DNA of 57,926 nt from a virus. The notes beneath the pieces are model-generated. The model searched no databases. It had not been told where the DNA came from and saw only the letters and a list, made by a program, of their open reading frames with translations. Below are positions 1 through 57,926 of the stretch, piece by piece. The translations under genes and the position numbers were made by a program. Numbering within the stretch: position 1 is the first letter of the stretch; each line of letters opens with the position of its first letter. Location: the IMG/VR virus record IMGVR_UViG_3300029305_004519, positions 77,541 through 135,466 of that record; one strand, given 5' to 3'.

Positions 1-227
1 TTATAGGCAGGGGAACCGCTTTTGGAAAGCCATGATATAATGCCTATGCGAAAGCCTTTGCGTTGCAAGTTATTCAATCTCTTGGCAAGAGCTGACATAT
101 TTACAAGCGGTCGTGCCTGTTGGTATGGACGAGTGCTAAAATTTTCAAGGTCTGCAAGCCATTGCGGTTGCCCATAGAAATCGGCAATAGTGCCATCCAT
201 GTCAAAGTAAATCGTGCCTTTATTCAT
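1..227 (-). CDS. HAD-superfamily 5'(3')-deoxyribonucleotidase-like protein. The N-terminus is present and the C-terminus runs off the window edge.
   Basis: Minus-strand ATG at 227 with a GAGAGGG Shine-Dalgarno. N-terminus reads MNKGTIYFDMDGTIADFYG, a HAD motif I DxDGT of the NT5C-type nucleotidase family. Confidence 0.55.
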   Translation of the reverse strand, partial: MNKGTIYFDMDGTIADFYGQPQWLADLENFSTRPYQQARPLVNMSALAKRLNNLQRKGFRIGIISWLSKSGSPAY

Positions 228-254
228 TGGTTGTTTCCCTCTCTTTCTGTATAT

Positions 255-283
255 ATTATACCACACTTTTATGGATTTGTCAA
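255..283 (-). promoter_or_regulatory. Sigma-70-type promoter (minus strand TTGACA-17-TATAAT)
   Basis: Plus tgtcaa at 278-283 and attata at 255-260 with a 17-bp spacer. It lies upstream of the nucleotidase gene. Confidence 0.7.
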
Positions 284-286
284 GGG

Positions 287-308
287 GTTTTTGAAAAGTT
301 TTTCAAAA
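287..308. promoter_or_regulatory. Perfect AT-rich palindrome TTTTTGAAAAGTTTTTCAAAAA abutting the -35; possible operator
   Basis: Arms of 9-10 bp are self-complementary around a central G. A related GGTTTTCAAAAA sequence sits upstream of the 2432-2460 promoter. Confidence 0.35.
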
Positions 309-375
309 ATTTTTTCGAGTTGCGGTGGTCGGTCATCTTGTTAGCCGTTAACCTTTCGCCCTTGACTACATCAAT

Positions 376-404
376 ATTATATCACAAATCGCACGATTTG
401 TCAA
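376..404 (-). promoter_or_regulatory. Sigma-70-type promoter with an 8-2-8 palindrome (ACAAATCG-CA-CGATTTGT) in its spacer; candidate operator
   Basis: Plus tgtcaa at 399-404 and attata at 376-381 with a 17-bp spacer. The palindrome spans 384-401. This promoter sits ~90 bp upstream of the next promoter with no ORF over 20 codons between them. Confidence 0.6.
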
Positions 405-478
405 GCACTTTTGGGAATTTTCTTTTCGTCAAGTTGCACAAACATTTGGCGAAAAAATATGTGGAATCGTGCAATTTG

Positions 479-545
479 CACAAAAACGGCGCGCGAGGGT
501 CCTTGGCGCGCCGGCAAAAAGAAAAGGGGTGAATTACTCCACCCC
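479..545 (-). terminator. Two tandem rho-independent terminators for the operon ending at 534
   Basis: Hairpin GGGGTG-loop-CACCCC at 526-545 spans the stop codon and is followed on the minus strand by a U-run. A GC hairpin GGCGCGC-loop-GCGCGCC at 488-512 is also followed by a U-run. Confidence 0.6.
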
Positions 546-761
546 ATAGAATTTATTATAGCTTGGATGAGCTTCAATTTTTTCTGCAAGTTTATCTTGC
601 TTAATCATAGCTCTCTGCATGATTTTCTCTTGAATACTTACTGAAAAGCGAGATACCCAACAACCAAAATCGCTGATTTTTTCAAAAACTCGCGCTGACA
701 ACGGGTTCTCTAAATGGTCGTATTTTTTTTCCAATCTTTTAAATGCCTTATCTTTGTTCAT
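534..761 (-). CDS. Hypothetical small protein (75 aa)
   Basis: Part of ORF 534..776. The internal Met MNKDK is preceded by a G-rich Shine-Dalgarno. Its ATG overlaps the TGA of the upstream gene (ATGA). Confidence 0.5.
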   Translation of the reverse strand: MNKDKAFKRLEKKYDHLENPLSARVFEKISDFGCWVSRFSVSIQEKIMQRAMIKQDKLAEKIEAHPSYNKFYGVE

Positions 762-877
762 ACCAAATCCCCCCAAAATGTAATATCATCGTAATCATTT
801 AAAGTAGGCTCATCACTGCACAATTGCCCAACGATAATTAGAGCAAAGAGTATAGAGAAAAAGATTACTGCTTTCAT
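758..877 (-). CDS. Hypothetical 39-aa peptide with a hydrophobic N-terminus (MKAVIFFSILFALIIVGQLC...), signal-peptide-like
   Basis: Its start and stop are both ATGA-overlapped with the flanking genes. It is below the ORF-track size cutoff. Confidence 0.3.
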   Translation of the reverse strand: MKAVIFFSILFALIIVGQLCSDEPTLNDYDDITFWGDLV

Positions 878-1041
878 ATCTCCACCTCTTTAATAATTAT
901 CATTTTTCGTACTTGGAAATATAATTTCCAACCCAGCAATTGTCGCAAATGTCTGCGCACTCTTTTTTCATTCCAAGTGCAGAACGCTCCTTTCATGAAG
1001 CCGTTGTCTATGGAATATTCAAACTGTTTAATCTGTTTCAT
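874..1041 (-). CDS. Hypothetical small protein (55 aa)
   Basis: Part of ORF 874..1056. Start MKQIK is preceded by TGGGGGTTAAAG, a G-run. Confidence 0.45.
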   Translation of the reverse strand: MKQIKQFEYSIDNGFMKGAFCTWNEKRVRRHLRQLLGWKLYFQVRKMIIIKEVEI

Positions 1042-1049
1042 ATCTTTAA

Positions 1050-1080
1050 CCCCCAATTATCATTTGAAATAAGTTCCACA
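1050..1080. repeat. Copy A of a 31-bp direct repeat (minus sense TGTGGAACTTATTTCAAATGATAATTGGGGG)
   Basis: It duplicates 1494-1524 except for one base. Here it encodes only an 11-aa remnant ORF MWNLFQMIIGG, which is the C-terminus of the 1489-1743 protein. Confidence 0.6.
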
Positions 1081-1083
1081 TAG

Positions 1084-1179
1084 TCATTCCGATTCAATGA
1101 GCCACTTGACGGCTTCTTTGATAGAAGTTGCCGCGCCAATCGTGCCGTGGTTTTCTTCATTGATTTGAATGATTGTCAT
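1084..1179 (-). CDS. Hypothetical 31-aa ORF (MTIIQINEENHGTIGAATSIKEAVKWLIESE)
   Basis: Its ATG is ATGA-overlapped with the stop of the 1176-1484 gene. Short and speculative. Confidence 0.2.
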   Translation of the reverse strand: MTIIQINEENHGTIGAATSIKEAVKWLIESE

Positions 1180-1484
1180 TCTTCGGTCTCCTTTTCTTCT
1201 TTGTATTTTATTGTACCTTTTTCGATACAAGTTTGTATGTTTCGAGCCAAGAAATTTTCATTGAACACTCCCGTCATAAAAACCAATCCGCAAAAAATAT
1301 TATACAGAGGAATGGCGCATTGTAAAAATAGCTTAAACCATTGAAACAGGCGCTCACCGAAAGAACGACGAATAGCGGAAATAAGGTTGTGTCTTTTGGC
1401 ATAAAAGCGAACTTCAATAGTCATCAGAAGAACGCTTGCAAGGGCAAACAGAATTGTGCATACATAAATGTTTAAGATAATCAT
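1176..1484 (-). CDS. Small membrane protein (102 aa, multiple hydrophobic helices)
   Basis: Part of ORF 1176..1499. Start MIILNIYV follows a GGAGGA Shine-Dalgarno that lies within repeat copy B. Confidence 0.55.
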   Translation of the reverse strand: MIILNIYVCTILFALASVLLMTIEVRFYAKRHNLISAIRRSFGERLFQWFKLFLQCAIPLYNIFCGLVFMTGVFNENFLARNIQTCIEKGTIKYKEEKETEE

Positions 1485-1488
1485 TTTT

Positions 1489-1743
1489 TTATCCTCCAAT
1501 TATCATTTGAAATAAGTTCCACATGTTCATCACCCAAAGGGCGATATTAAGAACCACAAGATTGATTTTGTGCGCTTCCCAACAGAAAGTGGATGCGATG
1601 CTTGCGCCAATGCACCATAGAATCGTCATATTGGCGCCCATCATGCCGCCTATGACGCATATCGTGTAGATTAAGGCGGTGAGGTCGGTGGCGTCAAACT
1701 CATAGGGGCGGTCAAGGTTGAAATAGTTAGCGATTTTCTTCAT
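1489..1743 (-). CDS. Small membrane protein (84 aa)
   Basis: ORF track entry. Hydrophobic throughout. Overlaps the upstream gene by 17 nt. Confidence 0.55.
   Translation of the reverse strand: MKKIANYFNLDRPYEFDATDLTALIYTICVIGGMMGANMTILWCIGASIASTFCWEAHKINLVVLNIALWVMNMWNLFQMIIGG
1494..1524. repeat. Copy B of the 31-bp direct repeat
   Basis: It encodes the C-terminal 11 aa and stop of the 1489-1743 gene and contains the GGAGGA Shine-Dalgarno of the next gene. Confidence 0.6.
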
Positions 1744-1915
1744 ATTTTACTGCTCCATTCGGATAAGTTACAATGCGGTTTTGTTCTTTGAGTATGCGTT
1801 CTATCCTACAACCGCAACCGCATTCCCAAACCTCTGTTGAATGAGAGGTGGTAAAATGGTCAATCCATAACAATTTGGCTTGTGCGGTGCTACCGCAATT
1901 TGGACATTTAATCAT
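1727..1915 (-). CDS. Zinc-ribbon protein (62 aa; CPNCG...CGCGC)
   Basis: ORF track entry. AAGAGG Shine-Dalgarno. ATGA overlap with the upstream gene. Confidence 0.55.
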   Translation of the reverse strand: MIKCPNCGSTAQAKLLWIDHFTTSHSTEVWECGCGCRIERILKEQNRIVTYPNGAVKYEENR

Positions 1916-2073
1916 TTTACTTTTACCTCTTTGAGTTTATAAACTTGTACTTTTTCCCAATAGCGTTGATAATAATGAACGCAATTTTTCATTGTCTCTT
2001 TGGGGCAATCAATAACAATATTGCGACTGACAGAGCCGTCGATATTGCTGACGATTAAAAGCCATTTAATCAT
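1912..2073 (-). CDS. Hypothetical 53-aa protein (MIKWLLIVSNIDGS...)
   Basis: GGAGGA Shine-Dalgarno. ATGA overlaps at both ends. Below the ORF-track cutoff. Confidence 0.4.
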   Translation of the reverse strand: MIKWLLIVSNIDGSVSRNIVIDCPKETMKNCVHYYQRYWEKVQVYKLKEVKVK

Positions 2074-2327
2074 TTTCTTTTATCCTCCCTATATCCAAAA
2101 TATCTGCGACCTTGGTAGTATTCGATATTGATATGCCCCATTCGTGCAAGATTGCGAAGTGCATTTTCCATGGCACTAATAGTGACATATCCCTCTCCAT
2201 CTTCATCGTGAGGAACGCGAGCATAGATTTCCTCTTTATGAAGATAGTATTCCTTGTTTTCTGCGAGAATGTTCTCTACCCAATAAAACGCATCTCTCGG
2301 TCTTTCAAGATATTCTTTTCTAATCAT
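2070..2327 (-). CDS. Hypothetical protein (85 aa; MIRKEYLERPRD...)
   Basis: Part of ORF 2070..2378, using the internal Met with a GAGAGG Shine-Dalgarno. The longer ORF would overlap the tRNA-like element. Confidence 0.5.
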   Translation of the reverse strand: MIRKEYLERPRDAFYWVENILAENKEYYLHKEEIYARVPHDEDGEGYVTISAMENALRNLARMGHINIEYYQGRRYFGYREDKRK

Positions 2328-2350
2328 GGTTATTACCTCTCTTTTTTTAG

Positions 2351-2418
2351 TGGGCGTGAGGGGAATCGAACCCCTCATTTAACTTTCACTCATAGCAGAG
2401 TGTTTTTCCTGCTCGCCC
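2351..2418 (-). tRNA. tRNA-like element, possibly a tRNA gene; the cloverleaf could not be completed by eye
   Basis: The minus-strand RNA has a canonical T-arm AGGGG-UUCGAUU-CCCCU and a 7-bp acceptor stem GGGCGAG/CACGCCC with one mismatch, plus discriminator A. It is 68 nt long. A CUA triplet is present centrally, but no canonical anticodon stem could be found. It lies immediately downstream of a consensus promoter as the first element of an operon. Confidence 0.45.
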
Positions 2419-2431
2419 TTACTGCTCTTAT

Positions 2432-2460
2432 ATTATACCACATTATGTAGGTTTTGTCAA
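2432..2460 (-). promoter_or_regulatory. Consensus sigma-70-type promoter (TTGACA-17-TATAAT) driving the tRNA-like element and downstream small genes
   Basis: Plus tgtcaa at 2455-2460 and attata at 2432-2437 with an exact 17-bp spacer. Confidence 0.75.
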
Positions 2461-2607
2461 GAGGTTTTCAAAAAATATTTGCAACTATTTTTCGACAAGT
2501 GGCTTCCGTCGTCCCCTACTCGTTGTTTCTGTTCTCAACTCGCGCGTGTAGTTTCTGTTCCAAACTTTCGTCTGTGCCGTTCACACTTGGTTCCTCTTAA
2601 CATTATT
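2461..2607 (-). ncRNA. Candidate small noncoding transcript between tandem promoters
   Basis: About 145 nt lie between two consensus promoters with no ORF or Shine-Dalgarno. It contains an internal direct repeat GAACAGAAAC that occurs twice. Confidence 0.2.
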
Positions 2608-2636
2608 ATTATACCATACAATCGGGAAAATGTCAA
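2608..2636 (-). promoter_or_regulatory. Consensus sigma-70-type promoter (upstream member of a tandem pair)
   Basis: Plus tgtcaa at 2631-2636 and attata at 2608-2613 with a 17-bp spacer. The TTGCACAAA upstream element is at about 2647-2655. Confidence 0.7.
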
Positions 2637-2697
2637 GTGGTAATTTTGCACAAACTTTCAGCGGAAAAATGGCGAGAAGTGTACAGAATGCACAAAT

Positions 2698-2774
2698 CGG
2701 AACGCGGCGGCCGGCCTCGTTCCGCCGGAGTTTTGGGTAAAAAAGAAAAACCCCAGAACTTACGAAAAGCTCTG
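2698..2774 (-). terminator. Tandem hairpins terminating the 2840-3142 transcript
   Basis: Hairpin CCAGAGC-loop-GTTCTGG at about 2752-2774 is followed on the minus strand by UUUUUCUUUUUU. A GC-rich hairpin GGAACG-loop-CGTTCC sits at 2699-2724. Confidence 0.5.
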
Positions 2775-2839
2775 GAAATTTGCTGAGAGGTCTAAGTCGC
2801 GGAAAATCGGACTAGGCGCGAACGCTTTCGTCCGTCAGC

Positions 2840-3142
2840 TTAATGGCTGAAGTGTTTCAACACGTCTTGCGCATCGTACTCATTTTCGTTCTCACTCATA
2901 ATTATAATTTTATTTTCCCATTCAGCAGGAATGCTTAAAATTTTAAGTGTTTCCTTTAAGAATGAAATCATATCCGAACAATCATTTTTTTGATTGTCAG
3001 AAAGAAAGAGAAGGGCGCCCAACTCTTCACAGTAAAGCGCGTGAAGGGGATAGTCTTGCGCCGAGAGGGTTTCCCAATCAAGGGGAGTGAGTGAAGATTC
3101 AAAATGAGTGATTACAAGAGCGTGGCTGAAGTGGTACTTCAT
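2840..3142 (-). CDS. Hypothetical protein (100 aa)
   Basis: ORF track entry. GGAGG Shine-Dalgarno. Its own promoter lies upstream. Confidence 0.55.
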   Translation of the reverse strand: MKYHFSHALVITHFESSLTPLDWETLSAQDYPLHALYCEELGALLFLSDNQKNDCSDMISFLKETLKILSIPAEWENKIIIMSENENEYDAQDVLKHFSH

Positions 3143-3188
3143 ACCGCGTGACCTCCTTGTATCTCTTATTTATTTTTCTTACATATAT

Positions 3189-3217
3189 ATTATATAATAA
3201 ATTTTTTAAAAAGTCAA
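3189..3217 (-). promoter_or_regulatory. Sigma-70-type promoter (TTGACT-17-TATAAT)
   Basis: Plus agtcaa at 3212-3217 and attata at 3189-3194. Confidence 0.65.
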
Positions 3218-3220
3218 AAG

Positions 3221-3240
3221 GCGCAGATTATGCTGCGCCC
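3221..3240 (-). terminator. Rho-independent terminator after the 3244-3447 gene
   Basis: Hairpin GGCGCAG-cataat-CTGCGCC is followed by UUUU on the minus strand. Confidence 0.5.
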
Positions 3241-3243
3241 CGA

Positions 3244-3447
3244 TTATTCATTCCATCGGCAACAGTTGGGGCAATAGTATTGCGTTCCATAACGACCACC
3301 ATTTGGAATTACTTTTTCTTCGCATACTTGACAGTATCCATTATTGAAGCGCTTTTCTGTCAAATGCTCTCCAAGTAAATAGGCGCCATACCAAGATATA
3401 ACTCCTATCACAAGGATTATAACAAGAATAATCCAAGAATGTTTCAT
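3244..3447 (-). CDS. Membrane-anchored zinc-ribbon protein (67 aa; one TM helix, then CQVC...CPNCC)
   Basis: Part of ORF 3244..3531, using the internal Met MKHSWIIL with an AAAGGAAAG Shine-Dalgarno. Confidence 0.5.
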   Translation of the reverse strand: MKHSWIILVIILVIGVISWYGAYLLGEHLTEKRFNNGYCQVCEEKVIPNGGRYGTQYYCPNCCRWNE

Positions 3448-3508
3448 TTTCTTTCCTTTCTGCGCATTTCCAAATTTTTCCAGTGCGCTCTTTTTATGTA
3501 GAGGGAGA

Positions 3509-3928
3509 TTACTCTCCCTCGTCCTCGTCAATCATGCGATCCTCACATTCTTCATTGTCGCATTCATCGCAATTGAAGTCGCACTCATCATCGAGTTCAT
3601 CCTCATCATCATCGAGGAAATAGTTGGGAATGTCGGGGAACTCGCCCGCTTTGTTGGCACGGACATTGTGAACCTTGACCTTATTCGTAAGGTCAGATTT
3701 GGCAAGAGGTTCAAACACATCGATCTTGCGACGGAGAACCGAACCATCGTTGCGGAATACCGATACCTGATAGCCACCCCTGACTTTCAACACATAGGGA
3801 GAAGAAAGTCGGTCTTTTTCGCAGGTATTGAAGCGGATATTTGCATACGCATCTTGCACTGCGGTTTTGAGGTCTGCATAGTCAACTCCCGTACAGATAA
3901 GGCGGTAAACATAGTTTTTCTTTTTCAT
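3509..3928 (-). CDS. Hypothetical protein (139 aa) with an extremely acidic C-terminal tail (DDDEDELDDECDFNCDECDNEECEDRMIDEDEGE)
   Basis: ORF track entry. GAGAGGA Shine-Dalgarno. Candidate DNA-mimic or anti-restriction protein by composition. Confidence 0.6.
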   Translation of the reverse strand: MKKKNYVYRLICTGVDYADLKTAVQDAYANIRFNTCEKDRLSSPYVLKVRGGYQVSVFRNDGSVLRRKIDVFEPLAKSDLTNKVKVHNVRANKAGEFPDIPNYFLDDDEDELDDECDFNCDECDNEECEDRMIDEDEGE

Positions 3929-3964
3929 AATAAAAATCCTCTCTTTTCTTTTGATTACATATAT

Positions 3965-3993
3965 ATTATATCATAAGATATGTACTTTGTCAA
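3965..3993 (-). promoter_or_regulatory. Consensus promoter with a duplicated -35 (TTGACTATTGACA)
   Basis: Plus tgtcaa at 3988-3993 and attata at 3965-3970 with a 17-bp spacer. Confidence 0.7.
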
Positions 3994-4553
3994 TAGTCAA
4001 GTTGCACAAACTTTTGATTATTTATTTGTGCAACTTGACGATGGCGCTTGGCTATTTTGTTAATATAATGCTCTGCATAGTACTTTGCGGCTTGCGCAAT
4101 GTCATTGCAGTTTGCTGATAGTTTTGCTTTACGTATAAGTTCCTCAAACTCATGTTCGGCGCGCCATTCTTGTGCGATAATGTTCTGCTCTTGGGTTACC
4201 TGCTCCCATTTGAGAATCTCAATATCAAATCCATGGTCATTGAAATTATCGACTTTATCTTCAAGGCGGAAGCAATATTGTACCTCTTTGGACATAAGAT
4301 ATGCCCATCCAACAGTGATAGGAATCCATATTAAATCCAACCAAGTGACCGATATTGAGAGGGAAAGTATAAGTCCAACCCCATAAATTACTATCATTGC
4401 TACGAAAAGCCAGCAACTCAAATAATATTTGATACTCATGTTTAATTCTTTTTCTGTCATGGGGCGCTCATGAGTGATTTCTTTATAGTCAAACTCATTG
4501 GTTTTGGTATTGAATGTTGGGTAGTACATTGTGCGCTTTACTGTTTTAGCCAT
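3990..4553 (-). CDS. Membrane protein (187 aa; two central TM helices, C-terminal coiled-coil-like region)
   Basis: ORF track entry. GAGAGGAATA Shine-Dalgarno. Confidence 0.6.
   Translation of the reverse strand: MAKTVKRTMYYPTFNTKTNEFDYKEITHERPMTEKELNMSIKYYLSCWLFVAMIVIYGVGLILSLSISVTWLDLIWIPITVGWAYLMSKEVQYCFRLEDKVDNFNDHGFDIEILKWEQVTQEQNIIAQEWRAEHEFEELIRKAKLSANCNDIAQAAKYYAEHYINKIAKRHRQVAQINNQKFVQLDY
3996..4039. repeat. Perfect 15-bp inverted repeat GTCAAGTTGCACAAA / TTTGTGCAACTTGAC separated by 14 bp
   Basis: Its arms contain the conserved promoter-upstream element TTTGTGCAA in both orientations. It lies inside the 3' end of the 3990-4553 CDS. Confidence 0.5.
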
Positions 4554-4584
4554 TGTATATTCCTCTCTTTTCTTTGGTATCTAT

Positions 4585-4613
4585 ATTATATCATATTTAT
4601 CGGGAAAAGTCAA
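4585..4613 (-). promoter_or_regulatory. Sigma-70-type promoter (TTGACT-17-TATAAT)
   Basis: Plus agtcaa at 4608-4613 and attata at 4585-4590. It shares an extended ~45-bp homology with the 8578-8606 promoter (gtcaatgaataaaYtgtaa). Confidence 0.7.
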
Positions 4614-4668
4614 TGAATAAACTGTAAACTAAATGTAAACAAAAAATGAATGAGAGGTAGGGCTTGCG

Positions 4669-4702
4669 CATAAATCGGCTCGACGCGCCCCACGTCGAGC
4701 CG
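4669..4702 (-). terminator. Rho-independent terminator
   Basis: A 10-bp GC stem CGGCTCGACG-loop-CGTCGAGCCG is followed by AUUUAUG on the minus strand. Confidence 0.6.
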
Positions 4703-4726
4703 CTGAAAAATTGAAGGGCGAGTTTT

Positions 4727-5216
4727 CACTCACCCTTGATAGGTCTGCCGAGAATATCGTGATAATCGTAGTAGCGATACATCGACCACACTTTTTCATC
4801 TTTGACTTTGGAACCATCATACACTACAAGAGTGCCAAGGAAGATGCCACCCAGCCGCTCAATCTCTTCTTTGACAACTGCCACGGTTTTACCGCTGAAA
4901 TAGCTATCATCAATGAAAAGAAATTCGCGCCCTTGATGCGATTTTGGAATGGTTCAAGATTGATTTTAGATGGGTCATGGCGAAAACCACCCGGAACGAG
5001 CAGGTCAATTTCAATACCAAGGTTATGCATAGACAACCCAATCTCACCGCTTGCAATGGTTAGCGCATTATATGCAAGTATATGCGATTTTGCAATGAGG
5101 TCTTGCAGAATTTCATAATCAAACTTGACCGCTTTATCAAGTTCCGAAAAGAAGATTTGACCACCGATGAATTTTTCTAAAAGTTCATTTACAGTTTCAA
5201 AAATTTTATTTTTCAT
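4727..5216 (-). pseudogene. Phosphoribosyltransferase-domain gene disrupted by a -1 frameshift (or a sequencing error) near 4925-4935
   Basis: Frame A (ORF 4824..5216) encodes the N-terminal part. The -1 frame continues with a PRPP-binding motif FLFIDDSYFSGKTVAVVKEEIERLGG...PIKGE and stops at about 4727. The join lies within aatttcttttcattg. Confidence 0.5.
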
Positions 5217-5220
5217 TTCG

Positions 5221-5559
5221 TTATACCCCCAAACTGATTGCTATTGCTTTATCAACTTCCCACATTTGTTTACTATTTGCGATGCCGACAAAGGTTTTTA
5301 GTCTGCGCTTGTCAAGGGTTCGCATTTGCTCACATTCGACCATGCTCTCCTTGCATAAACCGCAAGAGGTATCGAGTAATACCTGTGTTGGCAGACGGAA
5401 TTTATGCGTGCGACTGGTGATGGCCGCCGCAATGACGATAGGCGCGCGTCTGTTGCCTATATCATTAGATACAATCAACACTGGGCGCAAACCGCCTTGC
5501 TCACTGCCGACTACTGGTGAAAGGTCTGCGTAATAAATTTGTCCTCTTTTGATTTCCAT
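5221..5559 (-). CDS. mazF: MazF/PemK/EndoA-family toxin endoribonuclease (112 aa)
   Basis: RGQIYYADLSPVVGSEQGGLRPVLIVSNDIGNRRAPIVIAAAITS...ECEQMRTLDKRRL closely parallels Bacillus EndoA/NdoA and E. coli MazF motifs. AAGGGGG Shine-Dalgarno. Confidence 0.85.
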   Translation of the reverse strand: MEIKRGQIYYADLSPVVGSEQGGLRPVLIVSNDIGNRRAPIVIAAAITSRTHKFRLPTQVLLDTSCGLCKESMVECEQMRTLDKRRLKTFVGIANSKQMWEVDKAIAISLGV

Positions 5560-5572
5560 ATGTACCCCCTTG

Positions 5573-5594
5573 GGTAGAGCCTTACGGCTCTACC
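5573..5594 (-). other. Perfect 9-bp intercistronic hairpin (GGTAGAGCC-ttac-GGCTCTACC) with the upstream gene's stop codon in its loop
   Basis: It lies between the 69-aa gene and the mazF ribosome-binding site. No U-run follows, so it is probably not a terminator. Confidence 0.5.
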
Positions 5595-5791
5595 TCTATA
5601 ACCTCAATGCTTTGTTTTACTACGAACTCCCCGCAAATTTCGCCCGTAAAATTGTTGACGATAATAACATTGGTTTCTTTGTTGATTGCCATGCCATTAG
5701 CAAAATACTTTGCATGGTTAAGGTCATCAAAATCCGCAATGTGCTTGCATTCGCAATACACTCCATAGTCGAGAATGTCAAATCTAATCAT
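5582..5791 (-). CDS. Hypothetical 69-aa protein upstream of mazF (candidate non-canonical antitoxin)
   Basis: ORF track entry. AAAGGAAAGG Shine-Dalgarno. It has no recognisable MazE/AbrB or RHH signature. Confidence 0.5.
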   Translation of the reverse strand: MIRFDILDYGVYCECKHIADFDDLNHAKYFANGMAINKETNVIIVNNFTGEICGEFVVKQSIEVIEVEP

Positions 5792-5827
5792 AAGTTTATA
5801 CCTTTCCTTTCTTTTGTTTACATATAT

Positions 5828-5856
5828 ATTATATCATATTGATTGCCGTTTGTCAA
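5828..5856 (-). promoter_or_regulatory. Consensus promoter (TTGACA-17-TATAAT) with the upstream TTGACTATTGACA / TTTGTGCAA element
   Basis: Plus tgtcaa at 5851-5856 and attata at 5828-5833. Confidence 0.7.
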
Positions 5857-5888
5857 TAGTCAATTTGCACAAAGTTTTTGGGTGGGAC

Positions 5889-6200
5889 TTATGCACAATA
5901 CACAAGCCCCATATCGCGCCAGCGGAGAACAGAGATTTGATTACAAGCGCGCCCAACTTCAAGGGCTTCATGCTTTGTTGCTACTCTATGCGATAAGTCG
6001 ATATAGTAGATGCCAGCGCTGAACCAAATACCGCAGTTACCGCCATATGCCTTGACCGCGTTAATGGCTTCGCGGGGGTCGGTGGTTTCAATGCCCTCTG
6101 TTGCGACTTGATACCCAGACTTGTAAATGATGCGCTTACCGCCTTTAAGGGTCATTCCGTCATTATCTTTCAGATTGCGAATGGAGCGAATGTTGATCAT
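5889..6200 (-). CDS. Hypothetical protein (103 aa)
   Basis: ORF track entry. AAAGGAAAGG Shine-Dalgarno. Confidence 0.55.
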   Translation of the reverse strand: MINIRSIRNLKDNDGMTLKGGKRIIYKSGYQVATEGIETTDPREAINAVKAYGGNCGIWFSAGIYYIDLSHRVATKHEALEVGRACNQISVLRWRDMGLVYCA

Positions 6201-6233
6201 AATATGTATTTTCCTTTCCTTTATTGTATCTAT

Positions 6234-6262
6234 ATTATATCATAAAAGCGGGAAAATGTCAA
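6234..6262 (-). promoter_or_regulatory. Consensus promoter
   Basis: Plus tgtcaa at 6257-6262 and attata at 6234-6239 with a 17-bp spacer. Confidence 0.7.
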
Positions 6263-6323
6263 TAGTCAAATGTAACAAAGTTTTGGAGAAAAAAAGATGG
6301 TGATTTGTACAGATTGCACAAAA

Positions 6324-6380
6324 CGGCTCGCGGCGGAGGATCGCGAGCCGGGCAAAGAAAAAAGGTGCCTGTTGGCACCT
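6324..6380 (-). terminator. Tandem rho-independent terminators after the 6380-6565 gene
   Basis: Hairpin CGGCTCGCG-loop-CGCGAGCCG is followed by UUUUGUG. Hairpin GGTGCC-aaca-GGCACC is followed by UUUUUUCUUUG on the minus strand. Confidence 0.65.
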
Positions 6381-6565
6381 TAATCAATGATGAGGATATT
6401 CTCTTGCGGGAGCCCGAGGGAGATTGCATACCAAAGGGCATCGTCTACACTCTCGCAATCTTTTAGTTTAATTATTTTGAATTCATTTCTGACACGACAT
6501 TCATAGTTAGTTTTGTCAGTAATGCACCATCCATAGAAAAAATCTTTCCATAAAATATATTGCAT
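6380..6565 (-). CDS. Hypothetical protein (61 aa)
   Basis: ORF track entry. AGGGGGTAG Shine-Dalgarno. Confidence 0.5.
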   Translation of the reverse strand: MQYILWKDFFYGWCITDKTNYECRVRNEFKIIKLKDCESVDDALWYAISLGLPQENILIID

Positions 6566-6579
6566 TTTTCTACCCCCTA

Positions 6580-6816
6580 TCAGTAAGTGTCATAGCCGAG
6601 GCAATCGCCTTCGGCATCGGTAATAAGAGCAACGAAACAAGCGTATTCAAAGTTTTCATCAGCGGTTGCTTGGCAACGAGTGATGAAATCTTCCATTTCT
6701 TCGCCTTCTTCCTTTTTCCATTCTACAAGGAAAATTTCACCGCTTTCCCTGTCATAGAATTTGGCGTCAAGCCATTCGCCAACTTTTGTCTGTTCCCAAA
6801 TCTGTTCGTTTGTCAT
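6580..6816 (-). CDS. Highly acidic small protein (78 aa; 22 D/E residues against 4 K/R)
   Basis: ORF track entry. AGAGAGG Shine-Dalgarno. Candidate DNA mimic by composition only. Confidence 0.55.
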   Translation of the reverse strand: MTNEQIWEQTKVGEWLDAKFYDRESGEIFLVEWKKEEGEEMEDFITRCQATADENFEYACFVALITDAEGDCLGYDTY

Positions 6817-6860
6817 TTGTGTTTACCTCTCTTTTATGTATTTGTCCTTTTGACACTCTT

Positions 6861-6889
6861 ATTATATCATAAATAAATGTATTTGTCAA
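6861..6889 (-). promoter_or_regulatory. Consensus promoter
   Basis: Plus tgtcaa at 6884-6889 and attata at 6861-6866. Confidence 0.7.
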
Positions 6890-6922
6890 GTATTTTTGCA
6901 AAGTTTTTTTGAAATATCGAAC

Positions 6923-7043
6923 AAGTTTACAAAATGTTCATAATTTAACAGCAGGTCTTAAACTACTGCTTTTACGGGTAACAAAATAGAAATGAATGGT
7001 TCATAATTTTGCGTATAAAAGTTTACAAACTGTTCACAAAATG
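6923..7043. repeat. Three iteron/operator-like repeats (GTTTACAAAATGTTCATAATTT, ATGGTTCATAATTTTG, GTTTACAAACTGTTCACAAAATG) upstream of the 6861-6889 promoter
   Basis: Direct reading gives a shared core TTTACAAnnTGTTCAyAA. Related copies lie at 8655-8715 upstream of another promoter. Confidence 0.5.
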
Positions 7044-7045
7044 CA

Positions 7046-7081
7046 AAAAGCGCGCCGCCCCGGGTGTCAGCGGCGCGGCGA
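7046..7081 (-). terminator. GC-rich terminator hairpin after the 7100-7384 gene
   Basis: GCGCGCCGC-loop-GCGGCGCGG is followed by CUUUUUGCAUUUU on the minus strand. Confidence 0.5.
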
Positions 7082-7099
7082 TGGAAAGAGGACTGCTTG

Positions 7100-7384
7100 T
7101 TAGCAGTCCCCTGTGTAGCAACCCATGTAAGGGTCAAAGCCAGTTTCATCGACGTCAGGCTCATAGTCCTCATCTTCCTCGTCCCAATCCTCATTGTAGT
7201 AGAGGCTTTCGGTGCCGTGGTGGTAGATGATTTGCGCCATAGGGGTAGCCTCGTCTTTGGTGAGGTGGTCATCTGCGACAAGGTCAACCAACCGCGCGAT
7301 TGCAATGGTATGGGGGTCTTCAAGCCCGAACTCCGAGCAGGCGAGGTTGTGGCAGTTGATGAGCGAAAGTTTGGTGTAATCCAT
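7100..7384 (-). CDS. Hypothetical protein (94 aa) with an acidic C-terminus; paralog of the 8116-8316 protein
   Basis: ORF track entry. AAAGGAGAA Shine-Dalgarno. Shares the motif ACxxxGLEDxHTIAIA with the 8116-8316 product. Confidence 0.55.
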   Translation of the reverse strand: MDYTKLSLINCHNLACSEFGLEDPHTIAIARLVDLVADDHLTKDEATPMAQIIYHHGTESLYYNEDWDEEDEDYEPDVDETGFDPYMGCYTGDC

Positions 7385-7387
7385 GGT

Positions 7388-7645
7388 AGTTCTCCTTTAT
7401 GTAGATTGAATTGGCTCTGCTCCGTCCATCCGAGGCGGTCGGCTCCTATGAGCGGACTGTGCCATCCTCGGCATCTTTGCCCTACTTGGTTTATATAGCG
7501 ATGGGCGTCTAACACGGTCTTTGCTGACCTCTGACTGCGCTCTGCGGAGAGCGGGCTCTTTACACCGCTTGCAAGGGTACTCGTTTCTTCAAGTTGTGGC
7601 TAAACTCGGTTGGTAGCGCTCCCAACGGCTTTCCCCTTGACACCT
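7388..7645 (-). ncRNA. Long (~250 nt) GC-rich untranslated leader or candidate structured RNA between the promoter and the 7100-7384 gene
   Basis: No ribosome-binding-site-preceded ORF. Several internal complementary segments such as CCGAGG/CCTCGG. The track ORFs here (6958..7515, 7064..7498) lack Shine-Dalgarno sites and look like compositional artefacts. Confidence 0.25.
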
Positions 7646-7647
7646 AT

Positions 7648-7676
7648 ATTATATCACACTTTCGGGCAAAAGTCAA
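7648..7676 (-). promoter_or_regulatory. Sigma-70-type promoter (TTGACT-17-TATAAT)
   Basis: Plus agtcaa at 7671-7676 and attata at 7648-7653. Confidence 0.7.
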
Positions 7677-7736
7677 TAGGTAATATTGCACAAACTTTTG
7701 GCGCCAAATTTGTGCATCTTGCACAAGAAGGCAAAA

Positions 7737-7800
7737 TCGTCGCGCCACGACCGCTGGCGCGACGGCGAAGGGAAAGAGGGCTTTTCAGCCCTCTCTTTGT
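7737..7800 (-). terminator. Tandem terminator hairpins after the 7785-8081 gene
   Basis: AGAGGGC-loop-GCCCTCT at about 7776-7797 and GTCGCGCCA-loop-TGGCGCGAC at about 7741-7767 are followed by GAUUUUGCC. Confidence 0.55.
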
Positions 7801-8081
7801 TTCAATGCGCGATAAGCATCGCGCTCTTCTTTGGTATCAAACCATGTCTTTTCGCCGTACATCCAAATCATATCAACGGAGTCGACACAGTGCACAAGAG
7901 CGAAGCCTTTATGCGCTTGTTGATGTGTGGCTCTAATGGCATATGGGCTACCATTCAAGCGTGCGGTTGAAACGCTCTCTCTGGTAGTTGCAATTTGATA
8001 TTCTTCAATAAAAGCAGGCGTTGCAAGAAAGGGACGTTTTACGCCAAGGACTTTGTAAAGCTCTCTAATAGAATGTTTCAT
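7785..8081 (-). CDS. Hypothetical protein (98 aa)
   Basis: ORF track entry. AGGAGGA Shine-Dalgarno. Confidence 0.55.
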   Translation of the reverse strand: MKHSIRELYKVLGVKRPFLATPAFIEEYQIATTRESVSTARLNGSPYAIRATHQQAHKGFALVHCVDSVDMIWMYGEKTWFDTKEERDAYRALKQREG

Positions 8082-8115
8082 GATATATCCTCCTGTTCGA
8101 TGGGGTAGAGGACTA

Positions 8116-8316
8116 TTAGTCCTCTACCATATGGTATGCGCCGATTGCTTGCATATAGATCGCACGACAGACCATTGCCGCATCCCAACATTTGGCGCCG
8201 CCGGCTTCATGCATTTCTACAATTCCGGCTATTGCAATGGTGTGCTTATCCTCAAGCCCAAGGTCAGTGCAGGCTTTATCCAGCCACTGCCGAGGAGTCA
8301 TGAAATAGTTGCTCAT
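8116..8316 (-). CDS. Hypothetical protein (66 aa); paralog of the 7100-7384 protein
   Basis: ORF track entry. GGAGGTG Shine-Dalgarno. Carries the GLEDKHTIAIA motif. Confidence 0.55.
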   Translation of the reverse strand: MSNYFMTPRQWLDKACTDLGLEDKHTIAIAGIVEMHEAGGAKCWDAAMVCRAIYMQAIGAYHMVED

Positions 8317-8328
8317 ATGCCCACCTCC

Positions 8329-8520
8329 TTATGCGCCGAGGGCTCTAAAACGGAGCCCTTCATATGTGCCGTGATAAAAGCGCCACTTGCCTGCGCCGTA
8401 GCCATAACGAACATTCCAACGCGTATTGCGTGTAACGTGACGGCGGAGCGCATTGCCCGTCATAGAGCCAAGGACTTCGCCTGTCTCAAGATTATAAGCC
8501 CAGTGTTTGCAGTTAGTCAT
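8329..8520 (-). CDS. Basic small protein (63 aa)
   Basis: ORF track entry. GGAGGT Shine-Dalgarno. Confidence 0.5.
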   Translation of the reverse strand: MTNCKHWAYNLETGEVLGSMTGNALRRHVTRNTRWNVRYGYGAGKWRFYHGTYEGLRFRALGA

Positions 8521-8577
8521 AATAGACCTCCAAGTATGTATTCAGAGGGGGAGCGTCCTCCGCCCTTCTGTGTCTAT

Positions 8578-8606
8578 ATTATATCACATAAAGGCGCAAA
8601 AGTCAA
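8578..8606 (-). promoter_or_regulatory. Sigma-70-type promoter (TTGACT-17-TATAAT)
   Basis: Plus agtcaa at 8601-8606 and attata at 8578-8583. Confidence 0.7.
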
Positions 8607-8654
8607 TGAATAAATTGTAACTTATATATGAATATTTTATGAACTTTGCGGGAC

Positions 8655-8715
8655 GGGAAGTGTTCACATTTGGTTCAAACAACTGAAACAAAAAATTTAC
8701 AATTTGTTAACAAAT
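8655..8715. repeat. Operator-like repeats related to the 6923-7043 set (GTGTTCACATTTGGTTCAAACAA, TTTACAATTTGTTAACAAATC)
   Basis: Same TTTACAA..TGTT.A.AA core, found upstream of a different early promoter. Confidence 0.4.
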
Positions 8716-8721
8716 CTTAAA

Positions 8722-8800
8722 AGCGGCGCGTCGCGGGGGATGACGCGCCGGCCGGCACTTCAAGAAGGCGCAACCCTATGACCGGGCGCGCCTTCTTCGC
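8722..8800 (-). terminator. GC-rich terminator hairpin(s) after the 8815-8964 gene
   Basis: GGCGCGTC-loop-GACGCGCC is followed by UUUUAAGAUUU. A second hairpin GAAGGCGC-loop-GCGCCTTC follows. Confidence 0.5.
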
Positions 8801-8814
8801 TGATATGGGATGCC

Positions 8815-8964
8815 TTATACTATACACACATAGGTTCCGGCTCTTGTCCCTTCAGCCTGATACACTTCGGTAATATCAATATTACCGCTATTGCTGTCAA
8901 ATACCCGGATGGGCATATTCTCGTCATATTGGTTAAGCAATTCTTTCAACTCTTTTATAGTCAT
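8815..8964 (-). CDS. Hypothetical 49-aa protein
   Basis: Part of ORF 8815..9006, using the internal Met MTIKEL with a GGAGGGAG Shine-Dalgarno. Confidence 0.4.
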   Translation of the reverse strand: MTIKELKELLNQYDENMPIRVFDSNSGNIDITEVYQAEGTRAGTYVCIV

Positions 8965-8981
8965 GATATAACTCCCTCCTA

Positions 8982-9146
8982 TTAATCGCGGTCTTTCTTC
9001 TTCCAAATCCCTATGAGGATTGAAATCTCATTGCAAATAGTTACAAATACCGCAACCAATGCAATCATAAGTGGGGTAACATTAAACATGCCACTGCTAT
9101 ACATTAAAAGCAGAATAGTCAACCCTATCAAATACATTCTTTCCAT
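8982..9146 (-). CDS. Hypothetical 54-aa membrane peptide (two hydrophobic segments)
   Basis: AAGAGG Shine-Dalgarno. Its start overlaps the upstream stop (TAATG). Below the track cutoff. Confidence 0.35.
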   Translation of the reverse strand: MERMYLIGLTILLLMYSSGMFNVTPLMIALVAVFVTICNEISILIGIWKKKDRD

Positions 9147-9418
9147 TATGCCCAACCTCTTTCTTTCTTAATTTGCTCATATCGAGCTTTATTCTCTGCC
9201 TCAATGCGCGCCTTATCATAGACGCGCGCCTTGATTTGAGTATATCCATATTTACGCATGTCGCGCACTGTCATATGACGTTTTGCTAACATCTTCGTGA
9301 CAGCCTTTTGTTGATATGCGACTTTATTCGCCATATAGTCTACCCATGACGCAACTTCTATCAATTCGGAAAGCGGTCTATAACCGCTTTCCGATATAAT
9401 GGTGACTTGAATCTGCAT
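9146..9418 (-). CDS. Hypothetical protein (90 aa)
   Basis: ORF track 9146..9421 trimmed to its ATG. AGAGGTAAT Shine-Dalgarno. TGATG overlap with the Lar gene. Confidence 0.55.
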   Translation of the reverse strand: MQIQVTIISESGYRPLSELIEVASWVDYMANKVAYQQKAVTKMLAKRHMTVRDMRKYGYTQIKARVYDKARIEAENKARYEQIKKERGWA

Positions 9419-9630
9419 CACATTACCTCTATACTTTCATTGTTCCATGCTTCAATGGCGAGGTCTACGGTATAGCCGGTTTTGCCTGCCGCTTCACAAG
9501 TGGGGCATTGCATAAAATAACCCTCATCCCAACCGGCAAACTCCCGGTTGATTCTATGCAATTGAGTTTTACAGTAGGGGCAGGGGCGGATATAATCCGC
9601 CTGCCCTTTTTCGATTGCTTTAATTTTCAT
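9418..9630 (-). CDS. lar: Lar-family restriction alleviation protein (70 aa zinc ribbon)
   Basis: CPYCKT...CPTCEAAG...AIEAWN matches the Lar family pattern CPxC..C..C with AIEAWN. Confidence 0.7.
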   Translation of the reverse strand: MKIKAIEKGQADYIRPCPYCKTQLHRINREFAGWDEGYFMQCPTCEAAGKTGYTVDLAIEAWNNESIEVM

Positions 9631-9824
9631 TTATTTAATTCTCCTTTCGCTAATGCCAAAGTATAGGCGTGATAATCATCGCAAAATTTTTCAATCGAAA
9701 GAATTTCGCAATCCTGTTCGATAATATGTGCCAATGCGGTATGCATGCCGCCGCCCGATACAGTATAACTATCACATGGAGTGGTAATTCGATAACCTGC
9801 TTTTTCTTCATATCTTGTAAACAT
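9627..9824 (-). CDS. Hypothetical protein (65 aa)
   Basis: ORF track entry. GAAAGGAAGG Shine-Dalgarno. Confidence 0.5.
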   Translation of the reverse strand: MFTRYEEKAGYRITTPCDSYTVSGGGMHTALAHIIEQDCEILSIEKFCDDYHAYTLALAKGELNK

Positions 9825-9846
9825 ATAAATACCTTCCTTTCTATGT

Positions 9847-9867
9847 GGGGTAGGTTTAACCTACCCC
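9847..9867 (-). other. Perfect 10-bp hairpin (GGGGTAGGTT-t-AACCTACCCC) with the stop codon of the 9856-10107 gene in its loop, just upstream of the next ribosome-binding site
   Basis: Same arrangement as the hairpin at 5573-5594. Confidence 0.4.
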
Positions 9868-10107
9868 GTTTATTTTCATGGCGTCAAGCATCTCGCCCGC
9901 GCCCTGTTCGACTTCTTCCGCCAATGCGGTGAAAAAATCATCTTCCGATTCTTCCACCACGGGAGCGGTAACAAGCTCCACATGAGAGCTAACGAAAAAC
10001 AATTCGTTTACCTCTTGAATTGTTTCACCATTTACTAAAATGGTTTTGTGGGGGTCGCATTTTTGCAATTCTTGAATAAGTTGAGAAACAGACATTGACA
10101 TGATTTT
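9856..10107 (-). CDS. Hypothetical acidic protein (83 aa)
   Basis: ORF track 9856..10119 trimmed to Met MSMSVSQ with an AAAGGAA Shine-Dalgarno. Confidence 0.5.
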   Translation of the reverse strand, partial: KIMSMSVSQLIQELQKCDPHKTILVNGETIQEVNELFFVSSHVELVTAPVVEESEDDFFTALAEEVEQGAGEMLDAMKINGVG

Positions 10108-10138
10108 GATTCCTTTCATATGTAAAAAATTTTTTTGA

Positions 10139-10240
10139 TTAATTGAACAGACAACCCAACAGATGAACGACTAAACCGAACAGACAAACACCAATAAATG
10201 CGCCAATAGATAAGAGTACTAAAAGCAATTCAAGTGGCAT
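10139..10240 (-). CDS. Hypothetical 33-aa hydrophobic peptide (MPLELLLVLLSIGAFIGVCLFGLVVHLLGCLFN)
   Basis: GGAAGTG Shine-Dalgarno. It is the first gene after the leftward divergent promoter. Confidence 0.3.
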   Translation of the reverse strand: MPLELLLVLLSIGAFIGVCLFGLVVHLLGCLFN

Positions 10241-10293
10241 TTTTTTCACTTCCTTTCAATTTGATTTTTTGCCGTGTTTACCACCGCAAGACT

Positions 10294-10322
10294 ATTTTAC
10301 CACAAAGCCAAGCATTTGTCAA
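10294..10322 (-). promoter_or_regulatory. Leftward promoter of the divergent control region (TTGACA-17-TAAAAT with an extended TG)
   Basis: Plus tgtcaa at 10317-10322 and atttta at 10294-10299. The TTGCACAAA element is inverted-repeated at about 10336 and about 10373. Confidence 0.6.
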
Positions 10323-10547
10323 CACTTTTTTCATTGTCATTTTGCACAAATTTTTTGGGGGTTTGAGAATTTTTTTTGTGCAAACTACACACAATTATAA
10401 GAGGTATTTTTGGGATTTTGAAATTTCTATTTTCTTCCAAAGCCTTTCCTACGGCAATTCACTCCTAGAAAATTCATTTCATTTCAAAAGACGAACAGGA
10501 TTTTTATAGCTCTCTCTCCAAACCAATAATCCAACGAAAAATTATCA

Positions 10548-10557
10548 CACGCATATG
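10548..10557. promoter_or_regulatory. Perfect palindrome CGCATATGCG about 25 bp upstream of the rightward promoter's -35; candidate operator
   Basis: Read directly from the sequence. Confidence 0.3.
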
Positions 10558-10579
10558 CGATCCCTAACCTCGACCGTTC

Positions 10580-10608
10580 TTGACAACTTTAAAATTTTTT
10601 GGTAAAAT
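10580..10608 (+). promoter_or_regulatory. Rightward promoter (TTGACA-17-TAAAAT, extended -10 TGgTAAAAT) driving the recoded gene block
   Basis: TTGACA at 10580-10585 and TAAAAT at 10603-10608. AAAGGAG Shine-Dalgarno and ATG at 10646 follow. Confidence 0.65.
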
Positions 10609-10645
10609 CCTTATAAAGATAGATGAAAGGAGTCTTGCTAAATAA

Positions 10646-11761
10646 ATGTTAGAAGAAGCAGAATTAATAGAAGACAAAATGCAAGAAGCATAGATTGAGC
10701 CTCCTTCTCCAATTAAATTAGACTATACTCTTAAGACATGCGACGAGCGCGCGGCCTTGGTATAGCGCATCATTGAGTCAACGCCGGGCGCCCAACTATC
10801 AAATCGATATCTTGAAATTCTCGGTGATTACATCATGGGCGCCATTACCAAAGAAGAGCGCAAAGAAAAATTATATCTAACAGACAACCGCCTTGTAACT
10901 ATTAATAAGCGCGAAACCTCATATGAAGGCATGGTTGAAAAATTTGAAAATGGTGAAGATGGTATCTACAATCTCATCACCAATGACAAAAATATTCTTT
11001 TTTAGCCTAAAGTTAGCATAACAGATCAAGATATTGAAGAAGTACCAGGTCTAAAAGAGTTGCGCGCGGCCATGAAAGAAATTGAGGCAGAGGGAAAAGC
11101 GGCAACGGGCAGGCGCAAATACCTATTGAAAAAACAATTAATTGAAATGCGCCGCGATCAATACGTGCTTAAAAACGCCTATAAGCCACCGATGGCGCTT
11201 ACCCCTTCAGCGCGCGCCATTAATAAAATAGATTTATCTGAGCGGAGATACATTGATGAGAATGGAGACCCACAAAGCACCGGTTTAGTTTCATTCTTTA
11301 ATCCCAAGCATATCTCTGCGCTTTTGTGCAACTATAATGCGTTAAAGATTGAAACCAAAGGGCGCTATTGGGACGATTTCTTTTATTTAATGGAGGCGTT
11401 CGATGAATTAATAAAATAGGCGCTGGCGCCTTACCCTATGTATCAAGAGCTAGTCCGTATGAAGATAGACGGGGCGCCCAACAGTGAAATTCAATAGGCG
11501 CTCGCCGAACACTACAATACCTAGCACTCGGCGCAATATATCTCATCCTTATGGCGAAATAAAATTCCAAAAATCATTGCGGAATAGGCGCAAAACGATT
11601 ATTTAATATGGCATTACCAAAATGAAGAAAAGGGACAATGGAAAAAATGTTCCTGCTGTCATCAATATAAACTGGCAAATGCGCGCTTCTTTTCCCGTAA
11701 TAAGACTTCAAAAGATGGTTGGTATAGTATATGTAAAGCCTGTAGAAATAAAAAAATTTAA
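10646..11761 (+). CDS. Hypothetical protein (371 codons including about 6 in-frame TAG) with a C-terminal Cys-rich zinc ribbon (CSCCH...CKAC)
   Basis: A single frame runs from ATG 10646 to TAA 11759-11761, interrupted only by TAG. ORF-track pieces such as 11060..11419 are in the same frame. Confidence 0.6.
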
Positions 11762-11825
11762 TCTCATTTTTATAAAATATGATTAATTAAATTTTTAGTT
11801 TACTACGAAAGGAGAATTAAAACCT

Positions 11826-13037
11826 ATGGCAAAATATCATTGTGATAAATGTAATAAAGAATTAGAAGAAGTTAACTTCTATAAATATCGAGATGGCAGT
11901 TATGTAGAACTGTGCAAAAAATGTTTAACTATGCACGTGGATGTATTTGATCCTTCTACCTTTACCTGGCTATTAGAAAAATTAGATGTACCTTATATTC
12001 CTCAAGAATGGAATACAGTTATTGAAAAAAAGATGGCGCGCAAGCCCGATGCGCCGATCTCTCACTCAGCTGTTTTCGGCTCCTATATATCAAAAACTAA
12101 ATTAAAGCAATGGAAAGATTTCTATTGGAAGGATAATGATCTTATTTAGGAAAGATTTTTTGCGCAAAGCGCCCAGCTGGATGAGGAAAAGGCTGAGCTT
12201 GACGCGCTGTATCAAGAACAATACGAAGCAGGCTAGATTTCTGAAGCACAATATAAAACTTTAACATCGCCAAAGGCGCGCAATGACCAAATGATGAATA
12301 TGCTTGCGGCGCAAGGTCCTTATCTTGGAGAAAATAACGCTTATGACGAGAATTTCTTTATCGACGAGTCAGAGCTACCAGATCCCGCAAATTCGCTTAC
12401 ACAAGAAGATAAAATTTATCTTGCTATGAAATGGGGTAAATTATACAAACCAAATGAATGGGTTGAGCTTGAAAAAGATTATACAAAAATGAAATAGTCC
12501 TTTGATATTCAAGATGCAGACTCTGAAAATACTCTGATTTTATTATGTAAGACAAATCTTAAAGCTAATCAGGCGATTGACTGCGGTGATATTGAAGGAT
12601 TCCAAAAGTTATCTAAAGTTTCAGAATCATTGCGTAAGTCTGCTAAGTTCACCGCACAATAGAACAAAGATGAAAAAGGTGATTACGTAGACTCTATTGG
12701 TCAGCTTATTGCAATATGCGAAAAAGAGGGCTTTATTCCTCGCTTTGCAACTGATATTCCTCAAGATAAAGTAGATATGACTTTGCGTGATATGAACGAA
12801 TATGTGCGCAAACTTGTAACTCAGGATTTAGGATTTGGACAATAGATCGAAGATTCGTTGAAGAAGATTATGATTCAAAATGAAATGAATAAAGAGGCGG
12901 AAGCTCGCTAGGAAGAAGAGGGCGATGATTATGATCCTTACGCACCTACTGAATTAGAAGATGAAGATATCGTGGATTATTATGATAATATTATGAATTA
13001 GAAATTATATGATAGTAATATCTATGACAAGGGGTGA
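11826..13037 (+). CDS. Hypothetical protein (403 codons, TAG-containing) with an N-terminal zinc ribbon (CDKCNK...CKKC) and an acidic C-terminus; possible packaging-associated or small-terminase-like protein
   Basis: Frame 0 from 11826 to TGA 13035-13037. Track ORFs 11826..12149 and 12291..12497 are in frame. It sits immediately upstream of terL. Confidence 0.5.
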
Positions 13038-13042
13038 GGCTT

Positions 13043-14788
13043 ATGGCACTACAAGATTTACTAGACCTTTCTCTTGATCGAAATTAGTAGAAAATTGGAT
13101 TATCCGAAGAACGCGTGAAGGCGCAGATTCCTATCGTGCGCCAGTATGTTGCCTATTGGCGCGAGTACCCTGATATGTTCGTAGAGTTTCTATGTGGACC
13201 TAATCCTGAAAATTTTTCGCTTTTCTTTTATTAGCGCTTGTTTTTACGTGCAGTAATGCGCCATAGATATGCCTATGCAACATTTCCTCGTGCCTATTCA
13301 AAGAGCTTTTTATCTGTCCTAGTATTAATGCTAAGATGTATTCTTTACCCAGGCAGTCATTTATTCGTAACCACAGGCGGAAAAGAACAGGCGGCGGGTA
13401 TTGCTAAAGAAAAATCAGACGAGCTTTGTAAGCTTATACCTGGCTTACGCAATGAGCTCGATATGACAAGAGGAAAAACTAAAACTAGTAAAGATAATAT
13501 TGAATTGATCTTTAAAAATGGTTCAAAATTAGACATTATGGCGGCGCGCCAGTCTTCTCGTGGTAAGCGTGCAACCGGTGGATTGATGGAAGAATGTATA
13601 TTAATTGATCAAACGCTGCTGAATGAAGTGATAATTCCTACAATGAATGTAGACCGAAGATTATCAGACGGCTCCCGAGTAGAAGAAGAAACTGTTAATA
13701 AATCGTAGATTTATGTTACTACTGCGGGGTGGAAGAATAGTTTTGCTTATGAAAAGCTTATAGAGCTTCTTATTCGTCAAATTATCTACCCTGATGAAGC
13801 TATTGTTATGGGTGGAACCTGGCGTATTCCTGTTATGGAAAAGTTGCTTAAAAAAAGTTTTATAGAAGAGCTTAAGCTTGATGGTACTTACAATGACGCG
13901 TCTTTTAGTCGAGAATATGAATCAGAATGGTCTGGAGATGCAGAAAATGCATTTTTCTCTGCGGAGAAATTTGACAAACATCGTTAGTTGCTATAGCCTG
14001 AATATGAGTATTCTGGACGCACGTCTAAAAATGGATATTACGTACTTGGCGTCGACGTAGGTAGATTAAAATGTACTACTGAAGTTTGTGTCTTTAAAGT
14101 CACCCCTTAGGCGCAGGGCGCCGCTCTAAAATCTTTAGTCAATATTTATACTTATGAAGCTGAAGATTTTGAAGCACAAGCCATTAAAATTAAGCGCTTG
14201 TTCTATAAATACAAAGCGCGGGTTATTGCCATTGACGCAAATGGTTTAGGAGTAGGTTTAATCGACTTTATGACGAAAGGACAAGAAGATCCAGAAACTG
14301 GAGAATATCTATCTCCTTTTGGCATAGAAGGCGGAACTTCTGATGAATTTAATGAGCAATATAAAAAGATAAAAGGGCCTGGAGTAGAAGAAAATGCTAT
14401 GTATTTAATTAAGGCTAACGCGCCAATCAATACAGAAGCTCATACTTATGTTCAAACGCAATTAGTTGGTGGAAAAATTAAATTATTAATTGATGAAACA
14501 TAGGCTAAAACAAAATTAATGACCACTAAAATGGGTCAAGAAATGGATGCATCTAAACGAGCAGAATATTTGAAACCTTTTACTTTAACTACCATTTTAC
14601 GAGAATAGCTATTAAATTTGGTAGAAGATAACGAAGGAGTAAATATTATTTTAAAACAATCCTCTCGTAGCATTCCTAAAGATAAATTTTCTGCTTTTGA
14701 GTATGGACTATATTATATTAAACAAGAAGAAGATCGTAGTAGAAAACGTAAAAAGAGAAATATATCTGAGATGATGTTTTTCTCTTAA
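13043..14788 (+). CDS. terL: Terminase large subunit (581 codons; two consecutive TAG near the N-terminus and at least 7 TAG in total)
   Basis: Motifs YVTTAGWKNSFAYEK and ARVIAIDANGLGVGLIDF (RNaseH-like nuclease domain). Frame 2 is continuous to TAA 14786-14788. Confidence 0.8.
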
Positions 14789-14853
14789 CCAAAAATTTAG
14801 GACATTTTTAAATAAATGATATTATTCAATTTTTATATAACAATAGTAAAGGA

Positions 14854-15219
14854 GTGAGAGATATAAAAGCAAGCCGAGGCGAAATTAAAATTTGTGATAT
14901 TTTAACTGAAGCTGGCGTCTCTTTTACTGAAGAATATTCATTTCCAGATCTTGTGGGACATACAAAAACGCCATTGCGTTTTGATTTCGCAATTTTAGAT
15001 GATAATGGAGAAGTTGACTTTTTAGTTGAGTTTAATGGAATACAACATTATCAACCTAAATCTAAATTTGGTGGCGTCGCAGGGTTGCGACAATAGCAGT
15101 ACTATGATATGTTAAAAAGAGAATATTGTAAGAAGCATAATATTCCCTTGGTTATTATTCCTTATTATGACGAAGGAAGAATTAACTACGACTATATTTT
15201 TACAGCTGCGGGATATTGA
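14854..15219 (+). CDS. DUF559/Vsr-like PD-(D/E)xK endonuclease-fold protein (121 codons; GTG start, uncertain), possibly a free-standing homing endonuclease
   Basis: RFDFAILDDNGEVDFLVEFNGIQHY matches the DUF559 core. One in-frame TAG. Ends at TGA 15217-15219. Located between terL and the portal gene. Confidence 0.5.
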
Positions 15220-15261
15220 CAAGATCAAAATTTTTGAATATAATATTTAAAGAAAGAAGAG

Positions 15262-16878
15262 GTGCTTAGCTTGAGTAATAGTAGAATAGAAGAGATTCAT
15301 AGCAAAGGCTTTGATATAAGCACCCCGAAACGTATTCCAACTGAAGGAAACATTATTCCAGAAATGGATTATTCAAAAATAAAAGTAGGAATTAAGCATC
15401 TTGATGATGCAATTATTAATTTAGGTTCCTATAAGAAGCTTAACCCTAGAATGACCAAAGAAAATATTCAACGGGCAATCTCCACTGGAGATGTAGATTT
15501 TATGAGAGAAGCTTCTGAATTTTATTTTAAGGTTAGCGGAATCTATTCAAGATTGTGCAAACACCTAGCTAATTTTTATAGATACGATTGGTTTATTACT
15601 CCTTTTACCCCATCTGATAAAGTCACTCCTGACAAAATCATAGATGGTTTTAATAAGAGCTCGCAGTATATAGATACTTTCGGCGCCAAGGAATACTTTG
15701 GCGAAACGGCACTCAAGGTAATGCGCCAAGGCTGCTATTATGGGTATATTATCCGTGATACAGATACCGCGCAAGTCCAAGAGCTGCCGCCGAAATACTG
15801 CCGCTCTAGATATAGTGTAAAAGGGCGCCCAGCGGTCGAATTTAATATGAAGTTTTTTAATGACTTATATAAAAATGAAGATCAGCGTATTCGTGTTTTA
15901 AAAATGTTTCCAAGAGATTTTCAAAAAGGCTATCTTGCTTTTACAAGAGGCGAGTTATTGCCTGAATTCCCTGGGGATACTGCGGGATGGTATTTACTAG
16001 ACCCAGAGTGTACAATTAAGTTTAATATAAATGGTGAAGATACTCCACCTTTTGTGTCAGTTATTCCTCATATTATTGATTTAGATGCGGCACAAGAGTT
16101 GGATAGAAAAAAGATGGCGCAAAAGCTATTGAAAATTATTATTCAAAAAATGCCATTGGATAAGAATGGCGATTTAATATTTGATGTAGATGAAGCGCAA
16201 GAACTTCACAATAATGCAGTTAGAATGCTTGGAAAAGCAATCGGCATTGATGTATTAACTACTTTTGCAGAAGTAGAAGTTGCAGATATGGCCGATAAAA
16301 ATTCTGTAGCTAGCATCGATGAGTTAGAAAAGGTTGAAAGAACCGTTTATAATGAATCTGGTACTGCATAGAACTTATTTAACACAGATGGTAATATTGC
16401 TCTTGAAAAGAGTATTCTTGATGACGAAGCGAATGTATATAACCTTGTACTTCAATTTTAGTCATTTTTAAATTATCTTATCAAACCTTTCAATAAAAAT
16501 CCAAAAAAGTTGTATTATAAAGTAGAAATACTTCCTACAACAATTTATAATTACAAAGATATGTCAAAATTATATAGAGAGTAGGGCGCGACTGCAGGCT
16601 CAAAGTTACTTGCAAGCGTTGCTCTTGGGCAATCTCAAGCTTCTGTTTTAGCAACAGCAAGATTTGAGAACGATATTTTAGATGTATCTGATCTTTTCCA
16701 ATCAAAACAACAACGAGAAGAAGCTAAAGCAAAATAGCAAACTTCAAATAATGTCAATCCTGCAGGAGCTCAAAAAAAGCAAGAAGAGGTAATTGACAAA
16801 AAAAAGGTTGGAAGACAAGAGAAACCAGATGATCAAAAAAGCGAAAAAACAATTCGTAATCGTGAAGCTATGAATTAA
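15262..16878 (+). CDS. Putative portal protein (538 codons; TAGs cluster in the C-terminal quarter)
   Basis: Position after terL and size. Track ORF 15262..16371 continues in frame through TAG codons to TAA 16876-16878. Confidence 0.5.
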
Positions 16879-16895
16879 GGAGAGGAGAAGTACAA

Positions 16896-18302
16896 ATGCA
16901 TAAATCAGTTGCTACGATAAACTCTCCTGAGTTTATCAACCTACAACCTCTTGATATTAATCCTTTAATGAGCGCATGCGAAATTAAGGTGTTATATGTA
17001 GGGGAAAATCGTAACAGATCCTTTATCACCAAAGAAGTCGCAACAGATATGGCTAAAACCTTACGAGGCGCGCCTATCGTGGGCTACTATAAAGAAGAGA
17101 AAGAAGATTTTAGAGACCACGGGCGCGAAGTGATCATTGATGATGAAGGTATTAAATTTAACTGCAAAACCGTTCCTTATGGTTTTGTTGCTCCAGATGC
17201 AAAAGTATGGTTCAAGGAATTTGAAGATACTAATGATTTTGGAGAAACTATTGTAAGAGAATATCTTATGACTACTGGATATTTGTGGACTGGTCAATTT
17301 GAAGAATGTAAGTCTGCTGTTGAGGGTGATGGCAAGCCGCACTCAATGGAATTAGATGAAGAGTCTTTACAAGGACACTGGGAAACTAATACTCGTGGCA
17401 TGGATTTCTTTATTATAAATGACGCAATTTTTTCAAAACTTTGCATTTTGGGAGATGACATTGAACCTTGTTTTGAAGGTTCTAGTGTTACTGCGCCAAA
17501 TGTTAGTGCGTCTTTCACGAAAGTAGATGATACTTTCAGACAAACATTATTTACCATGATGCAGGAACTTCAAACTGCATTACAAGGAGGTCAGCAAATG
17601 AACAATGATGTTGAGAATGTTGTTGTTGAGGAGCCAGTAATTGAGTTTGGTGCAGAGCCAGTATTTGAGCCTGTTGTCGAACCTAATTTTGAGTCTGCGC
17701 CCGCGGCATCGACAGAATCTTCTTTTGCTGCATCAGAAGAGACTCCAGTAGTGGATAATACCCCTGCTGAGCCTGTTGTTGAAGAGGCGCCGGTCGCTGA
17801 AGGGTCTGCAACCGAGCCTGAAGTTGAAGATCCTCAACCTACTGTTGAGCCAGAAAACGAGCAGGATCAAACGCATAGCGCGGAAGAATTTGCACGTCTT
17901 CAATCTGAGCTTGAAGAGGTAAGAGTTGCCTATTCCAACCTTGAGACTCAGCTTCAAACTCTTCAAACAAATTATGACACTCTTCAATCTGCTCATGCAG
18001 AACTTGTTGAATTTAAAAGACAAAGTGACGATGCAAAGAAAGATGAAATGATTGGCAGATTCTACATGCTTACCGATGAAGATAAGGCAGATGTTTTATC
18101 TAATAAGGCAAACTACACTGTAGAAGAAATTGAAGAAAAACTTTCTGTAATTTGTTTCAGAAAAAAGGTCAATTTTGAATTAGAGGATAACTCTAAAAAT
18201 AATAATAAGATAGAGCAACCAGCTGTGACATTTAATATGTCCAACCTTGGTGCTTCCAAGCCCGATTGGTTAATCGCGGTTGACAATGCAAAAAATAATT
18301 AA
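16896..18302 (+). CDS. Putative scaffolding / prohead protein (468 aa; acidic Pro/Glu-rich linker and a C-terminal coiled coil; no TAG)
   Basis: ORF track entry. GGAGAGGAG Shine-Dalgarno. Position between portal and capsid genes. Confidence 0.45.
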   Translation: MHKSVATINSPEFINLQPLDINPLMSACEIKVLYVGENRNRSFITKEVATDMAKTLRGAPIVGYYKEEKEDFRDHGREVIIDDEGIKFNCKTVPYGFVAPDAKVWFKEFEDTNDFGETIVREYLMTTGYLWTGQFEECKSAVEGDGKPHSMELDEESLQGHWETNTRGMDFFIINDAIFSKLCILGDDIEPCFEGSSVTAPNVSASFTKVDDTFRQTLFTMMQELQTALQGGQQMNNDVENVVVEEPVIEFGAEPVFEPVVEPNFESAPAASTESSFAASEETPVVDNTPAEPVVEEAPVAEGSATEPEVEDPQPTVEPENEQDQTHSAEEFARLQSELEEVRVAYSNLETQLQTLQTNYDTLQSAHAELVEFKRQSDDAKKDEMIGRFYMLTDEDKADVLSNKANYTVEEIEEKLSVICFRKKVNFELEDNSKNNNKIEQPAVTFNMSNLGASKPDWLIAVDNAKNN

Positions 18303-18322
18303 TTTTAAGGAGGACATATAAC

Positions 18323-18847
18323 ATGGCTACTATTAAGCGTATTGGTTTTGGTCAAGTTGAGCCTAACCATCTTTCCGCTCAAAGAAATGGTCAAGTTTAC
18401 GGACAGCTTCCTTGCAATGAGGAAATTAAGGTTCTTGAGAATGGTCAGTTCGTAAAGTATGACTATGCTAATGGCGAAGTAAACTTCACTGGCGCCGGCG
18501 AGTGGATGCTCGTTATGAATGAAGTTAAGTTATATGATGATTTCTGGAGAGAGTCTTATAAGGATTTTGCTCTTCAAGCATCTAATTTTGATAAGGGTGT
18601 AATGACTCCTCGCGTATTAAAGACTATGCCTGGCGATATTTACACAACTAACTGCCTTGAGAAGGGAAATACTTCTGGTAAGGCTGAACTCGTTGGCACT
18701 GAAGAGATTGAGGTTGGCACTGAGCTTAAGATTAATGCTCAAGGTTTCCTTTCTACTGCAGGAACTAGCGATATCGTATTCCAAGTTGTAAAAGTTTACA
18801 CAATGCCTGATGGCCAACAAGGCGTCAAGGTAATGCGTATTAAATAA
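18323..18847 (+). CDS. Putative head protein (174 aa; no TAG)
   Basis: ORF track entry. AAGGAGG Shine-Dalgarno. Confidence 0.4.
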   Translation: MATIKRIGFGQVEPNHLSAQRNGQVYGQLPCNEEIKVLENGQFVKYDYANGEVNFTGAGEWMLVMNEVKLYDDFWRESYKDFALQASNFDKGVMTPRVLKTMPGDIYTTNCLEKGNTSGKAELVGTEEIEVGTELKINAQGFLSTAGTSDIVFQVVKVYTMPDGQQGVKVMRIK

Positions 18848-18865
18848 TAAGGGAGGGAAATAGTA

Positions 18866-19909
18866 ATGGCATTAAGTAGAGAAAGTTTACGCACATTAGC
18901 ATTGCAGGCTGCAAATGCTAATCCTTCTGCTCCCGTTGCTTACTCATTCGAGGGTTAGAACTATAGCTGTGCGGATTTAAATCGCGCAGTATGCAAAGAG
19001 TTAAATGAACTCATGGGCACTTATGCTCTGTGGAGAGAGAATAAAAACACTGTATTTGCTCTGTTAGAGGAAGTTATTTCTGATAAGCTTCCTGCTAAGG
19101 TAATGGCGCAATATGGCGCTTTCGCTGACGTTAATATTTATCGTCAAGGTGAAAAGCCTATTTTCGTTCAAAGAATTACTGAAGCTTCTAAGAGACGTGC
19201 TAAGCAGTTCGTTACTAAGGTAGGACTTGCTGGTCGTTACGAAGTGTTCAAGCTTGATGGTCGTAGCTATGAAGTAACAACTTCTGCTATCGGCGCTGCT
19301 TGTTAGGTTGCTATTGAAGAATTGTTAGATGGTCGCGTTGATATGGCTACTTTGGTAGACATTATCATGGACGCAATGGATGAAAGAATCTATGCTGAGA
19401 TCGCTAGCGCTTTAATTGCTACTGTTGAGACAATTCAAGCTAGCAACAAGGTTGACGCAGATAGCTTTGTTGAATCTGAAATGGATAGATTACTTGCAGT
19501 AGCTGATACTTATGGTAACGGCAACGCAGTGATTTATTGCACTTTTGAGTTTGCTTCTCAAATGCTTCCTGATAATGCTTGGGAGCAAGGCAGAATGTCT
19601 GACGCAATGAAGAATGAATACTGGACTAATGGCCGTCTTGCTAACTACAAGGGCCACCAGGTGATTGTTCTTCGTCAGTCCTTTACTGATGAAACCAACT
19701 CTGTAAAGGTAATTGATCCTTCTTACGCTTGGATTATTCCTGGCGGAGCAGACAAGCCTGTTAAAGTTGCTTTCGAAGGAGAGACCTTAATTAAGGAAGT
19801 AGAAGGCGATGACTGGTCTAAGACTATTCACTTCTACAAGAAGGTTGGCGTAGCGGCTATCGTAAATAATGATATTTGCGTATATCGCAACAAGTCGCTT
19901 ACAGTCTAA
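18866..19909 (+). CDS. Putative major capsid protein (347 codons, 3 TAG)
   Basis: AGGGAGGG Shine-Dalgarno. Track ORFs 19013..19306 and 19322..19909 are in the same frame as ATG 18866. A strong terminator follows. Confidence 0.45.
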
Positions 19910-19930
19910 TTAAATAACTGAACTTTAATG

Positions 19931-19977
19931 AGGGAAGTGAAGAAGGTGGGTCTTCCCTTCCCTCGTATTTTTAATTT
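19931..19977 (+). terminator. Rho-independent terminator after the capsid gene
   Basis: GAGGGAAG...CTTCCCTC stem followed by GTATTTTTAATTTT. Confidence 0.6.
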
Positions 19978-20002
19978 TGGAGATAAAAGGAGATTTATAA
20001 AT

Positions 20003-20587
20003 ATGTTACAAAATACAGATAAAGTTAGAGTCGAAAATAGACAAAACGCAATTGTTTGTTATCGAGTCCCTGATGAAAAGATTACTCGTCACTTTGAAAA
20101 ATATGAGACTAAAGAAATCTCTATGGACGAGTTGCGTAGAGCTGTGCAAGTTGCTGGTACTAGAAGATTAATTCAAGATGATTTAATTATTCATAGTAAA
20201 GAAGCAGTAGATGAATTATTCCCAAGCGCTGAGCCAGAATATTTTTATAATGCAAAAGATGTTGATTTTCTTTTAGAGAGAGGAACTTATGATCAGCTAT
20301 TAGATGCTTTAGATTTTGCGCCAGATGGAGTGATTCAATTAATTAAAGATGAAGCGGTTAGAACTTGTTTGAACGATATGCGTAAAAGAGAAGCTATTTT
20401 AGACAGAACTGGTTTTGATGTAACTAAAGCAATTGAGAATAGACGCTTGGCGCAAACCGAGGAAAAAGAAGAAGTAAAGGTTAGACGTACGGCCCCTATC
20501 ACTGATACGACAACAGAAACTTCTGCCGATGCGCCTGCTAGAAGAACTACCGCTCCTAGATTTAAAGTGAATATTTCTCAATCATAA
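20003..20587 (+). CDS. Hypothetical structural protein (194 aa)
   Basis: AAAGGAG Shine-Dalgarno. Internal Met of track ORF 19928..20587. Confidence 0.45.
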   Translation: MLQNTDKVRVENRQNAIVCYRVPDEKITRHFEKYETKEISMDELRRAVQVAGTRRLIQDDLIIHSKEAVDELFPSAEPEYFYNAKDVDFLLERGTYDQLLDALDFAPDGVIQLIKDEAVRTCLNDMRKREAILDRTGFDVTKAIENRRLAQTEEKEEVKVRRTAPITDTTTETSADAPARRTTAPRFKVNISQS

Positions 20588-20618
20588 TTTTAATATATAA
20601 GTTAAGGGGTGATTTACG

Positions 20619-21653
20619 ATGAATATTATTGTATCATCGCTCAACTCTACAGATGTGCGTCTTACCAATTATGATTCTAATATGGTATATGACATTAACA
20701 CTGTAAAAATATTCATAGCCAAAGACTTGGGCGCGACTCCGTTATCTTTAAATCTTTTTCGACAAAAGAATGAAGATATTGCTTTAATAGTTAACCCCTT
20801 ATACTCTTTAGGTATTATATAGAATACTGCTTTTGATAAGAATAATTATTATGGCTATGTTTTAACTACGGATACATCTATACCTAGCGCAAGCTATTAG
20901 GCTACATTAATTTTTGATGAAGCTGAAGTGGTACTAGAGTCTCCAATCAATTTTGCTAACGATCTAGAAGATGAACACGATCCTTTTGTTATTAATGAGC
21001 GTACTATAACAGTTGGCGAAAAAACCGTGATTATTGCTGAAGATTGTTTATCGTAGCAAATTGAGTTTTTAATTAAAGAAAAGTATGATGGAGTTTCTTT
21101 TTTAGATGACTCTAAACAAATTTATATAGATTATATCCCAGTTGGCTTTCAACCTTTTGTAGATGATTAGGGTAATGAAATTAATTTCTTATCTTCAGAA
21201 ATTAAAGAAAAAGAGCCTATTATAAGAAACGGTGAAAATTGGCTAAATCTTAAATGGAATGTTCCTTATGATTTTTCTAAAACTGCTGGTATTGTAAAAT
21301 TTGCATTAACAGTATTAAATGTTGATGGAATGAGTTATATATGGCAAACGAGTCCTGCTTAGATTACGATTCAACCTAATCTTGGGCGCCGCCCCGTGGT
21401 TCCTGTTTCTTCGACACAAGAGAGTACTTTATTAGCAAAAACTTTGGAAAGAATTAATAATTTAGAAGAATTTGCTACAAATATTGATAATGTTTCATCA
21501 ATTGATGCAGGGAATGGTACTATTACTTATACTACAAGAGATGAGAATGGGGTTGCAGAAGAGACTATTTCAATTATAGATCTTTTTGCAGAAGGTTCGG
21601 ACGAAGCAGAAGTTTTATTTGGCGGCGGTGGCGCGCCGGTTGAGGAGGGATAA
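20619..21653 (+). CDS. Hypothetical structural protein (344 codons, 5 TAG)
   Basis: Track ORFs 20619..20822 and 21396..21653 share a frame. AAGGGGTG Shine-Dalgarno. Confidence 0.5.
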
Positions 21654-21655
21654 AA

Positions 21656-22126
21656 ATGACACAACTATCTGTTATTTATGATTCTTTCTTAGGACAAATT
21701 ACTGATGATATGTATATGGAACTAACAAAAGATGAAACATATAATATGTTGTTTGATCTTTTTGAAAATTCATTACATTGGTTTGAATTTCCTCGTTTCA
21801 ATCTTTACGGATATGATGCAGAAATGCAAGAGTATGAATATGATTTAACACAAGAAGAAGTTAAAATTATTGCTATGTATATGATTGTAGAATGGATTGG
21901 ATAGCAATTAGCGAGTATTGAAGTTACTCGTATGAAATATAGTGGCAGCGATTTTAAATTTACTTCTTAGGCAAATCATATGCATAAACTTAAGGATTTG
22001 CAAAAGGAATATGAAAGAAAGGGATTCCATTTACAGCGTTTATACAAGCGTAGAAAAGCTGATAAAAATGGAATTATGAGATCAACTTTTGGTAGCATTA
22101 TGTCATCTTCTTTTAAGGAGGATTAA
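21656..22126 (+). CDS. Hypothetical protein (156 codons, 2 TAG)
   Basis: GGAGG Shine-Dalgarno. Ends at TAA 22124-22126. Confidence 0.45.
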
Positions 22127-22128
22127 AT

Positions 22129-22443
22129 ATGTTATTAAAGTATGATTTTGATATTGATAAAGATGCTATTGTGACTAATTTAAAAAGAGTTACAAATTAG
22201 ATCTATAAATTATTACCTATCAGAGAAGAAGGCGCCGATTGGCAAAAACCTTTAACCACCATCCTCGAAGAGCTATCTGGCGCCGATAGGTTGTTTATAT
22301 AGTCACAGCCTTTAATGTATAAATTGATTTGTAAATTAGAGGGATTATTCTCTTTAACTGGCGCAAATGACTTTATGACTTATAGAGGTGTGATCTTTGA
22401 ATGCTTAGGGATTATAGGAGAGTTGTCTAAATGTCTGGATTGA
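22129..22443 (+). CDS. Hypothetical protein (104 codons, 2 TAG)
   Basis: AAGGAGG Shine-Dalgarno. Its TGA overlaps the next gene. Confidence 0.45.
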
Positions 22444-23435
22444 CGAACCTTCAAAAGCGTTTAAATTATCGCGGCGGCGCAAGATAGATAGATAGAATGA
22501 TTGAGGATAAACAAAGAAGCTTGAATAAGGCTTTGTTATATGCTTATTAGTCTGCTACGGCTGTGCTAAGGGATGGGCGCGAATTTAGATGCTTGATTAA
22601 TCCAAATAAAATCTCTATGGAATTAGATGATAAAGTTTTATCGATTCCCTTTAGAGATGTTTGTTTAAATAAAGACAAGCCAGAAGAAACCACTACATCA
22701 GATGGAAAAGAAGATATCGGTGTAAAATGTGGAGATATTATTCAATGGAAAGAGAATTCTACCTATTGGATAGTGTATTCGCAGTATTTGCAAGAAACTG
22801 CCTATTTTAGAGGACAAATGCGCCAATGTGAGCCAGAGGCTATAACAATTGGCGATCAGCAGTTTTGGTATTATCTTAAGGGCCCTGATGAAAAGGGAAT
22901 CGATTGGCAAAAAACTAAGCATTTTGTTTTTAATGAATTGAATTATTCAATAGAAATTTATATTTCTAAAACAATAGAAACAGAATAGTTCTTTCACAGA
23001 TTTAAAAAATGTAAAATTCATGGAAAACCTTTTGAAGTACAAGCAGTTGATAATTTATCAATTGATGGTATTTTAATAGTGTACTTAAAAGAAGATTATA
23101 GCAATCAATGGACAGAAGAAGAACCTGAAGAGGTATTACCTTCTGAGGAAGAGAATGAAGGTGCGCAAACTTTTGCTTTATTCCGCAGGTAGGCTAGCCC
23201 GGCGCATATTGAAGGACCAAATACAGTATATCCGTATGATAAGATATCCTATACAATACATAATGCCATTGGTGGCAAATGGTATTTAAGCAATAGGCGC
23301 GCAAAGATTCTAGATTGCAATGATTCTTCTGTTAAAATAGAAATTACTACAGGCAAAAGCGGCAATGTAGATTTAATATATAGAATAGAGAATAGTGAAG
23401 ATGTGATTTATCATATTGAAATACTTTCTCTTTGA
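22431..23435 (+). CDS. Hypothetical protein (334 codons; one run of three consecutive TAG)
   Basis: Frame 0 is continuous from ATG 22431 through track ORF 22563..22988 to TGA 23433-23435. Confidence 0.45.
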
Positions 23436-23455
23436 GATAAAAGGAGTGTTAGATT

Positions 23456-24025
23456 ATGCAAAGAAATATTGTGACTAACGAAATCCCAGTTTCATCTTTT
23501 TTATCTTGCGAAAAAGATACGGAAATTATTTTGCGTAAATTATTTATATCAAGCCAACCATATAGCGATATTTTAAAACGATTATTGGTTATTCAAGCAA
23601 AAGATTGTTTGGATAAAAAATACGATGTGTCTGAGTACACTTTAAAGCGTCTTGTAGATGAGTAGTATATTATTATGGGGCCTAAATTAATTATCCCTGA
23701 GCACGAACAAGTAAAAGCTTATTTAGGAATTCATTTTGATAACTTTTCTCCAACTTCTAATCCAGAGTTTCGAGATTGTATGATTTATTTTACTATTATG
23801 ACGCATGACGATTTTGATAATTTGGGTAATTATAGAAGACGCCCTTTTAAAATTATTGGCTATATAGATGGTTTATTAAATAAAACAAGGTTAACTGGAA
23901 TTGGTTAGCTTGAATTTATGGGCTGTTCAAGTAAATCTGCTGGCCCAGGGTGGACTGTGCACGCTTTAACTTACAGGGCAGTGCATGGCACTGGAGAAGA
24001 CGAAGAGAAAATGTCTAATGAATGA
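23456..24025 (+). CDS. Hypothetical protein (189 codons, 2 TAG)
   Basis: AAAAGGAG Shine-Dalgarno. Track ORFs 23456..23665 and 23675..23908 are in frame. Confidence 0.45.
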
Positions 24026-24773
24026 TTTATTACTTCTCTCCGGGGCAAATATTCCTTTTATTGAGGGCACAGTAACGATTCATTAGCCTACAATATATGA
24101 AATCTCTTTAATTGGTGAAGAAAAATTATTCACAGGATGTGAATTACTGAAATTTTCAAAAGACATATTAAATTCTGAGGACAAAAATAGATTAGCCAAT
24201 TATAATGATTTTAATATATTAATGTCAATTATGAATGATAATAGTGGATCAATGATATTTAATATATCTTGTGCCAAATAGGTGTTAGATTTAATCTTCC
24301 CTTTGTATACTGTAGTTATTGCACCAACAGCTATTTTACTCTTGGATTGCAATGATCAAACTAAATTATGTGGCTAGATTAATGAAAAAAATTTTGCTGC
24401 ATTTAAGAATGTTATTATTTAGGTGTTTTGTTTAAAGAAAGCTTCTGCAACGCCTGAATATAATGTTCAATCAGAATTAGCGAAACAAATTGCTGATAAG
24501 TTTAAGAAAAGACAACAATAGCTTGCCGCATAGTCTTCAAATTCTAAGCGAGTCGCAATTTTTAGTAGATATATTTCGATATTAACAGTAGGCGAAAATA
24601 AAGATATGAATTCTTTTATGTAGTACACTGTTTATCAATTATTTGACGAGTTCTAGCGATATTAGTTAAAAGTAGGTCATGATACCTATATAAAAGCTAA
24701 ACTTGCTGGAGCAACAGACTTAGAAGAACCGGCAGATTGGATGAAAGATATCCATGATGCTAGTTCTAATTAA
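24018..24773 (+). CDS. Hypothetical protein (251 codons, about 13 TAG)
   Basis: ATGAATGA overlap with the upstream stop. Frame 0 is open to TAA 24771-24773 apart from TAG. Confidence 0.4.
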
Positions 24774-24802
24774 TTAAAAAAATTTTAAGGAGGATAAGTC
24801 CT

Positions 24803-25690
24803 ATGAAATTCGGTGTTCGTGAAATATGTAATGTTGTTTTTAAAGCAAAAGCAACAACTAAGATCGGTACAACTACTTTCCAAAAGGGCCAACCTGTTCT
24901 CTACATCGATACAGCAAAAACTTCTACTCTTGAAGGTAGTGCTACAACCGTATATGCAACTGGTGGACGTGGAAATGCAAGATTAATTGCTTGGGAAGGT
25001 GAAAAGACTTTAACCTTTACTGTTGAAGATGCAGTTCTTTCTCCGGTTGGTTTTGCTATTCTTTCTGGCGCAGGATTAATTGGTGGAGATACTGGAGCTG
25101 CTGGTAATGTGCATGTTCATGCTACATCTACTGCTCAAGCTATCGATGGAGCAATTGATTTAAGCCACGCTCTTGTTGGAGATGAAACTATTTGTGAAAC
25201 AGCTCCTATTTATGTACTTCCTATGGTGGATGATGATTTTGCTGGCGCGCCTGTTGCTGGTACTCTTGGCGAAGATGGTAAAATTACAGCAGAAGTAGAA
25301 GATGGAACTGTATTTGTTGACTTCTATGTCACAAAAGCTGCTGCAGATGTTTCTGAGCTTCAAATTGATGCAGAAAACTTCGCAGGTTATTACTATGTTG
25401 AAGCAGACTGCTTATTTAGACGTAAGTCAGATGGCGTAGATATGCCTGCTGAATTAACTCTTCCTAAAGTTAAGATCCAATCTAACTTTACGTTTAATAT
25501 GGCTGCTACTGGCGATCCTTCAACATTTACTTTCACAATGGACGCAATGCCTGATTATACGCTCTTTAACAAAAAGCGTAAGGTGCTTTGTGCAGTTCAA
25601 ATTGTTGATGATGCTATTACAAGCAATGCAACAATGCAATCTGTATTCCCTTGTGATGAAGATGGTCATAACGCAATTGACTTTGAATAA
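24803..25690 (+). CDS. Putative major tail protein (295 aa; no TAG; strong AAGGAGG Shine-Dalgarno)
   Basis: ORF track entry. Size, expression signals and position upstream of the chaperone-like genes and the tape measure. Confidence 0.5.
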   Translation: MKFGVREICNVVFKAKATTKIGTTTFQKGQPVLYIDTAKTSTLEGSATTVYATGGRGNARLIAWEGEKTLTFTVEDAVLSPVGFAILSGAGLIGGDTGAAGNVHVHATSTAQAIDGAIDLSHALVGDETICETAPIYVLPMVDDDFAGAPVAGTLGEDGKITAEVEDGTVFVDFYVTKAAADVSELQIDAENFAGYYYVEADCLFRRKSDGVDMPAELTLPKVKIQSNFTFNMAATGDPSTFTFTMDAMPDYTLFNKKRKVLCAVQIVDDAITSNATMQSVFPCDEDGHNAIDFE

Positions 25691-25706
25691 TTTCATAGTA
25701 TTGGAG

Positions 25707-25731
25707 GAAGGTGGCGCAAAGCGCCACCTTC
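25707..25731 (+). terminator. Strong stem-loop or terminator after the major tail gene
   Basis: GAAGGTGGCGC-aaa-GCGCCACCTTC. Confidence 0.45.
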
Positions 25732-25752
25732 TTGCATAATAAGGAGTAATTT

Positions 25753-27483
25753 ATGGCTAAATTAGGTGAATATATCCATTTAACATGGCAAGGATATCAG
25801 AATTCAGGTGTCGAATGGGATGATGGATCGAAAGTTAATGATTTAACAACAGAAATTTTTGATATGCATAAATAGAACATTCTCAAGAAGGCTAAAGAGA
25901 CTTTGTATATTCCTAATTTAAAAGAATTATAGGATGACTATAATGAGCGGCTATAGGAGAATATGGAATATATGAAAAAGGCTGTTGATAATATGAATGA
26001 ATTAGAGCGTTTTAATTGGTTTAAAGCTATTGCCTTAAGTTCTCATTTCTCAAACGATGACGCAGAAATTATCGCTAAAGACATGGAAATAGATCCTGTT
26101 TATGGTATTAAATATAATCCAAAAAACCCCTCTAATCATATTTTACGAAAAGGTCGTATTACTGTTGCAAATTTTCCTTCTAAGGTTAAGATTTCAACAG
26201 CAGATGGGAAAACTCAACAAATAGTAAAAAATTTATTTCACTATCGCACCACGGTAATTAAAAAAATTAAAGAAGCGATTGTAAAAGTTTAGAATTTAGA
26301 AGCTATTGATTTATCTATTCGTAAAAGTATTTGTACAGATTTAGGCAATATAATTAGAAATATTAATGAGGCTGTTGTAACTGGAGCAGAACTTGATGCT
26401 ATTAATAAAAAATTAGGCTATGCTATTACAGCTCCTATTATTTCTCATGAAACTGCAAATAAAATTCTTGAATAGGTTCGTAATATTTTACGCAAAGTAT
26501 CATCAATTGATGCAATTAATAGAGATCTAGCTGCATACTGGGCGGAAAATGAAGGTATGATTATTGCAGATAAAGCAGCTTTAATTGGTTTTTCTCGCAC
26601 CCAAGAAATTATTGAGGGTTTAGCAAATAAAACTTTAAAGAGTACTGGTTCGACTATGTCAAATGTTAGAGTGACGGTAGATATGCTAACTTCTGGAAAA
26701 ATTTTTGAACAAAGAATAAAAGAATTAGAAACAAGAATAAAATAGGAGACTTAGTCTACAAAATAGACTTATGAAATTGACACTGGTGGCGAAAAAACTT
26801 TTATTCATTATGATTTATTTAGAGACTATAGTGTTCAACAAAAAGCAGATATTGAATATATATTCAATGAGAGTAAAATAGGAATTTCTATGAAGTCTAC
26901 TGACTTGTCTGCTACCAAATATATGAGAAATGGAAAATTGCAATTAGCTACTGTTGATTTGCAAGGGGCAACATCTTTATTGCTTTATTTGGCAGGATTA
27001 GAACAAATGACAAGTACGTTAGGAACTCATTATTTAAATATATTGGCAGACCATGGAGAAGAAAATGTAGATAATAGTATTTATTAGCATGCTTTAGATT
27101 CTTTAGCATTAAGTTTAACATATAGTGCTTTAACTGGAGAATTATAGAATAGAGAAAGTGGTTTAAATGCCACTATTTTAGCTGTCAGAGATAAGGCTAT
27201 TAATAAAGATTTAGATCGAGTTAAATTATTTGATATGAGCGTTATTTTAGATTTAGTTGCTAAAAATGGATTTACTAATAATATTATCTTTTTTCCTTCA
27301 TTAGATAAAATAAAATTAAATAATATTAAAATTGCAGAGGATAAGGACGATGGCGCAAAGGCGCAATGGCTTGCCGCTAGAAGAAGATGTGCAAATGTTA
27401 TAGCTGAAGCTCGTTTATAGACTATTTCTATTGGTATTACAAAATAGTTATTAAATAGTATAATAAAGTCAAGAGGCTATTAA
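25753..27483 (+). CDS. Hypothetical tail-associated protein (576 codons, about 15 TAG)
   Basis: Frame 1 is continuous through track ORFs 25963.., 26557.., 26890.. and 27235.. to TAA 27481-27483. Confidence 0.45.
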
Positions 27484-27484
27484 C

Positions 27485-27513
27485 TTGACTTATAAAAAAT
27501 TTTTCTATATAAT
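27485..27513 (+). promoter_or_regulatory. Internal sigma-70-type promoter (TTGACT-17-TATAAT)
   Basis: Exact hexamers and spacing. Confidence 0.5.
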
Positions 27514-27555
27514 ATAAATAGAAAATATCGAGAGAAAAAAGGAGATTAATTAATT

Positions 27556-28086
27556 ATGATTTTTAATAGTCTTAATTTAAGAACTTATAATGGTTTTAAT
27601 ACTTTTAACATTAATCCTGAAGTTGAAGTAAAAGTATTACAATATCTTCCTATTGAAGATAAAAATGATATTATTCATTTCACTTTACAAAATTCAGAAG
27701 AAAATGGTATTTATAACGAATTAAAGATTAATATGTATTTTCATCTTTATATTACTTATATGTACACTGATTTAGAATTTACCGTTGAAGAAAAGAATGA
27801 TCCAGTTACTCTCTATAATATTTTGAAAAGTAATGGAATTATTGGGGCAATTGTTGATGCAATCCCTGAACAAGAGTATAAACAGTTATTAGCTACTCTT
27901 GACATCATGCTTGAGAGAAAAATGAAGTATAAAAATACTGTTGCATCTGTGCTAAATAATTTTATTGAAAATTTACCTAAAAATGCAAAAGAGGCGCAGG
28001 AAATTATTGAGAAATTTAATCCTGAGGACTTGCAAAGAGTGTTAGATTTTGCAAGGGCGGCTAATGGCGGAAGAGAGATTAATTAA
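27556..28086 (+). CDS. Putative tail assembly chaperone-like protein (176 aa; no TAG)
   Basis: ORF track entry. Position immediately upstream of the tape measure gene. Confidence 0.35.
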   Translation: MIFNSLNLRTYNGFNTFNINPEVEVKVLQYLPIEDKNDIIHFTLQNSEENGIYNELKINMYFHLYITYMYTDLEFTVEEKNDPVTLYNILKSNGIIGAIVDAIPEQEYKQLLATLDIMLERKMKYKNTVASVLNNFIENLPKNAKEAQEIIEKFNPEDLQRVLDFARAANGGREIN

Positions 28087-28107
28087 GGTCAATTTAAGAT
28101 AAAATAC

Positions 28108-28150
28108 ATACCCTTATTATTATATATTAGTAGTAAGGGTATTTTATTTT
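28108..28150 (+). terminator. Rho-independent terminator
   Basis: ATACCCTTA-loop-TAAGGGTAT followed by TTTATTTT. Confidence 0.55.
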
Positions 28151-28182
28151 ACCCAATTGATGAGTAAAAGGAGGAATATAAT

Positions 28183-31100
28183 ATGGCTAATAATTAGGGA
28201 AGAATCAATTTTGGCATTGGTTTTAATGTTGATAAAACTGGCTTAAATGAACTTCGCGCCCAACTTCAGTCATTGCAGAATCTATCTACTAAAGATTTGG
28301 TGAATATATCTAATGCTAAACAGGCAGAAGACACTTTAAAAAGTATCACTGACACTGCGCAGAAGGTATAGGCAGCATTAGAGTCAAGTTTTAATGTTAA
28401 ATTAAATTCAACTGATTTAAATAAATTCCAATAGTCATTAAATGCGGCTGGATTAAATTTAAAGACTATTGAAGCTGAATTTGCAAAAGCTGGTGTTCAA
28501 GGCCAAAATGCGTTTCGTAATATCACAACTGAATTATTAACAACTAATAGATATATTAAATAGACTAGCAAATGGCTTGATAAAATGGTCGAGACAATGG
28601 GGAATACTGTTAGATGGTCTATTTCATCTAGCGCCTTAAATGCTATTACTGGTTCCGTTCAAAAAGCTTATAGTTATACTAAAAAACTTGATCAATCTTT
28701 AAATGATATCGTTATAGTTACAGGTAAGAGCTCAGATGAAATGGCGCGCTTCGCTAGAGAGGCGAATAATGCGGCCAAGCAGTTAGGCGCCACTACAACT
28801 GACTACACGCAAGCTGCGCTGATTTATTACCAATAGGGTTTATCAGACCAAGATGTACGCGCTCGTTCAGAAGTTACAACTAAGGTTGCAAATGTTACTG
28901 GAACAAGTGCGCAAGTAGCATCTGAACAATTAACTGCTATTTGGAATGGTTATAAAGTATCTGCGCAAGAAGCAGAGGCATATATTGATAAGGTTTCTGC
29001 TGTTGCCGCAACTACCGCTGCAGACTTAGAGGAACTTTCTGTTGGTATGTCTAAGGTAGCATCTGCCGCTAATATTATGGGTGTAGATATTGACCAATTA
29101 AATGCACAATTAGCTACTATTGTATCTGTTACGCGTGAGGCGCCTGAGTCTATTGGTACTGCATTAAAGACTGTTTATGCTCGTATGAGTGATATTGAAG
29201 CGGGGCTCGATACCGAAACTACTCTTGGTGAATATACTGCGCAAATGGCAGAAATGGGTATTAATGCTTTAGATGCAAACGGTAATTTGCGTGATATGGG
29301 TGAAGTTGTAGAAGAAATTGGTAATAAGTGGAATACTTTAAATCGTAATCAACAAACTGCATTAGCTCAAACTATTGCTGGTACTCGTCAATACTCGCGT
29401 ATGATGGCATTGTTCGATAACTGGACAATGTATGAGAAAGCATTAAGCACTTCCGCAAATGCTATGGGTACTTTAAATGAGCAAAATGACCGTTATTTAA
29501 ACTCAATGGAAGCTCATTTGAATAAATTAACAGCTGCTTCTGAGGGATTGTATGATAGCTTATTAGATCCAGAGAGCTTAAATGGTTTAATTGATGGTTT
29601 AACAACTGTTGTTACTTTGATTGACTAGATGGTATAGGGTCTTGGAGGTGGCGGCAATGTTTTAATGAATTTTGGCGCTATCGCTCTATAGGTATTTAAT
29701 CAATAGATTTCTAGAGGAATTTCCAATGTTATTAGAAATGCAAAAGGTTTAAAAGATAATTTAAAATAGGCAGCGGCAGAGGCTGAATTAATTGCACAAA
29801 TGGAAGAGTTGCAAGATGATAAGATGAAGCCTATTATTGAAGCTTATAAGGAAATGAATAGTCTTAGACATTTAATGACTGAGGCAGAAGAAAAAGAATT
29901 TAACCTTTTATAGAAAAAACGTACTGAATTGGTTAATGAGAATGCTCTACTAGAAAATCGTAAAAGTTTGATTGAAAAAATGTATCTTCTTTAGACTAAA
30001 GAGAAAAATATAGATATATCTAAAGTAAAAGATGCTGACAAAGTGCAAGGTGCACTTTTAGATTTTGCTTCGGGTGGTTTAAGCGATGTTGGAGAAGATT
30101 TATTAGAAGATGCTTTAAACATTTCAAACTTATCATAGGAAGTTTCTTCGGCAGCGGCATCTGCGCGAGGTAAACGAGCTTGGACAACACGGCTTCAAAG
30201 CATAGAAGGCAAATCAATGTTGTATGGAGAACAATCAACCTCTTGGTCTGATAAAACTTAGGCAGCAATTGATAAAGCCTTGGAGGCAGAAAAATATGCA
30301 CGAGAGTTACAAGAAGAATTATCTGCTTCTTTTGAAAGTAATATTCAAAAATAGAAGAAAGCATTTGATGAAATGGCAGACAATGCTAAATGGCTGTCAG
30401 AACTAGGTCTTTTTAATGATGAAGATGTAAAATAGTTAAAAGAGATTCAGCACACTTTTAATAATTTAACTGAAAAGGATGCAAAAAAATTACCTGAGTT
30501 ATTAAATGCTTATCAAAAATATGTTGAATCAGCTAGAAAAGCTGCGGGCGCCAATGCCGATTTTGCAAAAAAATATTAGGCAGAGTATGATAAACTTAAG
30601 ACAGCAGCTGAAAATGCTACCTTAGCAACCGATAAATTTTTAAAAAGTTTTGACACGGCTAAGGCTGTTGGGGCAATTACTAATCTTGCAGGAGGCATTT
30701 CTGGTCTTGCTTCTGGCATGACTACTTTAAGTAATATTGGTAGTATTTGGGATGATGATAATTTAAGTGGTTGGGAAAAAATGCTTCAAATTACTACTAA
30801 TTTAAGCATGTCTTTACCAATATTGTTTAATAGTATTTCTTCTATCAAAAAAGGAATGATAGAATTTAAAGATGTTACAAAAACAATTGCTAACACTTGG
30901 AATAAATTTAAAACAGACTAGGCCAAAGCTTAGGCTGCTAGTATTATCATGGCTAAAAAAGAAGAATTAGCGCAAGATAAAGTAACTAAGTCAGCATTAG
31001 AGTAGGCTTTTGGCAATAAAGTATTGGAAGAGGCAATAGAAGAAGTAATAGAGGATAAAGAAAGATTAAATAATGAAACACTTGAAGAAATTCTAAATTC

Positions 31101-34100
31101 AGATGAGGCAACGAAAAAGAAGTTGCTTGAAGCAGCGGCAAACAAGGCAGTAGATGCAACAGACGGAACTCCGGTATCTAATGGATAGGCTATTGGATAG
31201 TTACTTAAAGATGGCGGCAAGAAACTTTTAAGCGGTTTAAAATCTGCTGCTCCTATACTACTGATTGTTGCAGGCATTGCAGCCATGACTGCCGGAATTA
31301 AAGCTGGAGTTGATGCATGGAAAGAATAGGAAAATCGTTTATAGAATATTAAAGCAGAATGCGCATTAATTTCGGAAGAATTGAAGAATTAGATTTCTAT
31401 GCTGGAATAGACAAAAACTAATACTGAGTCTTTAATTGATACTTATAATAAGCAAAGACAAGCCTTAGATTCTTGTGTAGCTGGTACTGATGAATATAAT
31501 TCTGCGTTGCGTAAAGCTAATTTATAGGTTATTGAATTATTAGAACAATACCCAGAATTAACTCATTAGATAGAAGAATCTAATACTCAGGCTGGTTTAA
31601 TGGTTGTAAATCAAGCCGCCTTAAATAATTTATTATCCGAAGCAGATGCAAAAATAGCATTGGCTCGCTCTGCACAATTTGAAAGTGCGGCTAGGGAGAA
31701 ACAAGCTGATTCTGATATCGCAATGAGAGAATTGGCAGAAGATTTAAGTAAAAACGAAGAGACTATAAAAACAATCTCTACAATTGCATCTGTAATAATA
31801 GGAGGCGTAGCTATCGCAGGAGCCATTGCTGCTACTATTGTTACTGGAGGAATAGCAGGCGCAGCAATAGGCGCAGGAATTTTAGCAGCTGGTGGAGCTC
31901 AAATTTGGGGCATGAATGAAGGAAGCGCAGCATTATCAGAAGCTGATCTTCAAAAAAGAGAAAAGGCTTTAGAAAAAGTTGTAATTGCTTATGAACAAGA
32001 TGCAGAAATTTTTGCGAAGTCTAAAGAAGATTTAAAAGAGTACTTTGGAGATATTGGTATTGATGATGCGGCATTACGAGAATCTCTTGCAAATAATAAA
32101 GAAGAAGTTGCGAAATTAGCAGATGAAATTGCTACTACTAATCGCTTAATTGCTACTTATAATACTTAGGCAGCATTTGACTACATATCTTCTTTGAAAA
32201 ATAATTATGGATTTAATACCTCTGCTTTTTAGAATCAAATCGCTTATGCTTATGGTCAAAAAGCCGATCCGTTACAAAAGGAATATGAAGAACAAGCTGA
32301 AAAAATGTCTAATGAAGAGCTTGGACGAGAGGTTGCAGAAAAATATGGCTATGAATATATCACCTCTAATGAAGATACTATAACCTTTAGAAATAAAGAG
32401 GGTCAAGAGTTTACTCTGAATGAAGAAACGGTAGAAACACAATGGGCTTCGCGAAAAGGCTATGAAGATTTAGAAAAAGATTTAGAGCGCCTAATTACGA
32501 TTGTAACTAGTACAGCTACATCGTCTAGCGATGCAGTGAATCAATAGATTGCTAATTTAATCACTGGGCAAAAGGTAAATTTATCTGCTTTATCGCAAAA
32601 TGAATTAGCTGAATTTTAGGCTTTATATGATTCATTAGATTTCACTGATCAGTAGTTAGAGATTTTAAATATAACGACAGATAACCTTAATACAGCTTTT
32701 ATGGCAGCAATTGGGGCAGTTACAGATTTTAGAAATAAATTAATAGAAGATAATATCAAAGATCCGCAAAGACAAAATTAGTATATAAACTTTTTAGAAT
32801 AGTCTAATTTAGGAAATGCAAGTTATATAGCACAAAAGAATTTAGCTGCTCTCTTTGGTTTAGGATCTGAAGATACACTTGCTTAGTTGTAGACATTGAC
32901 AAATCAACTAGGAGATTAGGCTTCTGATTTCTTTAATTTAATGCCAGAGCTTAAAACTGCCGCAGATGTTGAATCTTGGTTAAATAGTTTGGGCAATAGC
33001 GAATTTGCAAATTATTTAAACGACGAATTATTTAGAGGTTTTATAACCTTATTAAAAGACGATTTAAATCTATATGAACGTAGTGCTAAAGCTTTAGAAG
33101 AGCAAATTAGAACCAATAATAAGATTATTACATCATTAAAAGAAATTGGTGATGAAATTAGCGCGGAAGATTATGAAAAGCTTTCTGCTGCAATGAAGCA
33201 ATATTTTGTTGAAACCATAAATGGAACATATGCTTTAATTGCTTCTGCAACGGTGTTTAAACAACAAACAGAAAAGCTAAATAGACAAAATTTGATTGCT
33301 GCCCTAGACTAGCTGAATGAAATTATAGAAAAACCATTTGAATAGACTAATTTTGCTTATACAAATATATTAAAAAAATTTCAAAGTGAACACACTGCTT
33401 CTATGGAGGACTCAGAGTATCGCCTTGGAAGGTGGAAGTGGAATGATAGAGCTGCAAAATCAATAGTTGCAAACGCAGCGCCTGTAAATTATTACGAAGA
33501 ATATATCGGAAAATCAGGTATTTGGGAAGGTGTATATAATGAGTTAATGGCGAATAGTGCTTTTGCTGGTTTGGTAGATATTATTAACTCACATGCAAAA
33601 GATTTTAATTTTACACCTCTTGCAGATGATCCATCCGCTTCAGCTTTGCAAGTATTAAAATTAATGAGCACAGGATAGATCGATCCTACAAATATTGGGG
33701 TGCAAGAATTTTTTGGAGATTATGAAATAAGTCCTAACACAAAGGCGATATATGATCTAACAGGCGACTTATTAGAAAATAGCGCAAAAACGCTATTTGA
33801 TGCAGTTGTAGACATTGAGAAGAACTTATCTGGATTAGCTCAAGAGGAATATAGTAGCCAATACAATGCTTGGCTAGCAGAAAATATTCAAGCAAGAGCT
33901 GATAAAAAAGCTATTTAGTTAGATTTGGCTAAGACAGCAGGTTCCCAAGCTCAATTTGAAGAATGGGTAACTGCCGGGGTCATTAAAGCCGATGAAGAAA
34001 CAGGAATTGGAGAAGAAGAATTTAATAAATATTCTCAATATTGGAAAATTCAAACTGAAAAAGTTAAAGAATATATTGATGAATAGAATCTATCTCTTAA

Positions 34101-36873
34101 GGAGACTGAGCGATTACTAACATCTATTGAGCGAAAACTAGATCGCAGCTAGAAAAAATTAGATATATTGGGTACTCATAATGATAGAATAGCTCAATAT
34201 GCTACACTAAGTGGCTAGGCAGAAGACGCAGCAGACGCTTATAATACAGCTGAATAGAATGCCCGTCAAGACGCAAATGATTATTGGAACAATAATATTG
34301 CAGAAGTTTTTTATGGATTAAACAATATCTCATATGAAAACTTAAAGCGTAATGATAAAACAGGATACATTGAAAGCTATGGAGGACAAACTATTGAAAC
34401 ATGGCTACAAGCATAGGCTGGGATGCTAGATGAGAGCACTGTTTCTAATATTATTAATTTCATTGATACTTATAATGATAAGGTAAATAATATTTATGAA
34501 GAAGCTGATAAAGAATTAGACAAACGATTAGAAGCTATTTCATGGAAATTTTAGGCTTTTGAAGAAGAAATTTCATGGATTCTTGAAGTGGATGAAATTG
34601 AGCGCGGTTGGAAAGAATTTGGTGATTTAATTGCTGAGGTTGATATAGAGGACATTGGTGTTGCTCGAGGCAATTTACTCGAGAGTATGACGGATGACAT
34701 TAATTTGATCAATTCTCTTTAGGCCGAAGTGGAAAAATTAGATACTGATGAATACAAAAAGGACTAGGCATCTAGATTAGAAGCTCAAAAAACTTTGTAT
34801 AATGAATTGATTGAGACAGCAACAAATTATGCTAATAAATTGAAAGAGTTAAAAGAGCTTGAAAGCAAAGGGTTAGAAGATATTTCTCAAAATTATGATA
34901 AGATTGTTGATAATTTAGATTCGCTAAATACTATGCTTGATCATCAATTAACACTTACTAAATTATTATATGGAGAAAAAAGTTACAATCAATAGAAAGC
35001 TTATTACGATTTGCAAAAAGTAAATATAAAAACAATTTTAGATATGCGTCAAAAAGAGTATAATGATTTACAGACACGCATCAATAATACAGAAAAGCCA
35101 TTATAGGGTGTTAATTTAGAACAAGCAAAAGCACAGTTAATTGAGGCCGGTGAAGCAGTAGCTGCGGCAAGCGCAGAGTATGCATAGATTATTGCAGATA
35201 GCTTTACCGCTGAAATTGAAAATATGATTGACACTACTTTTGGAGCTATTGAGGATGCAAAAGACGAGTTTGACTGGATTGCATCAAATGAAGAGCGTAG
35301 TTTCAATACAATTGATAAAGCTTTTGCCATTAGCTCTTTAGAATATGCAATTCGAGAAGAAGCGGCTAAAGAAAGAAGTGTTAATGCTTAGGCTAAACTT
35401 AATTCCTTCCTTGCAACAGAAATCGCCATGTTGCGTGAAAAAGATAAATTAACGCAATATGATTTAGATCGCGCCCAGGCGCGCTATGAATTACTTTAGG
35501 CGCAGATTGCTCTTGAAGAAGCGCAAGCTAACAAGAGTACAATGCGTTTAGTAAGAGGCGCTGATGGGTCTTATGGATATGAGTATGTTGCAGATATGAA
35601 CGACATAAATAAAAAGCAAGCAGATATCTTAAGTGCTCAACAAGCTGTAATGCAATTGGATAAAGAAGAATTGCAAAATAACATGAGTGATATTTCTACT
35701 CTTATTACAGATTTTTCATCTTATTTTATGAAAGCTTTAGAGGGTGATAGAAATATCGACGCTGATGAATAGAGTATTTTACAAGAGATTTGGGATTCCT
35801 TATTGAGTGAAATTGGAGATACTTCTACATTAGCGAATAATTTAAAATCTTCTGTCGCAGAATCTGCAAGAGCTTTAGGAATTAATGATTTTACTAATTT
35901 AACCGACGCTAATATGAAATAGCTTTTCCCATGGTTAGATTCTAACATGTATGAATTAGTACAAGGTTGGCTTCGTGGAGATAATTAGTTGACAAATGCT
36001 AATTTTACTAGCTTAATAACTCAAGCTAATTTAGCAGGAGCAGATGTCCAAGGGCTTTTGAGTAATTTGGGATTAGATGCCTATTATGGGACAACTAATA
36101 ACATAGTTTCTTCTGAGAATAGTCGTCTTGAAGGAGAAATTGGCGATATTTAGGCTACTTTAGATACCATTGCTGGTAACTTTACTGTTATTAGGTCAAC
36201 ATTTGAACAGATATGGTAGCCCACGACAATTGCAAATCTTAAGGCTGCTTTGATTGCAGAACAAGCTAGCAAAGAGGATTTGAAGAAACTATAGTCAATG
36301 GATGTTGCTGATTTTGAAGTAACTGGTAGCGTAAAACTGCCAGAAACATTAGCGGATATTTGGGATGGAAATAATCCAGAGTCCAATGAGACTGGTCCAA
36401 CAGGTACCAAGGATAACCCTTTCTTTGTTTGCCCGATTTCCGCTTCAAAGCCTCCAGAGTCTTGGAATTATGATCCTGCAATACACGGTGGCGGATTAAT
36501 ATCTGTATTGGAGCGCCCTGTAGGGCTTGATACTGGTGGATATACTGGTGAATGGGGCGCCGAAGAAGGTCGCCTTGCGTTGCTTCATAAAAAAGAATTA
36601 GTGCTGAATGAAGACGATACTTCGCATATTCTTTCAGCAGTGTCTATTGTGCGTAGCCTACAAGAAAGTTTAGACAATTCTGTAGCGGCGCGTATGACAG
36701 CAATGAACTCTAGTTACAATTCTGCTTTGTCTAACTTTATGACAAATAATTCTGAGGTAGCGCAGAATATTGTAATTAATGCAGAGTTCCCAGATGCAAC
36801 TGATGCGCAAGAAATTAAAGAAGCATTTAGCTTATTGGTTAATATGGCAAATTAGAAAGTGCATGAGAAATAA
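28183..36873 (+). CDS. Tape measure protein, about 2,896 codons with more than 50 in-frame TAG
   Basis: All frame-1 track ORFs from 28585 to 36855 are in the same frame as ATG 28183. The gaps between them contain only TAG. Classic motif NQQTALAQTIAGTRQYSRMMALFDNW. Ends at TAA 36871-36873. Confidence 0.7.
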
Positions 36874-36885
36874 ATATGCTGTTCT

Positions 36886-36916
36886 TGAGGCGGCGATGGG
36901 TAACCATCTGCCGCCT
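36886..36916 (+). terminator. Stem-loop or terminator after the tape measure gene (GAGGCGGC-loop-GCCGCCTC), followed by a TTGGAC-18-TATAAT promoter-like site at about 36925-36957
   Basis: Read directly. Confidence 0.45.
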
Positions 36917-37017
36917 CATTGCATTGGACATTTTAAATTAATTTAGTTATAATATTTTTGAATATATAAAGAAAAAAGATTTAGTCTTTTTAATATGAGA
37001 TAAAAGGAGGAAAGTAT

Positions 37018-40000
37018 ATGTCAAATAAGACTCCACAAAATGCTCAAGCTATGGTGCGAGATTGGCTAACTGCCATGCAGATCATTGCAGATGGATCAAC
37101 AAGTCCTGGAGATACTACTGTTATTGCGACAGTTATAGCCACTCCCTCAGAGGGATCGAATGAATACACGATAGATTTGGGCGGTGATAATAATACGCGC
37201 ACAGCTCTTGGTCAGAGAGGATTGTATGCAAAAGATAGTCGAGTATATGCCACATGTCCAGCAGACTAGAGTCTTAAAGCGGTGATTTTATGCTCTGCTA
37301 CTAGCACAAGCGGCGCCAGCGAGGTAATTTTACCAATAGATAGATATGCTATAATTTATGAATTAGAAACTATGAATAATAGGCCAGAGGATGATTATAA
37401 GCCGCAACAATGGGCAGGTAGCTCAACACCAGCCACACATTTAAAAATTTCTGCAACTTTAAATCCTACTGATGCGAGTCTAGATTATTATGTACCTTTT
37501 ACGATTAACTTTACAGATAACACCGAACTTGAATTGGTAGATGCTGTAGGCAGTGGCGCTGTAGAAGGATATCCTTTTGTAGCAGGGCCTCATGATATAG
37601 AAGTTTATGTTGATATTAAAGATAAAACTATTAGTAATATTATTCAAGGTAGGACATCTAATACAAGCATCGATAATGTTAAATATACTACTCTATATGA
37701 TCGAACTTTGTTATCACAGAATAAATTAATTATTTATTCTTATGAAGATTCTAGTAAACAATTATATGCAGTTCCTATTCATAAAAATAAAAATGATGAT
37801 AATTTAACTTATAATTATTCATGGCAAAAAGAATAGAAGACATATGAAGATCTTGGTACAAGTAACCCTATAGAGGCGGGCGCGCTAGTTCATGCAAAAG
37901 TTGGCTTTAAATGCACTGCGACCTGCACCAGTGAAGGCCATGAAGATGAATAGTTAACTGGTGAAATTGTTTTAGATGGAACTGCATATACTGTATCAGT
38001 GGCTGTAACAAGAGATAGTGGAGAGAATATAGATAATTATAATTTATCAGCATCTATTAATCCACCTCTTCCAGAAACAGTTTCTCCAATTTATCAATGG
38101 TATAAAGATGATATAGAATTTGAGGATGAAGGTAATCTTCCAAATAGAGTAATTAATGGCGTTACAGAGATTAGCGGAAGCGCTCATTATATTTGCATTA
38201 TCGAAGATAATAATGGAGAGTATTATGGAGAAGATGGTGTAACCTTATAGCAGATTATTTGGAGTGTTTAGAGCTCTACTGTTTATTATACAACGACTTC
38301 AAGTAATTCGAAACCAGATCTTCCTTTAGATTCTTCAGACTGGAGTACCAATGTTCCAAATGATTACGGAGAAGAGAACCCCTATTTATGGTCTTATTAG
38401 GAAACGATTTATACAGACGGTAATAGAACTAAAACGATCCGAACTGAGGTTTCTTTATAGTCTTTCTTTGTATCTTCTTCTTATAAAATGGAATTAACTA
38501 ATCCTTTTGATATGATTCCTGTTGATGCAGATAGTGTTTTGGCATCTTCTTCTGCGTTAAATGAAGCTTGGACTGAGATTAAGATTTATAGAGGCTCAGA
38601 GTTGCTTAATCCAGAGTCCATTAATATCGTTGATACGTTGTTGCCATCCTATGAGAGTGAAGAGACTTTAAATGGGTTGTATTTAGAGGATAAAACTTAT
38701 AATGAATTTACAGGAACTTATTCATTTGGTCTTAGCGCAGATAATAAAATTATTTTTAAAGTCAACTCATGGTCTTGGGAAGATAATTATACAGAAGAAA
38801 AAGATAGTGTATCATTTAATTTCTTTTATTATGAAAATGATGATGAATTAGCAACTGGCACTTTTACAATAAAAACCAATATTGCGACTGTTGATTATTC
38901 GTTGATGCTTTCATAGCGCATTGTTAATATTTCAAATTTACCATCAGAAGATAATCAATTTATCACTGTTAATTCAAAGAAAATTTGGGGTAATCGCTCT
39001 TAGATAAATGGCAATGGAGCTCGAATCCGATACAATTGGAATAAAGGTTTTGATAGCGACGACTATGCAGAGATTTCCGATATGAGTGACGCCCGACGAA
39101 TTAGCTATGCGGATAAAGTTACTGATGTATCTAATAAATTATATATTTGGCTAGAAGCACAAACTGGTCCCGATGATGAAAAGGAAGAGCCTATTTGGCA
39201 AGTCTGGGATTAGGACATTGTCTCTTTTATTGAAGATGGCGAAAACTCTTATTCAATGAGTTTAAATAATGACAGTGATGTTATTGCGATCAGCGCAGCT
39301 AGCGGCAAGGTTCTTGGTTCATTACCTACTATTTCTGTATAGACTTTTTACGGAGAAACTGTCGTAGATACGGGAACTGTTACAATTGATCCGATCAATT
39401 GTACACTTGACGAAGAAGAAGAAGAAGAAGTAGACAGAAGAACCTGTACATTACAAAGCATCTCTGCAGGAGAAACCTCTGGTAGTGTTACATTTACTTG
39501 GGATCCAGGGGAAAGCGCTCCATCTCTTACAAAAACTTTCACTTTTAATGTAGTAACATCATCTGTAGATTATGATTTAGTAATTCCTCAAACTACATTT
39601 AATACCTCAAGCAGCGTACAAGTAGCAGTATAGGTTAAGCGTACAAGAGAGGGCCAAGCAACTGACATTATTGCGCCTAATGGCGATTCTGATGTTGTAG
39701 TGCAGTATTAGAAGCAGAATGCTACAGGGTGGGAGACTTTAACCAACAGTAATCTTACAATTACTGATACTTCTGCCCCTTATACTTTTAGAATTATTAA
39801 GAAGAAAGATAAGGCAACTGATCCTGATTTTGTATGGGATGAAGAAACTATTGAATTTGTACGAGATGGTATTGATAAACCAATAAATACATGGCTTCGT
39901 GAATTTCCTTGGAGCACATGGGAGTATCACATAATTAAGAATCCTACTAGCTCTTGGGACTATTATAAAAAAGGCGAACATGAAGAATCCTATGATAATT

Positions 40001-42285
40001 CTCATATTAGCATTGGAGATTCTGTATATATCACAGGCATTATTACAGATAGGGATGCGGCACCAGGTATTCCAATGTCTATTACAGCTTATGGTATTGT
40101 AATAGCTATTGATAATGAGGGTGACGACAAAACGATTACAATGCAAAATACAAGGTATATAACTAGTGGTGGTCAAGGAGATAAAGGCGCGGATGGAGCT
40201 GATGGTAAAGATGGGGCAGATGGAGCCGATGGCAAAGACGGCGATCCAGGAAAAACCATTGAAACAAAATATGCCTACTATCGTTCGAATAGCTCTACTG
40301 CGCCAACATCTAAGCCTTGGGCAAATGGATGGCAACAAACTCCTTTAGGAGTTACGTATGATAATCGCTATGAATACGTGTCTTAGGCTACGGTGACAGA
40401 TGGAGAAGAGGGAACATGGTCTACTCCAACATTATGGAGCAAATTTAGTGTGGATGGTACGTCTGTAACTATTGAGTCGGGATATCCTCAATATCTTGTA
40501 ACAGATAGCGCGGACACACCTGGCGATGATCAACTATGGCAATCTTCATGGAATGCGATTAAAGATTAGATTGGCCCAGGTAAATATGTATGGACTTGGA
40601 TAAAATATTCAGACGGCACATCAACAAAAACAGCTTCATATCAGGGAGATAAAGGAGACAAGGGAACTGCTGGAGATACTGTGATATCGGAAACTAAATG
40701 GGCTTATTTAGGTTCTGATACGATGATTTCAGATTTCACAAATTATCCAATTAATAATATTGCTAGTTCGACGCAAGATAATCCTTCTCTTGGTAGTTAT
40801 TGGAAATGGGAAAAACCTAGTCAAACATATGTTTATAAACGTAGCATTGTTAAAAAAACTACTAAAACTTCGACGCAAACAACTTTTACTTGGAATGAAA
40901 CTGAATGGAGTGCCCCAATATTACATTCATTTCGAGGAAATACTAATTCTAGTTACTTAAACAGTGTTAATATTTTTGATGCATTAACAGCGGGCGGCGA
41001 GAAGCAGGGCATTTATTATGCTAATGATAAGGGAGAAGCGGTTTCTGCTGCTGAATTTGATCCTTCTAACCATAAAATGTATTTAAATGCTACATATATT
41101 AAGGCTGGAGAGATAACCTCAGATTTTATTAATACTAAGGATCTGTAGGCTGAAAAAATTTTAGTAACAGATGGTAATAATAATATTCTTTTATCAGCAG
41201 ATGGAAGAACAAATAAAGAAGGAGAATTAATAGCTGAAAATCCAGTTATTATAGGCGGTTTTAATGTTGGTGAAAAATATTTACGCTCAAACTCGGCTGT
41301 GACAATGGAGAATCCTCAAGCTGATAGTGTATATCTAGGCACAGATGGCATTAGTTTAGGCTCAAATTTTAGCGTAAATGCAGATGGTGCTATGACTGCT
41401 AAGAGCGGTACTATTGGTGGTTGGAATATTCAACCAGAAAAATTATCGGCTAATAATGTAACTTTATGGGCTAAAGGAACTCCATATGGCACGAATATGT
41501 CCCCTTTACGTTTTAGTGCAGGATTTAGATCCTCAAGTGCTTTACCATCATTTACTTCGGGAGACTATATAGAAGGGCAAGAACACTATAATGCTTTCGG
41601 TCCTTTTCTTAGTGGTGACTTACCCTATGATGTAATGAGAACTATTTATATTACAGATTCAAAGATTACTGGTAAATTTAATCCTGATACTCAATATCTT
41701 ACTCTTACTAACTTGCAAGCTTATTTAAGTTCTGATGATAGTGAACCATTAACATATGATTGGTCTGATATTGATATAATATCTTCTATTATTAATATTG
41801 TTAAAGTTGCAAAGAATTCATCTGGGGATCTAATAATTACTGCTCGTTTTTATGAAAATGCAGATATTATAGGTTTTGGAGAAGAGGATGGAAGAACAAT
41901 TACTTGCAAAGCTACTTTTCAAATCACAAATATGTTTCCTTTTGCTGTAACCGAGAATGGAGAAGCGTATTTGAATCAAGGCCATTTGGGAGGCCAAGGA
42001 TCTATAGGGGATTGGGAATATAAAGGAAGTATTTTATATTCAGATGATTATAATATGATAGGATAGTTAGAGAAAGGAACTGGTTTTCAAAGTCCTTGTA
42101 GCGGAGCGTATTCAATAGCAGTAGGATACACAACCCATGAAACCTGGGCAGGCGCGCCATTTAGAGTAAAGCACACTGGAGAAGTATATTGCGACAATGG
42201 ATTATACTTAAAAGGAGATAATGGAAGCACTTATAAGATTTCGGTAAATGCAAATGGCTCCTTGGTTGCAGCAATTCAATAGTAA
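37018..42285 (+). CDS. Giant tail fibre / receptor-binding protein (about 1,755 codons, about 20 TAG) with collagen-like Gly-X-Y repeats and a poly-Glu run
   Basis: Frame 1 is continuous from ATG 37018 through track ORFs 37282, 37999, 38488, 40075, 40681 and 41299. Collagen-like repeat GDKGADGADGKDGADGADGKDGDPGKT at about 40180-40260. Ends at TAG-TAA 42280-42285. Confidence 0.6.
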
Positions 42286-42402
42286 TATAAAAAATTAATA
42301 TCAAATTAAGATAATCGTATTATCACAAAAATAATATATTTATAGATCAAGGGGGATTGTAAAATCTCCCTTGAGACTTATTAAGATAGGAGGTTATAAA
42401 AC

Positions 42403-42735
42403 ATGGTAATTCAAAAAAATTGTAACTTTGTTACGAATACCAATGCTCCTATTGTATCAAAAATATTTACCAACGCAACTGGAGATGTCTTGACACTTCA
42501 AATCTCTGGCGCAAATGGGGTATATCATCTTGAAGGACGCAATAATTCTAACGGAGATTGGTTCCCATTAGCAGCAATTAATCTAAGTAACTTTGCCGCA
42601 GTAAAAGGCAGTTTTACAACACCTGGTATTTACGAAATTGGCATTGTGGGTATTAGAGAGTTGCGCGCACGCGTAGAGTCTGCGGAAGGTAATGTCTCAA
42701 TGTTTGGTCAAATAATTAGTACGGAGGAAACTTGA
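42403..42735 (+). CDS. Hypothetical tail protein (110 aa)
   Basis: ORF track entry. GGAGG Shine-Dalgarno. Confidence 0.5.
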   Translation: MVIQKNCNFVTNTNAPIVSKIFTNATGDVLTLQISGANGVYHLEGRNNSNGDWFPLAAINLSNFAAVKGSFTTPGIYEIGIVGIRELRARVESAEGNVSMFGQIISTEET

Positions 42736-42736
42736 C

Positions 42737-43633
42737 ATGGCAATAGATATTATTGCAAGGGGTCTTGCTTCGTCACTAATTGGCGCCGATGGTAGAGTTG
42801 ATGCAACAAAAATGCCAACCTTGTCAATTCCTGTTGGAGGATAGTTTACACCTCTTGGAGGTATTACTGATATTAATCAGCTACAAGGGAAGACGGCAGA
42901 AGAAATTTTATTAGCTTTATTTTTTGGTCTGGTTCAGCCCACCTTAACTGAGCCTGCTTTTTCAGTAGAGTTAATAAATGATTCTATTCTTATTGCTTAT
43001 CAATCACAAACTCTTGAAGGCGTATTAAAATTTGATCAAGGTCTAATTTGTGCGACCGATGGTTCAAAACTGCCGCGCGCGGGCGCCCCTGAAAAATATA
43101 CGGTCAATGATACAGAGATTATTAATTCTGGCCTAAATGTGCCTTTTACAATAGTATTAACGCCTACTTTAGGAGAGAATATAATCACTGCTACCGTATC
43201 TTTCGCAGAGGGAAAATAGCCCGTAGACAGTTTGGGGAATCCTTATGGCACCCCTTATCCCGCTGGAACTTTAAGCACTTAGATTGTTATTACTGGAATA
43301 AGTTCACTTACTACTGAAGATAATCAAGTTATTGACTTTGTTTATTTTACAGAAGAAGATGGCGGCGGCTATTAGGCTATTATTGCTGCCGAGATTGGTG
43401 ATACAAAGCAGTCATTTAAGGTACTTAAAAATACTCCAGTACTTGGGATAAAGCAGTTTAATCCTTTGTCTCAATAGTGGGAGTGGATCGGAGGTAGCGC
43501 AGAGGCCTCATTGAAGACTTTTGATGCAACTGAAATATAGGGAGAAACCCCTGAAACTACTTATATTGTTTATATTCATAATGGCTCAATTAAGGGTTAG
43601 CGTGAATTAAGACTATATACAATTATAGAATAA
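42737..43633 (+). CDS. Hypothetical tail protein (298 codons, 7 TAG)
   Basis: GGAGGAAA Shine-Dalgarno. Frame 2 runs to TAA 43631-43633. Confidence 0.45.
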
Positions 43634-43650
43634 TAAGGGGGAATATACTT

Positions 43651-44004
43651 ATGCAAAGAGAATTTGGCACTTTCCCCGTAGCGGCCAACTATGAGCCTTA
43701 GGTGGGCGCCCCTTTTGATGCTAGATCTTTGGTTAAAACTAAAGAAGCATTAATACAAAGTGCCACATGGCTACAGCCTGATGGGGGAATGTATATTTAT
43801 TCGGGTATGTTAGTTGTTGTTTGGAATGATACAGAATCTAATAATGGTTTATATATTTTAAACAATAGTAATAATTATTCATTGGAGTCCAGTTGGACAA
43901 AGCTAGTTAATATTTCATAGCTAGCAGAACTATAGGCGCAAGTTAATAATTTACTAACGCTGGATAAGGTTCAAATAATTGATGGAGGAGGTGCGGCTGG
44001 ATAA
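43651..44004 (+). CDS. Hypothetical protein (117 codons, 3 TAG)
   Basis: AAGGGGG Shine-Dalgarno. TAATG overlap with the next gene. Confidence 0.45.
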
Positions 44005-45125
44005 TGCAAGATAGATTTAAAACAATAATTATTTTAAGAAATGATTCTTCTGCAAACTGGCTCGCAAATCCGAATACCCTTCTGCAGCGCGGTGAGGTTG
44101 GTTTAGAGTTCCTTGATAACGGCAACGTGAAAATGAAAATAGGCGACGGTATTCGAGTATGGACTACATTACCATACTTTGGAGGCGAAGCCGCAGATGT
44201 TTCAGAAGCTATTGCAGAGTTAGAGACTCAAGTTGGTAAATTAAATACAGATATTCTAGCACTTATTACACGTATGACGACTGTAGAGAATAAACTATAG
44301 GATGTTTATACAAAAGCAGAAGTTGATAGTTTATTATCTTCAATTTATCGAGTAAAAGGTTCTGTAAATACAGTAACAGAGTTGCCCACTGATCCTGCAA
44401 TTGGAGATGTTTACAATATCATATCTGCTGATATTACCACTGGCATTAATGCTGGCGATAATGTTGTTTGGAATGGCTAGGCGTGGGACCGCTTGGGTGG
44501 CAGTATTGATTTAACTGCTTACACTTTGAAAAGTGACTTTAATAAACTTGTTGCTACAACGAAAAAGATTAAATATGAAGTGATGACTCTGCCTAAGGGC
44601 GCCCAAGTAGACTACGATAGAGAAAAAGAAATTAGAGTATTCTGTCCGAAGGATACTGTATGGACTTTTTAGACGCCTGGCGCCACTGATAATCCTAATA
44701 TGCATTATATGCAATTTAGAGCATATGCTCCCGAAGGAGCGGTCAGCTTTAAAGAAGACGACAAAAATCATATTGAAGATGATACAATGTATTATTTTGA
44801 TGATGATTTTGCGGGGATTGACCAGTATGGTAGAAAATATAGCGTTTTATAGTTAGCTCTTGCTAATTATAATGATGCTACTCAAACTTGGACTTATTAC
44901 GGAAAAAACTCTTCGGTTAAAAAATTTATCGGATGGTTTTATTCTGTTGAATGGTATGATGAAAATGGTTAGATCATTGGATCAGATACCATTCGTATTA
45001 ATTTAACAAATGAAGATTGTCACACTGCAATTGAGCCATATTATATGGGTTCAATTGATATTGAGAAGCTTGTTCAAAAAGATGGACATGAATTAATTCT
45101 CAATAGTGGGACAGCTTTAATTTAA
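44004..45125 (+). CDS. Tail fibre protein with a HylP-like fibre N-terminal domain (373 codons, 5 TAG)
   Basis: The N-terminus ILRNDSSANW...LLQRGEVGLEF...KIGDGIRVWTTLPYFGG matches the conserved N-terminal module of phage tail fibres and prophage hyaluronidases. Confidence 0.6.
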
Positions 45126-45154
45126 AATATTTTATTTTTTGGAGGTAAATTAAA

Positions 45155-46789
45155 ATGACTAATACCACTTTTAATACTCGCATTCTGTTGAAGTATGACC
45201 TGTATACGAATTGGACTACTATCAATCCCGTATTAAAGGCCGGTGAGGTTGCAATTGCAACTATTCCTGCGGCTGAGGGTGCAACTTCTTTAAACCACAA
45301 CAGCGTTACTCTTCCTCAGGTTTTAATTAAGGTTGGTGACGGAACTTCTCATTATAACACGTTGCCTTTTGCTAGCGCACTTGCGGCAGATGTGTATCCT
45401 TGGGCAAAAGAGAGTCTTGAGCAATTTAATACTCGAGTTGGGGATCTGGTTAGAGGTTTAACTTATGTAAAAGCAGATCTGTATAACAAGAGTGAAATCG
45501 ATGCTTTCTTAGCTCAGTATTATAAGAAGACTGAAATTGATGCATTGACAGGCTCATTGACAGACCTGAATACAACAAATAAAAACAATTTAGTTGCTGC
45601 AATTAATGAAGCCCTTCAAGCTGTTGAAGTTGGTGGTACAGGCTCTGTTGTTAGTGTTGTAAAAGAAGATACTCCTACTGAAGGATCTCAAGCTACCTAT
45701 AAAGTAACTCAGGGTGGTAACACTGTTGGAGTGAAAATTGAAATTCCTCAAGGCTATGATGAAACTGCGCTAGCAGGTCGTGTAAGCGCCATTGAGGGAG
45801 ACTACGTCAAGGCAGCAAATATCGCTGATTTTGCTACTCGTACAGAGGCAGAGGGCTATGCCAATGCTAAAGACGAGGCTATTGCAGCTGCTAAGAAAGC
45901 CGGCGACGATGCCCAGGCAGATGTGGATGCATTAGCTGATCTGGTAGGAACTTTACCTGAAGGCGCAACTGAAACTACGGTTGTTGACTATATTAATGCT
46001 AAAACTGCTAACATTGCTTCTAATGATACAGTTAATGGCATTGATGAAAGATTGGCCGCAGTGGAAGGTGACTACTTAAAGACTGCTGATAAAACTGCAC
46101 TGCAAGAGCAAATTACAGCTAATGCAAATGCAATTACTACTTTAACTAATGGCGTAGACCCTGAAAAGATTGACGGTCTTAATGACTTAGTTGAATGGGC
46201 TGATACGCATGCTCCTGAAGTTGCTAGTATTAAAGAAGATATTGAAGCAAATACTACTGCAATTGAAGCTGAAGTAACTAGAGCTACTGGCGCAGAAGAA
46301 GCGCTTGCTGGTCGCGTTAAGAATTTAGAGGATAATACAGCAGGCTATGCAACGACTACTGAAGTAGCTACTGCAAAACAAGAGGCTATTGATGCTGCTG
46401 CTGGAGATGCAACTACCAAGGCTAATAAGGCTTTAGAAGATGCACAAGCAGACGCGGCAGAAAAATATGAGCTTAAGGGCGTTGCTCAAGGCCTTGTTGA
46501 TGGATTGGGCGCAACTTATGAAACCATTAATGGCGCTGCTGGTAAGTATGCAACTATTGAGAATCATAATGCCCTTGCAGAGCGCGTTACTGCAACTGAA
46601 GGTGTTGCAAACGCAGCATCGGCAAAAGCTAACGCAAATGAAACTGCTTTCAATGAATATAAAACTGCTAATGATGCTGCTGTGGCATTGAAGGCCGATA
46701 AGACAGAGTTGTTCTCTGGTAAAATTGATGATTTAACTCAAGACAACTATATTATTCTTTATTGTGGCACTGCAGAAGAAGTAATGTAA
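45155..46789 (+). CDS. Tail fibre protein (544 aa; same N-terminal module, then a long Ala-rich coiled coil; no TAG)
   Basis: ORF track entry. RILLKYDLYTNW...GEVAIA...KVGDGTSHYNTLPF. Confidence 0.6.
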   Translation: MTNTTFNTRILLKYDLYTNWTTINPVLKAGEVAIATIPAAEGATSLNHNSVTLPQVLIKVGDGTSHYNTLPFASALAADVYPWAKESLEQFNTRVGDLVRGLTYVKADLYNKSEIDAFLAQYYKKTEIDALTGSLTDLNTTNKNNLVAAINEALQAVEVGGTGSVVSVVKEDTPTEGSQATYKVTQGGNTVGVKIEIPQGYDETALAGRVSAIEGDYVKAANIADFATRTEAEGYANAKDEAIAAAKKAGDDAQADVDALADLVGTLPEGATETTVVDYINAKTANIASNDTVNGIDERLAAVEGDYLKTADKTALQEQITANANAITTLTNGVDPEKIDGLNDLVEWADTHAPEVASIKEDIEANTTAIEAEVTRATGAEEALAGRVKNLEDNTAGYATTTEVATAKQEAIDAAAGDATTKANKALEDAQADAAEKYELKGVAQGLVDGLGATYETINGAAGKYATIENHNALAERVTATEGVANAASAKANANETAFNEYKTANDAAVALKADKTELFSGKIDDLTQDNYIILYCGTAEEVM

Positions 46790-46913
46790 GTTTATATTTC
46801 TGACAAGAGGCGCAATACCCTATCTGCGCCTCTTGTTTAAGTTTTATATTAGAAGAATCTGAAAAGAGATGGATTCGATTATGACGCTCTTTTGAAAGGA
46901 GAAGAAAGAGATT

Positions 46914-47150
46914 ATGGCTAATAATAAACAAATACAAGCGCGTATTTTAATGAAACACGATACTACTGCACATTGGGACGCGGCAGTAAATTTCATTCCA
47001 AAATTAGGAGAAATTATTATTTACAGTGATGATCCTCGTCAATTAAAAATTGGAGATGGAGTTACAACTGTAAGTAACTTGCTATTCATGACAGATGCAA
47101 TGGCTTTAACTAATGAAGATATTGACCAATTATTTGAAACTGAAACTTAA
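46914..47150 (+). CDS. Short protein (78 aa) consisting of only the fibre N-terminal module
   Basis: RILMKHDTTAHW...GEIIIY...KIGDGVTTVSNL. Confidence 0.5.
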   Translation: MANNKQIQARILMKHDTTAHWDAAVNFIPKLGEIIIYSDDPRQLKIGDGVTTVSNLLFMTDAMALTNEDIDQLFETET

Positions 47151-47161
47151 GGAGGATAGCT

Positions 47162-47782
47162 ATGGATTATAAAAACAAGCTGTGCTCCGGTGAAAATTTA
47201 GAGTATTTAATCTCTAAACTTAGAGTGTGGATTACAGAAATTACTCAAATTCAAGCAGACTGGGCGAAAACAGATGAGCTTGCAATGGATTATATAGAGA
47301 ATAAACCTTCTATTGATCCGGGTGATGGAGAACGATCATTAATTGCTGGTAATAATACTTCAGCAACTGGACAATATAGTATTGCTGTTGGACAAAATTG
47401 CGCTGCGAGCGGAATAGCTAGTGTTGCCGGCGGAGCAGGGTCGGCCGCCCTAGGAGACTTTTCTCATGCACTAGGCGTATCTGCATAGGCTGTTTCTAAG
47501 GGTAGTACAGCAATAGGTTATCTTACTTCAGCAGGTTGTCGTGGATATTATATGACTGCAATTGATACTGCTCATTCTATGATCTATATTGATACCGTAT
47601 AGAATAATAACCCTCATCTAGGCACTGATTTTAATAGCGATGGAACTACGCCAGATACTGCTTATTGGAATACATCTTTTGATGCCCCTCAATGGACTCT
47701 TGAGTCTACGGATGCTGCAGGAGAAATTGGAGATACCACTCTAAGTGAAGCGAATTTAAAAAAATTGCTTGCTTTATTATAA
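47162..47782 (+). CDS. Hypothetical fibre-associated protein (206 codons, 2 TAG)
   Basis: AAGGAGG Shine-Dalgarno. Confidence 0.45.
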
Positions 47783-47800
47783 AAGGAGGCTTTATTATAA

Positions 47801-50329
47801 ATGAAATTTGATAATAAACATTTTGTTTCGGGAGAAAATTTGCAGCATTATAATGAGCAAATTCAAGACCGATTAAATGATAAGGTAGATATTAAAGACT
47901 ATCCCTCAATAAAACAAGGGGAAGGAGAAAATAGTATTATTGCAAATGATATTGCAATTAATCAAGCAATAGGAGATAACTCTATAGCGTTTGGTACGAA
48001 TACATTGGCAGGCGCCAAGGGCTATTACTATTAGGCAATTGATACTACAAATAAAAAAATTTATTTAAGTCATGAGTAGATTCTATATCCTGTAATCACC
48101 ACAGAAGATTTGACTGATACTACTTTTGATACCCCGGCCTATGAGGTCGGACGCAAGTTTTGCATTATAAATAATAGCAAGTCTAACATGATTGCTAGCA
48201 TTGTTAGCATAGAAAATAATGTTATAACTTATGATGTGCCTCTTTCAATCTTTGACAATGGAATTGTTGAGATTCAAGCAGATTATATCGAACCAGACGA
48301 TTATGCTTTATATGTTCCAGAACAAGCTAGTATAGGTGAGGTTACTGTTAAATTAAATGCAGTTGCTCTTGGAAATGGATCTATTGCGGCAGGTAATGAA
48401 GCTTATGCATCTGGTAGAGCTTCGTTAGCATATGGTGATTATGCATATGTTGAAGGCTATGGTTCACGAGCTGCATATGCGGCACATGCTGAAGGAGTTC
48501 GTACAATTGCAGAATCTCAATGTCACTCTGAAGGGTATGAGACTTAGGCGCTAAAAGCATTCTCTCATGCAGAAGGTTATGGTAGCGTTGCAGGCATGAA
48601 TCGCGCCCATGCAGAAGGTAGTTTAACATATGCGCTTGGAATTGCTGCTCACGCAGAGGGCTAGACTACTGTTGCAGAAGGGCAAGGCTCCCACGCAGAA
48701 GGAACTGAAACTTATGCTAAAGGCAAACATGCGCACGCCGAAGGGTATTTAAGTCAGGCCCAAGCAGAAAGCTCACATGCTGAAGGATATTTAGCCATAG
48801 CTAGTGGTATTTAGGCCCATGCGGAAGGTAACTAGAGTGTTGCTAGCGGCTAGGGCGCCCATGCAGAAAACTATGGAAATACTGCAAGTGGTAAATATTC
48901 ACATGCTGAGGGAGTAAGAACTATTGCCTCAGGTCGAGCTGCACATGCAGAAGGAGAGAACTCTTAGGCTGTAGGAGAGAGATCTCATGCTGAGGGATAT
49001 CAAGCTACCGCCTATGGAAAAGGATCTCATGCTGAAGGACAATCTTTGAATAAAGCATTGACTGTTTTAGAAGGAGTAGAGTTAGACGCTTCTAAAATTA
49101 TTGAAAAATGGAATGAGAGTAAATTTAATTTAGCTTTAGGAGAGTATGCTCATACTGAAGGACTTAATACTTTAGCTTTAAACAAGGCTGCTCATGCAGA
49201 AGGATCTGATACCAATGCTGAAGGAGCTTACTCCCACGCTGAGGGAGTAGGATTTGCTTCTGAATCCTACACAGTAGGCTGGGGGGAGGAGGCTTATGAT
49301 GTTTCGATAGAATTTCAAGGAGCGGCTCGAGGTTTAGCCAGCCATGTCGAAGGAAACGCCACAGTGGCCTCTGGAGATTATTCTCATGCCGAGGGGGTCA
49401 GTTTCTTATTTGCAGAGGAAGGACTCCGTGGAGTACAACAAACAGAAGCTCGGGGGTATGGTGCCCATGCAGAGGGACAAGGAACTTTAGCCATTGGAGA
49501 TTATTCTCATGTTGAAGGAGGCCTTGGCGATGGAGACGATGAAGAATTTGATGGTTCTAAAAGAAGAACTAAGGCGGAAGGAATAAAGTCTCATGCTGAA
49601 GGTTCTGGTACCTGGGCGCTTGCAGATGCGGCTCATAGTGAAGGACATCATACAGCTGCGTCTGGAAAAGGTTCTCATGCTGAAGGTAGTGATACTTCTG
49701 CTAGCGGAGATTATTCTCATGCTGAAGGCTATAACACATAGGCTCTTGGTGAGGGCGCACACGCCGAGGGAAAAAGTTCTATTGCGAAGAATAATTATTC
49801 TCACGCAGAAGGCAACATGACAAGAGCAGAAGCTTCTTGTGGGCATGCAGAAGGTAATAACTGTAGAGTCGGCGCTTTTGATAGAGGTTCTGTAAGTGCA
49901 GGTGGTAATACTAGCGCAGGTGCGTATGGACATGCGGAAGGTAATGCGACTATTGCATCAGGAGTTGCTGCTCATGCTGAGGGTAAATTAACTTATGCAA
50001 GCGGAGAGGCTTCTCATGCGGAAGGTCTATCAACCATAGCCGAGGGAAAAGCATCTCATGCTGGAGGTGAATACTCAGAAGCTCGAAAGATTCATGCTTT
50101 TGCTCATGGTTTCCATGTTACAGCTGACGCCCCTCGGCAAGTAGTTGTAGGGTCATGGAATGTTCCAGATGAAGAAGCTTTGATGATAGTAGGAAATGGA
50201 CAAGATTTTGGCAGTAAAAACAATGCTTTTACGATATATCCTAATAGCATTAAAATTGGAAACGTTGAACTGACAGCTGAAAAGCTTCAAAAGTTAATTG
50301 ATTTTATTGACTCTGTTGAGTTGAATTGA
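47801..50329 (+). CDS. Repetitive beta-roll-like fibre/adhesin (842 codons, about 10 TAG) built from about 30 copies of a roughly 14-aa unit containing SHAEG
   Basis: Frame 2 is continuous through track ORFs 47801, 48110, 49046 and 49817. The repeat xAxGxxSHAEGxxT is reminiscent of YadA-head or Hep_Hag-type repeats. Confidence 0.6.
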
Positions 50330-50349
50330 AAGAAAGGAGTGGATAAAAT

Positions 50350-51285
50350 ATGAGTATAAATAATATTAATTTTAAAACTAATATTTTTACACAAGATAAC
50401 AAAGAAGTAAGTGGCATCAAACAAGTTGATGGATATGATGTTTTTGAAATTAATGGAGCTAGTCAATGGCCTATTGCAGTTAAAGATCATACCGATGAAC
50501 CAGCATTAATGAATAGACCTTTATTGGCATTTAGTGGCAAAAATTTGTTTTCCTTTGAAGATATGTTTTATGAATCTTGGGCTCCATAGGAAGATAATCC
50601 AGATTTAACTCAATATGGCTACAGACTCACAGATAATGCTTTATGGTTTATCGTTGTAGAAGATGTCTCTTTTGGTTTAAGTGGGACTATGCCCGCCAAG
50701 GGATTGCGTGGACGCACTATGACTTTCCATTGTGAAATACCGAATGGAGGCTGGATAGTGGAAGATTGGGATGGATCCGCTTATATATCCATTACAGCAG
50801 AGTTAGAAAATGGTAGTTAGTAGGTTATAATGTATGCAAACCTATATACCACTGATTATGAGGGTTTAAGTAGTAGTTTCGAAGAAGTTGTAAATACAAC
50901 TTTTACGATTCCTAATGAGACGTGTTTATTAAGGTTTGAATTCGCGACACAACATCCCGACGCACTACATTATCATTGGTAGGGCGAAATTACAAATGTT
51001 TCCTTAGAATTATCTGAAGAATTTAGCGGTTTTGAGAAACCAATAGTTGCACGATTTTATTATAATGGTATAACTGATGGACATTGGTCTACATGGCGTG
51101 CTGGATAGCCTTATAATTTACTATGGATACCTCTTGGCCTTCCTTGTACTGTTAGCTACATGAATGCAGATAGCGTGTTTAGTGAACCATTAAATACTTA
51201 TTGTAAGCAACCTTTTGCAGATATAAAATCATTGCAGTCTAGAGTTTCAGATATTGAATTTTATCTTTTTTAGCTGTTTAATTGA
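50350..51285 (+). CDS. Tail protein (311 codons, about 6 TAG) whose 3' end carries the CUU-UUU-UAG putative +1 frameshift site
   Basis: AAAGGAG Shine-Dalgarno. Frame 1 runs to TGA 51283-51285. In the zero frame the product ends ...YLF(TAG)LFN. Confidence 0.5.
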
Positions 51286-52138
51286 AGGCACTAAAATTCA
51301 CATGGCAGACGGGACAGAGAAAAATATTGAGGATATCCAACAGGGAGATATGATTCAATCGTGGGATATTGAAAATAATTGCTTATATGCAGTTCCTGCA
51401 TTATGTAGCGTTAAAACAGGATATGCAAGAGAATATAAAGCATATCTATTTGAAAACGGATCTTATCTAACTATTTATGATCCGCATCATATCTATTCTT
51501 GTACGACTCAAGCGCCTAAACGCGCAAGTTCTTTTAAGATTAGTGAAACAACAATTGGTTGGCCTGGACAAGAAGTTATGTATGTAGGTGATATGAAGCA
51601 TAATTTAGCAAGGCCTAAAGCTCATTATACTTTACTGACTGCGAATAACTTATATTTTGCAGACGGGATTCTTTGTGGACATAATGCGGATAGTAAAAAT
51701 ACATTTGCAGAAATGGGAGTCTTTACTCCAACGGCAGAAGAAAAAGCCTTATATGAATTGGATGCTGAACCATATATGATTAGACGTGAAGAAAAGTTTA
51801 ATCCTGAATATTTAAAAGAAGTAGCTACAATTCGTGGCGAGGTTATTCGTATTAAAAAATAGATTGAAACTTTAAAGAAAAGACTTGGAAATACTGATTA
51901 TAAAGCACTTAAATTCTTTGAAGGGCTGTTGCCTCTTGATGAATGGTCTGGAGCAGCAGACGATAGAGCAGCATTGCGTGAAAAAATTAATGAGAGACAA
52001 GATAAGCTAGCATTAATGCAAGAAAAATATGATGCAATTAAAGCTAAGTATCTAACCAATAAAACCCCAGTAGATTGTTTTAAGGAGTGTTACATCCGCG
52101 ATATGGCGTATTTACGCGAACATCAAACGAAGGAGTGA
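51254..52138 (+). CDS. Hint (Hedgehog/intein-like, BIL-type) domain protein, likely made as a +1 frameshift extension of the 50350 product
   Basis: CLIEGTKIHMADGTEKNIEDIQQGDMIQSWD (Hint N-terminal block with catalytic Cys) ... NNLYFADGILCGHN (C-terminal HN block). There is no ATG or Shine-Dalgarno upstream of the Cys; the track start is a TTG. The first ATG, at 51302, lies downstream of the catalytic Cys. Confidence 0.55.
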
Positions 52139-52146
52139 TAAAATTT

Positions 52147-52434
52147 ATGGCATTGCATAAAATTATTTTACAAGATAACGGCACTATTTGTTCATATCAT
52201 AAAGTAACAGATATTCATTGTTCTACTCTTGAGAATAATGAAATATAGTTAGCAATCACTCTATGCTCATATGTAGATAAGGACATTCGTGATAAATCAC
52301 AAGATTTGTCAGTGATGGGAAAAGGATACCACTTCACTCTTCCATCTACAATTTTAGAGAATTAGAGTATTTTTACTGTGGCATATAATCAAATTAAAAC
52401 TTTGCCATAGTTTGCAGAAGCAGAAGATTGCTAA
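52147..52434 (+). CDS. Hypothetical protein (95 codons, 3 TAG)
   Basis: GAAGGAG Shine-Dalgarno. Confidence 0.4.
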
Positions 52435-52444
52435 AAGTAATAAA

Positions 52445-52480
52445 AAGTAGGCTATTTATGATAGCCTACTTTTATTTTTG
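52445..52480 (+). terminator. Rho-independent terminator
   Basis: AAGTAGGCTAT-loop-ATAGCCTACTT followed by TTTATTTTT. Confidence 0.65.
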
Positions 52481-52563
52481 GTCTTTTTAAATTAATCGTA
52501 TTATATGAATTTTTATATATTTACGAGAACATGAGTATTCTTTATCGAAAGGAGGATATAAGT

Positions 52564-53079
52564 ATGCCTGAATTAATTAGTGCGTATGGTATTACAACTA
52601 TTATTATTGTTCTTCTTGTGGCAATTCCTGCATTGTTTAACTTTATTGGCTGGTGTAAGAAAATTTATGCCTAGAGAGAAAAGTTTAAACAAGACAATAT
52701 TAACAAGGGAATGCAAATTGAAGCAAATCATGAAGCAAAAGAGAATCGTTTAATAAGTGGCGAAACTCGCATTGCTACATTGGAAACAGAGGTCGCTGAT
52801 TTAAAGACATTAATTGTGAAACAACAAAAACAAATTGATTTGTTAGTTAAATCAGATGAACTCGATATTAAGTCTTGGATCAAGGCGCAACACGAGAAGT
52901 GGATTCCGCGCAAATGCATTGATAGCCAGACGCTTGACTTGCTAGAATAGAGATATGCGGTATATACAGAAGAGGGCGGCAATAGCTGGGCTAAGAAACT
53001 CGTAGACGAACTCCGCGCGCTTCCAACCATTACTGTTGTACCGATTACAGATATACATGACGAATCTTTGAATTCGTAA
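52564..53079 (+). CDS. Membrane protein with an N-terminal TM helix and a coiled coil (171 codons, 2 TAG); possibly lysis- or tail-associated
   Basis: GAAAGGAGG Shine-Dalgarno. Hydrophobic stretch ITTIIIVLLVAIPALFNFIGW. Confidence 0.4.
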
Positions 53080-53109
53080 AGAAAATGAGATAAAAGGAGA
53101 TGAGCGTTT

Positions 53110-54123
53110 ATGGGTTCACATAATAACGAAAATTGGATAGAATATGATTCAACTGGACATCGATATGGGTTAAAGCTGCTTGAAGGGCCTATTATTCAAG
53201 TAAATACTTGTGGAGTTCAATCAATTACATTTACAGTTTAGAATATGTATGCAGAAGATTTAACTCCTAATTCTTAGGGAAGGGGTCCTACATGGTAGGG
53301 AAAAGATATCACTTGTACATTTTATCTTTATACAGATGAAGGCGACGATAAAGACACGGTATTAGATTCTCAAATTGTAGATTTAAAAGCAAATGCTATT
53401 TATACTATTTCTTTTTATTCAGCAAATCTATATGAAAGACAATCATATGTTGATTGGAAATATTGGTTTAAATTTAGATTTCAACATTAGACTTGGCCAG
53501 AAAGTTTTTATACTATGCCTTATGTGTTGCCTTTGGAAAAATTCCCTTTCCCAGCGACATTAGATTCATTGCCCACATCTGATAATTTAATATTATATAA
53601 TAATTTCAATAATCAAGAAAAAATTTTAATGATTTCTTATAACCCTACAATTACAAATTACGCATAGGTTAAAAATGAATCATTAATTTAGACTTTAGGT
53701 TCATAGTATCCATTTTATAGATGTAATGGATTAGCAAATTATAGATAGTTTTCAATTGGAGGTTTATTATCTTATCACGGGGAAGAAGAAATACGCAGTA
53801 CAGACTTTTCACTTATTTCTTCAGCTGAACTTAATACGCTATCTTTAACAGATAATGACTACTATACTCAAGAGCTTAAAAGAGAAAAAACATTCCGAGA
53901 TCGTGCATTAAATTTATTATATTCAAATAATCCTTTTGTATTTATTTCTCCTACAGAGGGGTAGCTAATTATTTAGCTAACTAAAGTGTCGTTGACCCCT
54001 AATTAGTAGTTAGGACGCACTATTTGGAGTTTTACAGCATAGGCTACTGAAATAGATTCTTTTAACGCCTGCACCCCTTTATTACATAAGCTTAATATTT
54101 TAAAGGTTGGTGAAGCCACATGA
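53110..54123 (+). CDS. Hypothetical protein (337 codons, about 14 TAG)
   Basis: AAAAGGAG Shine-Dalgarno. Frame 1 is open to TGA 54121-54123 apart from TAG. Confidence 0.4.
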
Positions 54124-56121
54124 GTTTATAGATATCAATAGAACAATTAATATAGCTTGATGAAATGCGCAATACGGTTTTGTAGGTGCGCATTTCTAGT
54201 AAAACCTTTGGCGCCGCCAATGCTGAATATATCTAGGGCTAGACGACTGGTGGTAATATTAGTATTAACGGATCTTCATCTGTGCGCCGAACTGGTAGTT
54301 TAAGTATGATAGCTACTGCTACCAATAAAAATATTACTGCTGTTGATAATGTTATTTCTATTAATAAGATAATTAAGATTGAAGTAGGACTTCAACATAA
54401 TATAGTAGGCCTTGCAAACCCTCATTGGTTTAATCTTGGTCATTTTGTTATTAGCAATGCTTCCATTACGCGCAATACTGCTGGATTTAATATTCAACTA
54501 TCTCTTAAAGATTTGATGGCTAAAGTCAATGGTGAGTGCGGCGGTATGTTGCCTGGAGGCATGACGCATAGCCCAATCTATGTGCGCCAAGCAGATGGAA
54601 TAATGAAATCAGAACCGGTCCAATATGAAGCGCTTATTAGAACATTGATGACTGAATATACAGACTTTGTCAGTGATGATTTAATTATTAATCTTGAACG
54701 ATCTAATTTAGTAGAATTGCCTGATGCTTTAAAACCAGCAGGAGATACTAGTAAATAGTATGGAATTAAAAACACTGTTCGTTGGGGAAGTTCAACAGAG
54801 ATATATGCCACGTATACGGAAGTTAGTTCTACAAATGATACGAAAGTATGGAGACTCAGTACCACTGAGTCAGATGACTCTATTGCGTATAATTTTAATG
54901 ATAATATAGGATATGTTTTAACAGAATTTGTTTATCCAACTAAAAATGATTTAACCTCTAATGCTGGAGAATCTGTTGGATCCGTTTTAGATAAAATAAA
55001 AAATAGCTTGGGCAATTATGAATATTATTTTGATGTTGATGGCAAGTTTCATTTTGAATAGGTGCCAAACGGTATTAATGCAGGTAGTACACAAGATGAT
55101 CTAATCCTGGCTCTTGCTGAATCTTACATTAATCCGATACCTGATGATGATAACGGCCCTTACTATACTTTTGATTCTGCACTATTAGTAAACTCTTATA
55201 GTAATACCCCCTCATATGAATCAATTAAAAATGATTTAGTTGTATGGGGTAAGAGAGGAGATAATGGAGGCGTATTAAGATATCGCTTATTGATTGATAA
55301 TAAACCGACAATGCCTACCGACACAAGTTATCGAGTGGTATTTTATACCGATCCATATGGAATTCCTCGATTGCGCAAGCCTATTGACGCTGATTTGGAG
55401 ACAGCAATTGAAACTATCAATATTACAGATACCACTGATTGGCGTTATTATTACTATTTAAAATATGTAATTAACGATTCAGATAATCCATATAAATGTG
55501 GCGCCGAGTTAGAAGAAGAGTTGCCTAAAATTATGGACGTTAGAACTGGACACTTTTACGCTTCTGGTGTCGCAGGAGATACTAATATCCTTAAGCTACT
55601 CAATAGCATGAATTATTTCATTGACATAATCGATCCTAATGAAATTGAGATAGAGCGAGTCAAAAATGCATTAAATGAGTTGACAATTACAAAAATTGGA
55701 CGTCGTACGAAGTCTATTTAGAATAATGACGTAAATACTTTATTTAATCCGCAATTCCCAGATGTTGCTTATATTGAAATGGGCACTGATAAGACAAATG
55801 ACTGGACTAGAGCAGCGATAGGAGAGGGATGGGATTTTAGTCAAGTTCCGCAACATTTATATGAACATATGGAAATTGGTACTGCTATTTATTCAGCATA
55901 CGATGCAATTCGTATTATGTTGAGTGATGTATTAAGTTATAACAATGCAATATCTTTATAGACAATTCCAATTTACCATTTAGATGTTAATAAATTAATT
56001 GAAGTGGAAGATGATGACACTGGTATTCATGGAAAATATTAGGTAAATAGTATTTCTGTACCTTTAACACCAAATGGATTAATGAATATTACAGCTCGAC
56101 TTATGGTAAATAAAATTTAAT
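54120..56121 (+). CDS. Large tail/baseplate-type structural protein (667 codons, about 10 TAG)
   Basis: ATGA coupling with the upstream gene. Frame 0 is continuous through track ORFs 54282, 55062 and 55779 to TAA 56119-56121. Confidence 0.45.
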
Positions 56122-56130
56122 ATAAAAAAT

Positions 56131-56160
56131 AAAGGAACTCAATTTGAGTTCCTTTTTTAT
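56131..56160 (+). terminator. Rho-independent terminator
   Basis: GGAACTCAA-tt-TGAGTTCC followed by TTTTTTAT. Confidence 0.7.
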
Positions 56161-56177
56161 TGAAAGAAATGATTTAA

Positions 56178-56240
56178 TTGATTTTTAATTGCATAGTGGT
56201 AAAATGATTTCCTCATCATCAAGATGAGGGTTTTTTTATT
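56178..56240 (+). promoter_or_regulatory. Extended -10 promoter (TTGATT-16-TGgTAAAAT) immediately followed by a perfect terminator hairpin (CCTCATC-atcaa-GATGAGG plus a T-run). The arrangement looks like an attenuator.
   Basis: The same TGGTAAAAT -10 sequence occurs at the two divergent promoters near 10.3 and 10.6 kb. A second promoter-like site TTGATA-18-TAATAT with a TATCAAAATTTGATA palindrome lies at about 56263-56302. Confidence 0.4.
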
Positions 56241-56337
56241 CTCCTGTTAAATTTCAAAATTTATATCAAAATTTGATAAATGATTTAATTAAATTTTAAT
56301 ATAAGTTTGAACAAGAGTGAAAGGAGAATAAAACTCA

Positions 56338-56820
56338 ATGAATATGTATAATAATCTAACTCAACAAACGCCTTATATGTATGGATATGGCGTACCTCAG
56401 TATTAGAGAATGATGCAACCTCAATAGACTGAGAATGTGGCGCCCGCCGCTGCTCCATAGCAGTCATATAGTGCGCCTATTATGGTACCTCAAACAAATT
56501 ACATTAAAGGTCGTCCAGTAGTCTCGATTGATGAAGCAAGGGCTAGTCAAATCGATTTAGATGGATCGCTCTATGTTTTCCCAGATTTAGGAAATAAGAA
56601 GATCTATACTAAATAGATTAACTTGGATGGCACTGCTGCTTTTAATGTATTTGAGTTGAGCACGCCTCAAGAAGCTGCGCCAGCCCCGGTATATGTTACT
56701 AAAACTGAACTTGATGAAATTTTAGCTTAGTTTAAAGAATCTTTGATTTAGGCAAAGCCACAAGAAGCGGCACCGGCGCCGAAGATCAAGGCTCAAATTA
56801 ATCAACCATTTAATCTATAA
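56338..56820 (+). CDS. PRC-barrel-like domain protein (160 codons, 6 TAG)
   Basis: IKGRPVVSIDEARASQIDLDGSLYVFPD resembles PRC-barrel cores. Duplicated QEAAPAP motif. Confidence 0.4.
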
Positions 56821-56831
56821 GGAGGTATATA

Positions 56832-57080
56832 ATGGCTTATAATGTAGATCCTATGCATTTGCTATTGCAAATTAAACAAGGAAAAAACCCACAACAATTA
56901 ATGATTGATATTCTCGAAGGAGAAGCATCTTAGAACCCTATAATGGGAAACCTTTTGTCTATGGCAAAAGATAATCGTACAGCGGATATTGAAAAATTCG
57001 CTCGTAATCTTGCTAAAGAGCAAGGCATTGATTTTGATAAAGAATTCAGTAGATTCAAAAAGCAGTATTTTGGACTCTGA
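56832..57080 (+). CDS. Hypothetical protein (82 codons, 1 TAG)
   Basis: AAGGAGG Shine-Dalgarno. Confidence 0.4.
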
Positions 57081-57110
57081 TTCTAAATATATTTTAAAGG
57101 AGGACATAAT

Positions 57111-57926
57111 ATGTTCAACACATCAAATGGATATTCTTTATCCGACATTGCTGCCGTAACAGGTGGAAACAGAGGCAACGGTGGTTTTGGTGACGGCTTC
57201 GGAGAGAACGGCTGGTGGATCATTCTTCTGTTCCTGTTTACAGGCTGGGGAAGAAATGGTTGGGGCGGAAACGGCGGATCTGAAGGTGGATATGCTTTCA
57301 ATCCTTACTTCTATGGATTTGGCTCAGCACCTTGCGCTACCAAGGACGACGTTCGCGCCGCAGTAGATCAGCAAACCTTAATTTCTAAGCTTGACAACCA
57401 AACTTATGGCTTAGCTGATAGCACCTATGCATTAAGCAATGCAATCACAGGTGGATTCCATGGCGTAGATAATGCTATCTGCACTCTTGGATATCAAAAC
57501 CAAGCTGGCTTCACAGCTCTTGGCAACCAAATCGCAGCTTGTTGCTGCGACACTCGCGCAGAAATCGCTGACGTAAAGACACAGGGAGTTATTAATACTA
57601 ATACTCTTGCTTCTCAGTTGGCTGCATGCTGCTGTGACATTGAGAAGGCAAATATGGAAAACAGATTTGCTGCTCAAACCTATAACTGCAATACTCTTCA
57701 GGCTATTGACAAATTAGGTGATAGAATCATTGACTTCATGACGCAAGATAAGATTGCATCTCTTACTGCAGAGAATCAGTCTCTTAAATTCGCGGCATCA
57801 CAAGCAAATCAAAATGCATTTATCACTGCAAATCAAGAAGCTCAAACTGCAGAGTTAATTCGCAGACTATCAACTCCGTGCCCAGTGCCAGCATATGTGG
57901 TACCAAACCCTAATTGCTGCTACGAT
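57111..57926 (+). CDS. Gly-rich, membrane-anchored protein with repeated AACCCD motifs. The C-terminus runs off the window edge. No TAG, and GC-richer codons than its neighbours.
   Basis: AAAGGAGG Shine-Dalgarno. GNGGFGDGFGENGWWIILLFLFTGW is followed by two IAACCCD / LAACCCD repeats. Confidence 0.45.
   Translation, partial: MFNTSNGYSLSDIAAVTGGNRGNGGFGDGFGENGWWIILLFLFTGWGRNGWGGNGGSEGGYAFNPYFYGFGSAPCATKDDVRAAVDQQTLISKLDNQTYGLADSTYALSNAITGGFHGVDNAICTLGYQNQAGFTALGNQIAACCCDTRAEIADVKTQGVINTNTLASQLAACCCDIEKANMENRFAAQTYNCNTLQAIDKLGDRIIDFMTQDKIASLTAENQSLKFAASQANQNAFITANQEAQTAELIRRLSTPCPVPAYVVPNPNCCYD

Follow-up and report, generated by a model that had tools for sequence, protein, structure and literature searches.

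Phased direct repeats upstream of a subset of early promoters in a phage-like sequence: putative operator arrays

INTRODUCTION

What is the role of a short repeat that recurs upstream of the early promoters of a virus? The question is raised by two clusters of repeats in the 57,926-nt stretch of DNA analysed here (the window). The original prediction placed three copies of a roughly 20-bp unit 35-180 bp upstream of a promoter at 6861-6889, and related units at 8655-8715 upstream of another promoter at 8578-8606. It held that each set sits between a terminator and the next promoter, a position suited to a repressor or activator site, or to a replication iteron.

The window is phage-like and has two arms. 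The left arm, from position 1 to about 10.3 kb, carries minus-strand genes (some 30 small ORFs in the standard code) and about 15 near-perfect predicted promoters of the sigma-70 type, TTGACA-17-TGnTATAAT in a consensus scan. Nine promoters in the window score 12/12, eight of these on the minus strand of the left arm, and upstream of most left-arm promoters lie one or two GC-rich hairpins with T-runs. All promoters and terminators discussed here are consensus predictions. The right arm has plus-strand genes from 10.6 kb on, which are sensible only with TAG readthrough; this raises the coding density from 0.47 to 1.0 and yields ORFs of 2,901 and 1,763 codons. The first plus-strand gene resembles a phage sigma-factor family (PHROG 5767, 2e-46) and the large terminase comes after it. 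Its identity to the counterparts in 120-142 kb siphoviruses of Enterococcus, Geobacillus and Alicyclobacillus is 44-46%; the YonF-type terminases of the SPbeta group are distantly related to it, at about 33-35%. A megablast search of positions 1-20000 against cultured phages found no relative at the DNA level, and the window has no indication of lysogeny. Metagenome-bin labels, and these only, hint at a host among the Clostridia.

RESULTS

Two head-to-tail half-sites make one unit

The repeats are best read on the minus strand, which is the coding strand of the early arm. In this direction each unit of about 20 bp consists of two head-to-tail half-sites 11 bp apart, with the 19-bp consensus TTRTGAACAAWTTGTAAAC. 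The strings listed in the original prediction are all present (Table 1), the second set falling at 8660-8680 and 8696-8713. The span given for the first set did not hold: its half-sites start 42, 53, 116, 138 and 149 nt upstream of the -35 hexamer of P6889. At P8606 the corresponding distances are 62, 73, 95 and 106 nt, and at both promoters the gaps between half-sites are all near multiples of 10.6. The placement between a terminator and the next promoter was borne out for both sets, as GC-rich hairpins with T-runs lie at about 7045-7079 and 8718-8751. Including an inverted copy at P4613, the unit is present at three early promoters in the window. The minus-strand reading, the 11-bp half-sites and this inverted unit had been missed before, as had the more common element described below.

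Table 1. Features of the unit-bearing cassettes and of the class A element (positions in the window)
Position	Strand	Feature	Remarks
7087..7112	-	Hairpin 1, terminator-like	Overlaps the stop codon of gene 7100-7384; TCTTTCC after; inverted-repeat scan
7045..7079	-	Hairpin 2, terminator-like	GC-rich stem GCCGCGCCGC...GCGGCGCGC, then TTTTT; terminator scan (site 7061..7047)
7021..7039	-	Distal unit TTGTGAACAGTTTGTAAAC	Half-sites start 149 and 138 nt before -35
7022-7039		First-set string TTTACAAACTGTTCACAA	Present as quoted
6999..7006	-	Lone half-site TTATGAAC	Start 116 nt before -35; invariant in L032 and L036
6998-7006		First-set partial copy GGTTCATAA	Present as quoted
6972..6981	.	Short palindrome TTACCCGTAA	Between units; invariant in three-way alignment
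6948..6971	.	Imperfect inverted repeat AGCAG...CTGCT	Most cassette substitutions among relatives cluster there
6925..6943	-	Proximal unit TTATGAACATTTTGTAAAC	End 35 nt from the -35 hexamer
6926-6943		First-set string TTTACAAAATGTTCATAA	Present as quoted
6890..6924	-	A-tract spacer CAAAAAAACTTTGCAAAAATAC	Adjoins -35; conserved in L032 and L036
6861..6889	-	Early promoter P6889	TTGACA-17-TATAAT with TG, 12/12 match
6580..6816	-	Gene A, 78 aa	First gene after P6889; no family match
8718..8751	-	GC-rich hairpin GGCGCGTC...GACGCGCC, then CTTTT	Terminator-like; upstream edge of second cassette
8695..8713	-	Unit TTGTTAACAAATTGTAAAT	Half-sites start 106 and 95 nt before -35
8696-8713		Second-set string TTTACAATTTGTTAACAA	Present as quoted
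8663..8679	-	Weaker second pair TTTGAAC-CAAA-TGTGAA (TTTGAACCAAATGTGAA)	Half-sites start 73 and 62 nt before -35
8660-8680		Second-set string GTGTTCACATTTGGTTCAAAC	Present as quoted
8649..8657	-	Invariant core CCCGTCCC(G)	Inverted TGAAC...GTTCA half-sites on either side
8627..8644	+	Half-site pair on the opposite strand, TATGAAT and TATGAAC	11 bp apart; 21 and 32 nt from -35
8578..8606	-	Early promoter P8606	TTGACT-17-TATAAT with TG, 11/12 match
4623..4639	+	Third site TGTAAACTAAATGTAAA, inverted	9 nt upstream of the -35 of P4613
4585-4613	-	Promoter P4613	Consensus prediction
7686..7726	-	Class A example at P7676	Proximal TTTGTGCAA at 7686-7694; distal palindrome TTGTGCA-AGA-TGCACAA at 7710-7726
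434, 476, 2646, 4002, 4025, 5865, 6314, 10342, 10375		Other exact TTTGTGCAA copies	

The cassette upstream of P6889 illustrates the layout. Hairpin 1 is the first of two tandem hairpins, an arrangement also found before other early promoters, and hairpin 2 marks the upstream edge of the cassette. The distal unit has no mismatch to the cross-phage consensus and is invariant in two relatives, L032 and L036, while the lone half-site is the partial copy of the original prediction. The proximal unit occupies the third step of a 14/24/35 ladder that recurs in other contigs, and the A-tract spacer contains a degenerate TTTGTGCAA remnant. In the second cassette, the hairpin at 8718..8751 was left unflagged by the consensus terminator scan and was called from the sequence and the repeat list.

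The paired arrangement exceeds chance

Enrichment over a shuffled background was confirmed within the window. The 18-mer of the original prediction, at up to three mismatches, occurs four times against a shuffle mean of 1.06, a count that one of 100 shuffles reached. For a 19-mer derived across phages (TTRTGAACANTTTGTAAAC, at most three mismatches) we found three matches where 0.37 are expected, a number reached in none of 100 shuffles; all three fall within the two flagged regions. Loose half-site pairs exactly 11 bp apart number seven against 1.14 +/- 1.10 (0/200 shuffles reach seven), and six of the seven lie upstream of P4613, P6889 or P8606. Taken singly, loose half-sites are frequent (383 in the window) but not enriched, also not upstream of promoters. 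The signal is the paired, phased arrangement and not the single half-sites.

Conservation and possible exchange among syntenic relatives

Three loci with the gene order of this arm were found via the 94-aa protein encoded at 7100-7384, to which the homologues are 66-69% (L032 and L034) and 38% (L036) identical. The 156-nt cassette at 6890-7045 is 91-92% identical to its counterparts in L032 and L036, a conservation that spans the whole cassette and not only the units, and the promoter P6889 is 97% identical. Homologues of gene A follow the same cassette in both relatives, and the coding DNA of gene A is only 68-69% identical. Recent exchange or gene conversion could explain part of this conservation. 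Searches for related loci with gene A as query found nothing.

The second cassette is more diverged, with a mean column identity of 72%. Conservation is concentrated in the first unit, in the half-sites TGnTTGAA and TATGAA/TTCATA, and in the CCCGTCCC core, so that the conserved blocks coincide with the units in a footprint-like manner. For example, the block of the unit at 8695..8713 is almost invariant in L034 and L036, and the weaker pair at 8663..8679 is partly conserved there. Gene content and cassette type also vary among these loci. The homologue of gene 7100-7384 has a class A cassette ahead of it in the window and in L032, and a class B cassette in L034 and L036, and small genes are inserted or missing between the cassettes.

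The unit in other phage contigs

Exact-pattern scans of IMG/VR with TTGTGAACANNTTGTAAA and TTATGAACNNTTTGTAAAC identified the unit in many contigs, and in a large share of these it immediately precedes a near-consensus promoter whose sequence is otherwise unrelated. The sites with at most two mismatches, pooled from all fetched loci, gave 162 unique contexts. A near-consensus promoter follows within 120 nt in 76 of the 162, compared with 13.9% of random positions in the same loci.

The distances to these promoters are not arbitrary. From the end of the unit to the -35 hexamer there are 14-15 nt at 24 sites, 22-26 nt at ten and 33-36 nt at five, and the ladder goes on at 45, 55-57, 64-66, 75, 85-88 and 96-98 nt. 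The best period is 10.3-10.4 bp, with a vector strength R of 0.80, or 0.70 if the 14/15 class is left out. The Rayleigh p-value is about 1e-6 even without this class, an approximate figure since the 162 contexts are partly chance matches or near-duplicates and not fully independent. With steps of one helical turn, all copies share one face of the DNA with respect to the -35 hexamer. Inverted units also occur, with other offsets (4, 18-19 and 28-30 nt). The use of both orientations at different offsets fits a binding site and does not fit a directional core-promoter element.

A set of 34 promoter-linked sites gave the consensus TTRTGAACAAWTTGTAAAC. Of the 19 positions, ten show no variation and two others deviate at one site each, with the proviso that nine of these 12 positions, including G14 (33/34 sites), are specified bases of the search pattern that collected them. 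G5 and C8 are kept in 27/34. Arrays range from one unit to seven tandem 11-bp half-sites, the latter in L094/L110 and in L174, and both L091 and L092 carry the unit at at least five promoters. The genes that follow unit-bearing promoters are diverse, which makes the element generic rather than gene-specific. The 19-mer is nearly uniform in contigs that range from fragments of <5 kb to 137 kb and have little else in common.

Searches beyond these contigs gave less. When cultured phages were searched by blastn with the unit and promoter, the matches, in Staphylococcus and Bacillus phages, were confined to the A-tract and promoter. A metagenome scan showed no further copies of the two long cassettes, and a literature search for the motif strings returned primers only.

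Other classes of early promoter

The flagged repeats are in the minority. At most early promoters of this arm the phased element is another one, TTTGTGCAA (class A), with 12 exact copies in the window against 1.26 expected, a count reached in 0/100 shuffles. Ten of the copies are intergenic in the first 10.4 kb (Table 1), an eleventh (11323) is within the sigma-factor gene, and position 29792 has the twelfth. The element starts 17-18 nt before the -35 at five window promoters and farther upstream at three. In a set of 592 unique consensus promoters, drawn from 71 loci, the start of TTTGTGCA is precisely 17 nt upstream of the -35 in 52 cases and 18 nt upstream in 14; minor peaks fall at 28, 38 and 60 nt, and the inverted form TGCACAAA lies at 39 and 49-50 nt. 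The class A spacing is a helical ladder again.

An exact 22-base composite, TTTGTGCAANTTGACTATTGACA, was found in 20 IMG/VR stretches and in 11 stretches of metagenome-bin contigs. The bin labels are mostly Clostridia, Acutalibacteraceae or Eubacteriales, the three exceptions being Paludibacteraceae, Candidatus Enterocola and Gastranaerophilaceae. A further class has an A-tract motif, TTTCAAAAACCYC, that abuts the -35 (27 cases at -12). In the window P283 carries this motif, and P2460 has a related A-tract, TTTTTTGAAAACCTC, which the motif scan left unscored. The early arm appears to be split into at least three regulatory classes.

Candidate binders and known sites

Which protein might bind the unit? 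Pfam and PHROG searches of about 20 early proteins found no DNA-binding family; the only matches were to MazF/PemK and to a Lar-like zinc ribbon. When 3,898 ORFs of 80 related loci were clustered, no DNA-binding family proved to be universally shared. Given the diversity of the genes that follow unit-bearing promoters, there is no obvious candidate for an autoregulated regulator either. The putative binder could be a host regulator of the OmpR family or a phage-encoded, possibly virion-delivered, protein. Nine of the related loci encode an AbrB/MazE-like protein that is absent from the window. An 85-aa protein at 2070-2327 resembles a winged helix on visual inspection; no family matched it, and it lies outside the 40 most widely shared clusters.

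Several known sites were compared with the unit and rejected. The Rex operator has the consensus TTGTGAA-N4-TTCACAA; the left half of the unit fits, and the right half, TTGTAAA, is a direct and not an inverted repeat. LexA (GAAC-N4-GTTC), BirA and parS sites, the DnaA, Spo0A and CodY boxes, and the sigma-54 and ECF -35 motifs were rejected by eye. Relaxed ARAGORN settings, applied to a tRNA-like element, gave an implausible call only.

DISCUSSION

In this work, we suggest that the repeats are putative operator arrays, at which a sequence-specific DNA-binding protein probably controls a subset of the early promoters. The element appears to be widespread in uncultivated phages of Firmicute type. 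The signs that point to an operator, all of them features of sequence, are the recurrence of the unit upstream of promoters elsewhere, the ladder of about 10.4 bp and a conservation above that of the neighbouring gene; they favour the first of the two roles originally proposed. Each cassette is organized as a double hairpin terminator, one or more distal units, a spacer, a proximal unit, an A-tract and the promoter. We infer that the protein oligomerises head to tail on one face of the DNA, in the manner of winged-helix response regulators, and that once bound it touches RNA polymerase, probably through the alpha C-terminal domain. Since these promoters are already perfect matches to the consensus, we consider timed repression or gating, acting on one class of early units, likelier than simple activation. 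Repression might work by holding the polymerase at the promoter, in the style of phi29 p4. Among the points against this explanation are that promoters of perfect consensus have no obvious need for an activator, and that no binding protein was found in the family searches and the ORF clustering.

Should the binder be sought in the host or in the phage? A host factor is favoured by the near uniformity of the 19-mer across contigs that share little else, and by a geometry that is that of the OmpR-family regulators of Firmicutes. A phage factor is favoured by the precedent of SPBRE and MrpR in SPbeta (PMC10516654). We can take the host option further, into a proposal that we put forward as a long shot: the 19-bp unit would be bound by a host response regulator of the WalR/PhoP/ResD group, one that is conserved and essential. 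Its fixed helical placement upstream of early promoters would couple, or gate, the first minutes of infection to the growth or cell-wall state of the host, with class A and the A-tract class as separately timed sub-programmes. The carriers may be a broad group of uncultivated Firmicute-infecting phages, some of them with TAG-recoded late genes.

Other explanations account for parts of the data. One is that the cassettes are mainly recombination modules, which exchange or gene conversion keeps alike while crossovers shuffle the small early genes, with the repeats as passengers. This would suit the contrast between a cassette at 91-92% identity and an adjacent gene at 68-69%, the occurrence of either class A or class B ahead of the 7100-7384 homologues, the insertions and losses of small genes, and the precedent of the PeSL cassettes (PMC2839356, PMC4122927). 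We consider it unlikely, since it leaves unexplained why the 19-bp unit alone recurs by unrelated promoters in unrelated contigs, and why it keeps a 10.4-bp ladder to the -35; it is also compatible with operators and does not replace them. A factor-independent element, such as an UP-like sequence or curved DNA that boosts polymerase binding via the alpha subunits without any regulator, strikes us as rather doubtful. The commonest position of the unit, about -68 to -50 from the start site, does overlap the UP zone. The region is also AT-rich with A-tracts next to the -35, and the A-tract-plus-promoter part is common to cultured Staphylococcus and Bacillus phages. However, the G and C positions of the unit are nearly fixed, units extend out to about -150 and beyond in two orientations with different offsets, and the matches in cultured phages never include the unit.

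The replication iterons of the original prediction, which would serve a phage initiator protein, are very improbable in our estimate. An iteron array would indeed look like this, with direct repeats in tandem at helical periodicity and runs of up to seven in relatives, but the units do not cluster at a single locus: they occur at three promoters here and at dozens elsewhere, with many per contig in relatives, and they are phased to the -35 hexamer. Furthermore, the annotated proteins (most of the roughly 30 left-arm ORFs and six from the right arm were scanned) include no replication gene, the sigma factor and the large terminase being the only ones of the six identified, and the turn of the cumulative GC skew falls at about 10-11 kb and not within 7-8.7 kb. 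It is scarcely credible that the repeats arose by chance in AT-rich sequence or belong to a structured RNA. Single loose half-sites are common and show no enrichment, whereas the paired and phased sites exceed every shuffle and the unit is conserved across contigs. The cassette folds no better than shuffles (z = -1.15 and +0.08 for the two strands), and Rfam on positions 1-12000 gave sub-threshold noise only (E up to 1).

The early arm displays a regulatory grammar for uncultivated phages: its units are insulated, and each combines a double terminator, a phased element belonging to one of at least three classes, and a perfect promoter of the sigma-70 type. The motifs can be used as markers of early regions and transcription-unit boundaries in metagenomic phage contigs, and the 19-mer, with its spacing rule of 14.5 + 10.4n, is a testable bait for the regulator. 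Were the binder a host regulator, lytic phages could read the physiology of their host; were it a phage protein, it would probably be the early shut-off switch of this lineage.

Comparison with known systems

The PeSL cassettes of T4-type phages combine a stem-loop with an early promoter and are tied to gene shuffling (PMC2839356, PMC4122927). The window is similar in that terminator-plus-early-promoter cassettes recur among small, variable early genes, are better conserved than the genes that flank them, and differ in type and gene content at equivalent positions among the window and its three syntenic relatives. They differ from PeSL in adding phased, high-information upstream elements of at least three classes. 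The host type and phage lineage are also different, and it is the architecture alone that is compared.

A model for a phase-dependent upstream site that shuts off a consensus promoter is given by phi29 p4. This protein binds upstream of the strong early promoters A2b and A2c, contacts the alpha subunit of the polymerase, and represses A2c by holding the polymerase at the promoter. Its sites form inverted repeats and are confined to one regulatory region, whereas those of the window are head to tail in dispersed cassettes, and no p4 homologue was found here.

Comparable in geometry are the WalR/VicR, PhoP and ResD-type boxes of the OmpR/PhoB family in Firmicutes, which have the same direct hexamers with a 5-nt spacer and an 11-bp period; all phage units comply with this. 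The PhoP box of B. subtilis, TT(A/T/C)ACA-N5-TT(A/T/C)ACA, is the reverse complement of the form seen in the phage unit, and the ResD box is TTTGTGAAT. WalR recognizes two direct-repeat hexamers with a 5-nt spacer, TGTWAH-N5-TGTWAH (PMC4168254, PMC9210968). The second phage half-site, TGTAAA, fits this consensus, and longer tandem arrays and sites upstream of the -35 are further points of likeness. A relaxed C. difficile pattern, TGTNDH-N5-BKBWRN (PMC9210968), accommodates the phage TGTGAA-N5-TGTAAA. That said, the first phage half-site is T(A/G)TGAA, with a G at hexamer position 4 in 27/34 where WalR has A or T, and the phage consensus is longer and stricter, at 19 bp. The strict WalR pattern occurs in the window only at 4623-4639 and at 8696-8712, within the unit at 8695..8713, which is chance level (0.65 expected, 13/100 shuffles reach two). 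The units at 6925-6943 and 7021-7039 fail it, the first having an A at position 2 and both a G at position 4.

A parallel in a phage is SPBRE, a repeat found in silico at about ten intergenic promoter regions of SPbeta, a large siphovirus with a Firmicute host; its function as operator of a phage-encoded master repressor, MrpR (YopR), was demonstrated 24 years afterwards (PMC10516654). In both cases a short element is repeated at dispersed phage promoters, and the terminases are distantly related. The unit is not itself the SPBRE/MrpR operator: the SPBRE that we derived from seven SPbeta promoters, about AAAAAATATGTATAT, is unrelated in sequence. SPBRE is also positioned immediately before the start codon, with an apparent overlap of the -10 region, and is a single site, while the units here form 11-bp tandem arrays on a helical ladder. 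SPbeta is temperate, and the window is without sign of lysogeny. The element described here is an addition to a known class, the dispersed operator family at phage early promoters.

TAG recoding in the late arm

The late arm (window 10646-57926, plus strand) is TAG-recoded. With TAG read through, its coding density rises from 0.47 to 1.0, and ORFs 2,901 and 1,763 codons long appear. The first gene of this arm, which has a match to a phage sigma-factor family, itself carries seven in-frame TAG codons. The standard code is used in the early arm (window 1-10300, minus strand).

No suppressor tRNA was found by ARAGORN within the window. Because of the recoding, a tRNA-like element in the early arm deserves attention (see the table). 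Its T-arm is perfect (GAGGGGTTCGATTCCCCTC), it has an acceptor-like pairing of 5 bp (GGGCG/CGCCC), and, when read by eye, a possible internal hairpin displays CTA in a loop of 6 nt. The MFE fold of this element has a z-score of -2.5, but it pairs the stretch of the possible CTA hairpin differently. ARAGORN makes no tRNA call for the element, even with relaxed thresholds, and the Rfam search returns only a match to a 17-nt fragment of tmRNA.

Coordinates of the features discussed, as window positions
Feature	Position	Strand	Remarks
tRNA-like element	2335-2428	-	Downstream of predicted early promoter P2460
MazF/PemK-type toxin gene	5221-5559	-	Early arm; Pfam PF02452, 4.7e-31
Paralogous small early genes	7100-7384 and 8116-8316	-	Common motif C.E/DLGLED.HTIAIA
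GC-rich leader	7385-7647	-	About 260 nt; separates P7676 from the beginning of gene 7100-7384
Small zinc-ribbon protein	9418-9630	-	Sub-threshold match to the Lar restriction-alleviation family, PF14354
Predicted sigma-70-like promoter of the sigma-factor-family gene	10580-10608		Divergent from early promoter P10322
Sigma-factor-family gene	10646-11761	+	PHROG 5767, 2e-46; first gene of the late arm
TTTGTGCAA copies (1)	434-442, 476-484, 2646-2654, 4002-4010, 4025-4033
TTTGTGCAA copies (2)	5865-5873, 6314-6322, 7686-7694, 10342-10350, 10375-10383

Promoters and their upstream elements

Most of the early promoters have a second kind of upstream element, TTTGTGCAA (class A), which is commoner than the 19-bp operator-like unit. 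There are 12 exact copies compared with 1.26 expected. At five predicted promoters of the window (P2636, P3993, P5856, P6262 and P7676) the proximal copy begins 17-18 nt ahead of the -35 box, and at P404 and P10322 the element lies farther upstream. A distal copy, inverted or palindromic (TTGTGCA-N3-TGCACAA), is found 14 or 24 nt upstream of the proximal one. The element is common to many IMG/VR contigs.

Two pairs of perfect promoters are predicted in tandem on the minus strand (window 255-404 and 2432-2636), with spacings of 121 and 176 nt and no ORF between the members. From their arrangement, these pairs could produce short non-coding transcripts or could be double promoters. In both pairs an A-tract precedes the -35 box of the downstream member; of these two promoters, P283 alone matched the pattern TTTCAAAAACC when it was scanned for. 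The GC-rich leader that follows P7676 contains no ORF, and Rfam gives no match for it.

For the late arm, TAATCGTATTAT is a possible candidate for the promoter recognized by the phage sigma factor. It is identical at window 42312-42323 and 52493-52504 (plus strand), both in late intergenic regions, and the two copies share the context TTAA..TAATCGTATTAT. The count alone is not significant: when up to 1 mismatch is allowed, 3 matches occur where 0.9 are expected.

Small early genes

The toxin gene is solitary, with no recognizable MazE beside it, and it is conserved in the syntenic relatives L032 and L036 and in a further locus, L024. The two paralogous genes carry a direct repeat, D3, of 47 nt and 74% identity. 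The PF14354 match of the zinc-ribbon protein is sub-threshold (1.5e-5, under the curated cut-off).

Comparison with other systems

Four bacterial-looking metagenome contigs (L168, L169, L171 and L173) each host four tandem 11-bp units, namely TTGTGAAC, TTGTAAAC, TTGTCAAC or TTATCAAC, and TTATGAAC, and these arrays precede a promoter of the TAnnTTTG type (Bacteroidota-like). Tandem arrays of 11-bp units are therefore not confined to these phages. For L171, the only one of the four with ORFs listed, the array (11706-11746) is preceded by a gene for an SbcC-like ATPase and followed by an ECF-type sigma gene.

Half-sites TTGTAA and GTAAAC, which resemble those of the 19-bp unit, occur in two annotated palindromes of SPbeta (L176, NC_001884), TTGTAATGCATTACAA at 27857-27872 and GTAAACCATATGGTTTAC at 32395-32412. 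This likeness may be a coincidence; the half-sites are inverted in SPbeta, unlike the head-to-tail arrangement of the unit.

Follow-up and report, generated by a model that had tools for sequence, protein, structure and literature searches.

What does TAG mean in a phage genome where reading frames of thousands of nucleotides are interrupted by this codon and by no other stop, while the small genes on the opposite strand contain no TAG at all? The question is raised by a stretch of 57,926 nt of the record IMGVR_UViG_3300029305_004519, referred to below as the window, which represents about 45% of a phage genome of about 130 kb. Two blocks of genes diverge from a short control region. The labels early and late are inferred from gene content and orientation, and the promoters are predictions from a consensus scan only.

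1..10240, minus strand: early block, leftward; small, mostly orphan genes, 26 confidently called (stops TAA 16, TGA 10, TAG 0)
10294..10608, no strand: control region between the divergent blocks, containing a pair of near-consensus extended -10 promoters (TTGACA-17-TGnTAAAAT)
10322-10294, minus strand: leftward promoter, near-consensus TTGACA-17-TGnTAAAAT
10580-10608, plus strand: rightward promoter, near-consensus, 38 nt ahead of the first recoded gene
10646..57926, plus strand: late block, rightward; 35 genes with 213 in-frame TAG, 393 CAA and 76 CAG, about 95% covered
10646..11761, plus strand: first recoded gene, 371 aa, 7 TAG; phrog_5767 'sigma factor' over residues 54-370
11826..13037, plus strand: YonG_N-type protein, 403 aa, 7 TAG; phrog_3314, with the Pfam label on the orthologue in contig L202
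13043..14788, plus strand: large terminase subunit gene terL (YonF type), 581 aa, 9 TAG; profile and homologues
15262..16878, plus strand: portal protein, 4 TAG; phrog_2739
16896..18302, plus strand: YonD_N-type protein, 468 aa, TAG-free (none of 19 Gln-type codons is TAG, p = 8e-4)
18866..19909, plus strand: YonB-family protein, probable major capsid protein, 2 TAG; phrog_4088
24803..25690, plus strand: YomU-type tail tube or virion structural protein, TAG-free; phrog_2729
28183..36873, plus strand: tape measure protein, 2,896 aa, 62 TAG; motif ALAQTIAGTR present
37018..42285, plus strand: fibre or tail protein, 1,755 aa, 18 TAG; collagen-like Gly-X-Y stretch
47801..50329, plus strand: SHAEG-repeat protein, 9 TAG; phrog_25468
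53110..56120, plus strand: two tail/baseplate-type genes, 13 and 10 TAG; phrog_30026, phrog_32343 / phrog_1887
57111..57926, plus strand: Cys- and Gly-rich protein, incomplete at the window end, TAG-free (none of 16 Gln-type codons is TAG); phrog_16490

When TAG is read as a sense codon, the ORF content of the plus strand (stop-to-stop ORFs of at least 150 aa) rises from 19,680 to 46,989 nt and the longest ORF from 547 to 2,902 codons; as controls, TGA as sense yields 20,772 nt and TAA as sense 24,990 nt. The 35 late genes comprise 15,053 codons, with TAG as the only stop triplet in frame (no TAA, no TGA), and contain 1,266 TAA, 1,083 TGA and 630 TAG triplets off-frame. In-frame TGA is absent from the window, which speaks against code 4 (TGA to Trp). 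Counted as glutamine, UAG represents 31% of the glutamine codons of the block, and CAG has largely been displaced. A strict motif test found an AGGAG-type Shine-Dalgarno site upstream of the start in 30 of the 35 genes.

The codon is unevenly distributed. Eight of the 35 late genes are TAG-free, and in the gene pair at 53110..56120 more than half of the Gln-type codons are TAG. The YonB-family protein is probably the major capsid protein, given its position and size; its gene carries two TAG codons in the window and none in the L202 orthologue. The recoded block opens with non-structural genes, the sigma-factor-like gene followed by the YonG-like gene. The sigma-factor-like function is that of the PHROG label alone, searches of Pfam and PDB having returned no match for this product.

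A first-pass annotation had proposed that TAG is read as sense throughout the rightward structural block. The sense reading stands, but 'throughout' does not, in view of the eight TAG-free genes and the non-structural start of the block. The coordinates it gave for the tape measure and fibre genes were right, the long terL and SHAEG frames are likewise broken only by TAG, the ALAQTIAGTR motif is intact, and a comparison of the kind it suggested, made on ORF content, favoured TAG over TGA as the sense codon. The 34 complete late genes end, as it had said, in TAA (24) or TGA (10); this follows from the way the ORFs were delimited and is not independent evidence.

Homologous proteins continue through the TAG positions, in line with another check that had been proposed. 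PHROG profiles cross the sites in the terminase, the portal, the sigma-factor-like protein and the YonD/YonB-type proteins, and tblastn alignments to homologues without in-frame TAG show gaps in 35 of 1,699 aligned cells at TAG positions. In the alignment with MT836163, the closest GenBank relative with the standard code (TerL 71% identical), one of 39 TAG positions is gapped and 18 (46%) hold a Q, against a background of 3.5% Q and a conservation of 38% for the literal Q of the window. The summed BLOSUM62 scores at these positions rank Q first (142) and E next (38), and are negative for the remaining listed candidates, including K, S, N and T. In a set of 52 relatives that lack in-frame TAG, the plurality residue is Q at 21 of 49 TAG positions (43%) and at 73 of 159 literal Q positions (46%). 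Relatives that are also recoded interchange TAG with CAA/CAG at the same sites; in one of them, L018, the TAG positions of the window are occupied by TAG in 13 cases and by Q in 14. The same alternation occurs within the SHAEG protein, where, as the first-pass annotation had argued, TAG and literal Q occupy equivalent positions of the repeats (VASG-TAG-GAHAEN and VAEGQGSHAEG). By all these comparisons, glutamine is written with three codons in the rightward late block, UAG among them, which is also the reading favoured at the outset.

It is very unlikely that TAG is sense but encodes another residue, be it glutamate (if a non-discriminating GluRS charged a Gln-type tRNA and amidation did not follow), lysine, or serine, leucine or tyrosine (carried by a tRNA with a long variable arm). 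In many Bacillota, Gln-tRNA is made by the indirect GluRS/GatCAB route, which bears on the way a CUA-anticodon tRNA would be charged. E and K do rank next in frequency at the TAG positions, but they are the commonest substitutes at literal Q positions too, and the Q frequencies, the BLOSUM62 sums and the exchange of TAG with CAA/CAG given above all argue against a residue other than glutamine.

A tRNA that could read UAG was found in relatives. Neither the 57,926-nt window nor the 5 kb further to the left that are covered by contig L010 gave a match to a tRNA or another Rfam family. Suppressor tRNAs with a CUA anticodon are common but not universal, occurring in 40% of TAG-recoded genomes (10.1101/2021.08.26.457843). 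In IMGVR_UViG_3300029305_006221, the TerL of which is about 91% identical to that of the window, none of 21 tRNAs has a CUA anticodon in the approximately 81 kb read, which end a few hundred bases short of the expected locus. The contig ena:ERZ27297789:k141_5427314 (130,355 bp; TerL 95% identical) has a late block with 39 in-frame TAG, no TGA and no TAA, in which the capsid and tube genes are TAG-free. It carries a CUA-anticodon tRNA (L200 11186-11275; 53.6 bits with the Rfam tRNA model, threshold 29) beside an RNase H gene in the replication module. In five of five syntenic relatives (L194, L196, L198, L200 and L204) such a tRNA directly follows the DUF5662 and RNase H genes.

These tRNAs start with UGGGG or UGCCC at the 5' end. 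In the four of five for which the sequence was examined (L194, L196, L198 and L200), position 73 is G and CCA is encoded, and in three of these four the 1-72 pair is mismatched. We take this acceptor end to be like that of E. coli tRNA-Gln, and from these features we infer glutamine identity. The variable-region inserts of 15-25 nt found in three of the five are real and could be taken to favour a residue other than glutamine, as could the label 'Pyl', which ARAGORN gives to any CUA anticodon.

The leftward genes were called from a Shine-Dalgarno-preceded start to the first stop of any kind, giving a non-overlapping set of 26. The first-pass annotation had counted about 40 such genes, all intact under the standard code; the number did not hold, but it remains true that none contains or ends in TAG. 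The block has 72 CAA/CAG codons, and about 33 in-frame TAG would be expected in the 26 genes at the late-gene rate. As a stop codon TAG is equally absent (0 of 26 genes; in Enterococcus phage H1, which uses the standard code, 7 of 45 genes end in it). With TAG as neither sense nor stop codon, the leftward genes are therefore read identically under both codes.

We know of no bacterial lineage with a UAG-to-Gln code, and we consider it still less probable than a different residue that UAG is already a sense codon in the host, the phage simply mirroring its host without any temporal switch. The lack of a suppressor tRNA in the phage's own sequence, as far as examined, would fit such a host, and there is a precedent in the code-25 phages that infect code-25 hosts (10.1101/2021.08.26.457843). 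However, the avoidance of TAG in the early block, both within and at the end of genes, is sensible only if both readings occur during infection; moreover, close relatives have their own CUA-anticodon tRNA, and the TGA-to-Trp or standard code of sister lineages at about 75-82% TerL identity is hard to reconcile with a code set by the host.

Least probable of all, to the point of being negligible, is a standard-code mosaic of short genes or decayed, pseudogenised prophage with TAG as true stops: table 11 does break the block into many ORFs, and the GenBank annotation of phage phAss-1 shows similar fragmentation, but decay would have left TAA and TGA as well as TAG in frame, along with frameshifts, individual profiles and homologues run across the TAG sites, the sequence is conserved across many samples, and a start with a Shine-Dalgarno site follows within 20 codons after only 3 of the 213 TAG (1.4%), versus 4.9% at control Gln codons, so that the separate short genes considered in the first pass did not materialise. 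Assembly error is ruled out because the window sequence recurs in two further metagenome samples, with 100% and 99.99% identity (contigs L009 and L010).

Judged from its sequence, the phage belongs with the SPbeta-like siphoviruses of Bacillota that have a YonF-type terminase, and is distantly related to phAss-1. Its TerL matches include phage genes annotated as YonF, which places it in the YonF-terminase group, and Pfam recognises YonD_N, YonB and YomW on the identical contig L009 and YonG_N, YomX, YomV and YomU_Tube on L202. The relatives in culture are phages of Enterococcus, Geobacillus, Alicyclobacillus, Bacillus, Lactococcus and Clostridium, and related contigs were mostly binned with Bacillota metagenome-assembled genomes. 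Together with the strong Shine-Dalgarno sites and the two sigma-70-type promoters at the divergence point, both kinds of signal having been noticed in the first pass, this gives indirect support to the Firmicutes-type (Bacillota) host proposed there. Of 80 relatives in IMG/VR compared at the terL locus, 36 are TGA-recoded, 28 TAG-recoded and 14 standard, and the three kinds of lineage interleave on the TerL tree. In the TGA-recoded sister lineages, 313 of 425 in-frame TGA cells align with a Trp of the window.

Late-gene recoding with suppressor tRNAs has been described before (10.1101/2021.08.26.457843, PMC9523058, PMC10607447), so that the suggestion of a known, lytic-gene-restricted phenomenon was well founded. 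The nearest published case is phAss-1 of the proposed genus Phassvirus (Babkin et al. 2023), reported as code 15 with TAG-to-Gln (PMC10607447). It is deposited as GenBank OQ749652, under the NCBI name 'Caudoviricetes code 15 clade'. Both phages come from gut samples and share a genome size of this order (about 135 kb in phAss-1), a YonF-type terminase, a very long tape measure, tRNA arrays, a divergent layout with early genes leftward and late genes rightward, and TAG-to-Gln in the terL, portal, tape measure and fibre genes. The CUA-anticodon suppressors of phAss-1 also lie in the leftward replication region, and their acceptor and T arms resemble those of the window's relatives. However, they adjoin nrdD and sit inside a tRNA array, whereas in the lineage of the window the tRNA follows the DUF5662 and RNase H genes and none was found at the nrdD-adjacent site or in the arrays. 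Members of Phassvirus share 80-86% nucleotide identity (PMC10607447). Membership of the window's phage was rejected, since its TerL is 42% identical to that of phAss-1 and no megablast match was obtained in the phage collection, placing it far outside the genus.

The 'Agate' clade (a TerL clade with at least 95% bootstrap; about 127 kb, cattle and pig samples) includes standard-code, TGA-recoded and at least two TAG-recoded members, and Firmicutes or Bacteroidetes hosts were predicted for such recoded clades (10.1101/2021.08.26.457843). Recoded late structural genes, close relatives differing in code, genome size and animal-gut origin are all shared with our phage, but the Agate structural and lysis genes are spread over several recoded modules (10.1101/2021.08.26.457843) rather than one contiguous block of about 47 kb. 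Kinship with Agate, suggested by size, habitat and mixed codes in a comparison with its description, is at present only a lead.

The crAss-like and Lak phages (code 15; Ivanova 2014; metaproteomic proof in Peters et al. 2022, PMC9523058) also have TAG-to-Gln late genes, standard-code hosts and phage suppressor tRNAs, the latter present here in the window's relatives. They differ in having unrelated virion modules and Bacteroidota hosts, whereas in the window the Shine-Dalgarno sites are strong and the Yon/Yom genes are of the SPbeta type. Finally, Enterococcus phages H1, VRE9_4 and EF1, Geobacillus virus E3 and Alicyclobacillus phage KKP_3916 (TerL 44-46% identical) share the order sigma-like gene, terL, portal, capsid, tube, tape measure and phrog_30026 / phrog_32343 pair, as well as a leftward block of small early genes, but use the standard code without in-frame stops.

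We are highly confident that the window belongs to a large SPbeta-like siphovirus of a standard-code Bacillota host, and that the phage uses code-15-type recoding in its late genes. Early and middle genes would be translated by host ribosomes under the standard code, until the phage replication module, located beyond the window, supplies a tRNA-Gln-like tRNA with a CUA anticodon that may outcompete release factor 1 at UAG. Genes containing TAG (those for the terminase, portal, tape measure, fibres and sigma-factor-like protein) would be fully translated only after that supply, and the recoding would act as a translational gate on virion production. The few or absent TAG codons in genes of abundant virion proteins (YonD-type, capsid and tail tube) presumably spare the cost of incomplete suppression.

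A more elaborate scheme, with a suppressor system that goes beyond a simple tRNA, seems doubtful: that the code switch drives late transcription directly (from suppressor tRNA to sigma-like factor to late promoters) and that the suppressor locus is a swappable cassette flipping the code between sister phages. It is raised because the tRNA site is fixed and the tRNAs carry variable-region inserts, because the first TAG-containing gene is sigma-like and lies behind a host-type promoter, and because the codes are interleaved.

The timing of late genes by TAG-to-Gln recoding is already known, also in the wider group of this phage, and no new principle is involved. For annotation the effect is immediate: gene calling with table 11 wrongly splits about 47 kb into well over a hundred pieces, and with TAG as Gln the same stretch resolves into 35 genes, including that for the 2,896-aa tape measure. 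A well-resolved example is thereby added from a Bacillota-infecting, SPbeta-like group. Phages with three different codes occur there at about 60-95% TerL identity to one another, and the suppressor tRNA can be looked up at a constant position. These features make the group well suited to studying code changes in phages and the timing of the switch.

The rightward, late block (10646 to the window end) becomes coherent once TAG is read as sense. The plus-strand ORF content, measured stop to stop with a minimum of 150 aa, then rises from 19,680 to 46,989 nt and the longest plus-strand ORF from 547 to 2,902 codons, while reading TGA or TAA as sense yields just 20,772 and 24,990 nt, respectively. 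We defined 35 plus-strand genes (15,053 codons, ~95% coverage of the block), nearly all of which start with an ATG after an AAGGAGG-type Shine-Dalgarno site; 30 of them pass a strict motif test. These genes contain 213 in-frame TAG triplets but neither TAA nor TGA, whereas off-frame the same genes hold 1,266 TAA, 1,083 TGA and 630 TAG. Frames broken exclusively by TAG had been reported in the first-pass annotation, and its coordinates for four genes all hold:

13043-14788, plus strand, terL, 9 in-frame TAG
28183-36873, plus strand, tape measure, 62 in-frame TAG
37018-42285, plus strand, fibre, 18 in-frame TAG
47801-50329, plus strand, SHAEG-repeat protein, 9 in-frame TAG

The same is true of the observation that a literal Q in one SHAEG repeat takes the place of TAG in another (VAEGQGSHAEG versus VASG-TAG-GAHAEN). 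The 1,755-aa fibre protein carries a collagen-like Gly-X-Y stretch at residues ~1046-1086 (GDKGADGADGKDGADGADGKDGDPGK).

An assembly artefact is excluded, since 11.6 kb and 11.5 kb of the window sequence recur in two other metagenome samples, JGI 3300032167 and 3300018878, at 100% and 99.99% identity. Two further readings, that these are decayed pseudogenes or many short genes, were weighed against the homologs. PHROG profiles of the terminase, the portal, a sigma-factor-like family and YonD-, YonB- and YomU-type proteins span TAG sites. Likewise, local tblastn alignments, with TAG masked as X, continue through the TAG positions in Enterococcus phages H1 and VRE9_4, Geobacillus virus E3, Alicyclobacillus phage KKP_3916 and the faecal contig MT836163. 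Few TAG positions face a gap: 1 of 39 with MT836163, and 35 of 1,699 cells with 52 IMG/VR relatives that lack in-frame TAG. In addition, only 3 of the 213 TAGs have a Shine-Dalgarno-preceded in-frame start within the next 20 codons, a lower rate than for ordinary Gln codons (4.9%). Both readings are therefore rejected. The nucleotide after TAG does not differ from that after CAA/CAG (68% versus 65% purine). Judged by sequence, the late genes are best described as single genes read through TAG.

The amino acid inserted at TAG would be glutamine, which the first-pass annotation had considered most likely. In MT836163, which uses the standard code and has a TerL 71% identical to that of the window, Q is found at 18 of the 39 TAG positions, against a background of 3.5% Q and a conservation of 38% at literal Q positions. 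Summed over all standard-code comparators, the BLOSUM62 score at TAG is highest for Q (142), followed by E (38); the other candidates listed, K, S, N and T among them, score below zero. Among the 52 relatives, Q has the plurality at 21 of 49 TAG positions, compared with 73 of 159 literal Q positions. Moreover, TAG-recoded relatives swap TAG with Q codons at the TAG sites of the window. Counted in this way, the Gln-type codons of the late block are 213 TAG, 393 CAA and 76 CAG, a TAG share of 31%.

TAG is used unevenly. The gene at 53110-54123 has the highest use (13 of 20 Gln-type codons) and the probable capsid gene has two TAGs, whereas eight late genes are TAG-free (0 of 83 Gln-type codons, against the block average):

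16896-18302, plus strand, YonD_N-type gene, 0 of 19 Gln-type codons, p = 8e-4
18323-18847, plus strand, TAG-free gene
20003-20587, plus strand, TAG-free gene
24803-25690, plus strand, tail tube gene
27556-28086, plus strand, TAG-free gene
42403-42735, plus strand, TAG-free gene
45155-46789, plus strand, TAG-free gene, 0 of 14 Gln-type codons
57111-57926 (window end), plus strand, TAG-free gene, 0 of 16 Gln-type codons

A relative whose TerL is 95% identical has no TAG in its capsid and tube genes. It is plausible that such genes were spared because they are highly expressed or encode the most abundant virion proteins, but they could also be recent acquisitions. The G+C content of most TAG-free late genes exceeds that of their neighbours.

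In the leftward, early block, genes were called from Shine-Dalgarno-preceded starts to the first stop, whichever it was. This gave 26 non-overlapping small genes (2,166 codons), most of them orphans, rather than the ~40 of the first-pass annotation, whose description of them as intact and free of TAG does stand. They end with TAA (16) or TGA (10), never with TAG, a stop used by 7 of 45 genes in the standard-code Enterococcus phage H1. Nor is TAG found in frame, where ~33 would be expected at the late-gene rate; CAA/CAG codons number 72. Early genes thus read alike under either code, consistent with a phage that experiences both decoding regimes within a host of standard code. One gene encodes a MazF/PemK-type toxin (5221-5559, minus strand). 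After it lies a 130-aa ORF (4824-5216, minus strand), the sole appreciably long early-block ORF that ends in TAG; it is in frame with the next gene (3990-4553, minus strand) with no TAA or TGA between, so that suppression would fuse both. Since PHROGs yielded no homologs to establish its status as a gene, it is a possible exception only. The G+C content of the early block (1-10000; 0.39-0.45) lies above that of most of the late block (10001-57926; 0.28-0.44), and the sign of the GC skew is opposite in the two blocks, tracking gene orientation.

ARAGORN and Rfam found no tRNA or other Rfam family in the window. Searches to extend it (an exact 41-mer from its right end against IMG/VR, and a leftward search with a protein of locus L010 from another metagenome sample) gave no match and no relative, and a metagenome scan with the right-end protein found only relatives of at most 74% identity, none with a suppressor close by. 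In the ~81 kb read of the 130-kb relative IMGVR_UViG_3300029305_006221, which end a few hundred bases before the suppressor locus of other relatives, none of 21 tRNAs, some of them unusual, has a CUA anticodon; a regular expression for anticodon hairpins (NTCTARN) had no match in these loci either, while it recovered two phAss-1 suppressors as positive control. The nrdD-adjacent site, which holds two suppressors in phAss-1, is empty in the relatives L180 and L182. However, a search with the DUF5662 protein, the last gene reached in that relative, led to five syntenic contigs. In each of them, the DUF5662 and RNase H genes are immediately followed by a CUA-anticodon tRNA, whose anticodon loop reads CUCUAAA or CUCUAAC:

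L194 11326-11400, CUA-anticodon tRNA
L196 11194-11285, CUA-anticodon tRNA
L198 11288-11386, CUA-anticodon tRNA
L200 11186-11275, CUA-anticodon tRNA
L204 11338-11412, CUA-anticodon tRNA

Four of the five were checked with the Rfam tRNA model and scored 52-56 bits (threshold 29). The tRNAs begin with UGGGG or UGCCC, and those of L194, L196, L198 and L200 carry a G73 and an encoded CCA, three of these four with a mismatched 1-72 pair; these we take to be Gln-type features, after E. coli tRNA-Gln. The phAss-1 suppressors resemble these tRNAs. Three of the five carry variable-region inserts of 15-25 nt. The contig of L200 (ena:ERZ27297789:k141_5427314; 130,355 bp) combines the CUA tRNA with a TerL 95% identical to that of the window, the same early/late layout, 39 in-frame TAGs in its first 15 late genes and early genes without TAG stops. 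In genome orientation, the tRNA site lies in a leftward replication module, ~44 kb before terL. The CUA-anticodon tRNA that the first-pass annotation suggested looking for was found in five relatives but not in the window. Release-factor genes (GGQ motif) occur in none of the loci examined. The tRNA arrays of TAG-recoded relatives also hold unusual tRNA-like genes (L102 6584-6734, 7259-7327 and 8357-8456; L100 9808-9882), among them a tRNA of 151 nt whose anticodon region contains a second, nested tRNA-like arm, a 100-nt tRNA in which the anticodon-region loop spans 38 nt and a tRNA-Ile-like gene whose anticodon loop has 8 nt.

Recoding in relatives was assessed by counting in-frame stops inside alignments, which replaced ORF-coverage ratios as these were too noisy. 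Of 80 IMG/VR loci aligned with window proteins, 28 were TAG-recoded, 36 TGA-recoded, 14 without in-frame stop and 2 ambiguous. Sister phages among L021-L065 (terL locus aligned with window 10646-25700; TerL ~74-82%) have 3-22 in-frame TGA and no TAG. The TGA of relatives faces Trp of the window in 313 of 425 cells and at 26 of 55 distinct positions, and this is a code-4-type change. In a neighbour-joining TerL tree, the three states interleave, and the TAG lineage of the window sits within a group of TGA-recoded and standard-code lineages (~75-82% TerL identity). Such a mixture of three codes within one clade has likewise been described by Borges et al., whose Agate phages include standard-code and TGA-recoded genomes above 80-90% ANI (10.1101/2021.08.26.457843). 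Just past the right end of the window, leftward genes carry TAG in relatives (4-6 in a RuvC-like resolvase, 1-2 in NrdD):

L180 12291-12800, minus strand, RuvC-like resolvase
L182 11932-12441, minus strand, RuvC-like resolvase
L180 15068-18142, minus strand, NrdD
L182 14923-18060, minus strand, NrdD

The recoding of the lineage therefore extends beyond the rightward virion block.

The terminase belongs to the SPbeta YonF type. The closest cultured relatives by TerL (44-46%) are the Enterococcus phages H1, VRE9_4 and EF1, Geobacillus E3 and Alicyclobacillus KKP_3916, all large siphoviruses of Bacillota with a gene order in common with the window. The human gut phage phAss-1 has a TerL 42% identical; its 2023 description reports TAG-to-Gln recoding and three suppressor tRNAs with CUA anticodons (PMC10607447). 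IMG/VR holds at least 184 related stretches, with near-complete relatives of 100-137 kb. In genome collections, TerL-related contigs fall mostly into Bacillota bins (Erysipelotrichaceae, Bacilli, Anaeroplasmatales, Eubacteriales, Lachnospiraceae), with a few obvious mis-binnings. These bins, the strong Shine-Dalgarno sites and two near-consensus promoters indirectly support the Firmicutes-type host suggested in the first-pass annotation; as the TerL scan of these collections gave only metagenome-assembled bins and no clear integrated prophage, no firm host is assigned. A protein collection (P0121-P0160) contains full-length 581-aa TerL proteins, 91-97% identical to that of the window, yet the DNA of the one checked (L202 10001-11746) does not translate under table 11; some public pipelines thus already use TAG as Gln.

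The two promoters, of the extended -10 type (TTGACA-17-TGnTAAAAT), are identical and face outward at the divergence point, the rightward one 38 nt before the first recoded gene:

10294-10322, minus strand, promoter
10580-10608, plus strand, promoter
10646-11761, plus strand, first recoded gene, 7 TAG, PHROG label 'sigma factor'

The label of this sigma-like gene and the host-type promoter ahead of it hint that late transcription, too, could depend on the code switch; this is speculative, as the protein found no match in Pfam or PDB sequence searches. Most likely, early and middle transcription would yield the suppressor tRNA, which would then compete with release factor 1 at UAG and insert Gln there, and full-length late proteins would be made only after that.

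The finding is real, and its initial interpretation proved right in every respect tested, including its fit to known lytic-gene-restricted recoding. The recoding principle, glutamine, the late-gene restriction, suppressor tRNAs and code flips between close relatives have all been published, and this phage is a divergent new example of them.

Follow-up and report, generated by a model that had tools for sequence, protein, structure and literature searches.

The gene at 47801..50329 on the plus strand of the window (by which we mean the whole stretch of 57,926 nucleotides that was analysed) very probably encodes a tail fibre, either a side fibre or an adhesin, of a large siphovirus in which TAG is read as glutamine, with the architecture, the rod and the docking that we propose below. 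The phage fibre role had been suggested by an earlier inspection of the letters (hereafter the sequence-only reading), and it agrees with what we found: the gene belongs to a tail module, and its homologs either bear a chaperone domain (Peptidase_G2 or S74) or have tail fibre or tail spike as their annotation. The parts of the gene and of its neighbourhood are listed in Table 1.

Table 1. Features of the fibre gene and of its surroundings (coordinates in the window)
Feature	Position	Strand	Details	Basis
Fibre gene	47801..50329	+	842 aa with TAG = Gln; stop TGA 50327-50329	Translation, stop census, Pfam YadA_head
Shine-Dalgarno AGGAGG	47784..47789	+	11 nt 5' of ATG 47801	Read from sequence
Span with all nine in-frame TAG (Gln) codons	48032..49741	+		Stop census
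N-terminal peptide, aa 1-35 (MKFDNKHFVSGENL...)	47801..47905	+		Paralogous to start of upstream 206-aa protein
First degenerate YadA-type turns, aa 36-73	47906..48019	+		Alignment with homologs and upstream paralog
Inserted domain, aa 74-175	48020..48325	+	GYYxxAIDxxNKKIYL...NVITY, conserved in family	Family consensus
Predicted beta-roll array, aa 176-759	48326..50077	+		Motif spacing, AF2 pLDDT >90, regular strand pattern
Insertion within array, aa 417-443	49049..49129	+	27 aa
Four further array insertions	49256-49321, 49406-49444, 49529-49549, 49865-49909	+
Cap, aa 760-822 (...VVVGSWNVPDEEALMIVGNGQDFGSKNNAFTIYPNSIKIGNV)	50078..50266	+	Common to whole family	Family consensus, AF2
C-terminal segment, aa 823-842	50267..50326	+	Predicted helix aa 826-838 (AEKLQKLIDFIDS)	AF2 model residues 179-191
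Antisense ORF	49487..49933	-	148 aa, wholly within fibre gene; repeat artefact, not gene
Upstream 206-aa paralog ("mini-fibre")	47162..47782	+	2 in-frame TAG; own AGGAGG and ATG
Stand-alone 78-aa virion-anchor domain (Mtd_N-like tail-fibre N-terminus)	46914..47150	+		Weak Mtd_N and tail-fibre PHROG matches

TAG is read as glutamine in the fibre gene

The frame of the fibre gene holds nine stop codons, all of which are TAG (at 48032, 48077, 48545, 48662, 48812, 48833, 48851, 48965 and 49739), and neither TAA nor TGA occurs in its 842 codons; the remaining two frames of the region hold 52 and 101 stops. This means that the 842-codon frame given by the sequence-only reading is right if TAG is a sense codon, but is interrupted nine times in the bacterial code. 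Because of these nine codons, translation with the standard code (table 11) breaks the region into ORFs of 77, 145, 231 and 170 aa. The need for decoding TAG as glutamine in this gene had been overlooked. Among the 29 glutamine codons of the gene nine are TAG, and the 14-residue register of the repeats described below is continuous over seven of them.

The same TAG pattern is seen throughout the plus strand from 10 to 57 kb, the genes of the terminase, the portal and the tape measure included, and reading through TAG extends the ORF coverage of the window from 22 kb to 55 kb. The late genes (n = 34) contain 211 in-frame TAG codons, that is 32% of their glutamine codons, and terminate with TAA (25 genes) or TGA (nine genes), never with TAG. 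As the TAG codons of the fibre stand at variable positions of the repeats, we used TerL to identify the encoded amino acid. There, TAG aligns with an invariant or near-invariant Q at FFY[Q]RLFL and NKS[Q]IYVT, and three more TAG positions match a Q of the closest relative. The window comes from a siphovirus of the TAG-to-Gln ("code 15") kind, which has phAss-1 and the Enterococcus EF1-type phages among its relatives.

It could be objected that the fibre gene is a decayed pseudogene, inactivated by nonsense mutations and expressed as short fragments only, which is how the four ORFs of table 11 would look and how the JGI gene calls present it on identical contigs. Against this, every one of the nine stops is TAG, neither the frame nor the repeat register is disrupted, the terminase, the portal and the tape measure share the pattern, conserved glutamine positions are occupied by TAG, and the sequence is identical across samples, so that we give a pseudogene hardly any credence. 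For a functional gene, the nine TAG codons imply that the fibre would be synthesised only while TAG suppression is active, in keeping with the published idea that recoding gates the translation of late genes.

No suppressor tRNA was found by ARAGORN in the window and in the flanking contigs L015, L019, L020 and L021 (about 12 kb, from other assemblies), nor by Rfam in the window, the genome being probably about twice as long as the window. The exact letters of the window end had no match in IMG/VR. Some recoded phages are without a phage-encoded suppressor tRNA (PMC10607447).

A YadA-head-type repeat protein

In frame 1 of the gene, 30 motifs fit H[AVS]E[GN] and 33 fit a looser pattern; 24 of the 30 H-x-E-G spacings are of exactly 14 residues and one is of 13, and there is a run of 13 successive spacings of 14. 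The sequence-only reading had counted about 30 tandem SHAEG repeats, a figure which holds for H-x-E-G at the spacing of 14 (30 to 33 copies) but not for exact SHAEG, of which there are only 13 against 25 of exact HAEG. The first turns of the array are degenerate. From aa 222 on, one finds 32 units x-A-x-G-x-x-[SA]-H-A-E-G-x-x-T, in which the histidine is conserved in 32 of 32, and the glutamate and the glycine in 31 of 32 each. Five insertions of 7 to 27 residues break up the array, and the protein ends 83 non-repeat residues past the last repeat.

The Pfam family YadA_head (PF05658) matches the protein with 45.3 bits (cutoff 25) over seven stretches, and the sequence matches in the PDB are the heads of BpaC (E 8.5e-10), of CbpF and of BoaA (3s6l, a Hep_Hag-family head). 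AF2 models were made as monomers of the stop-free segments aa 94-248 and aa 648-842. The latter has a mean pLDDT of 83.9, exceeding 90 over the regular turns, and its top Foldseek matches in the PDB are all trimeric autotransporter heads, the best being BoaA 3s6l (E 5.5e-4), with modest TM-scores to solved heads (0.42/0.51 for 3s6l); the CbpF-CEACAM1 complex 9gh5 is among the matches. In BFVD the matches are phage proteins named "YadA-like protein" or "Peptidase S74 domain-containing", with E down to 3e-10. In the model of aa 94-248, the inserted domain forms a small beta unit of three strands with moderate pLDDT, for which a fold search of the PDB gave no significant match. On these models, the fibre repeats are predicted to fold as a parallel beta-roll of the YadA-head type. 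The YadA-head-like architecture proposed from the letters is thus confirmed by the Pfam score, the BpaC, CbpF and BoaA matches and the predicted fold; the same reading would have been given up for a protein with no repetitive beta-roll or with non-structural homologs, and here a beta-roll is predicted and the homologs are phage fibres. Two other folds were considered and rejected: the left-handed beta-helix of acyltransferases (Foldseek E>0.1) and the RTX-type calcium-binding beta-roll with its GGxGxDxUx nonapeptide (the period is 14, not 9, and HemolysinCabind does not match).

With the YadA-like heads (YadA 1p9h, BoaA 3s6l, BpaC 7o23, AtaA 3wp8, CbpF 9gh4), the closest structural matches of the predicted beta-roll, the fibre has in common the 14-residue PF05658 repeat and the small-residue core S-x-A-x-G. 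It differs from them in that the two "x" of this core are the near-invariant His (32/32) and Glu (31/32), and its array of about 32 turns with five insertions is longer than YadA, which has roughly 8 turns.

The sequence-only reading had seen in the C-terminus a possible receptor-binding tip or trimerisation module. It does differ from the repeats, and a trimer cap is a plausible reading of it; it consists, however, of a cap found in the whole family (consensus QHVxGxYNxxD...IVGNGTxxxxRSNAxT) and a 13-residue helix, with no distinct receptor-binding domain. The C-terminal segment also forms the extreme C-terminus of four homologs (P0021, P0007, P0051 and P0107). At the other end, the peptide of aa 1-35 is missing from the 120 best homologs, none of which is matched by the first 40 aa.

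Periodic DNA without repeat identity

At the DNA level, TCTCATGCTGAAGG matches 17 times within 48482-50067 when up to two mismatches are allowed, where 0.42 matches would be expected in the window as a whole. A repeat search yields families spaced 42 nt apart, and the autocorrelation peaks at lag 42 (0.444, compared with 0.300 +/- 0.021 at other multiples of 3). The recurrence of a 42-bp unit reported by the sequence-only reading is therefore real. That reading had gone on to describe tandem DNA repeats that would readily expand and contract, and had proposed repeat detection and a comparison of copy number among metagenome variants as checks, both of which turned out against it. TRF finds no 42-nt array in the fibre gene, and only a 21-nt x 2.6 stretch with 69% match. 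The in-register 42-nt units (n = 33) have a mean identity of 50.5% and a maximum of 71%, and the longest exact direct repeat in the DNA of the array is of 17-18 nt. The identity at lag 42 is 0.49, 0.48 and 0.36 at the first, second and third codon positions, and the third positions of the array units are nearly randomised.

We compared the window with eight metagenome contigs from eight samples, three of which (L006, L007 and L008) span all or much of the array; the other five cover its last part at most. Across the array these three, from possibly related samples, have no indels or gaps with respect to the window; as the eight contigs are identical and perhaps come from related samples, this is a weak test of repeat stability. 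Within the family, the repeat number varies widely, from 17 to 59 HxEG motifs among the 120 best homologs.

This variation, together with the genuine 42-nt periodicity, speaks for a contingency-type locus, whose 42-bp DNA repeats would slip or recombine unequally and bring about rapid changes of host range. Such a locus is very unlikely here, given the low identity of the units, the shortness of the exact repeats, the TRF result, the drop of the lag-42 identity at third positions and the three contigs without gaps. To judge from the nucleotides, the fibre repeats are old and maintained by selection on the protein rather than by recent duplication of DNA. For old repeats selected at the protein level, a change of host range in this family is more likely to occur through module exchange and point substitution than through slippage.

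The minus-strand ORF inside the gene, dismissed as an artefact by the sequence-only reading, does exist, has no Pfam match, and is indeed an artefact: the "FSMR" that recurs in it results from reading TCT CAT GCT GAA, the codons of SHAE, on the opposite strand.

Phage relatives

The phage fibre family to which the fibre belongs, and in which it is nothing out of the ordinary, is very large: 19,148 clusters (50% identity) are reached at E<=1e-3, and 10,414 with the stricter E<=1e-10. The repeat, the cap motif and the N-terminal inserted domain are found alike in phage tail fibres called "YadA-like" or "Peptidase S74 domain-containing", such as BFVD A0A8S5PYN4 and A0A6J5M016 (both from uncultured Caudoviricetes), the Flavobacterium phage vB_FspM_immuto tail spike and the Verrucomicrobia phage P8625 tail fibre; a YadA domain has also been described in the fibre of a pelagiphage (PMC3909814). 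Unlike these homologs, to which its best identity is only 41-45%, the fibre is without a C-terminal Peptidase_G2 or S74 chaperone, its anchor domain is encoded apart, and nine of its sense codons are TAG. No close relative of the fibre was found in IMG/VR or in the metagenome contig collection, and no DNA match in INPHARED.

The TerL is 42-46% identical to those of phAss-1, of the Enterococcus phages EF1, H1 and VRE9_4 and of Geobacillus phage E3, which are large siphoviruses of Bacillota, and the host is probably a member of Bacillota. Relatives of the TerL are found on gut-metagenome contigs of 106-159 kb, the closest of them (L039) with 90% identity. NCBI assigns phAss-1 to the "Caudoviricetes code 15 clade" (PMC10607447), in which the TAG-to-Gln recoding is concentrated in virion genes, as here (PMC10607447). 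Two differences must be noted. The fibres of phAss-1 are described as being of the pectate-lyase type, not of the YadA type (PMC10607447), and tblastn of our fibre gives no match in phAss-1; furthermore, phAss-1 has three suppressor tRNAs, compared with none found here in the window and its flanks of about 12 kb.

Tail-module context and a separately encoded anchor

The tape measure gene lies at 28183 and a tail protein gene at 54120. The gene cluster includes at least five fibre-like genes, and the neighbour genes at 44004, 45155 and 46914 carry tail-fibre N-terminal anchor domains. The last of these is the 78-aa ORF, which is 35-60% identical to the first 60 or so aa of 12 of the 120 best YadA-head homologs, in which anchor and fibre form one polypeptide. 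The fibre polypeptide itself has no N-terminal virion-attachment domain, the anchor being a separate ORF two genes upstream.

Between the two lies the 206-aa paralog, collinear with aa 1-116 of the fibre (E 8e-10) and scoring 23.8 bits with Pfam YadA_head, just under the cutoff. It contains the N-terminal peptide that it shares with the fibre ("M-x-[FY]-x-NK-x-x-x-SGENL"), together with a few turns of the YadA type and the beginning of the insert, and its C-terminal helix (SEANLKKLLALL) resembles that of the fibre. We rejected a -1 frameshift joining the 78-aa and the 206-aa ORFs: there is a stop in the downstream frame at 47141 and no slippery site, and each ORF has an AGGAGG and an ATG of its own.

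Proposed assembly of the fibre

The 842-aa product would comprise, in this order, the 35-residue peptide, the degenerate turns, the insert of about 100 residues, some 32 turns, the cap and the helix. By analogy with trimeric autotransporter heads of the same fold, three chains would lie side by side and form a rigid rod, which, with roughly 0.5 nm for each turn, would reach a length of about 15-20 nm. Both the surface of the rod and the five insertion loops may constitute the adhesive surface for a ligand of the host cell envelope. From the separate 78-aa anchor and from the N- and C-terminal peptides common to the fibre and its paralog, we infer that both would dock non-covalently onto the anchor.

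One may push this scheme further and imagine a split modular attachment, in which the 78-aa anchor docks the 206-aa and the 842-aa rods interchangeably at one baseplate site and the near-invariant His and Glu of each turn form ladders along the rod. We put this forward tentatively, as an idea with better odds against it than for it; if true, assembly or binding might, through such ladders, respond to pH or to metal ions.

Two other roles for the gene product have to be weighed. The solved relatives are trimeric autotransporter heads only (neither by sequence nor by fold did our searches of solved structures bring up a phage member of the YadA-head type), and there are weak partial NCBIfam matches to BimA, Ata and EmaA; one could then think of a moron, encoding a bacterial-type trimeric autotransporter adhesin that is shown on the host cell and is not part of the virion. 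These NCBIfam matches, however, reach 15-29 bits against cutoffs of 600-3000. The fibre also differs from autotransporter adhesins in lacking signal peptide, stalk and membrane anchor: its N-terminus MKFDNKHFVSGENLQHYNEQIQDRL has no signal-peptide-like hydrophobic core, its only helix is that of the 13 terminal residues, with no coiled-coil stalk, and neither YadA_anchor (PF03895) nor YadA_stalk matches, even at E<=1. The host is likely of the Gram-positive type and the gene is located within the tail module, and we hold a host-displayed adhesin to be extremely improbable.

More weight must be given to an accessory virion fibre, which would provide a reversible adhesion of low affinity (to polysaccharide, capsule or mucus) and leave the host range to another product of the cluster. 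The abundance of fibre-like genes in the cluster, the short paralog adjoining the fibre gene and the fact that the fibre ends in cap and helix, without a distal globular domain, all speak in its favour. On the other hand, the YadA-like head is itself the part that binds the ligand in trimeric autotransporters, as in CbpF-CEACAM1, and we regard an accessory role as rather unlikely. The products to which the host range could then be ascribed are the 373-aa, 544-aa and 1755-aa proteins and the downstream 311-aa protein.

Significance

Strict periodicity in a protein does not amount to unstable repeats in its DNA. Gene callers that use the standard code shred the 842-aa fibre and most of the 47-kb late region in which it lies. 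With more than 19,000 clusters at 50% identity, YadA-head-type fibres are among the largest phage fibre families, and we know of no identified receptor for any of them. Work on their structure and binding could reasonably start from the present fibre, whose domains are clearly delimited.

Reading of TAG in the fibre gene and in the late region

The sequence-only reading described the fibre gene as an ORF of 842 codons. The frame is continuous if TAG is a sense codon, but it is not open in the standard code: it contains nine internal stops, all of them TAG, no TAA or TGA, and it terminates at a TGA (50327), while the other two frames of the region have 52 and 101 stops. ORF calling under table 11 yields pieces of 77, 145, 231 and 170 aa. 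The 14-residue register of the encoded repeat is continuous across seven of the nine TAGs, and therefore frameshifts or separate genes are ruled out.

The recoding spans the whole late region and is not local to the fibre gene. With table 11, ORFs of at least 100 aa account for 22 kb of the window; allowing read-through of TAG raises this to 55 kb, and of TGA to 32 kb. The 34 plus-strand genes from 10.2 to 56.8 kb (10198-56820) contain 211 in-frame TAGs, which would represent 32% of their Gln codons if TAG is Gln (with 387 CAA and 70 CAG); they end with TAA (25) or TGA (9) and never with TAG. Eight late genes (16896, 18323, 19928, 24803, 27556, 42403, 45155 and 46914) have no TAG; these may include the structural genes with the highest expression.

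The large terminase, TerL, has nine TAGs. In an alignment with homologs written in the standard code (Enterococcus phage VRE9_4, Geobacillus virus E3, Alicyclobacillus phage KKP_3916), TAGs face an invariant or near-invariant Q in FFY[Q]RLFL and NKS[Q]IYVT, and three others are Q in the closest relative. The same TerL argument for TAG as Gln was made for phAss-1 (PMC10607447), whose TerL is 42% identical and which is assigned by NCBI to the 'Caudoviricetes code 15 clade'. This decoding was validated in gut phages by metaproteomics (PMC9523058), and a role as a gate on late-gene translation has been proposed (bioRxiv 10.1101/2021.08.26.457843). No tRNA was found by a tRNA search of the window, of 7.3 kb past its right end (contig L015) and of 4.8 kb past its left end (contig L019). 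Contigs of relatives are 106-159 kb long, so that more than half of the genome probably lies outside the window.

Recoding is unevenly distributed within the clade. TerL has no TAG in the INPHARED relative MT836163 (L002; 71% identical) and in three of 11 MAG relatives (L025, L027, L030), and it has 3-10 TAGs in eight relatives (L028, L029, L031, L034-L037, L039), among which L039, the closest overall, has a 90% identical TerL with five. Public gene calls conflict (L021 605-1720, L014 16-2925, L006): ENA and Logan treat TAG as sense and obtain products of 371 and 969 aa in which the TAG positions are Q, while the JGI calls on identical DNA are standard-code fragments.

A periodic protein repeat in diverged DNA

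In frame 1 of the fibre gene, H[AVS]E[GN] occurs 30 times (33 with a looser pattern) at a spacing of exactly 14 residues almost throughout, including 13 consecutive spacings. Across 32 units the consensus reads x-A-x-G-x-x-[S/A]-H-A-E-G-x-x-T; His is conserved in all 32, and Glu and the next Gly in 31 each. The DNA pattern TCTCATGCTGAAGG (at most two mismatches) is found 17 times within the gene, versus 0.42 expected in the whole window, and base identity is maximal at lag 42 (0.444 versus 0.300 +/- 0.021 at other multiples of three). Hence, we concluded that the periodicity is genuine and greatly exceeds what chance would give. The approximately 30 SHAEG repeats first reported do exist as periodic units, but exact SHAEG occurs only 13 times (HAEG 25 times). 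The minus-strand ORF wholly inside the gene has no Pfam match and repeats FSMR, the reverse complement of TCT CAT GCT GAA (SHAE); this agrees with its earlier description as an artefact of the repeats.

The view that these are tandem DNA repeats prone to expansion and contraction was not supported. TRF detects no array with period 42 in the fibre DNA. The 33 in-register 42-nt units have a mean identity of 50.5% (51% between adjacent units, 71% at most), repeat-finding gives copies 60-78% identical to each reference, and no exact direct repeat exceeds 17-18 nt. Lag-42 identity is 0.49, 0.48 and 0.36 at codon positions 1, 2 and 3. This drop at the third position means that the periodicity is maintained by selection on the protein, synonymous sites being close to randomised. 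The 170-aa standard-code fragment matches nine contigs exactly; we compared eight of them, from eight JGI samples, with the window and found 99.97-100% identity and zero gaps. L006 covers the whole gene, L007 and L008 much of it, and the other five overlap the array in its final part at most. Because relatedness of the samples is possible, the comparison tests copy-number stability only to a limited extent; it gave no positive evidence of change. The 120 best homologs have 17-59 motifs (median 35), a variation in repeat number that is spread over long evolutionary distances.

Fold and family of the fibre

The YadA-head-like architecture suggested from the sequence was borne out. The fibre matches Pfam YadA_head (PF05658) with 45.3 bits (gathering score 25), and its solved sequence relatives are trimeric autotransporter heads only: BpaC (7o23, E 8.5e-10), CbpF and 3s6l, the Hep_Hag-family head BoaA. 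The C-terminal segment without stops (aa 648-842) was modelled with AlphaFold2 (mean pLDDT 83.9, above 90 over the regular turns); the model shows two strands per 14 residues, more strands in the cap and a helix at the end. In a Foldseek search of the PDB with this model, the best matches are all YadA-like heads, BoaA (E 5.5e-4) preceding AtaA, CbpF, BpaC, YadA (1p9h), UspA1 and EibD. Acyltransferases with a left-handed beta-helix had only non-significant E-values. Among predicted viral structures the best matches, down to E 3e-10, come from phages and carry the names 'YadA-like protein', 'Peptidase S74 domain-containing protein', 'LbR_YadA-like' or 'Baseplate protein'. In a second model (aa 94-248), the beta-roll begins at about aa 188 (pLDDT above 90) after a small beta unit of moderate confidence, for which no significant match to solved structures was found.

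The word-indexed homolog search was saturated, with at least 7,670 sequences at E<=1e-5 among the 8,000 candidates scored; the best identities among the matches listed are 33-45%. An exhaustive HMMER scan with aa 648-842 gave 19,148 representatives of 50%-identity clusters at E<=1e-3, 10,414 at E<=1e-10 and 1,869 at E<=1e-30. The family order is a variable N-terminus, an insert (GxYxxxIDxxNxxIYL...ITY), a long SHAEGxxTxAxGxx array, a cap (QHVxGxYNxxD...IVGNGTxxxxRSNAxT) and a variable C-terminal module, frequently an intramolecular chaperone (Peptidase_G2 or Peptidase_S74) and occasionally YadA_stalk. In cultured phages such proteins are annotated as tail spike (Flavobacterium phage vB_FspM_immuto) or tail fibre (Verrucomicrobia phage P8625), and a pelagiphage tail fibre with a YadA domain was noted in 2014 (PMC3909814).

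None of these three modules is present in the window fibre, which ends 20 residues past the cap with a helix (AEKLQKLIDFIDS); the same ending is the C-terminus of four YadA-head homologs (P0021, P0007, P0051, P0107). The C-terminus does differ from the repeats, as had been noted; it consists of the cap common to the family and a short helix, plausibly a trimer cap, and is not a dedicated receptor-binding domain.

Genome context, anchor and paralog

The window carries the structural half of the genome of a large siphovirus (see the table). At the usual figure of about 0.15 nm per residue, the tape measure gives a tail of roughly 0.4 micrometres. In several independent assemblies from JGI and ENA, the early region that bears the toxin gene and the late genes are contiguous.

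Features of the window and their positions
Feature	Position	Strand	Remarks
MazF/PemK-type toxin	5221-5559	-	PF02452, 107.7 bits; among small minus-strand early genes
GC-rich island	7050-8550		0.52-0.58 versus about 0.35 elsewhere; overlapping ORFs on both strands; no Rfam match
Sigma-factor-like gene	10646
TerL	13043..14788
Portal	15364
Tape measure	28183-36873	+	2896 aa; PhageMin_Tail 95.8 bits; 62 in-frame TAG
1755-aa protein	37018-42285	+	short collagen-like run (GGQGDKGADGADGKDGADGADGKDGDPGK); no Pfam match
Fibre cluster	42.4-52 kb
Anchor ORF	46914..47150	+	78 aa
Paralog	47162..47782	+	206 aa; two TAG
Fibre	47801..50329	+	842 aa
Antisense ORF	49487..49933	-
Hint-like ORF	51254-52138	+	two genes downstream of fibre; TTG start overlapping end of 311-aa gene; opens with Hint/intein-like block (SCLIEGTKIHMADGTEKNIEDIQQGD), NCBIfam intein match only, weak (E 0.007)
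Tail protein	54120
Right-end ORF	57110-57926	+	runs past window; Gly-rich N-terminus, repeated AACCCD motif; 286-aa product on L015, dUTPase and NrdD genes further on, opposite strand

The products at 44004, 45155 and 46914 have an Mtd_N-like N-terminal domain, typical of tail fibres. The last is this anchor domain alone, and it is 35-60% identical to the first 60 or so residues of 12 of the 120 YadA-head homologs, in which the anchor is fused to the fibre. The 206-aa paralog is collinear with fibre aa 1-116 (E 8e-10): it contains the N-terminal peptide of the fibre, a few turns of YadA type and the beginning of the insert, and ends with a similar helix (SEANLKKLLALL). Anchor, paralog and fibre genes each have their own AGGAGG and ATG. 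The first 40 residues of the fibre have no match in any of the 120 homologs. From the stand-alone anchor, the paralog and this N-terminus we infer a split arrangement, in which a long and a short rod would be docked non-covalently on a separately encoded anchor. On the related recoded contig L014 (16-6884), two fibre genes of the YadA-head type are arranged in tandem (969 and 1313 aa, two in-frame TAGs each), the first of which ends with the C-terminal helix of the window fibre.

Proposed function and host

Most likely, the fibre is a trimeric beta-roll rod. By analogy with solved trimeric autotransporter heads, its 32 or more turns at about 0.5 nm each would make it roughly 15-20 nm long. Attachment of the rod to the tail tip would be indirect, and the rod surface, together with five insertion loops of 7-27 residues in the array, may adhere to a ligand of the host envelope. 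Compared with the autotransporter core S-x-A-x-G, His and Glu fill the two variable positions (alignment from the search that found BpaC, CbpF and BoaA) and therefore would be stacked in rows along the rod. The host probably belongs to the Bacillota, because TerL relatives are found in phages of Bacillota, ribosome-binding sites are strong (AGGAGG), and the MAG bins of relatives are mostly Bacilli, Erysipelotrichaceae and Clostridia, several being clearly mis-assigned.

Without TAG-to-Gln recoding, the fibre gene is absent from annotation. It is a real gene for a real repeat protein, an ordinary member of a very large family of phage fibres; to the earlier description of the gene we have added the recoding, a domain map and the arrangement of split anchor and paralog.

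Follow-up and report, generated by a model that had tools for sequence, protein, structure and literature searches.

Organization of the locus

The window analyzed here is a 57,926-nucleotide stretch of a viral genome (IMG/VR record IMGVR_UViG_3300029305_004519, positions 77,541 to 135,466), and all of the features described lie on its + strand. This strand is tiled by open reading frames only when TAG is read as a sense codon, and 203 in-frame TAG codons were counted among the 14,411 codons of the late genes. A tRNA search of the window found neither a suppressor tRNA nor any other tRNA gene.

ORF A (50350 to 51285) encodes 311 amino acids when TAG is translated as Gln, and it has six in-frame TAG codons. 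Its ATG at 50350 is preceded at a distance of 10 nt by the Shine-Dalgarno (SD) sequence AAAGGAG (50333 to 50339), and its frame ends ...DIEFYLF-Q-LFN at the stop codon TGA (51283 to 51285). The last Gln is specified by the TAG of the sequence CTT TTT TAG C (51265 to 51274), which we call the junction; the other five TAG codons are upstream of it, and the stop falls four codons past it. The T-run of the junction occupies positions 51266 to 51271, the sixth T being the first base of the junction TAG. This run is polymorphic in length and is the site of a one-base break between two frames; it would be the only place where +1 slippage (UUU to UUU) or −2 slippage could rejoin them. Upstream of the run, in the ORF A frame, is the coiled-coil motif LQSRVSDIE (51232 to 51258).

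ORF A had no significant match in Pfam or PHROGs, and no homologs were found beyond a weak stretch in P0001. The gene upstream of it encodes a tail fiber with SHAEG repeats (47801 to 50329), which ends in a coiled-coil segment (...KLQKLIDFIDSVELN, followed by the stop codon) at the point where its homolog P0004 continues in frame into the Cys of a Hint domain. We infer that ORF A is the fiber-like N-terminal part (N-extein) of a longer precursor; its label as a tail protein comes from this context and from the family architecture described below.

The second frame, +1 relative to ORF A, is open from 51227, just past a TAA at 51224 to 51226. It encodes a Hint domain of 137 amino acids (51275 to 51685) followed by a helical C-terminal domain (51686 to 52138), which has a TAG codon at 51860 to 51862 and the stop codon TGA at 52136 to 52138. 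The first residue of the Hint domain, Cys1 (TGT, 51275 to 51277), is the predicted nucleophile of an N-S acyl shift. Only two start-like codons were found before the core of the Hint domain in this frame. One, the TTG at 51254 to 51256, is the only one upstream of Cys1 and would give a protein beginning MNFIFFS-C.... The other, the ATG at 51302 to 51304, is the first ATG of the frame, begins 16 nt past the ORF A stop, and specifies the Met that is conserved in the motif I-x-M-x-DGT. Gene callers choose it as the start (P0003, P0154), and its use would remove the first strand of the Hint fold together with Cys1. Most of the approximately 34 late genes listed have an AGGAG-type SD about 5–10 nt before the ATG, by a tally read from the gene listing by eye rather than computed as a score. 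No SD precedes the TTG at 51254, and the ATG at 51302 is preceded by just GAAGG, 13 nt away. Reading of the frame and of its upstream sequence bore out the claim in the preliminary description that the Hint ORF lacks a usable start codon or SD upstream of its Cys and that the ATG would cut Cys1 off; its facts about the sequences of the junction, ORF A, and the Hint frame all held when the window was re-read.

The Hint domain and the C-terminal module

The Hint domain ends ...GILCGHN, and the next residue is Ala (51665 to 51688). As a single sequence, the window protein matched Hint in Pfam below the thresholds. A family profile of 27 sequences matched solved Hint folds with E values of 2.7e-14 and 6e-11, its best sequence match being PDB entry 8w20_A. 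An AlphaFold2 (AF2) model of the domain (pLDDT 88.8) matched BIL domains, mini-inteins, and Hedgehog (Foldseek E values of 3e-12 to 1e-7 and target TM scores of 0.7–0.85); two BILs, 6y75 (Tetrahymena BIL2) and 2lwy (from C. thermocellum), ranked highest by structure, ahead of mini-inteins and Hedgehog (1at0). Membership in the Hint superfamily is firm at the family level.

Cys1 is present in 128 of 128 family members, the block-B His (His71, 51485 to 51487 in the window) in 119, and a terminal Asn in only 12; the residue at +1 is Pro in 71 of the 128, Ala in 17, and Ser in 7. The window has HN-A in place of the intein hallmark, which is a C-terminal His-Asn with Cys, Ser, or Thr at +1. Nor does a host protein resume behind the domain, as it would after an intein-type insertion; a conserved helical domain follows and ends the protein. 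The residue pattern of the family supports the earlier proposal of a BIL-like domain that cleaves at its N-terminal end instead of splicing as an intein does, the cleavage itself being predicted from sequence.

B-type BIL and Hedgehog Hint domains have the same fold, and the family described here keeps Cys1 and the block-B His but shows no conservation of the C-terminal Asn or of the +1 nucleophile. B-type BILs have been described as cleaving N-terminally and as residing in the variable regions of proteins that are not conserved (PMC7765530). Both the context and the residue pattern of our family fit that description, and the likeness is based on these and on structure. Hedgehog proteins have a further conserved C-terminal region behind the Hint domain, as is the case here. 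The family differs from BIL and Hedgehog proteins in that its Hint domain is always followed by one specific helical domain and is located at the C-terminal end of phage tail-fiber-like proteins.

The helical domain is about 150 amino acids long and has an invariant L...DYK..K...G...R motif (DYK at 51896 in the window). When 1.84 billion cluster representatives were searched with a profile, 2,202 matched, 107 of them at E ≤ 1e-30. In about 125 of 129 full-length members the module is C-terminal, following an in-frame N-terminal part of 39–2546 amino acids. These N-terminal parts are highly variable and unrelated to one another, and several match phage tail-fiber families. When loci were checked at the DNA level, the module was in frame in 10 of 10 IMG/VR loci. 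The alignment of both products to relatives that had been suggested in the preliminary description revealed single-ORF fusions in these loci and in the closest relatives, P0001 (L001) and P0004 (L069), whose similarity crosses the junction into the ORF A frame. P0004, which at 58% identity is the nearest diverged relative, is in frame and lacks a slippery run, and no other family member examined has a homopolymer at the junction.

The coiled-coil motif of ORF A corresponds to a family junction motif, [LIVM]xxR[LIVM]xx[LIVM][EQD], which is present in 14 of 126 members, including all of the closest ones, and is located 3–5 residues before the Cys in 13 of those 14. The chance of finding this pre-Cys motif in any given 20-amino-acid stretch of this proteome is about 0.006, and in the window it occurs in frame 1 only. 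Because ORF A has the motif at the right distance, the reading of ORF A plus the Hint module as one precursor appears, from sequence comparison, to be right. The proportion of fused members and an in-frame allele described below also upheld the earlier claim that the two ORFs represent one polypeptide.

A few members depart from this architecture. In L068 (P0046) a 10-amino-acid leader precedes the module, and the ORF overlaps a 705-amino-acid fiber-like ORF that is one base out of frame, with no slippery site. L070 (P0061) has a 14-amino-acid leader behind an unrelated gene, and Gly replaces Cys1 in P0042 and P0115. Four other candidates for a frameshift were rejected: P0014 starts in frame at a TTG that follows a strong SD, P0020 is truncated by a contig end, P0081 contains a scaffold gap, and in P0130 an in-frame TGA encodes the Trp of the family W-T-C motif in a TGA-recoded phage. 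The contig of P0057 is too short for a judgment.

Neither the window protein nor the family members scanned had a significant match to the module in PHROGs, and Pfam S74 did not match the window protein or 27 family members. GenBank phages contained no near-match DNA, and the protein search there gave only inteins in RecA-like genes of Proteus phages. A peptide-pattern search for close relatives in IMG/VR and JGI metagenomes found none. The first alignment-based scan of IMG/VR gave mostly generic inteins, and in BFVD the alignment covered the Hint part only; the same architecture may exist in some BFVD entries from uncultured phages whose names are "Hint domain containing protein" or "Collagen triple helix repeat". 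A literature search found nothing specific on Hint or BIL domains on tail fibers, and nothing on frameshifting combined with stop-codon reassignment in phages. As far as that search shows, the Hint plus helical module is large and apparently undescribed.

The solid result of this analysis is the module itself, the constant pairing of a Hint domain with a conserved helical domain in about 2,200 protein clusters. Tail spikes and fibers are reportedly equipped in some cases with an endosialidase-type C-terminal intramolecular chaperone that is self-cleaved, as Schwarzer and colleagues are said to have described in 2007. The module resembles such Peptidase S74 chaperones in being a C-terminal part of fibers with unrelated N-terminal parts and in its expected self-removal after its job is done. 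The chemistry differs, with a Ser-Lys dyad in Peptidase S74 and a Hint thioester here, and the fold here is Hint plus helices; the comparison is therefore of the "works like" kind only. By this analogy the module appears to do the same job by a second route, with different chemistry. There is also a likeness to the pretoxin-HINT of polymorphic toxins, which are large and variable proteins, secreted or on the surface, with Hint close to the C-terminus; P0002, one of the family matches, carries PF07591. In the toxins, however, the variable payload is C-terminal to Hint, whereas here the C-terminal domain is conserved and the N-terminal part varies.

Length polymorphism of the T-run

A contig from JGI sample 3300018494 (L153) aligned with window positions 50801 to 52843 over 2,042 nt with 0 mismatches and a single gap, which is in the T-run. 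The run in L153 is T5, and this places ORF A and Hint in frame as one protein. Its product, P0152, reads ...SRVSDIEFYLFSCLIEGTKIHMADG..., with the junction ...EFYLFSCLIEG... directly encoded; the product ...YLFSC..., which had been predicted to arise by ribosomal slippage, is literally encoded by the T5 allele. T6 was found in the window and in six other assemblies (four JGI, samples 3300022661, 3300024269, 3300029705, and 3300032167, and two ENA, ERZ27248436 and ERZ27248314), all 100% identical to the window, and is the majority allele, present in 7 of 8 assemblies. The T5 allele was seen, at the assembly level, in one 2-kb contig of one sample. T6 recurs in seven assemblies drawn from two data sources and so is real, and it is unlikely that a single error landed exactly on the T-run in an otherwise perfect 2 kb. 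The L153 stretch also contains other runs of 6 A, which showed no differences. A DNA pattern with 4–9 bases in the run had no match in IMG/VR or GTDB genomes; with no match in the latter, no prophage and no host were found.

The module in the T6 genomes is fully intact: all conserved residues are present, and its 288 codons include neither TAA nor TGA. Such an intact module is expected if the break is recent, and it is also expected if the module is still expressed. The majority status of T6 fits a neutral or hitch-hiking mutation, and it fits equally a selected allele that is decoded by frameshifting.

Origin and decoding of the frame break

With a probability of roughly 60%, we favor the reading that the window holds a precursor gene in an allele recently lengthened by insertion from T5 to T6, and not a conserved programmed frameshift. 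The precursor would consist of the fiber-like ORF A and an autoprocessing module, formed by Hint from the Cys at 51275 and the helical domain of about 150 amino acids. Hint would carry out an N-S acyl shift at Cys1, cutting itself and the helical domain off the fiber. A one-base insertion of the slipped-strand type into CTT TTT AGC TGT would have broken the frame, and it would account for the junction TAG, because insertion of a T into CTT TTT AGC creates that codon. The direction of the change, T5 to T6, is the probable one, and we read it as very recent because an otherwise identical contig has T5 and an uninterrupted precursor. In a T6 genome with standard decoding, ORF A would end ...YLFQLFN and so be nearly the protein released by Hint (...YLFS), a resemblance that would explain why T6 is viable and common.

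The module of a T6 genome would stay untranslated unless there was slippage or transcriptional loss of a U. A minority of ribosomes might slip by +1, with peptidyl-tRNA-Phe in place and UAG-C at the A site, or by −2 on U6; alternatively, RNA polymerase might omit a U. Because no stimulator is present, compensation would be expected to be low-level, and slippage of this kind by +1 or −2 may restore some precursor. There is a likeness to "savior" indels, where the frame is lost through an indel in a short homopolymer and slippage on that run can restore a little full-length product, as in the G-run of herpesvirus thymidine kinase, where the indel is compensated by low-level slippage (PMC5009743). 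For the T-run here, restoration of a product and an advantage of the indel are possibilities. Compensatory slippage at this codon, read as a stop by the host but as sense by the phage, is plausible, though unproven.

It is possible, but unlikely, that T6 is instead a working device: either a hungry-codon +1 shift at UAG-C that doses the Hint-helical module onto the tail fiber or a reversible T5/T6 switch, with a large undescribed class of Hint autoprocessing on phage tail fibers behind it. If so, the Hint thioester chemistry could exceed cleavage and serve, for example, for covalent attachment of the fiber C-terminus to another molecule.

The first form of such a device, and a distinctly doubtful one, is a selected programmed +1 frameshift, in which UUU would re-pair to UUU at a slow UAG-C, T6 would be the favored state, and the ratio of ORF A to ORF A-Hint would be fixed. 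The re-pairing geometry is perfect, with UUU at 51268 to 51270 able to re-pair with UUU at 51269 to 51271 in front of a stop-type codon, UAG, and a 3' C. In these respects the site is like the RF2 (prfB) site CUU_UGA_C, and UUU_U followed by a stop codon and a 3' C is a recognized +1 shift context that occurs naturally in a minority of RF2 genes (PMC5009743). In E. coli tests, however, UUU_U shifted much less than CUU_U, and high-level shifting nearly always needs stimulators (PMC5009743). No SD-like stimulator was found here, the upstream sequence cagatattgaattttat being without a G-rich element, whereas in prfB one is located 3 nt upstream; no downstream RNA structure was detected as a stimulator either (z = +0.77 and +0.33). 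The prfB-type shift put forward in the preliminary description stood with respect to geometry and re-pairing, but not with respect to these elements. The site also differs from prfB in lacking autoregulatory logic and conservation, and in having at the A site a codon that is reassigned to sense and used often. Since five earlier TAG codons of ORF A are already decoded and TAG is common in these genes, the idea that fusion efficiency might report suppressor abundance is weak.

The absence of a start codon and SD for the Hint ORF, the intact module, and the prevalence of T6 agree with a programmed shift, and a zero-frame stop soon past the site is the typical architecture of a C-terminal extension made by frameshifting. 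Shifts at CCC_UGA extend tail proteins of the Listeria phages A118, A500, and PSA by +1 frameshifting; as here, the gene is structural, the shift is next to the stop of ORF1, and the extension domain is in or out of frame in different phages, a pattern shared with the C-terminal domains that frameshifting appends to phage structural proteins more generally, and explained in a review by mobile domains having landed there by chance, with selection acting afterwards (PMC5009743). The Listeria shifts are conserved among diverged phages and their products were detected, whereas here the two states differ by one base in identical DNA. Because the T6 copies do not differ at all (100% identity) and the sole variant is the in-frame T5, no conservation of the out-of-frame arrangement is demonstrable, and the U6-UAG site was not seen in P0004, P0001, or the 10 IMG/VR loci, all of which are in frame. 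In addition, the same 10-mer, CTT TTT TAG C, occurs in frame at 10997 to 11006 within the gene at 10646 to 11761. The +1 frame at this control site stops after 5 sense codons (SLKLA, then stop), and a shift there would abort the protein because of that stop. Programmed, selected recoding was thus not upheld: the break separates genomes otherwise identical over 2 kb, the nearest diverged relative is in frame, and the same sequence is tolerated elsewhere.

The second form, which we regard as quite improbable, is a contingency locus in which slipped-strand changes between T5 and T6 would toggle the phage reversibly between a Hint-processed precursor and a "pre-cut" fiber-like protein, with selection keeping both. 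Both alleles do occur in otherwise identical genomes from different samples, and the break is exactly at the predicted cleavage site, so that the mature N-terminal protein would be almost the same from either allele. Against this, a run of 5–6 T is short for high-frequency phase variation, T5 was observed once among the assemblies, and other family members have no homopolymer at the junction.

Very improbable is the proposal that the module is made as a separate protein, from the TTG at 51254 or by termination-reinitiation at the ATG at 51302, and acts in trans, for example as an assembly factor. The short-leader or split versions L070/P0061 and L068/P0046, the members with Gly for Cys1, and the closeness of the ORF A stop to the ATG are in its favor. 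Neither codon has an SD, however, in a genome with strong SDs; the ATG start deletes part of the Hint fold, the 7-residue leader from the TTG leaves Hint nothing useful to cut, and the T5 allele shows that only one mutation separates the Hint ORF from its earlier place in ORF A. That one run length is a sequencing or assembly error is the least credible of all: indel errors arise most often in homopolymers, and T5 comes from a single contig, but T6 recurs in two data sources, and error-prone data would have shown more than one indel in L153.

For annotation, the preferred reading of a recent insertion means that the two "genes" here would be a single precursor gene interrupted by a one-base change. 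Only fragments of the precursor (P0003, P0006, P0153) are present in public protein sets, because callers using the standard code shred it at TAG. The T5/T6 pair is a ready natural experiment, in which one phage occurs both with the module attached and without it.

Reading frames at the junction

ORF A, the fibre-like N-terminal part of the locus, lies on the + strand and begins at an ATG at 50350 with a strong Shine-Dalgarno (SD) sequence upstream. It has six in-frame TAGs, five of them before the TAG at the junction, ctt ttt tag c (51265–51274, + strand), and ends ...SRVSDIEFYLF-Q-LFN at a stop at 51283–51285. The +1 frame of the + strand is open from 51227 down to 52138 and encodes ...F-F-S-CLIEGTKIHMADGTEKNIEDIQQGD..., comprising a Hint domain with Cys1 at 51275–51277 and a helical C-terminal domain (together, the module). 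The only start-like codons of this frame are TTG at 51254 and ATG at 51302, both without an SD at usable distance; most late genes, judged by eye from the gene listing, have an AGGAG-type SD about 5–10 nt upstream. Checking of the sequence showed the slippery run, the end of ORF A and the startless Hint ORF to be exactly as the preliminary description gave them.

An ORF scan of the window showed that the + strand is tiled by long ORFs from about 10.6 kb onward only when TAG is read through. TAG accounts for 203 of 14,411 late-gene codons in frame, and CAG is rarer (70); TAG is a sense codon in this phage segment. A tRNA search found no tRNA genes, including a suppressor tRNA, anywhere in the window. 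Positions 1–10600 hold short ORFs on both strands, and reading TAG as sense gives no improvement there, which suggests an early region in the standard code beside a TAG-recoded late region. Elsewhere, the neighboring ORFs 23456–24025 and 23985–24773 share 41 nt; the second lacks an SD (cacgctttaacttacagggcagtgc ATG), and no obvious slippery heptamer was seen by eye in the overlap. The ORF at 14812–15219, between structural genes, has neither ATG nor SD near its start and encodes what resembles a small nuclease-type insert (...FDFAILDDNGEVDFLVEFNGIQHY...).

The module and its family

When the conceptual ORF A–Hint fusion was used as the query in a word-indexed search, it gave one real relative, P0001, a single 491-aa ORF on another TAG-recoded phage contig, L001; the alignment spans from 22 residues upstream of the Cys through to the extreme end. 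A profile of the window protein and P0001, searched against 1.84 billion cluster representatives, matched 2,202 proteins at E<=1e-3, of which 107 reached E<=1e-30. The full 286-position module forms the C-terminal end of the family proteins, whose N-terminal parts (39 to 2,546 residues) are mutually unrelated; the recognizable ones give matches to phage tail-fibre families or include collagen-like repeats. The ten full-module loci recovered from IMG/VR were all in frame at the DNA level, each with at least 65 upstream codons.

Most family proteins that seem to start at the Hint domain reflect gene-calling effects, and real exceptions are rare. Three candidates were rejected: P0014 has an in-frame TTG start, P0020 is cut by the contig end, and P0130 has an in-frame TGA that reads as Trp in a TGA-recoded phage. 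On contig L072 (Logan SRR12177858, about 250–300) an in-frame TGA lies two codons ahead of the Cys (SGA-TGA-TC) and, read as Trp, gives the family's usual W-T-C junction; with more stop codons in frame, that phage seems to read TGA as Trp. On L068 (ENA ERZ913640 scaffold_2606, 2990–3060) the module and a 705-aa fibre-like ORF are one base out of register; the ORF stops at GCT TGA, four codons short of the Hint Cys, and +1 is required for continuation. This junction has no slippery run and has an ATG without SD 10 codons upstream of the Cys; ...NAL-EAGTC looks like the site of a ~10-nt insertion. L070 (ENA ERZ28633918, 1–200) carries a stand-alone module with a 14-residue leader, a TTG start and no SD, directly after, and overlapping, a gene with a HEPN-type-like end rather than a fibre. 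Other IMG/VR phages (L073–L077) have the module in frame at 37–39% identity; they come from the window phage's own JGI sample series (3300022661, 3300018494, 3300032167, 3300024270, 3300024272), so the module is a common one in that habitat.

A motif, [LIVM]xxR[LIVM]xx[LIVM][EQD], recurs in the closest family members, usually 3–5 residues upstream of the Cys. In ORF A's frame it appears as LQSRVSDIE, five residues ahead of the Cys; across the proteome it is found 7 times in 14,133 residues, or about 0.006 per 20-residue stretch. The other two frames at the junction contain stops and have no similarity to the family. On this evidence, ORF A is part of the same precursor as the module. The SHAEG/AHAEG-repeat tail fibre at 47801–50329 has a coiled-coil end (...AEKLQKLIDFIDSVELN before its stop) where its homolog P0004, on L069, carries on in frame as Cys-Hint. 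ORF A, which has an SD and a pre-Hint coil of its own, seems to sit between this fibre and the module.

The window protein by itself gave only sub-threshold Hint matches, beginning precisely at the Cys, and a profile of 27 family sequences matched solved Hint folds (E = 2.7e-14). An AF2 model of the P0004 junction and module (pLDDT 88.8) shows a helix ahead of the Cys, a Hint domain rich in beta structure and a C-terminal domain of helices; Foldseek placed two bacterial intein-like (BIL) domains, 6y75 and 2lwy, at the top, ahead of mini-inteins and Hedgehog. The helical domain modeled separately (pLDDT 93.5) matched only generic long helical hairpins. Tests for Hint superfamily membership found both the fold and the catalytic residues; intein identity was rejected because the C-terminal junction features tested were not found. 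Among 128 family members, Cys1 is present in all 128, the block-B His in 119 and the terminal Asn in 12, and the +1 residue is Pro in 71; the window copy retains every conserved family residue. Because Cys1 and His are kept and the terminal Asn and +1 nucleophile are mostly absent, the domain appears built for N-terminal cutting, not splicing, in agreement with the cleaving, BIL-like Hint predicted earlier. Its residue pattern fits the description of B-type BIL and Hedgehog-type (Hog) domains in PMC7765530, and it would probably act as they do. P0042 and P0115 have Gly in place of the otherwise invariant Cys1 and are presumably non-cleaving.

Neither the window protein nor any family member scanned had a significant PHROG match; the searches also found no counterpart of the module in the GenBank phage collection and no description of a Hint plus helical module in the literature. 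The Hint domain with a conserved helical domain, as a C-terminal unit of phage tail fibres, appears to be new. Endosialidase-type tail spikes carry self-cleaving C-terminal chaperone domains, which may be a functional parallel with different chemistry.

Origin of the frame break

A protein in the 90% cluster of P0003 (the fragment of the window's module called from ATG 51302) is longer, P0152, and reads MNADSVF...SRVSDIEFYLFSCLIEGTKIHMADG.... Its contig, L153 (JGI 3300018494), aligns to window 50801–52843 with zero mismatches and a single gap, five T (T5) for the six (T6) at 51266–51271. The one-base-different T5 allele thus encodes an uninterrupted precursor, the single polypeptide that had been proposed, with exactly the +1 junction product predicted. 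Because other family members are in frame, with rare exceptions such as L068, we infer that T5 is ancestral and T6 derived. The frame break postdates every other substitution across the 2 kb. Insertion of a T into CTT TTT AGC TGT automatically gives CTT TTT TAG C TGT, and the junction TAG, on this comparison of alleles, is a by-product of the insertion and not a designed signal.

We therefore favor, with a probability of roughly 0.6, a recent one-T insertion in a precursor gene. Standard decoding of T6 would yield ORF A ending ...YLFQLFN, a near-copy of the Hint-released protein (...YLFS), and this near-identity may explain why T6 is viable and widespread. The module would be silent in T6 unless slippage on the U6 run occurs in a minor fraction of ribosomes or transcripts. 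Such rescue would be comparable to the compensated indels in the G-run of herpesvirus TK (PMC5009743).

A selected programmed shift at the T6 junction, as the preliminary description proposed, is unlikely, although its geometry stood: re-pairing of UUU to UUU is perfect for +1 and equally for −2, a C lies directly 3' of the stop-type codon, the Hint ORF has no alternative start, and T6 is commoner than T5. UUU_U is also a natural RF2-site variant, and in Listeria phages a +1 shift at CCC_UGA lengthens a tail protein (PMC5009743). However, high-level shifting almost always depends on stimulators, and UUU_U shifted far below CUU_U in E. coli tests (PMC5009743); the junction has neither an SD-like stimulator nor structure downstream. 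No conservation can be demonstrated, and in P0004, which is syntenic, 58% identical and the closest of the diverged relatives, the SHAEG-repeat fibre runs straight into Cys-Hint without a slippery run. TAG is common, and five in ORF A would already have been decoded by the suppressor before the ribosome reached 51271. The 10-mer CTT-TTT-TAG-C occurs three times in the window against 0.47 expected (3 reached in 1 of 100 shuffles); an exact second copy (10997–11006, + strand) is in frame in gene 10646–11761 (...NDKNILFqPKV...), where it is tolerated although a +1 shift would terminate the protein after 5 more residues (SLKLA, then a stop). Tested for stimulators and conservation, the junction qualifies neither as a prfB-type shift nor as a conserved programmed frameshift of any other kind.

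The occurrence of two alleles could also reflect a reversible T5/T6 switch, a slightly less probable reading. Separate initiation of the module, acting in trans, is more doubtful still, with both start-like codons lacking an SD. An artefact is very improbable: four JGI assemblies and two from ENA carry the T6 junction, all of them 100% identical to the window across 2–6.5 kb, so T6 is not an error.

Four of the window phage's short contigs start inside ORF A, L062 at 50699, L153 and L155 at 50801, and L063 at 50891; these repeated assembly breaks may reflect strain variation in its N-terminal half.
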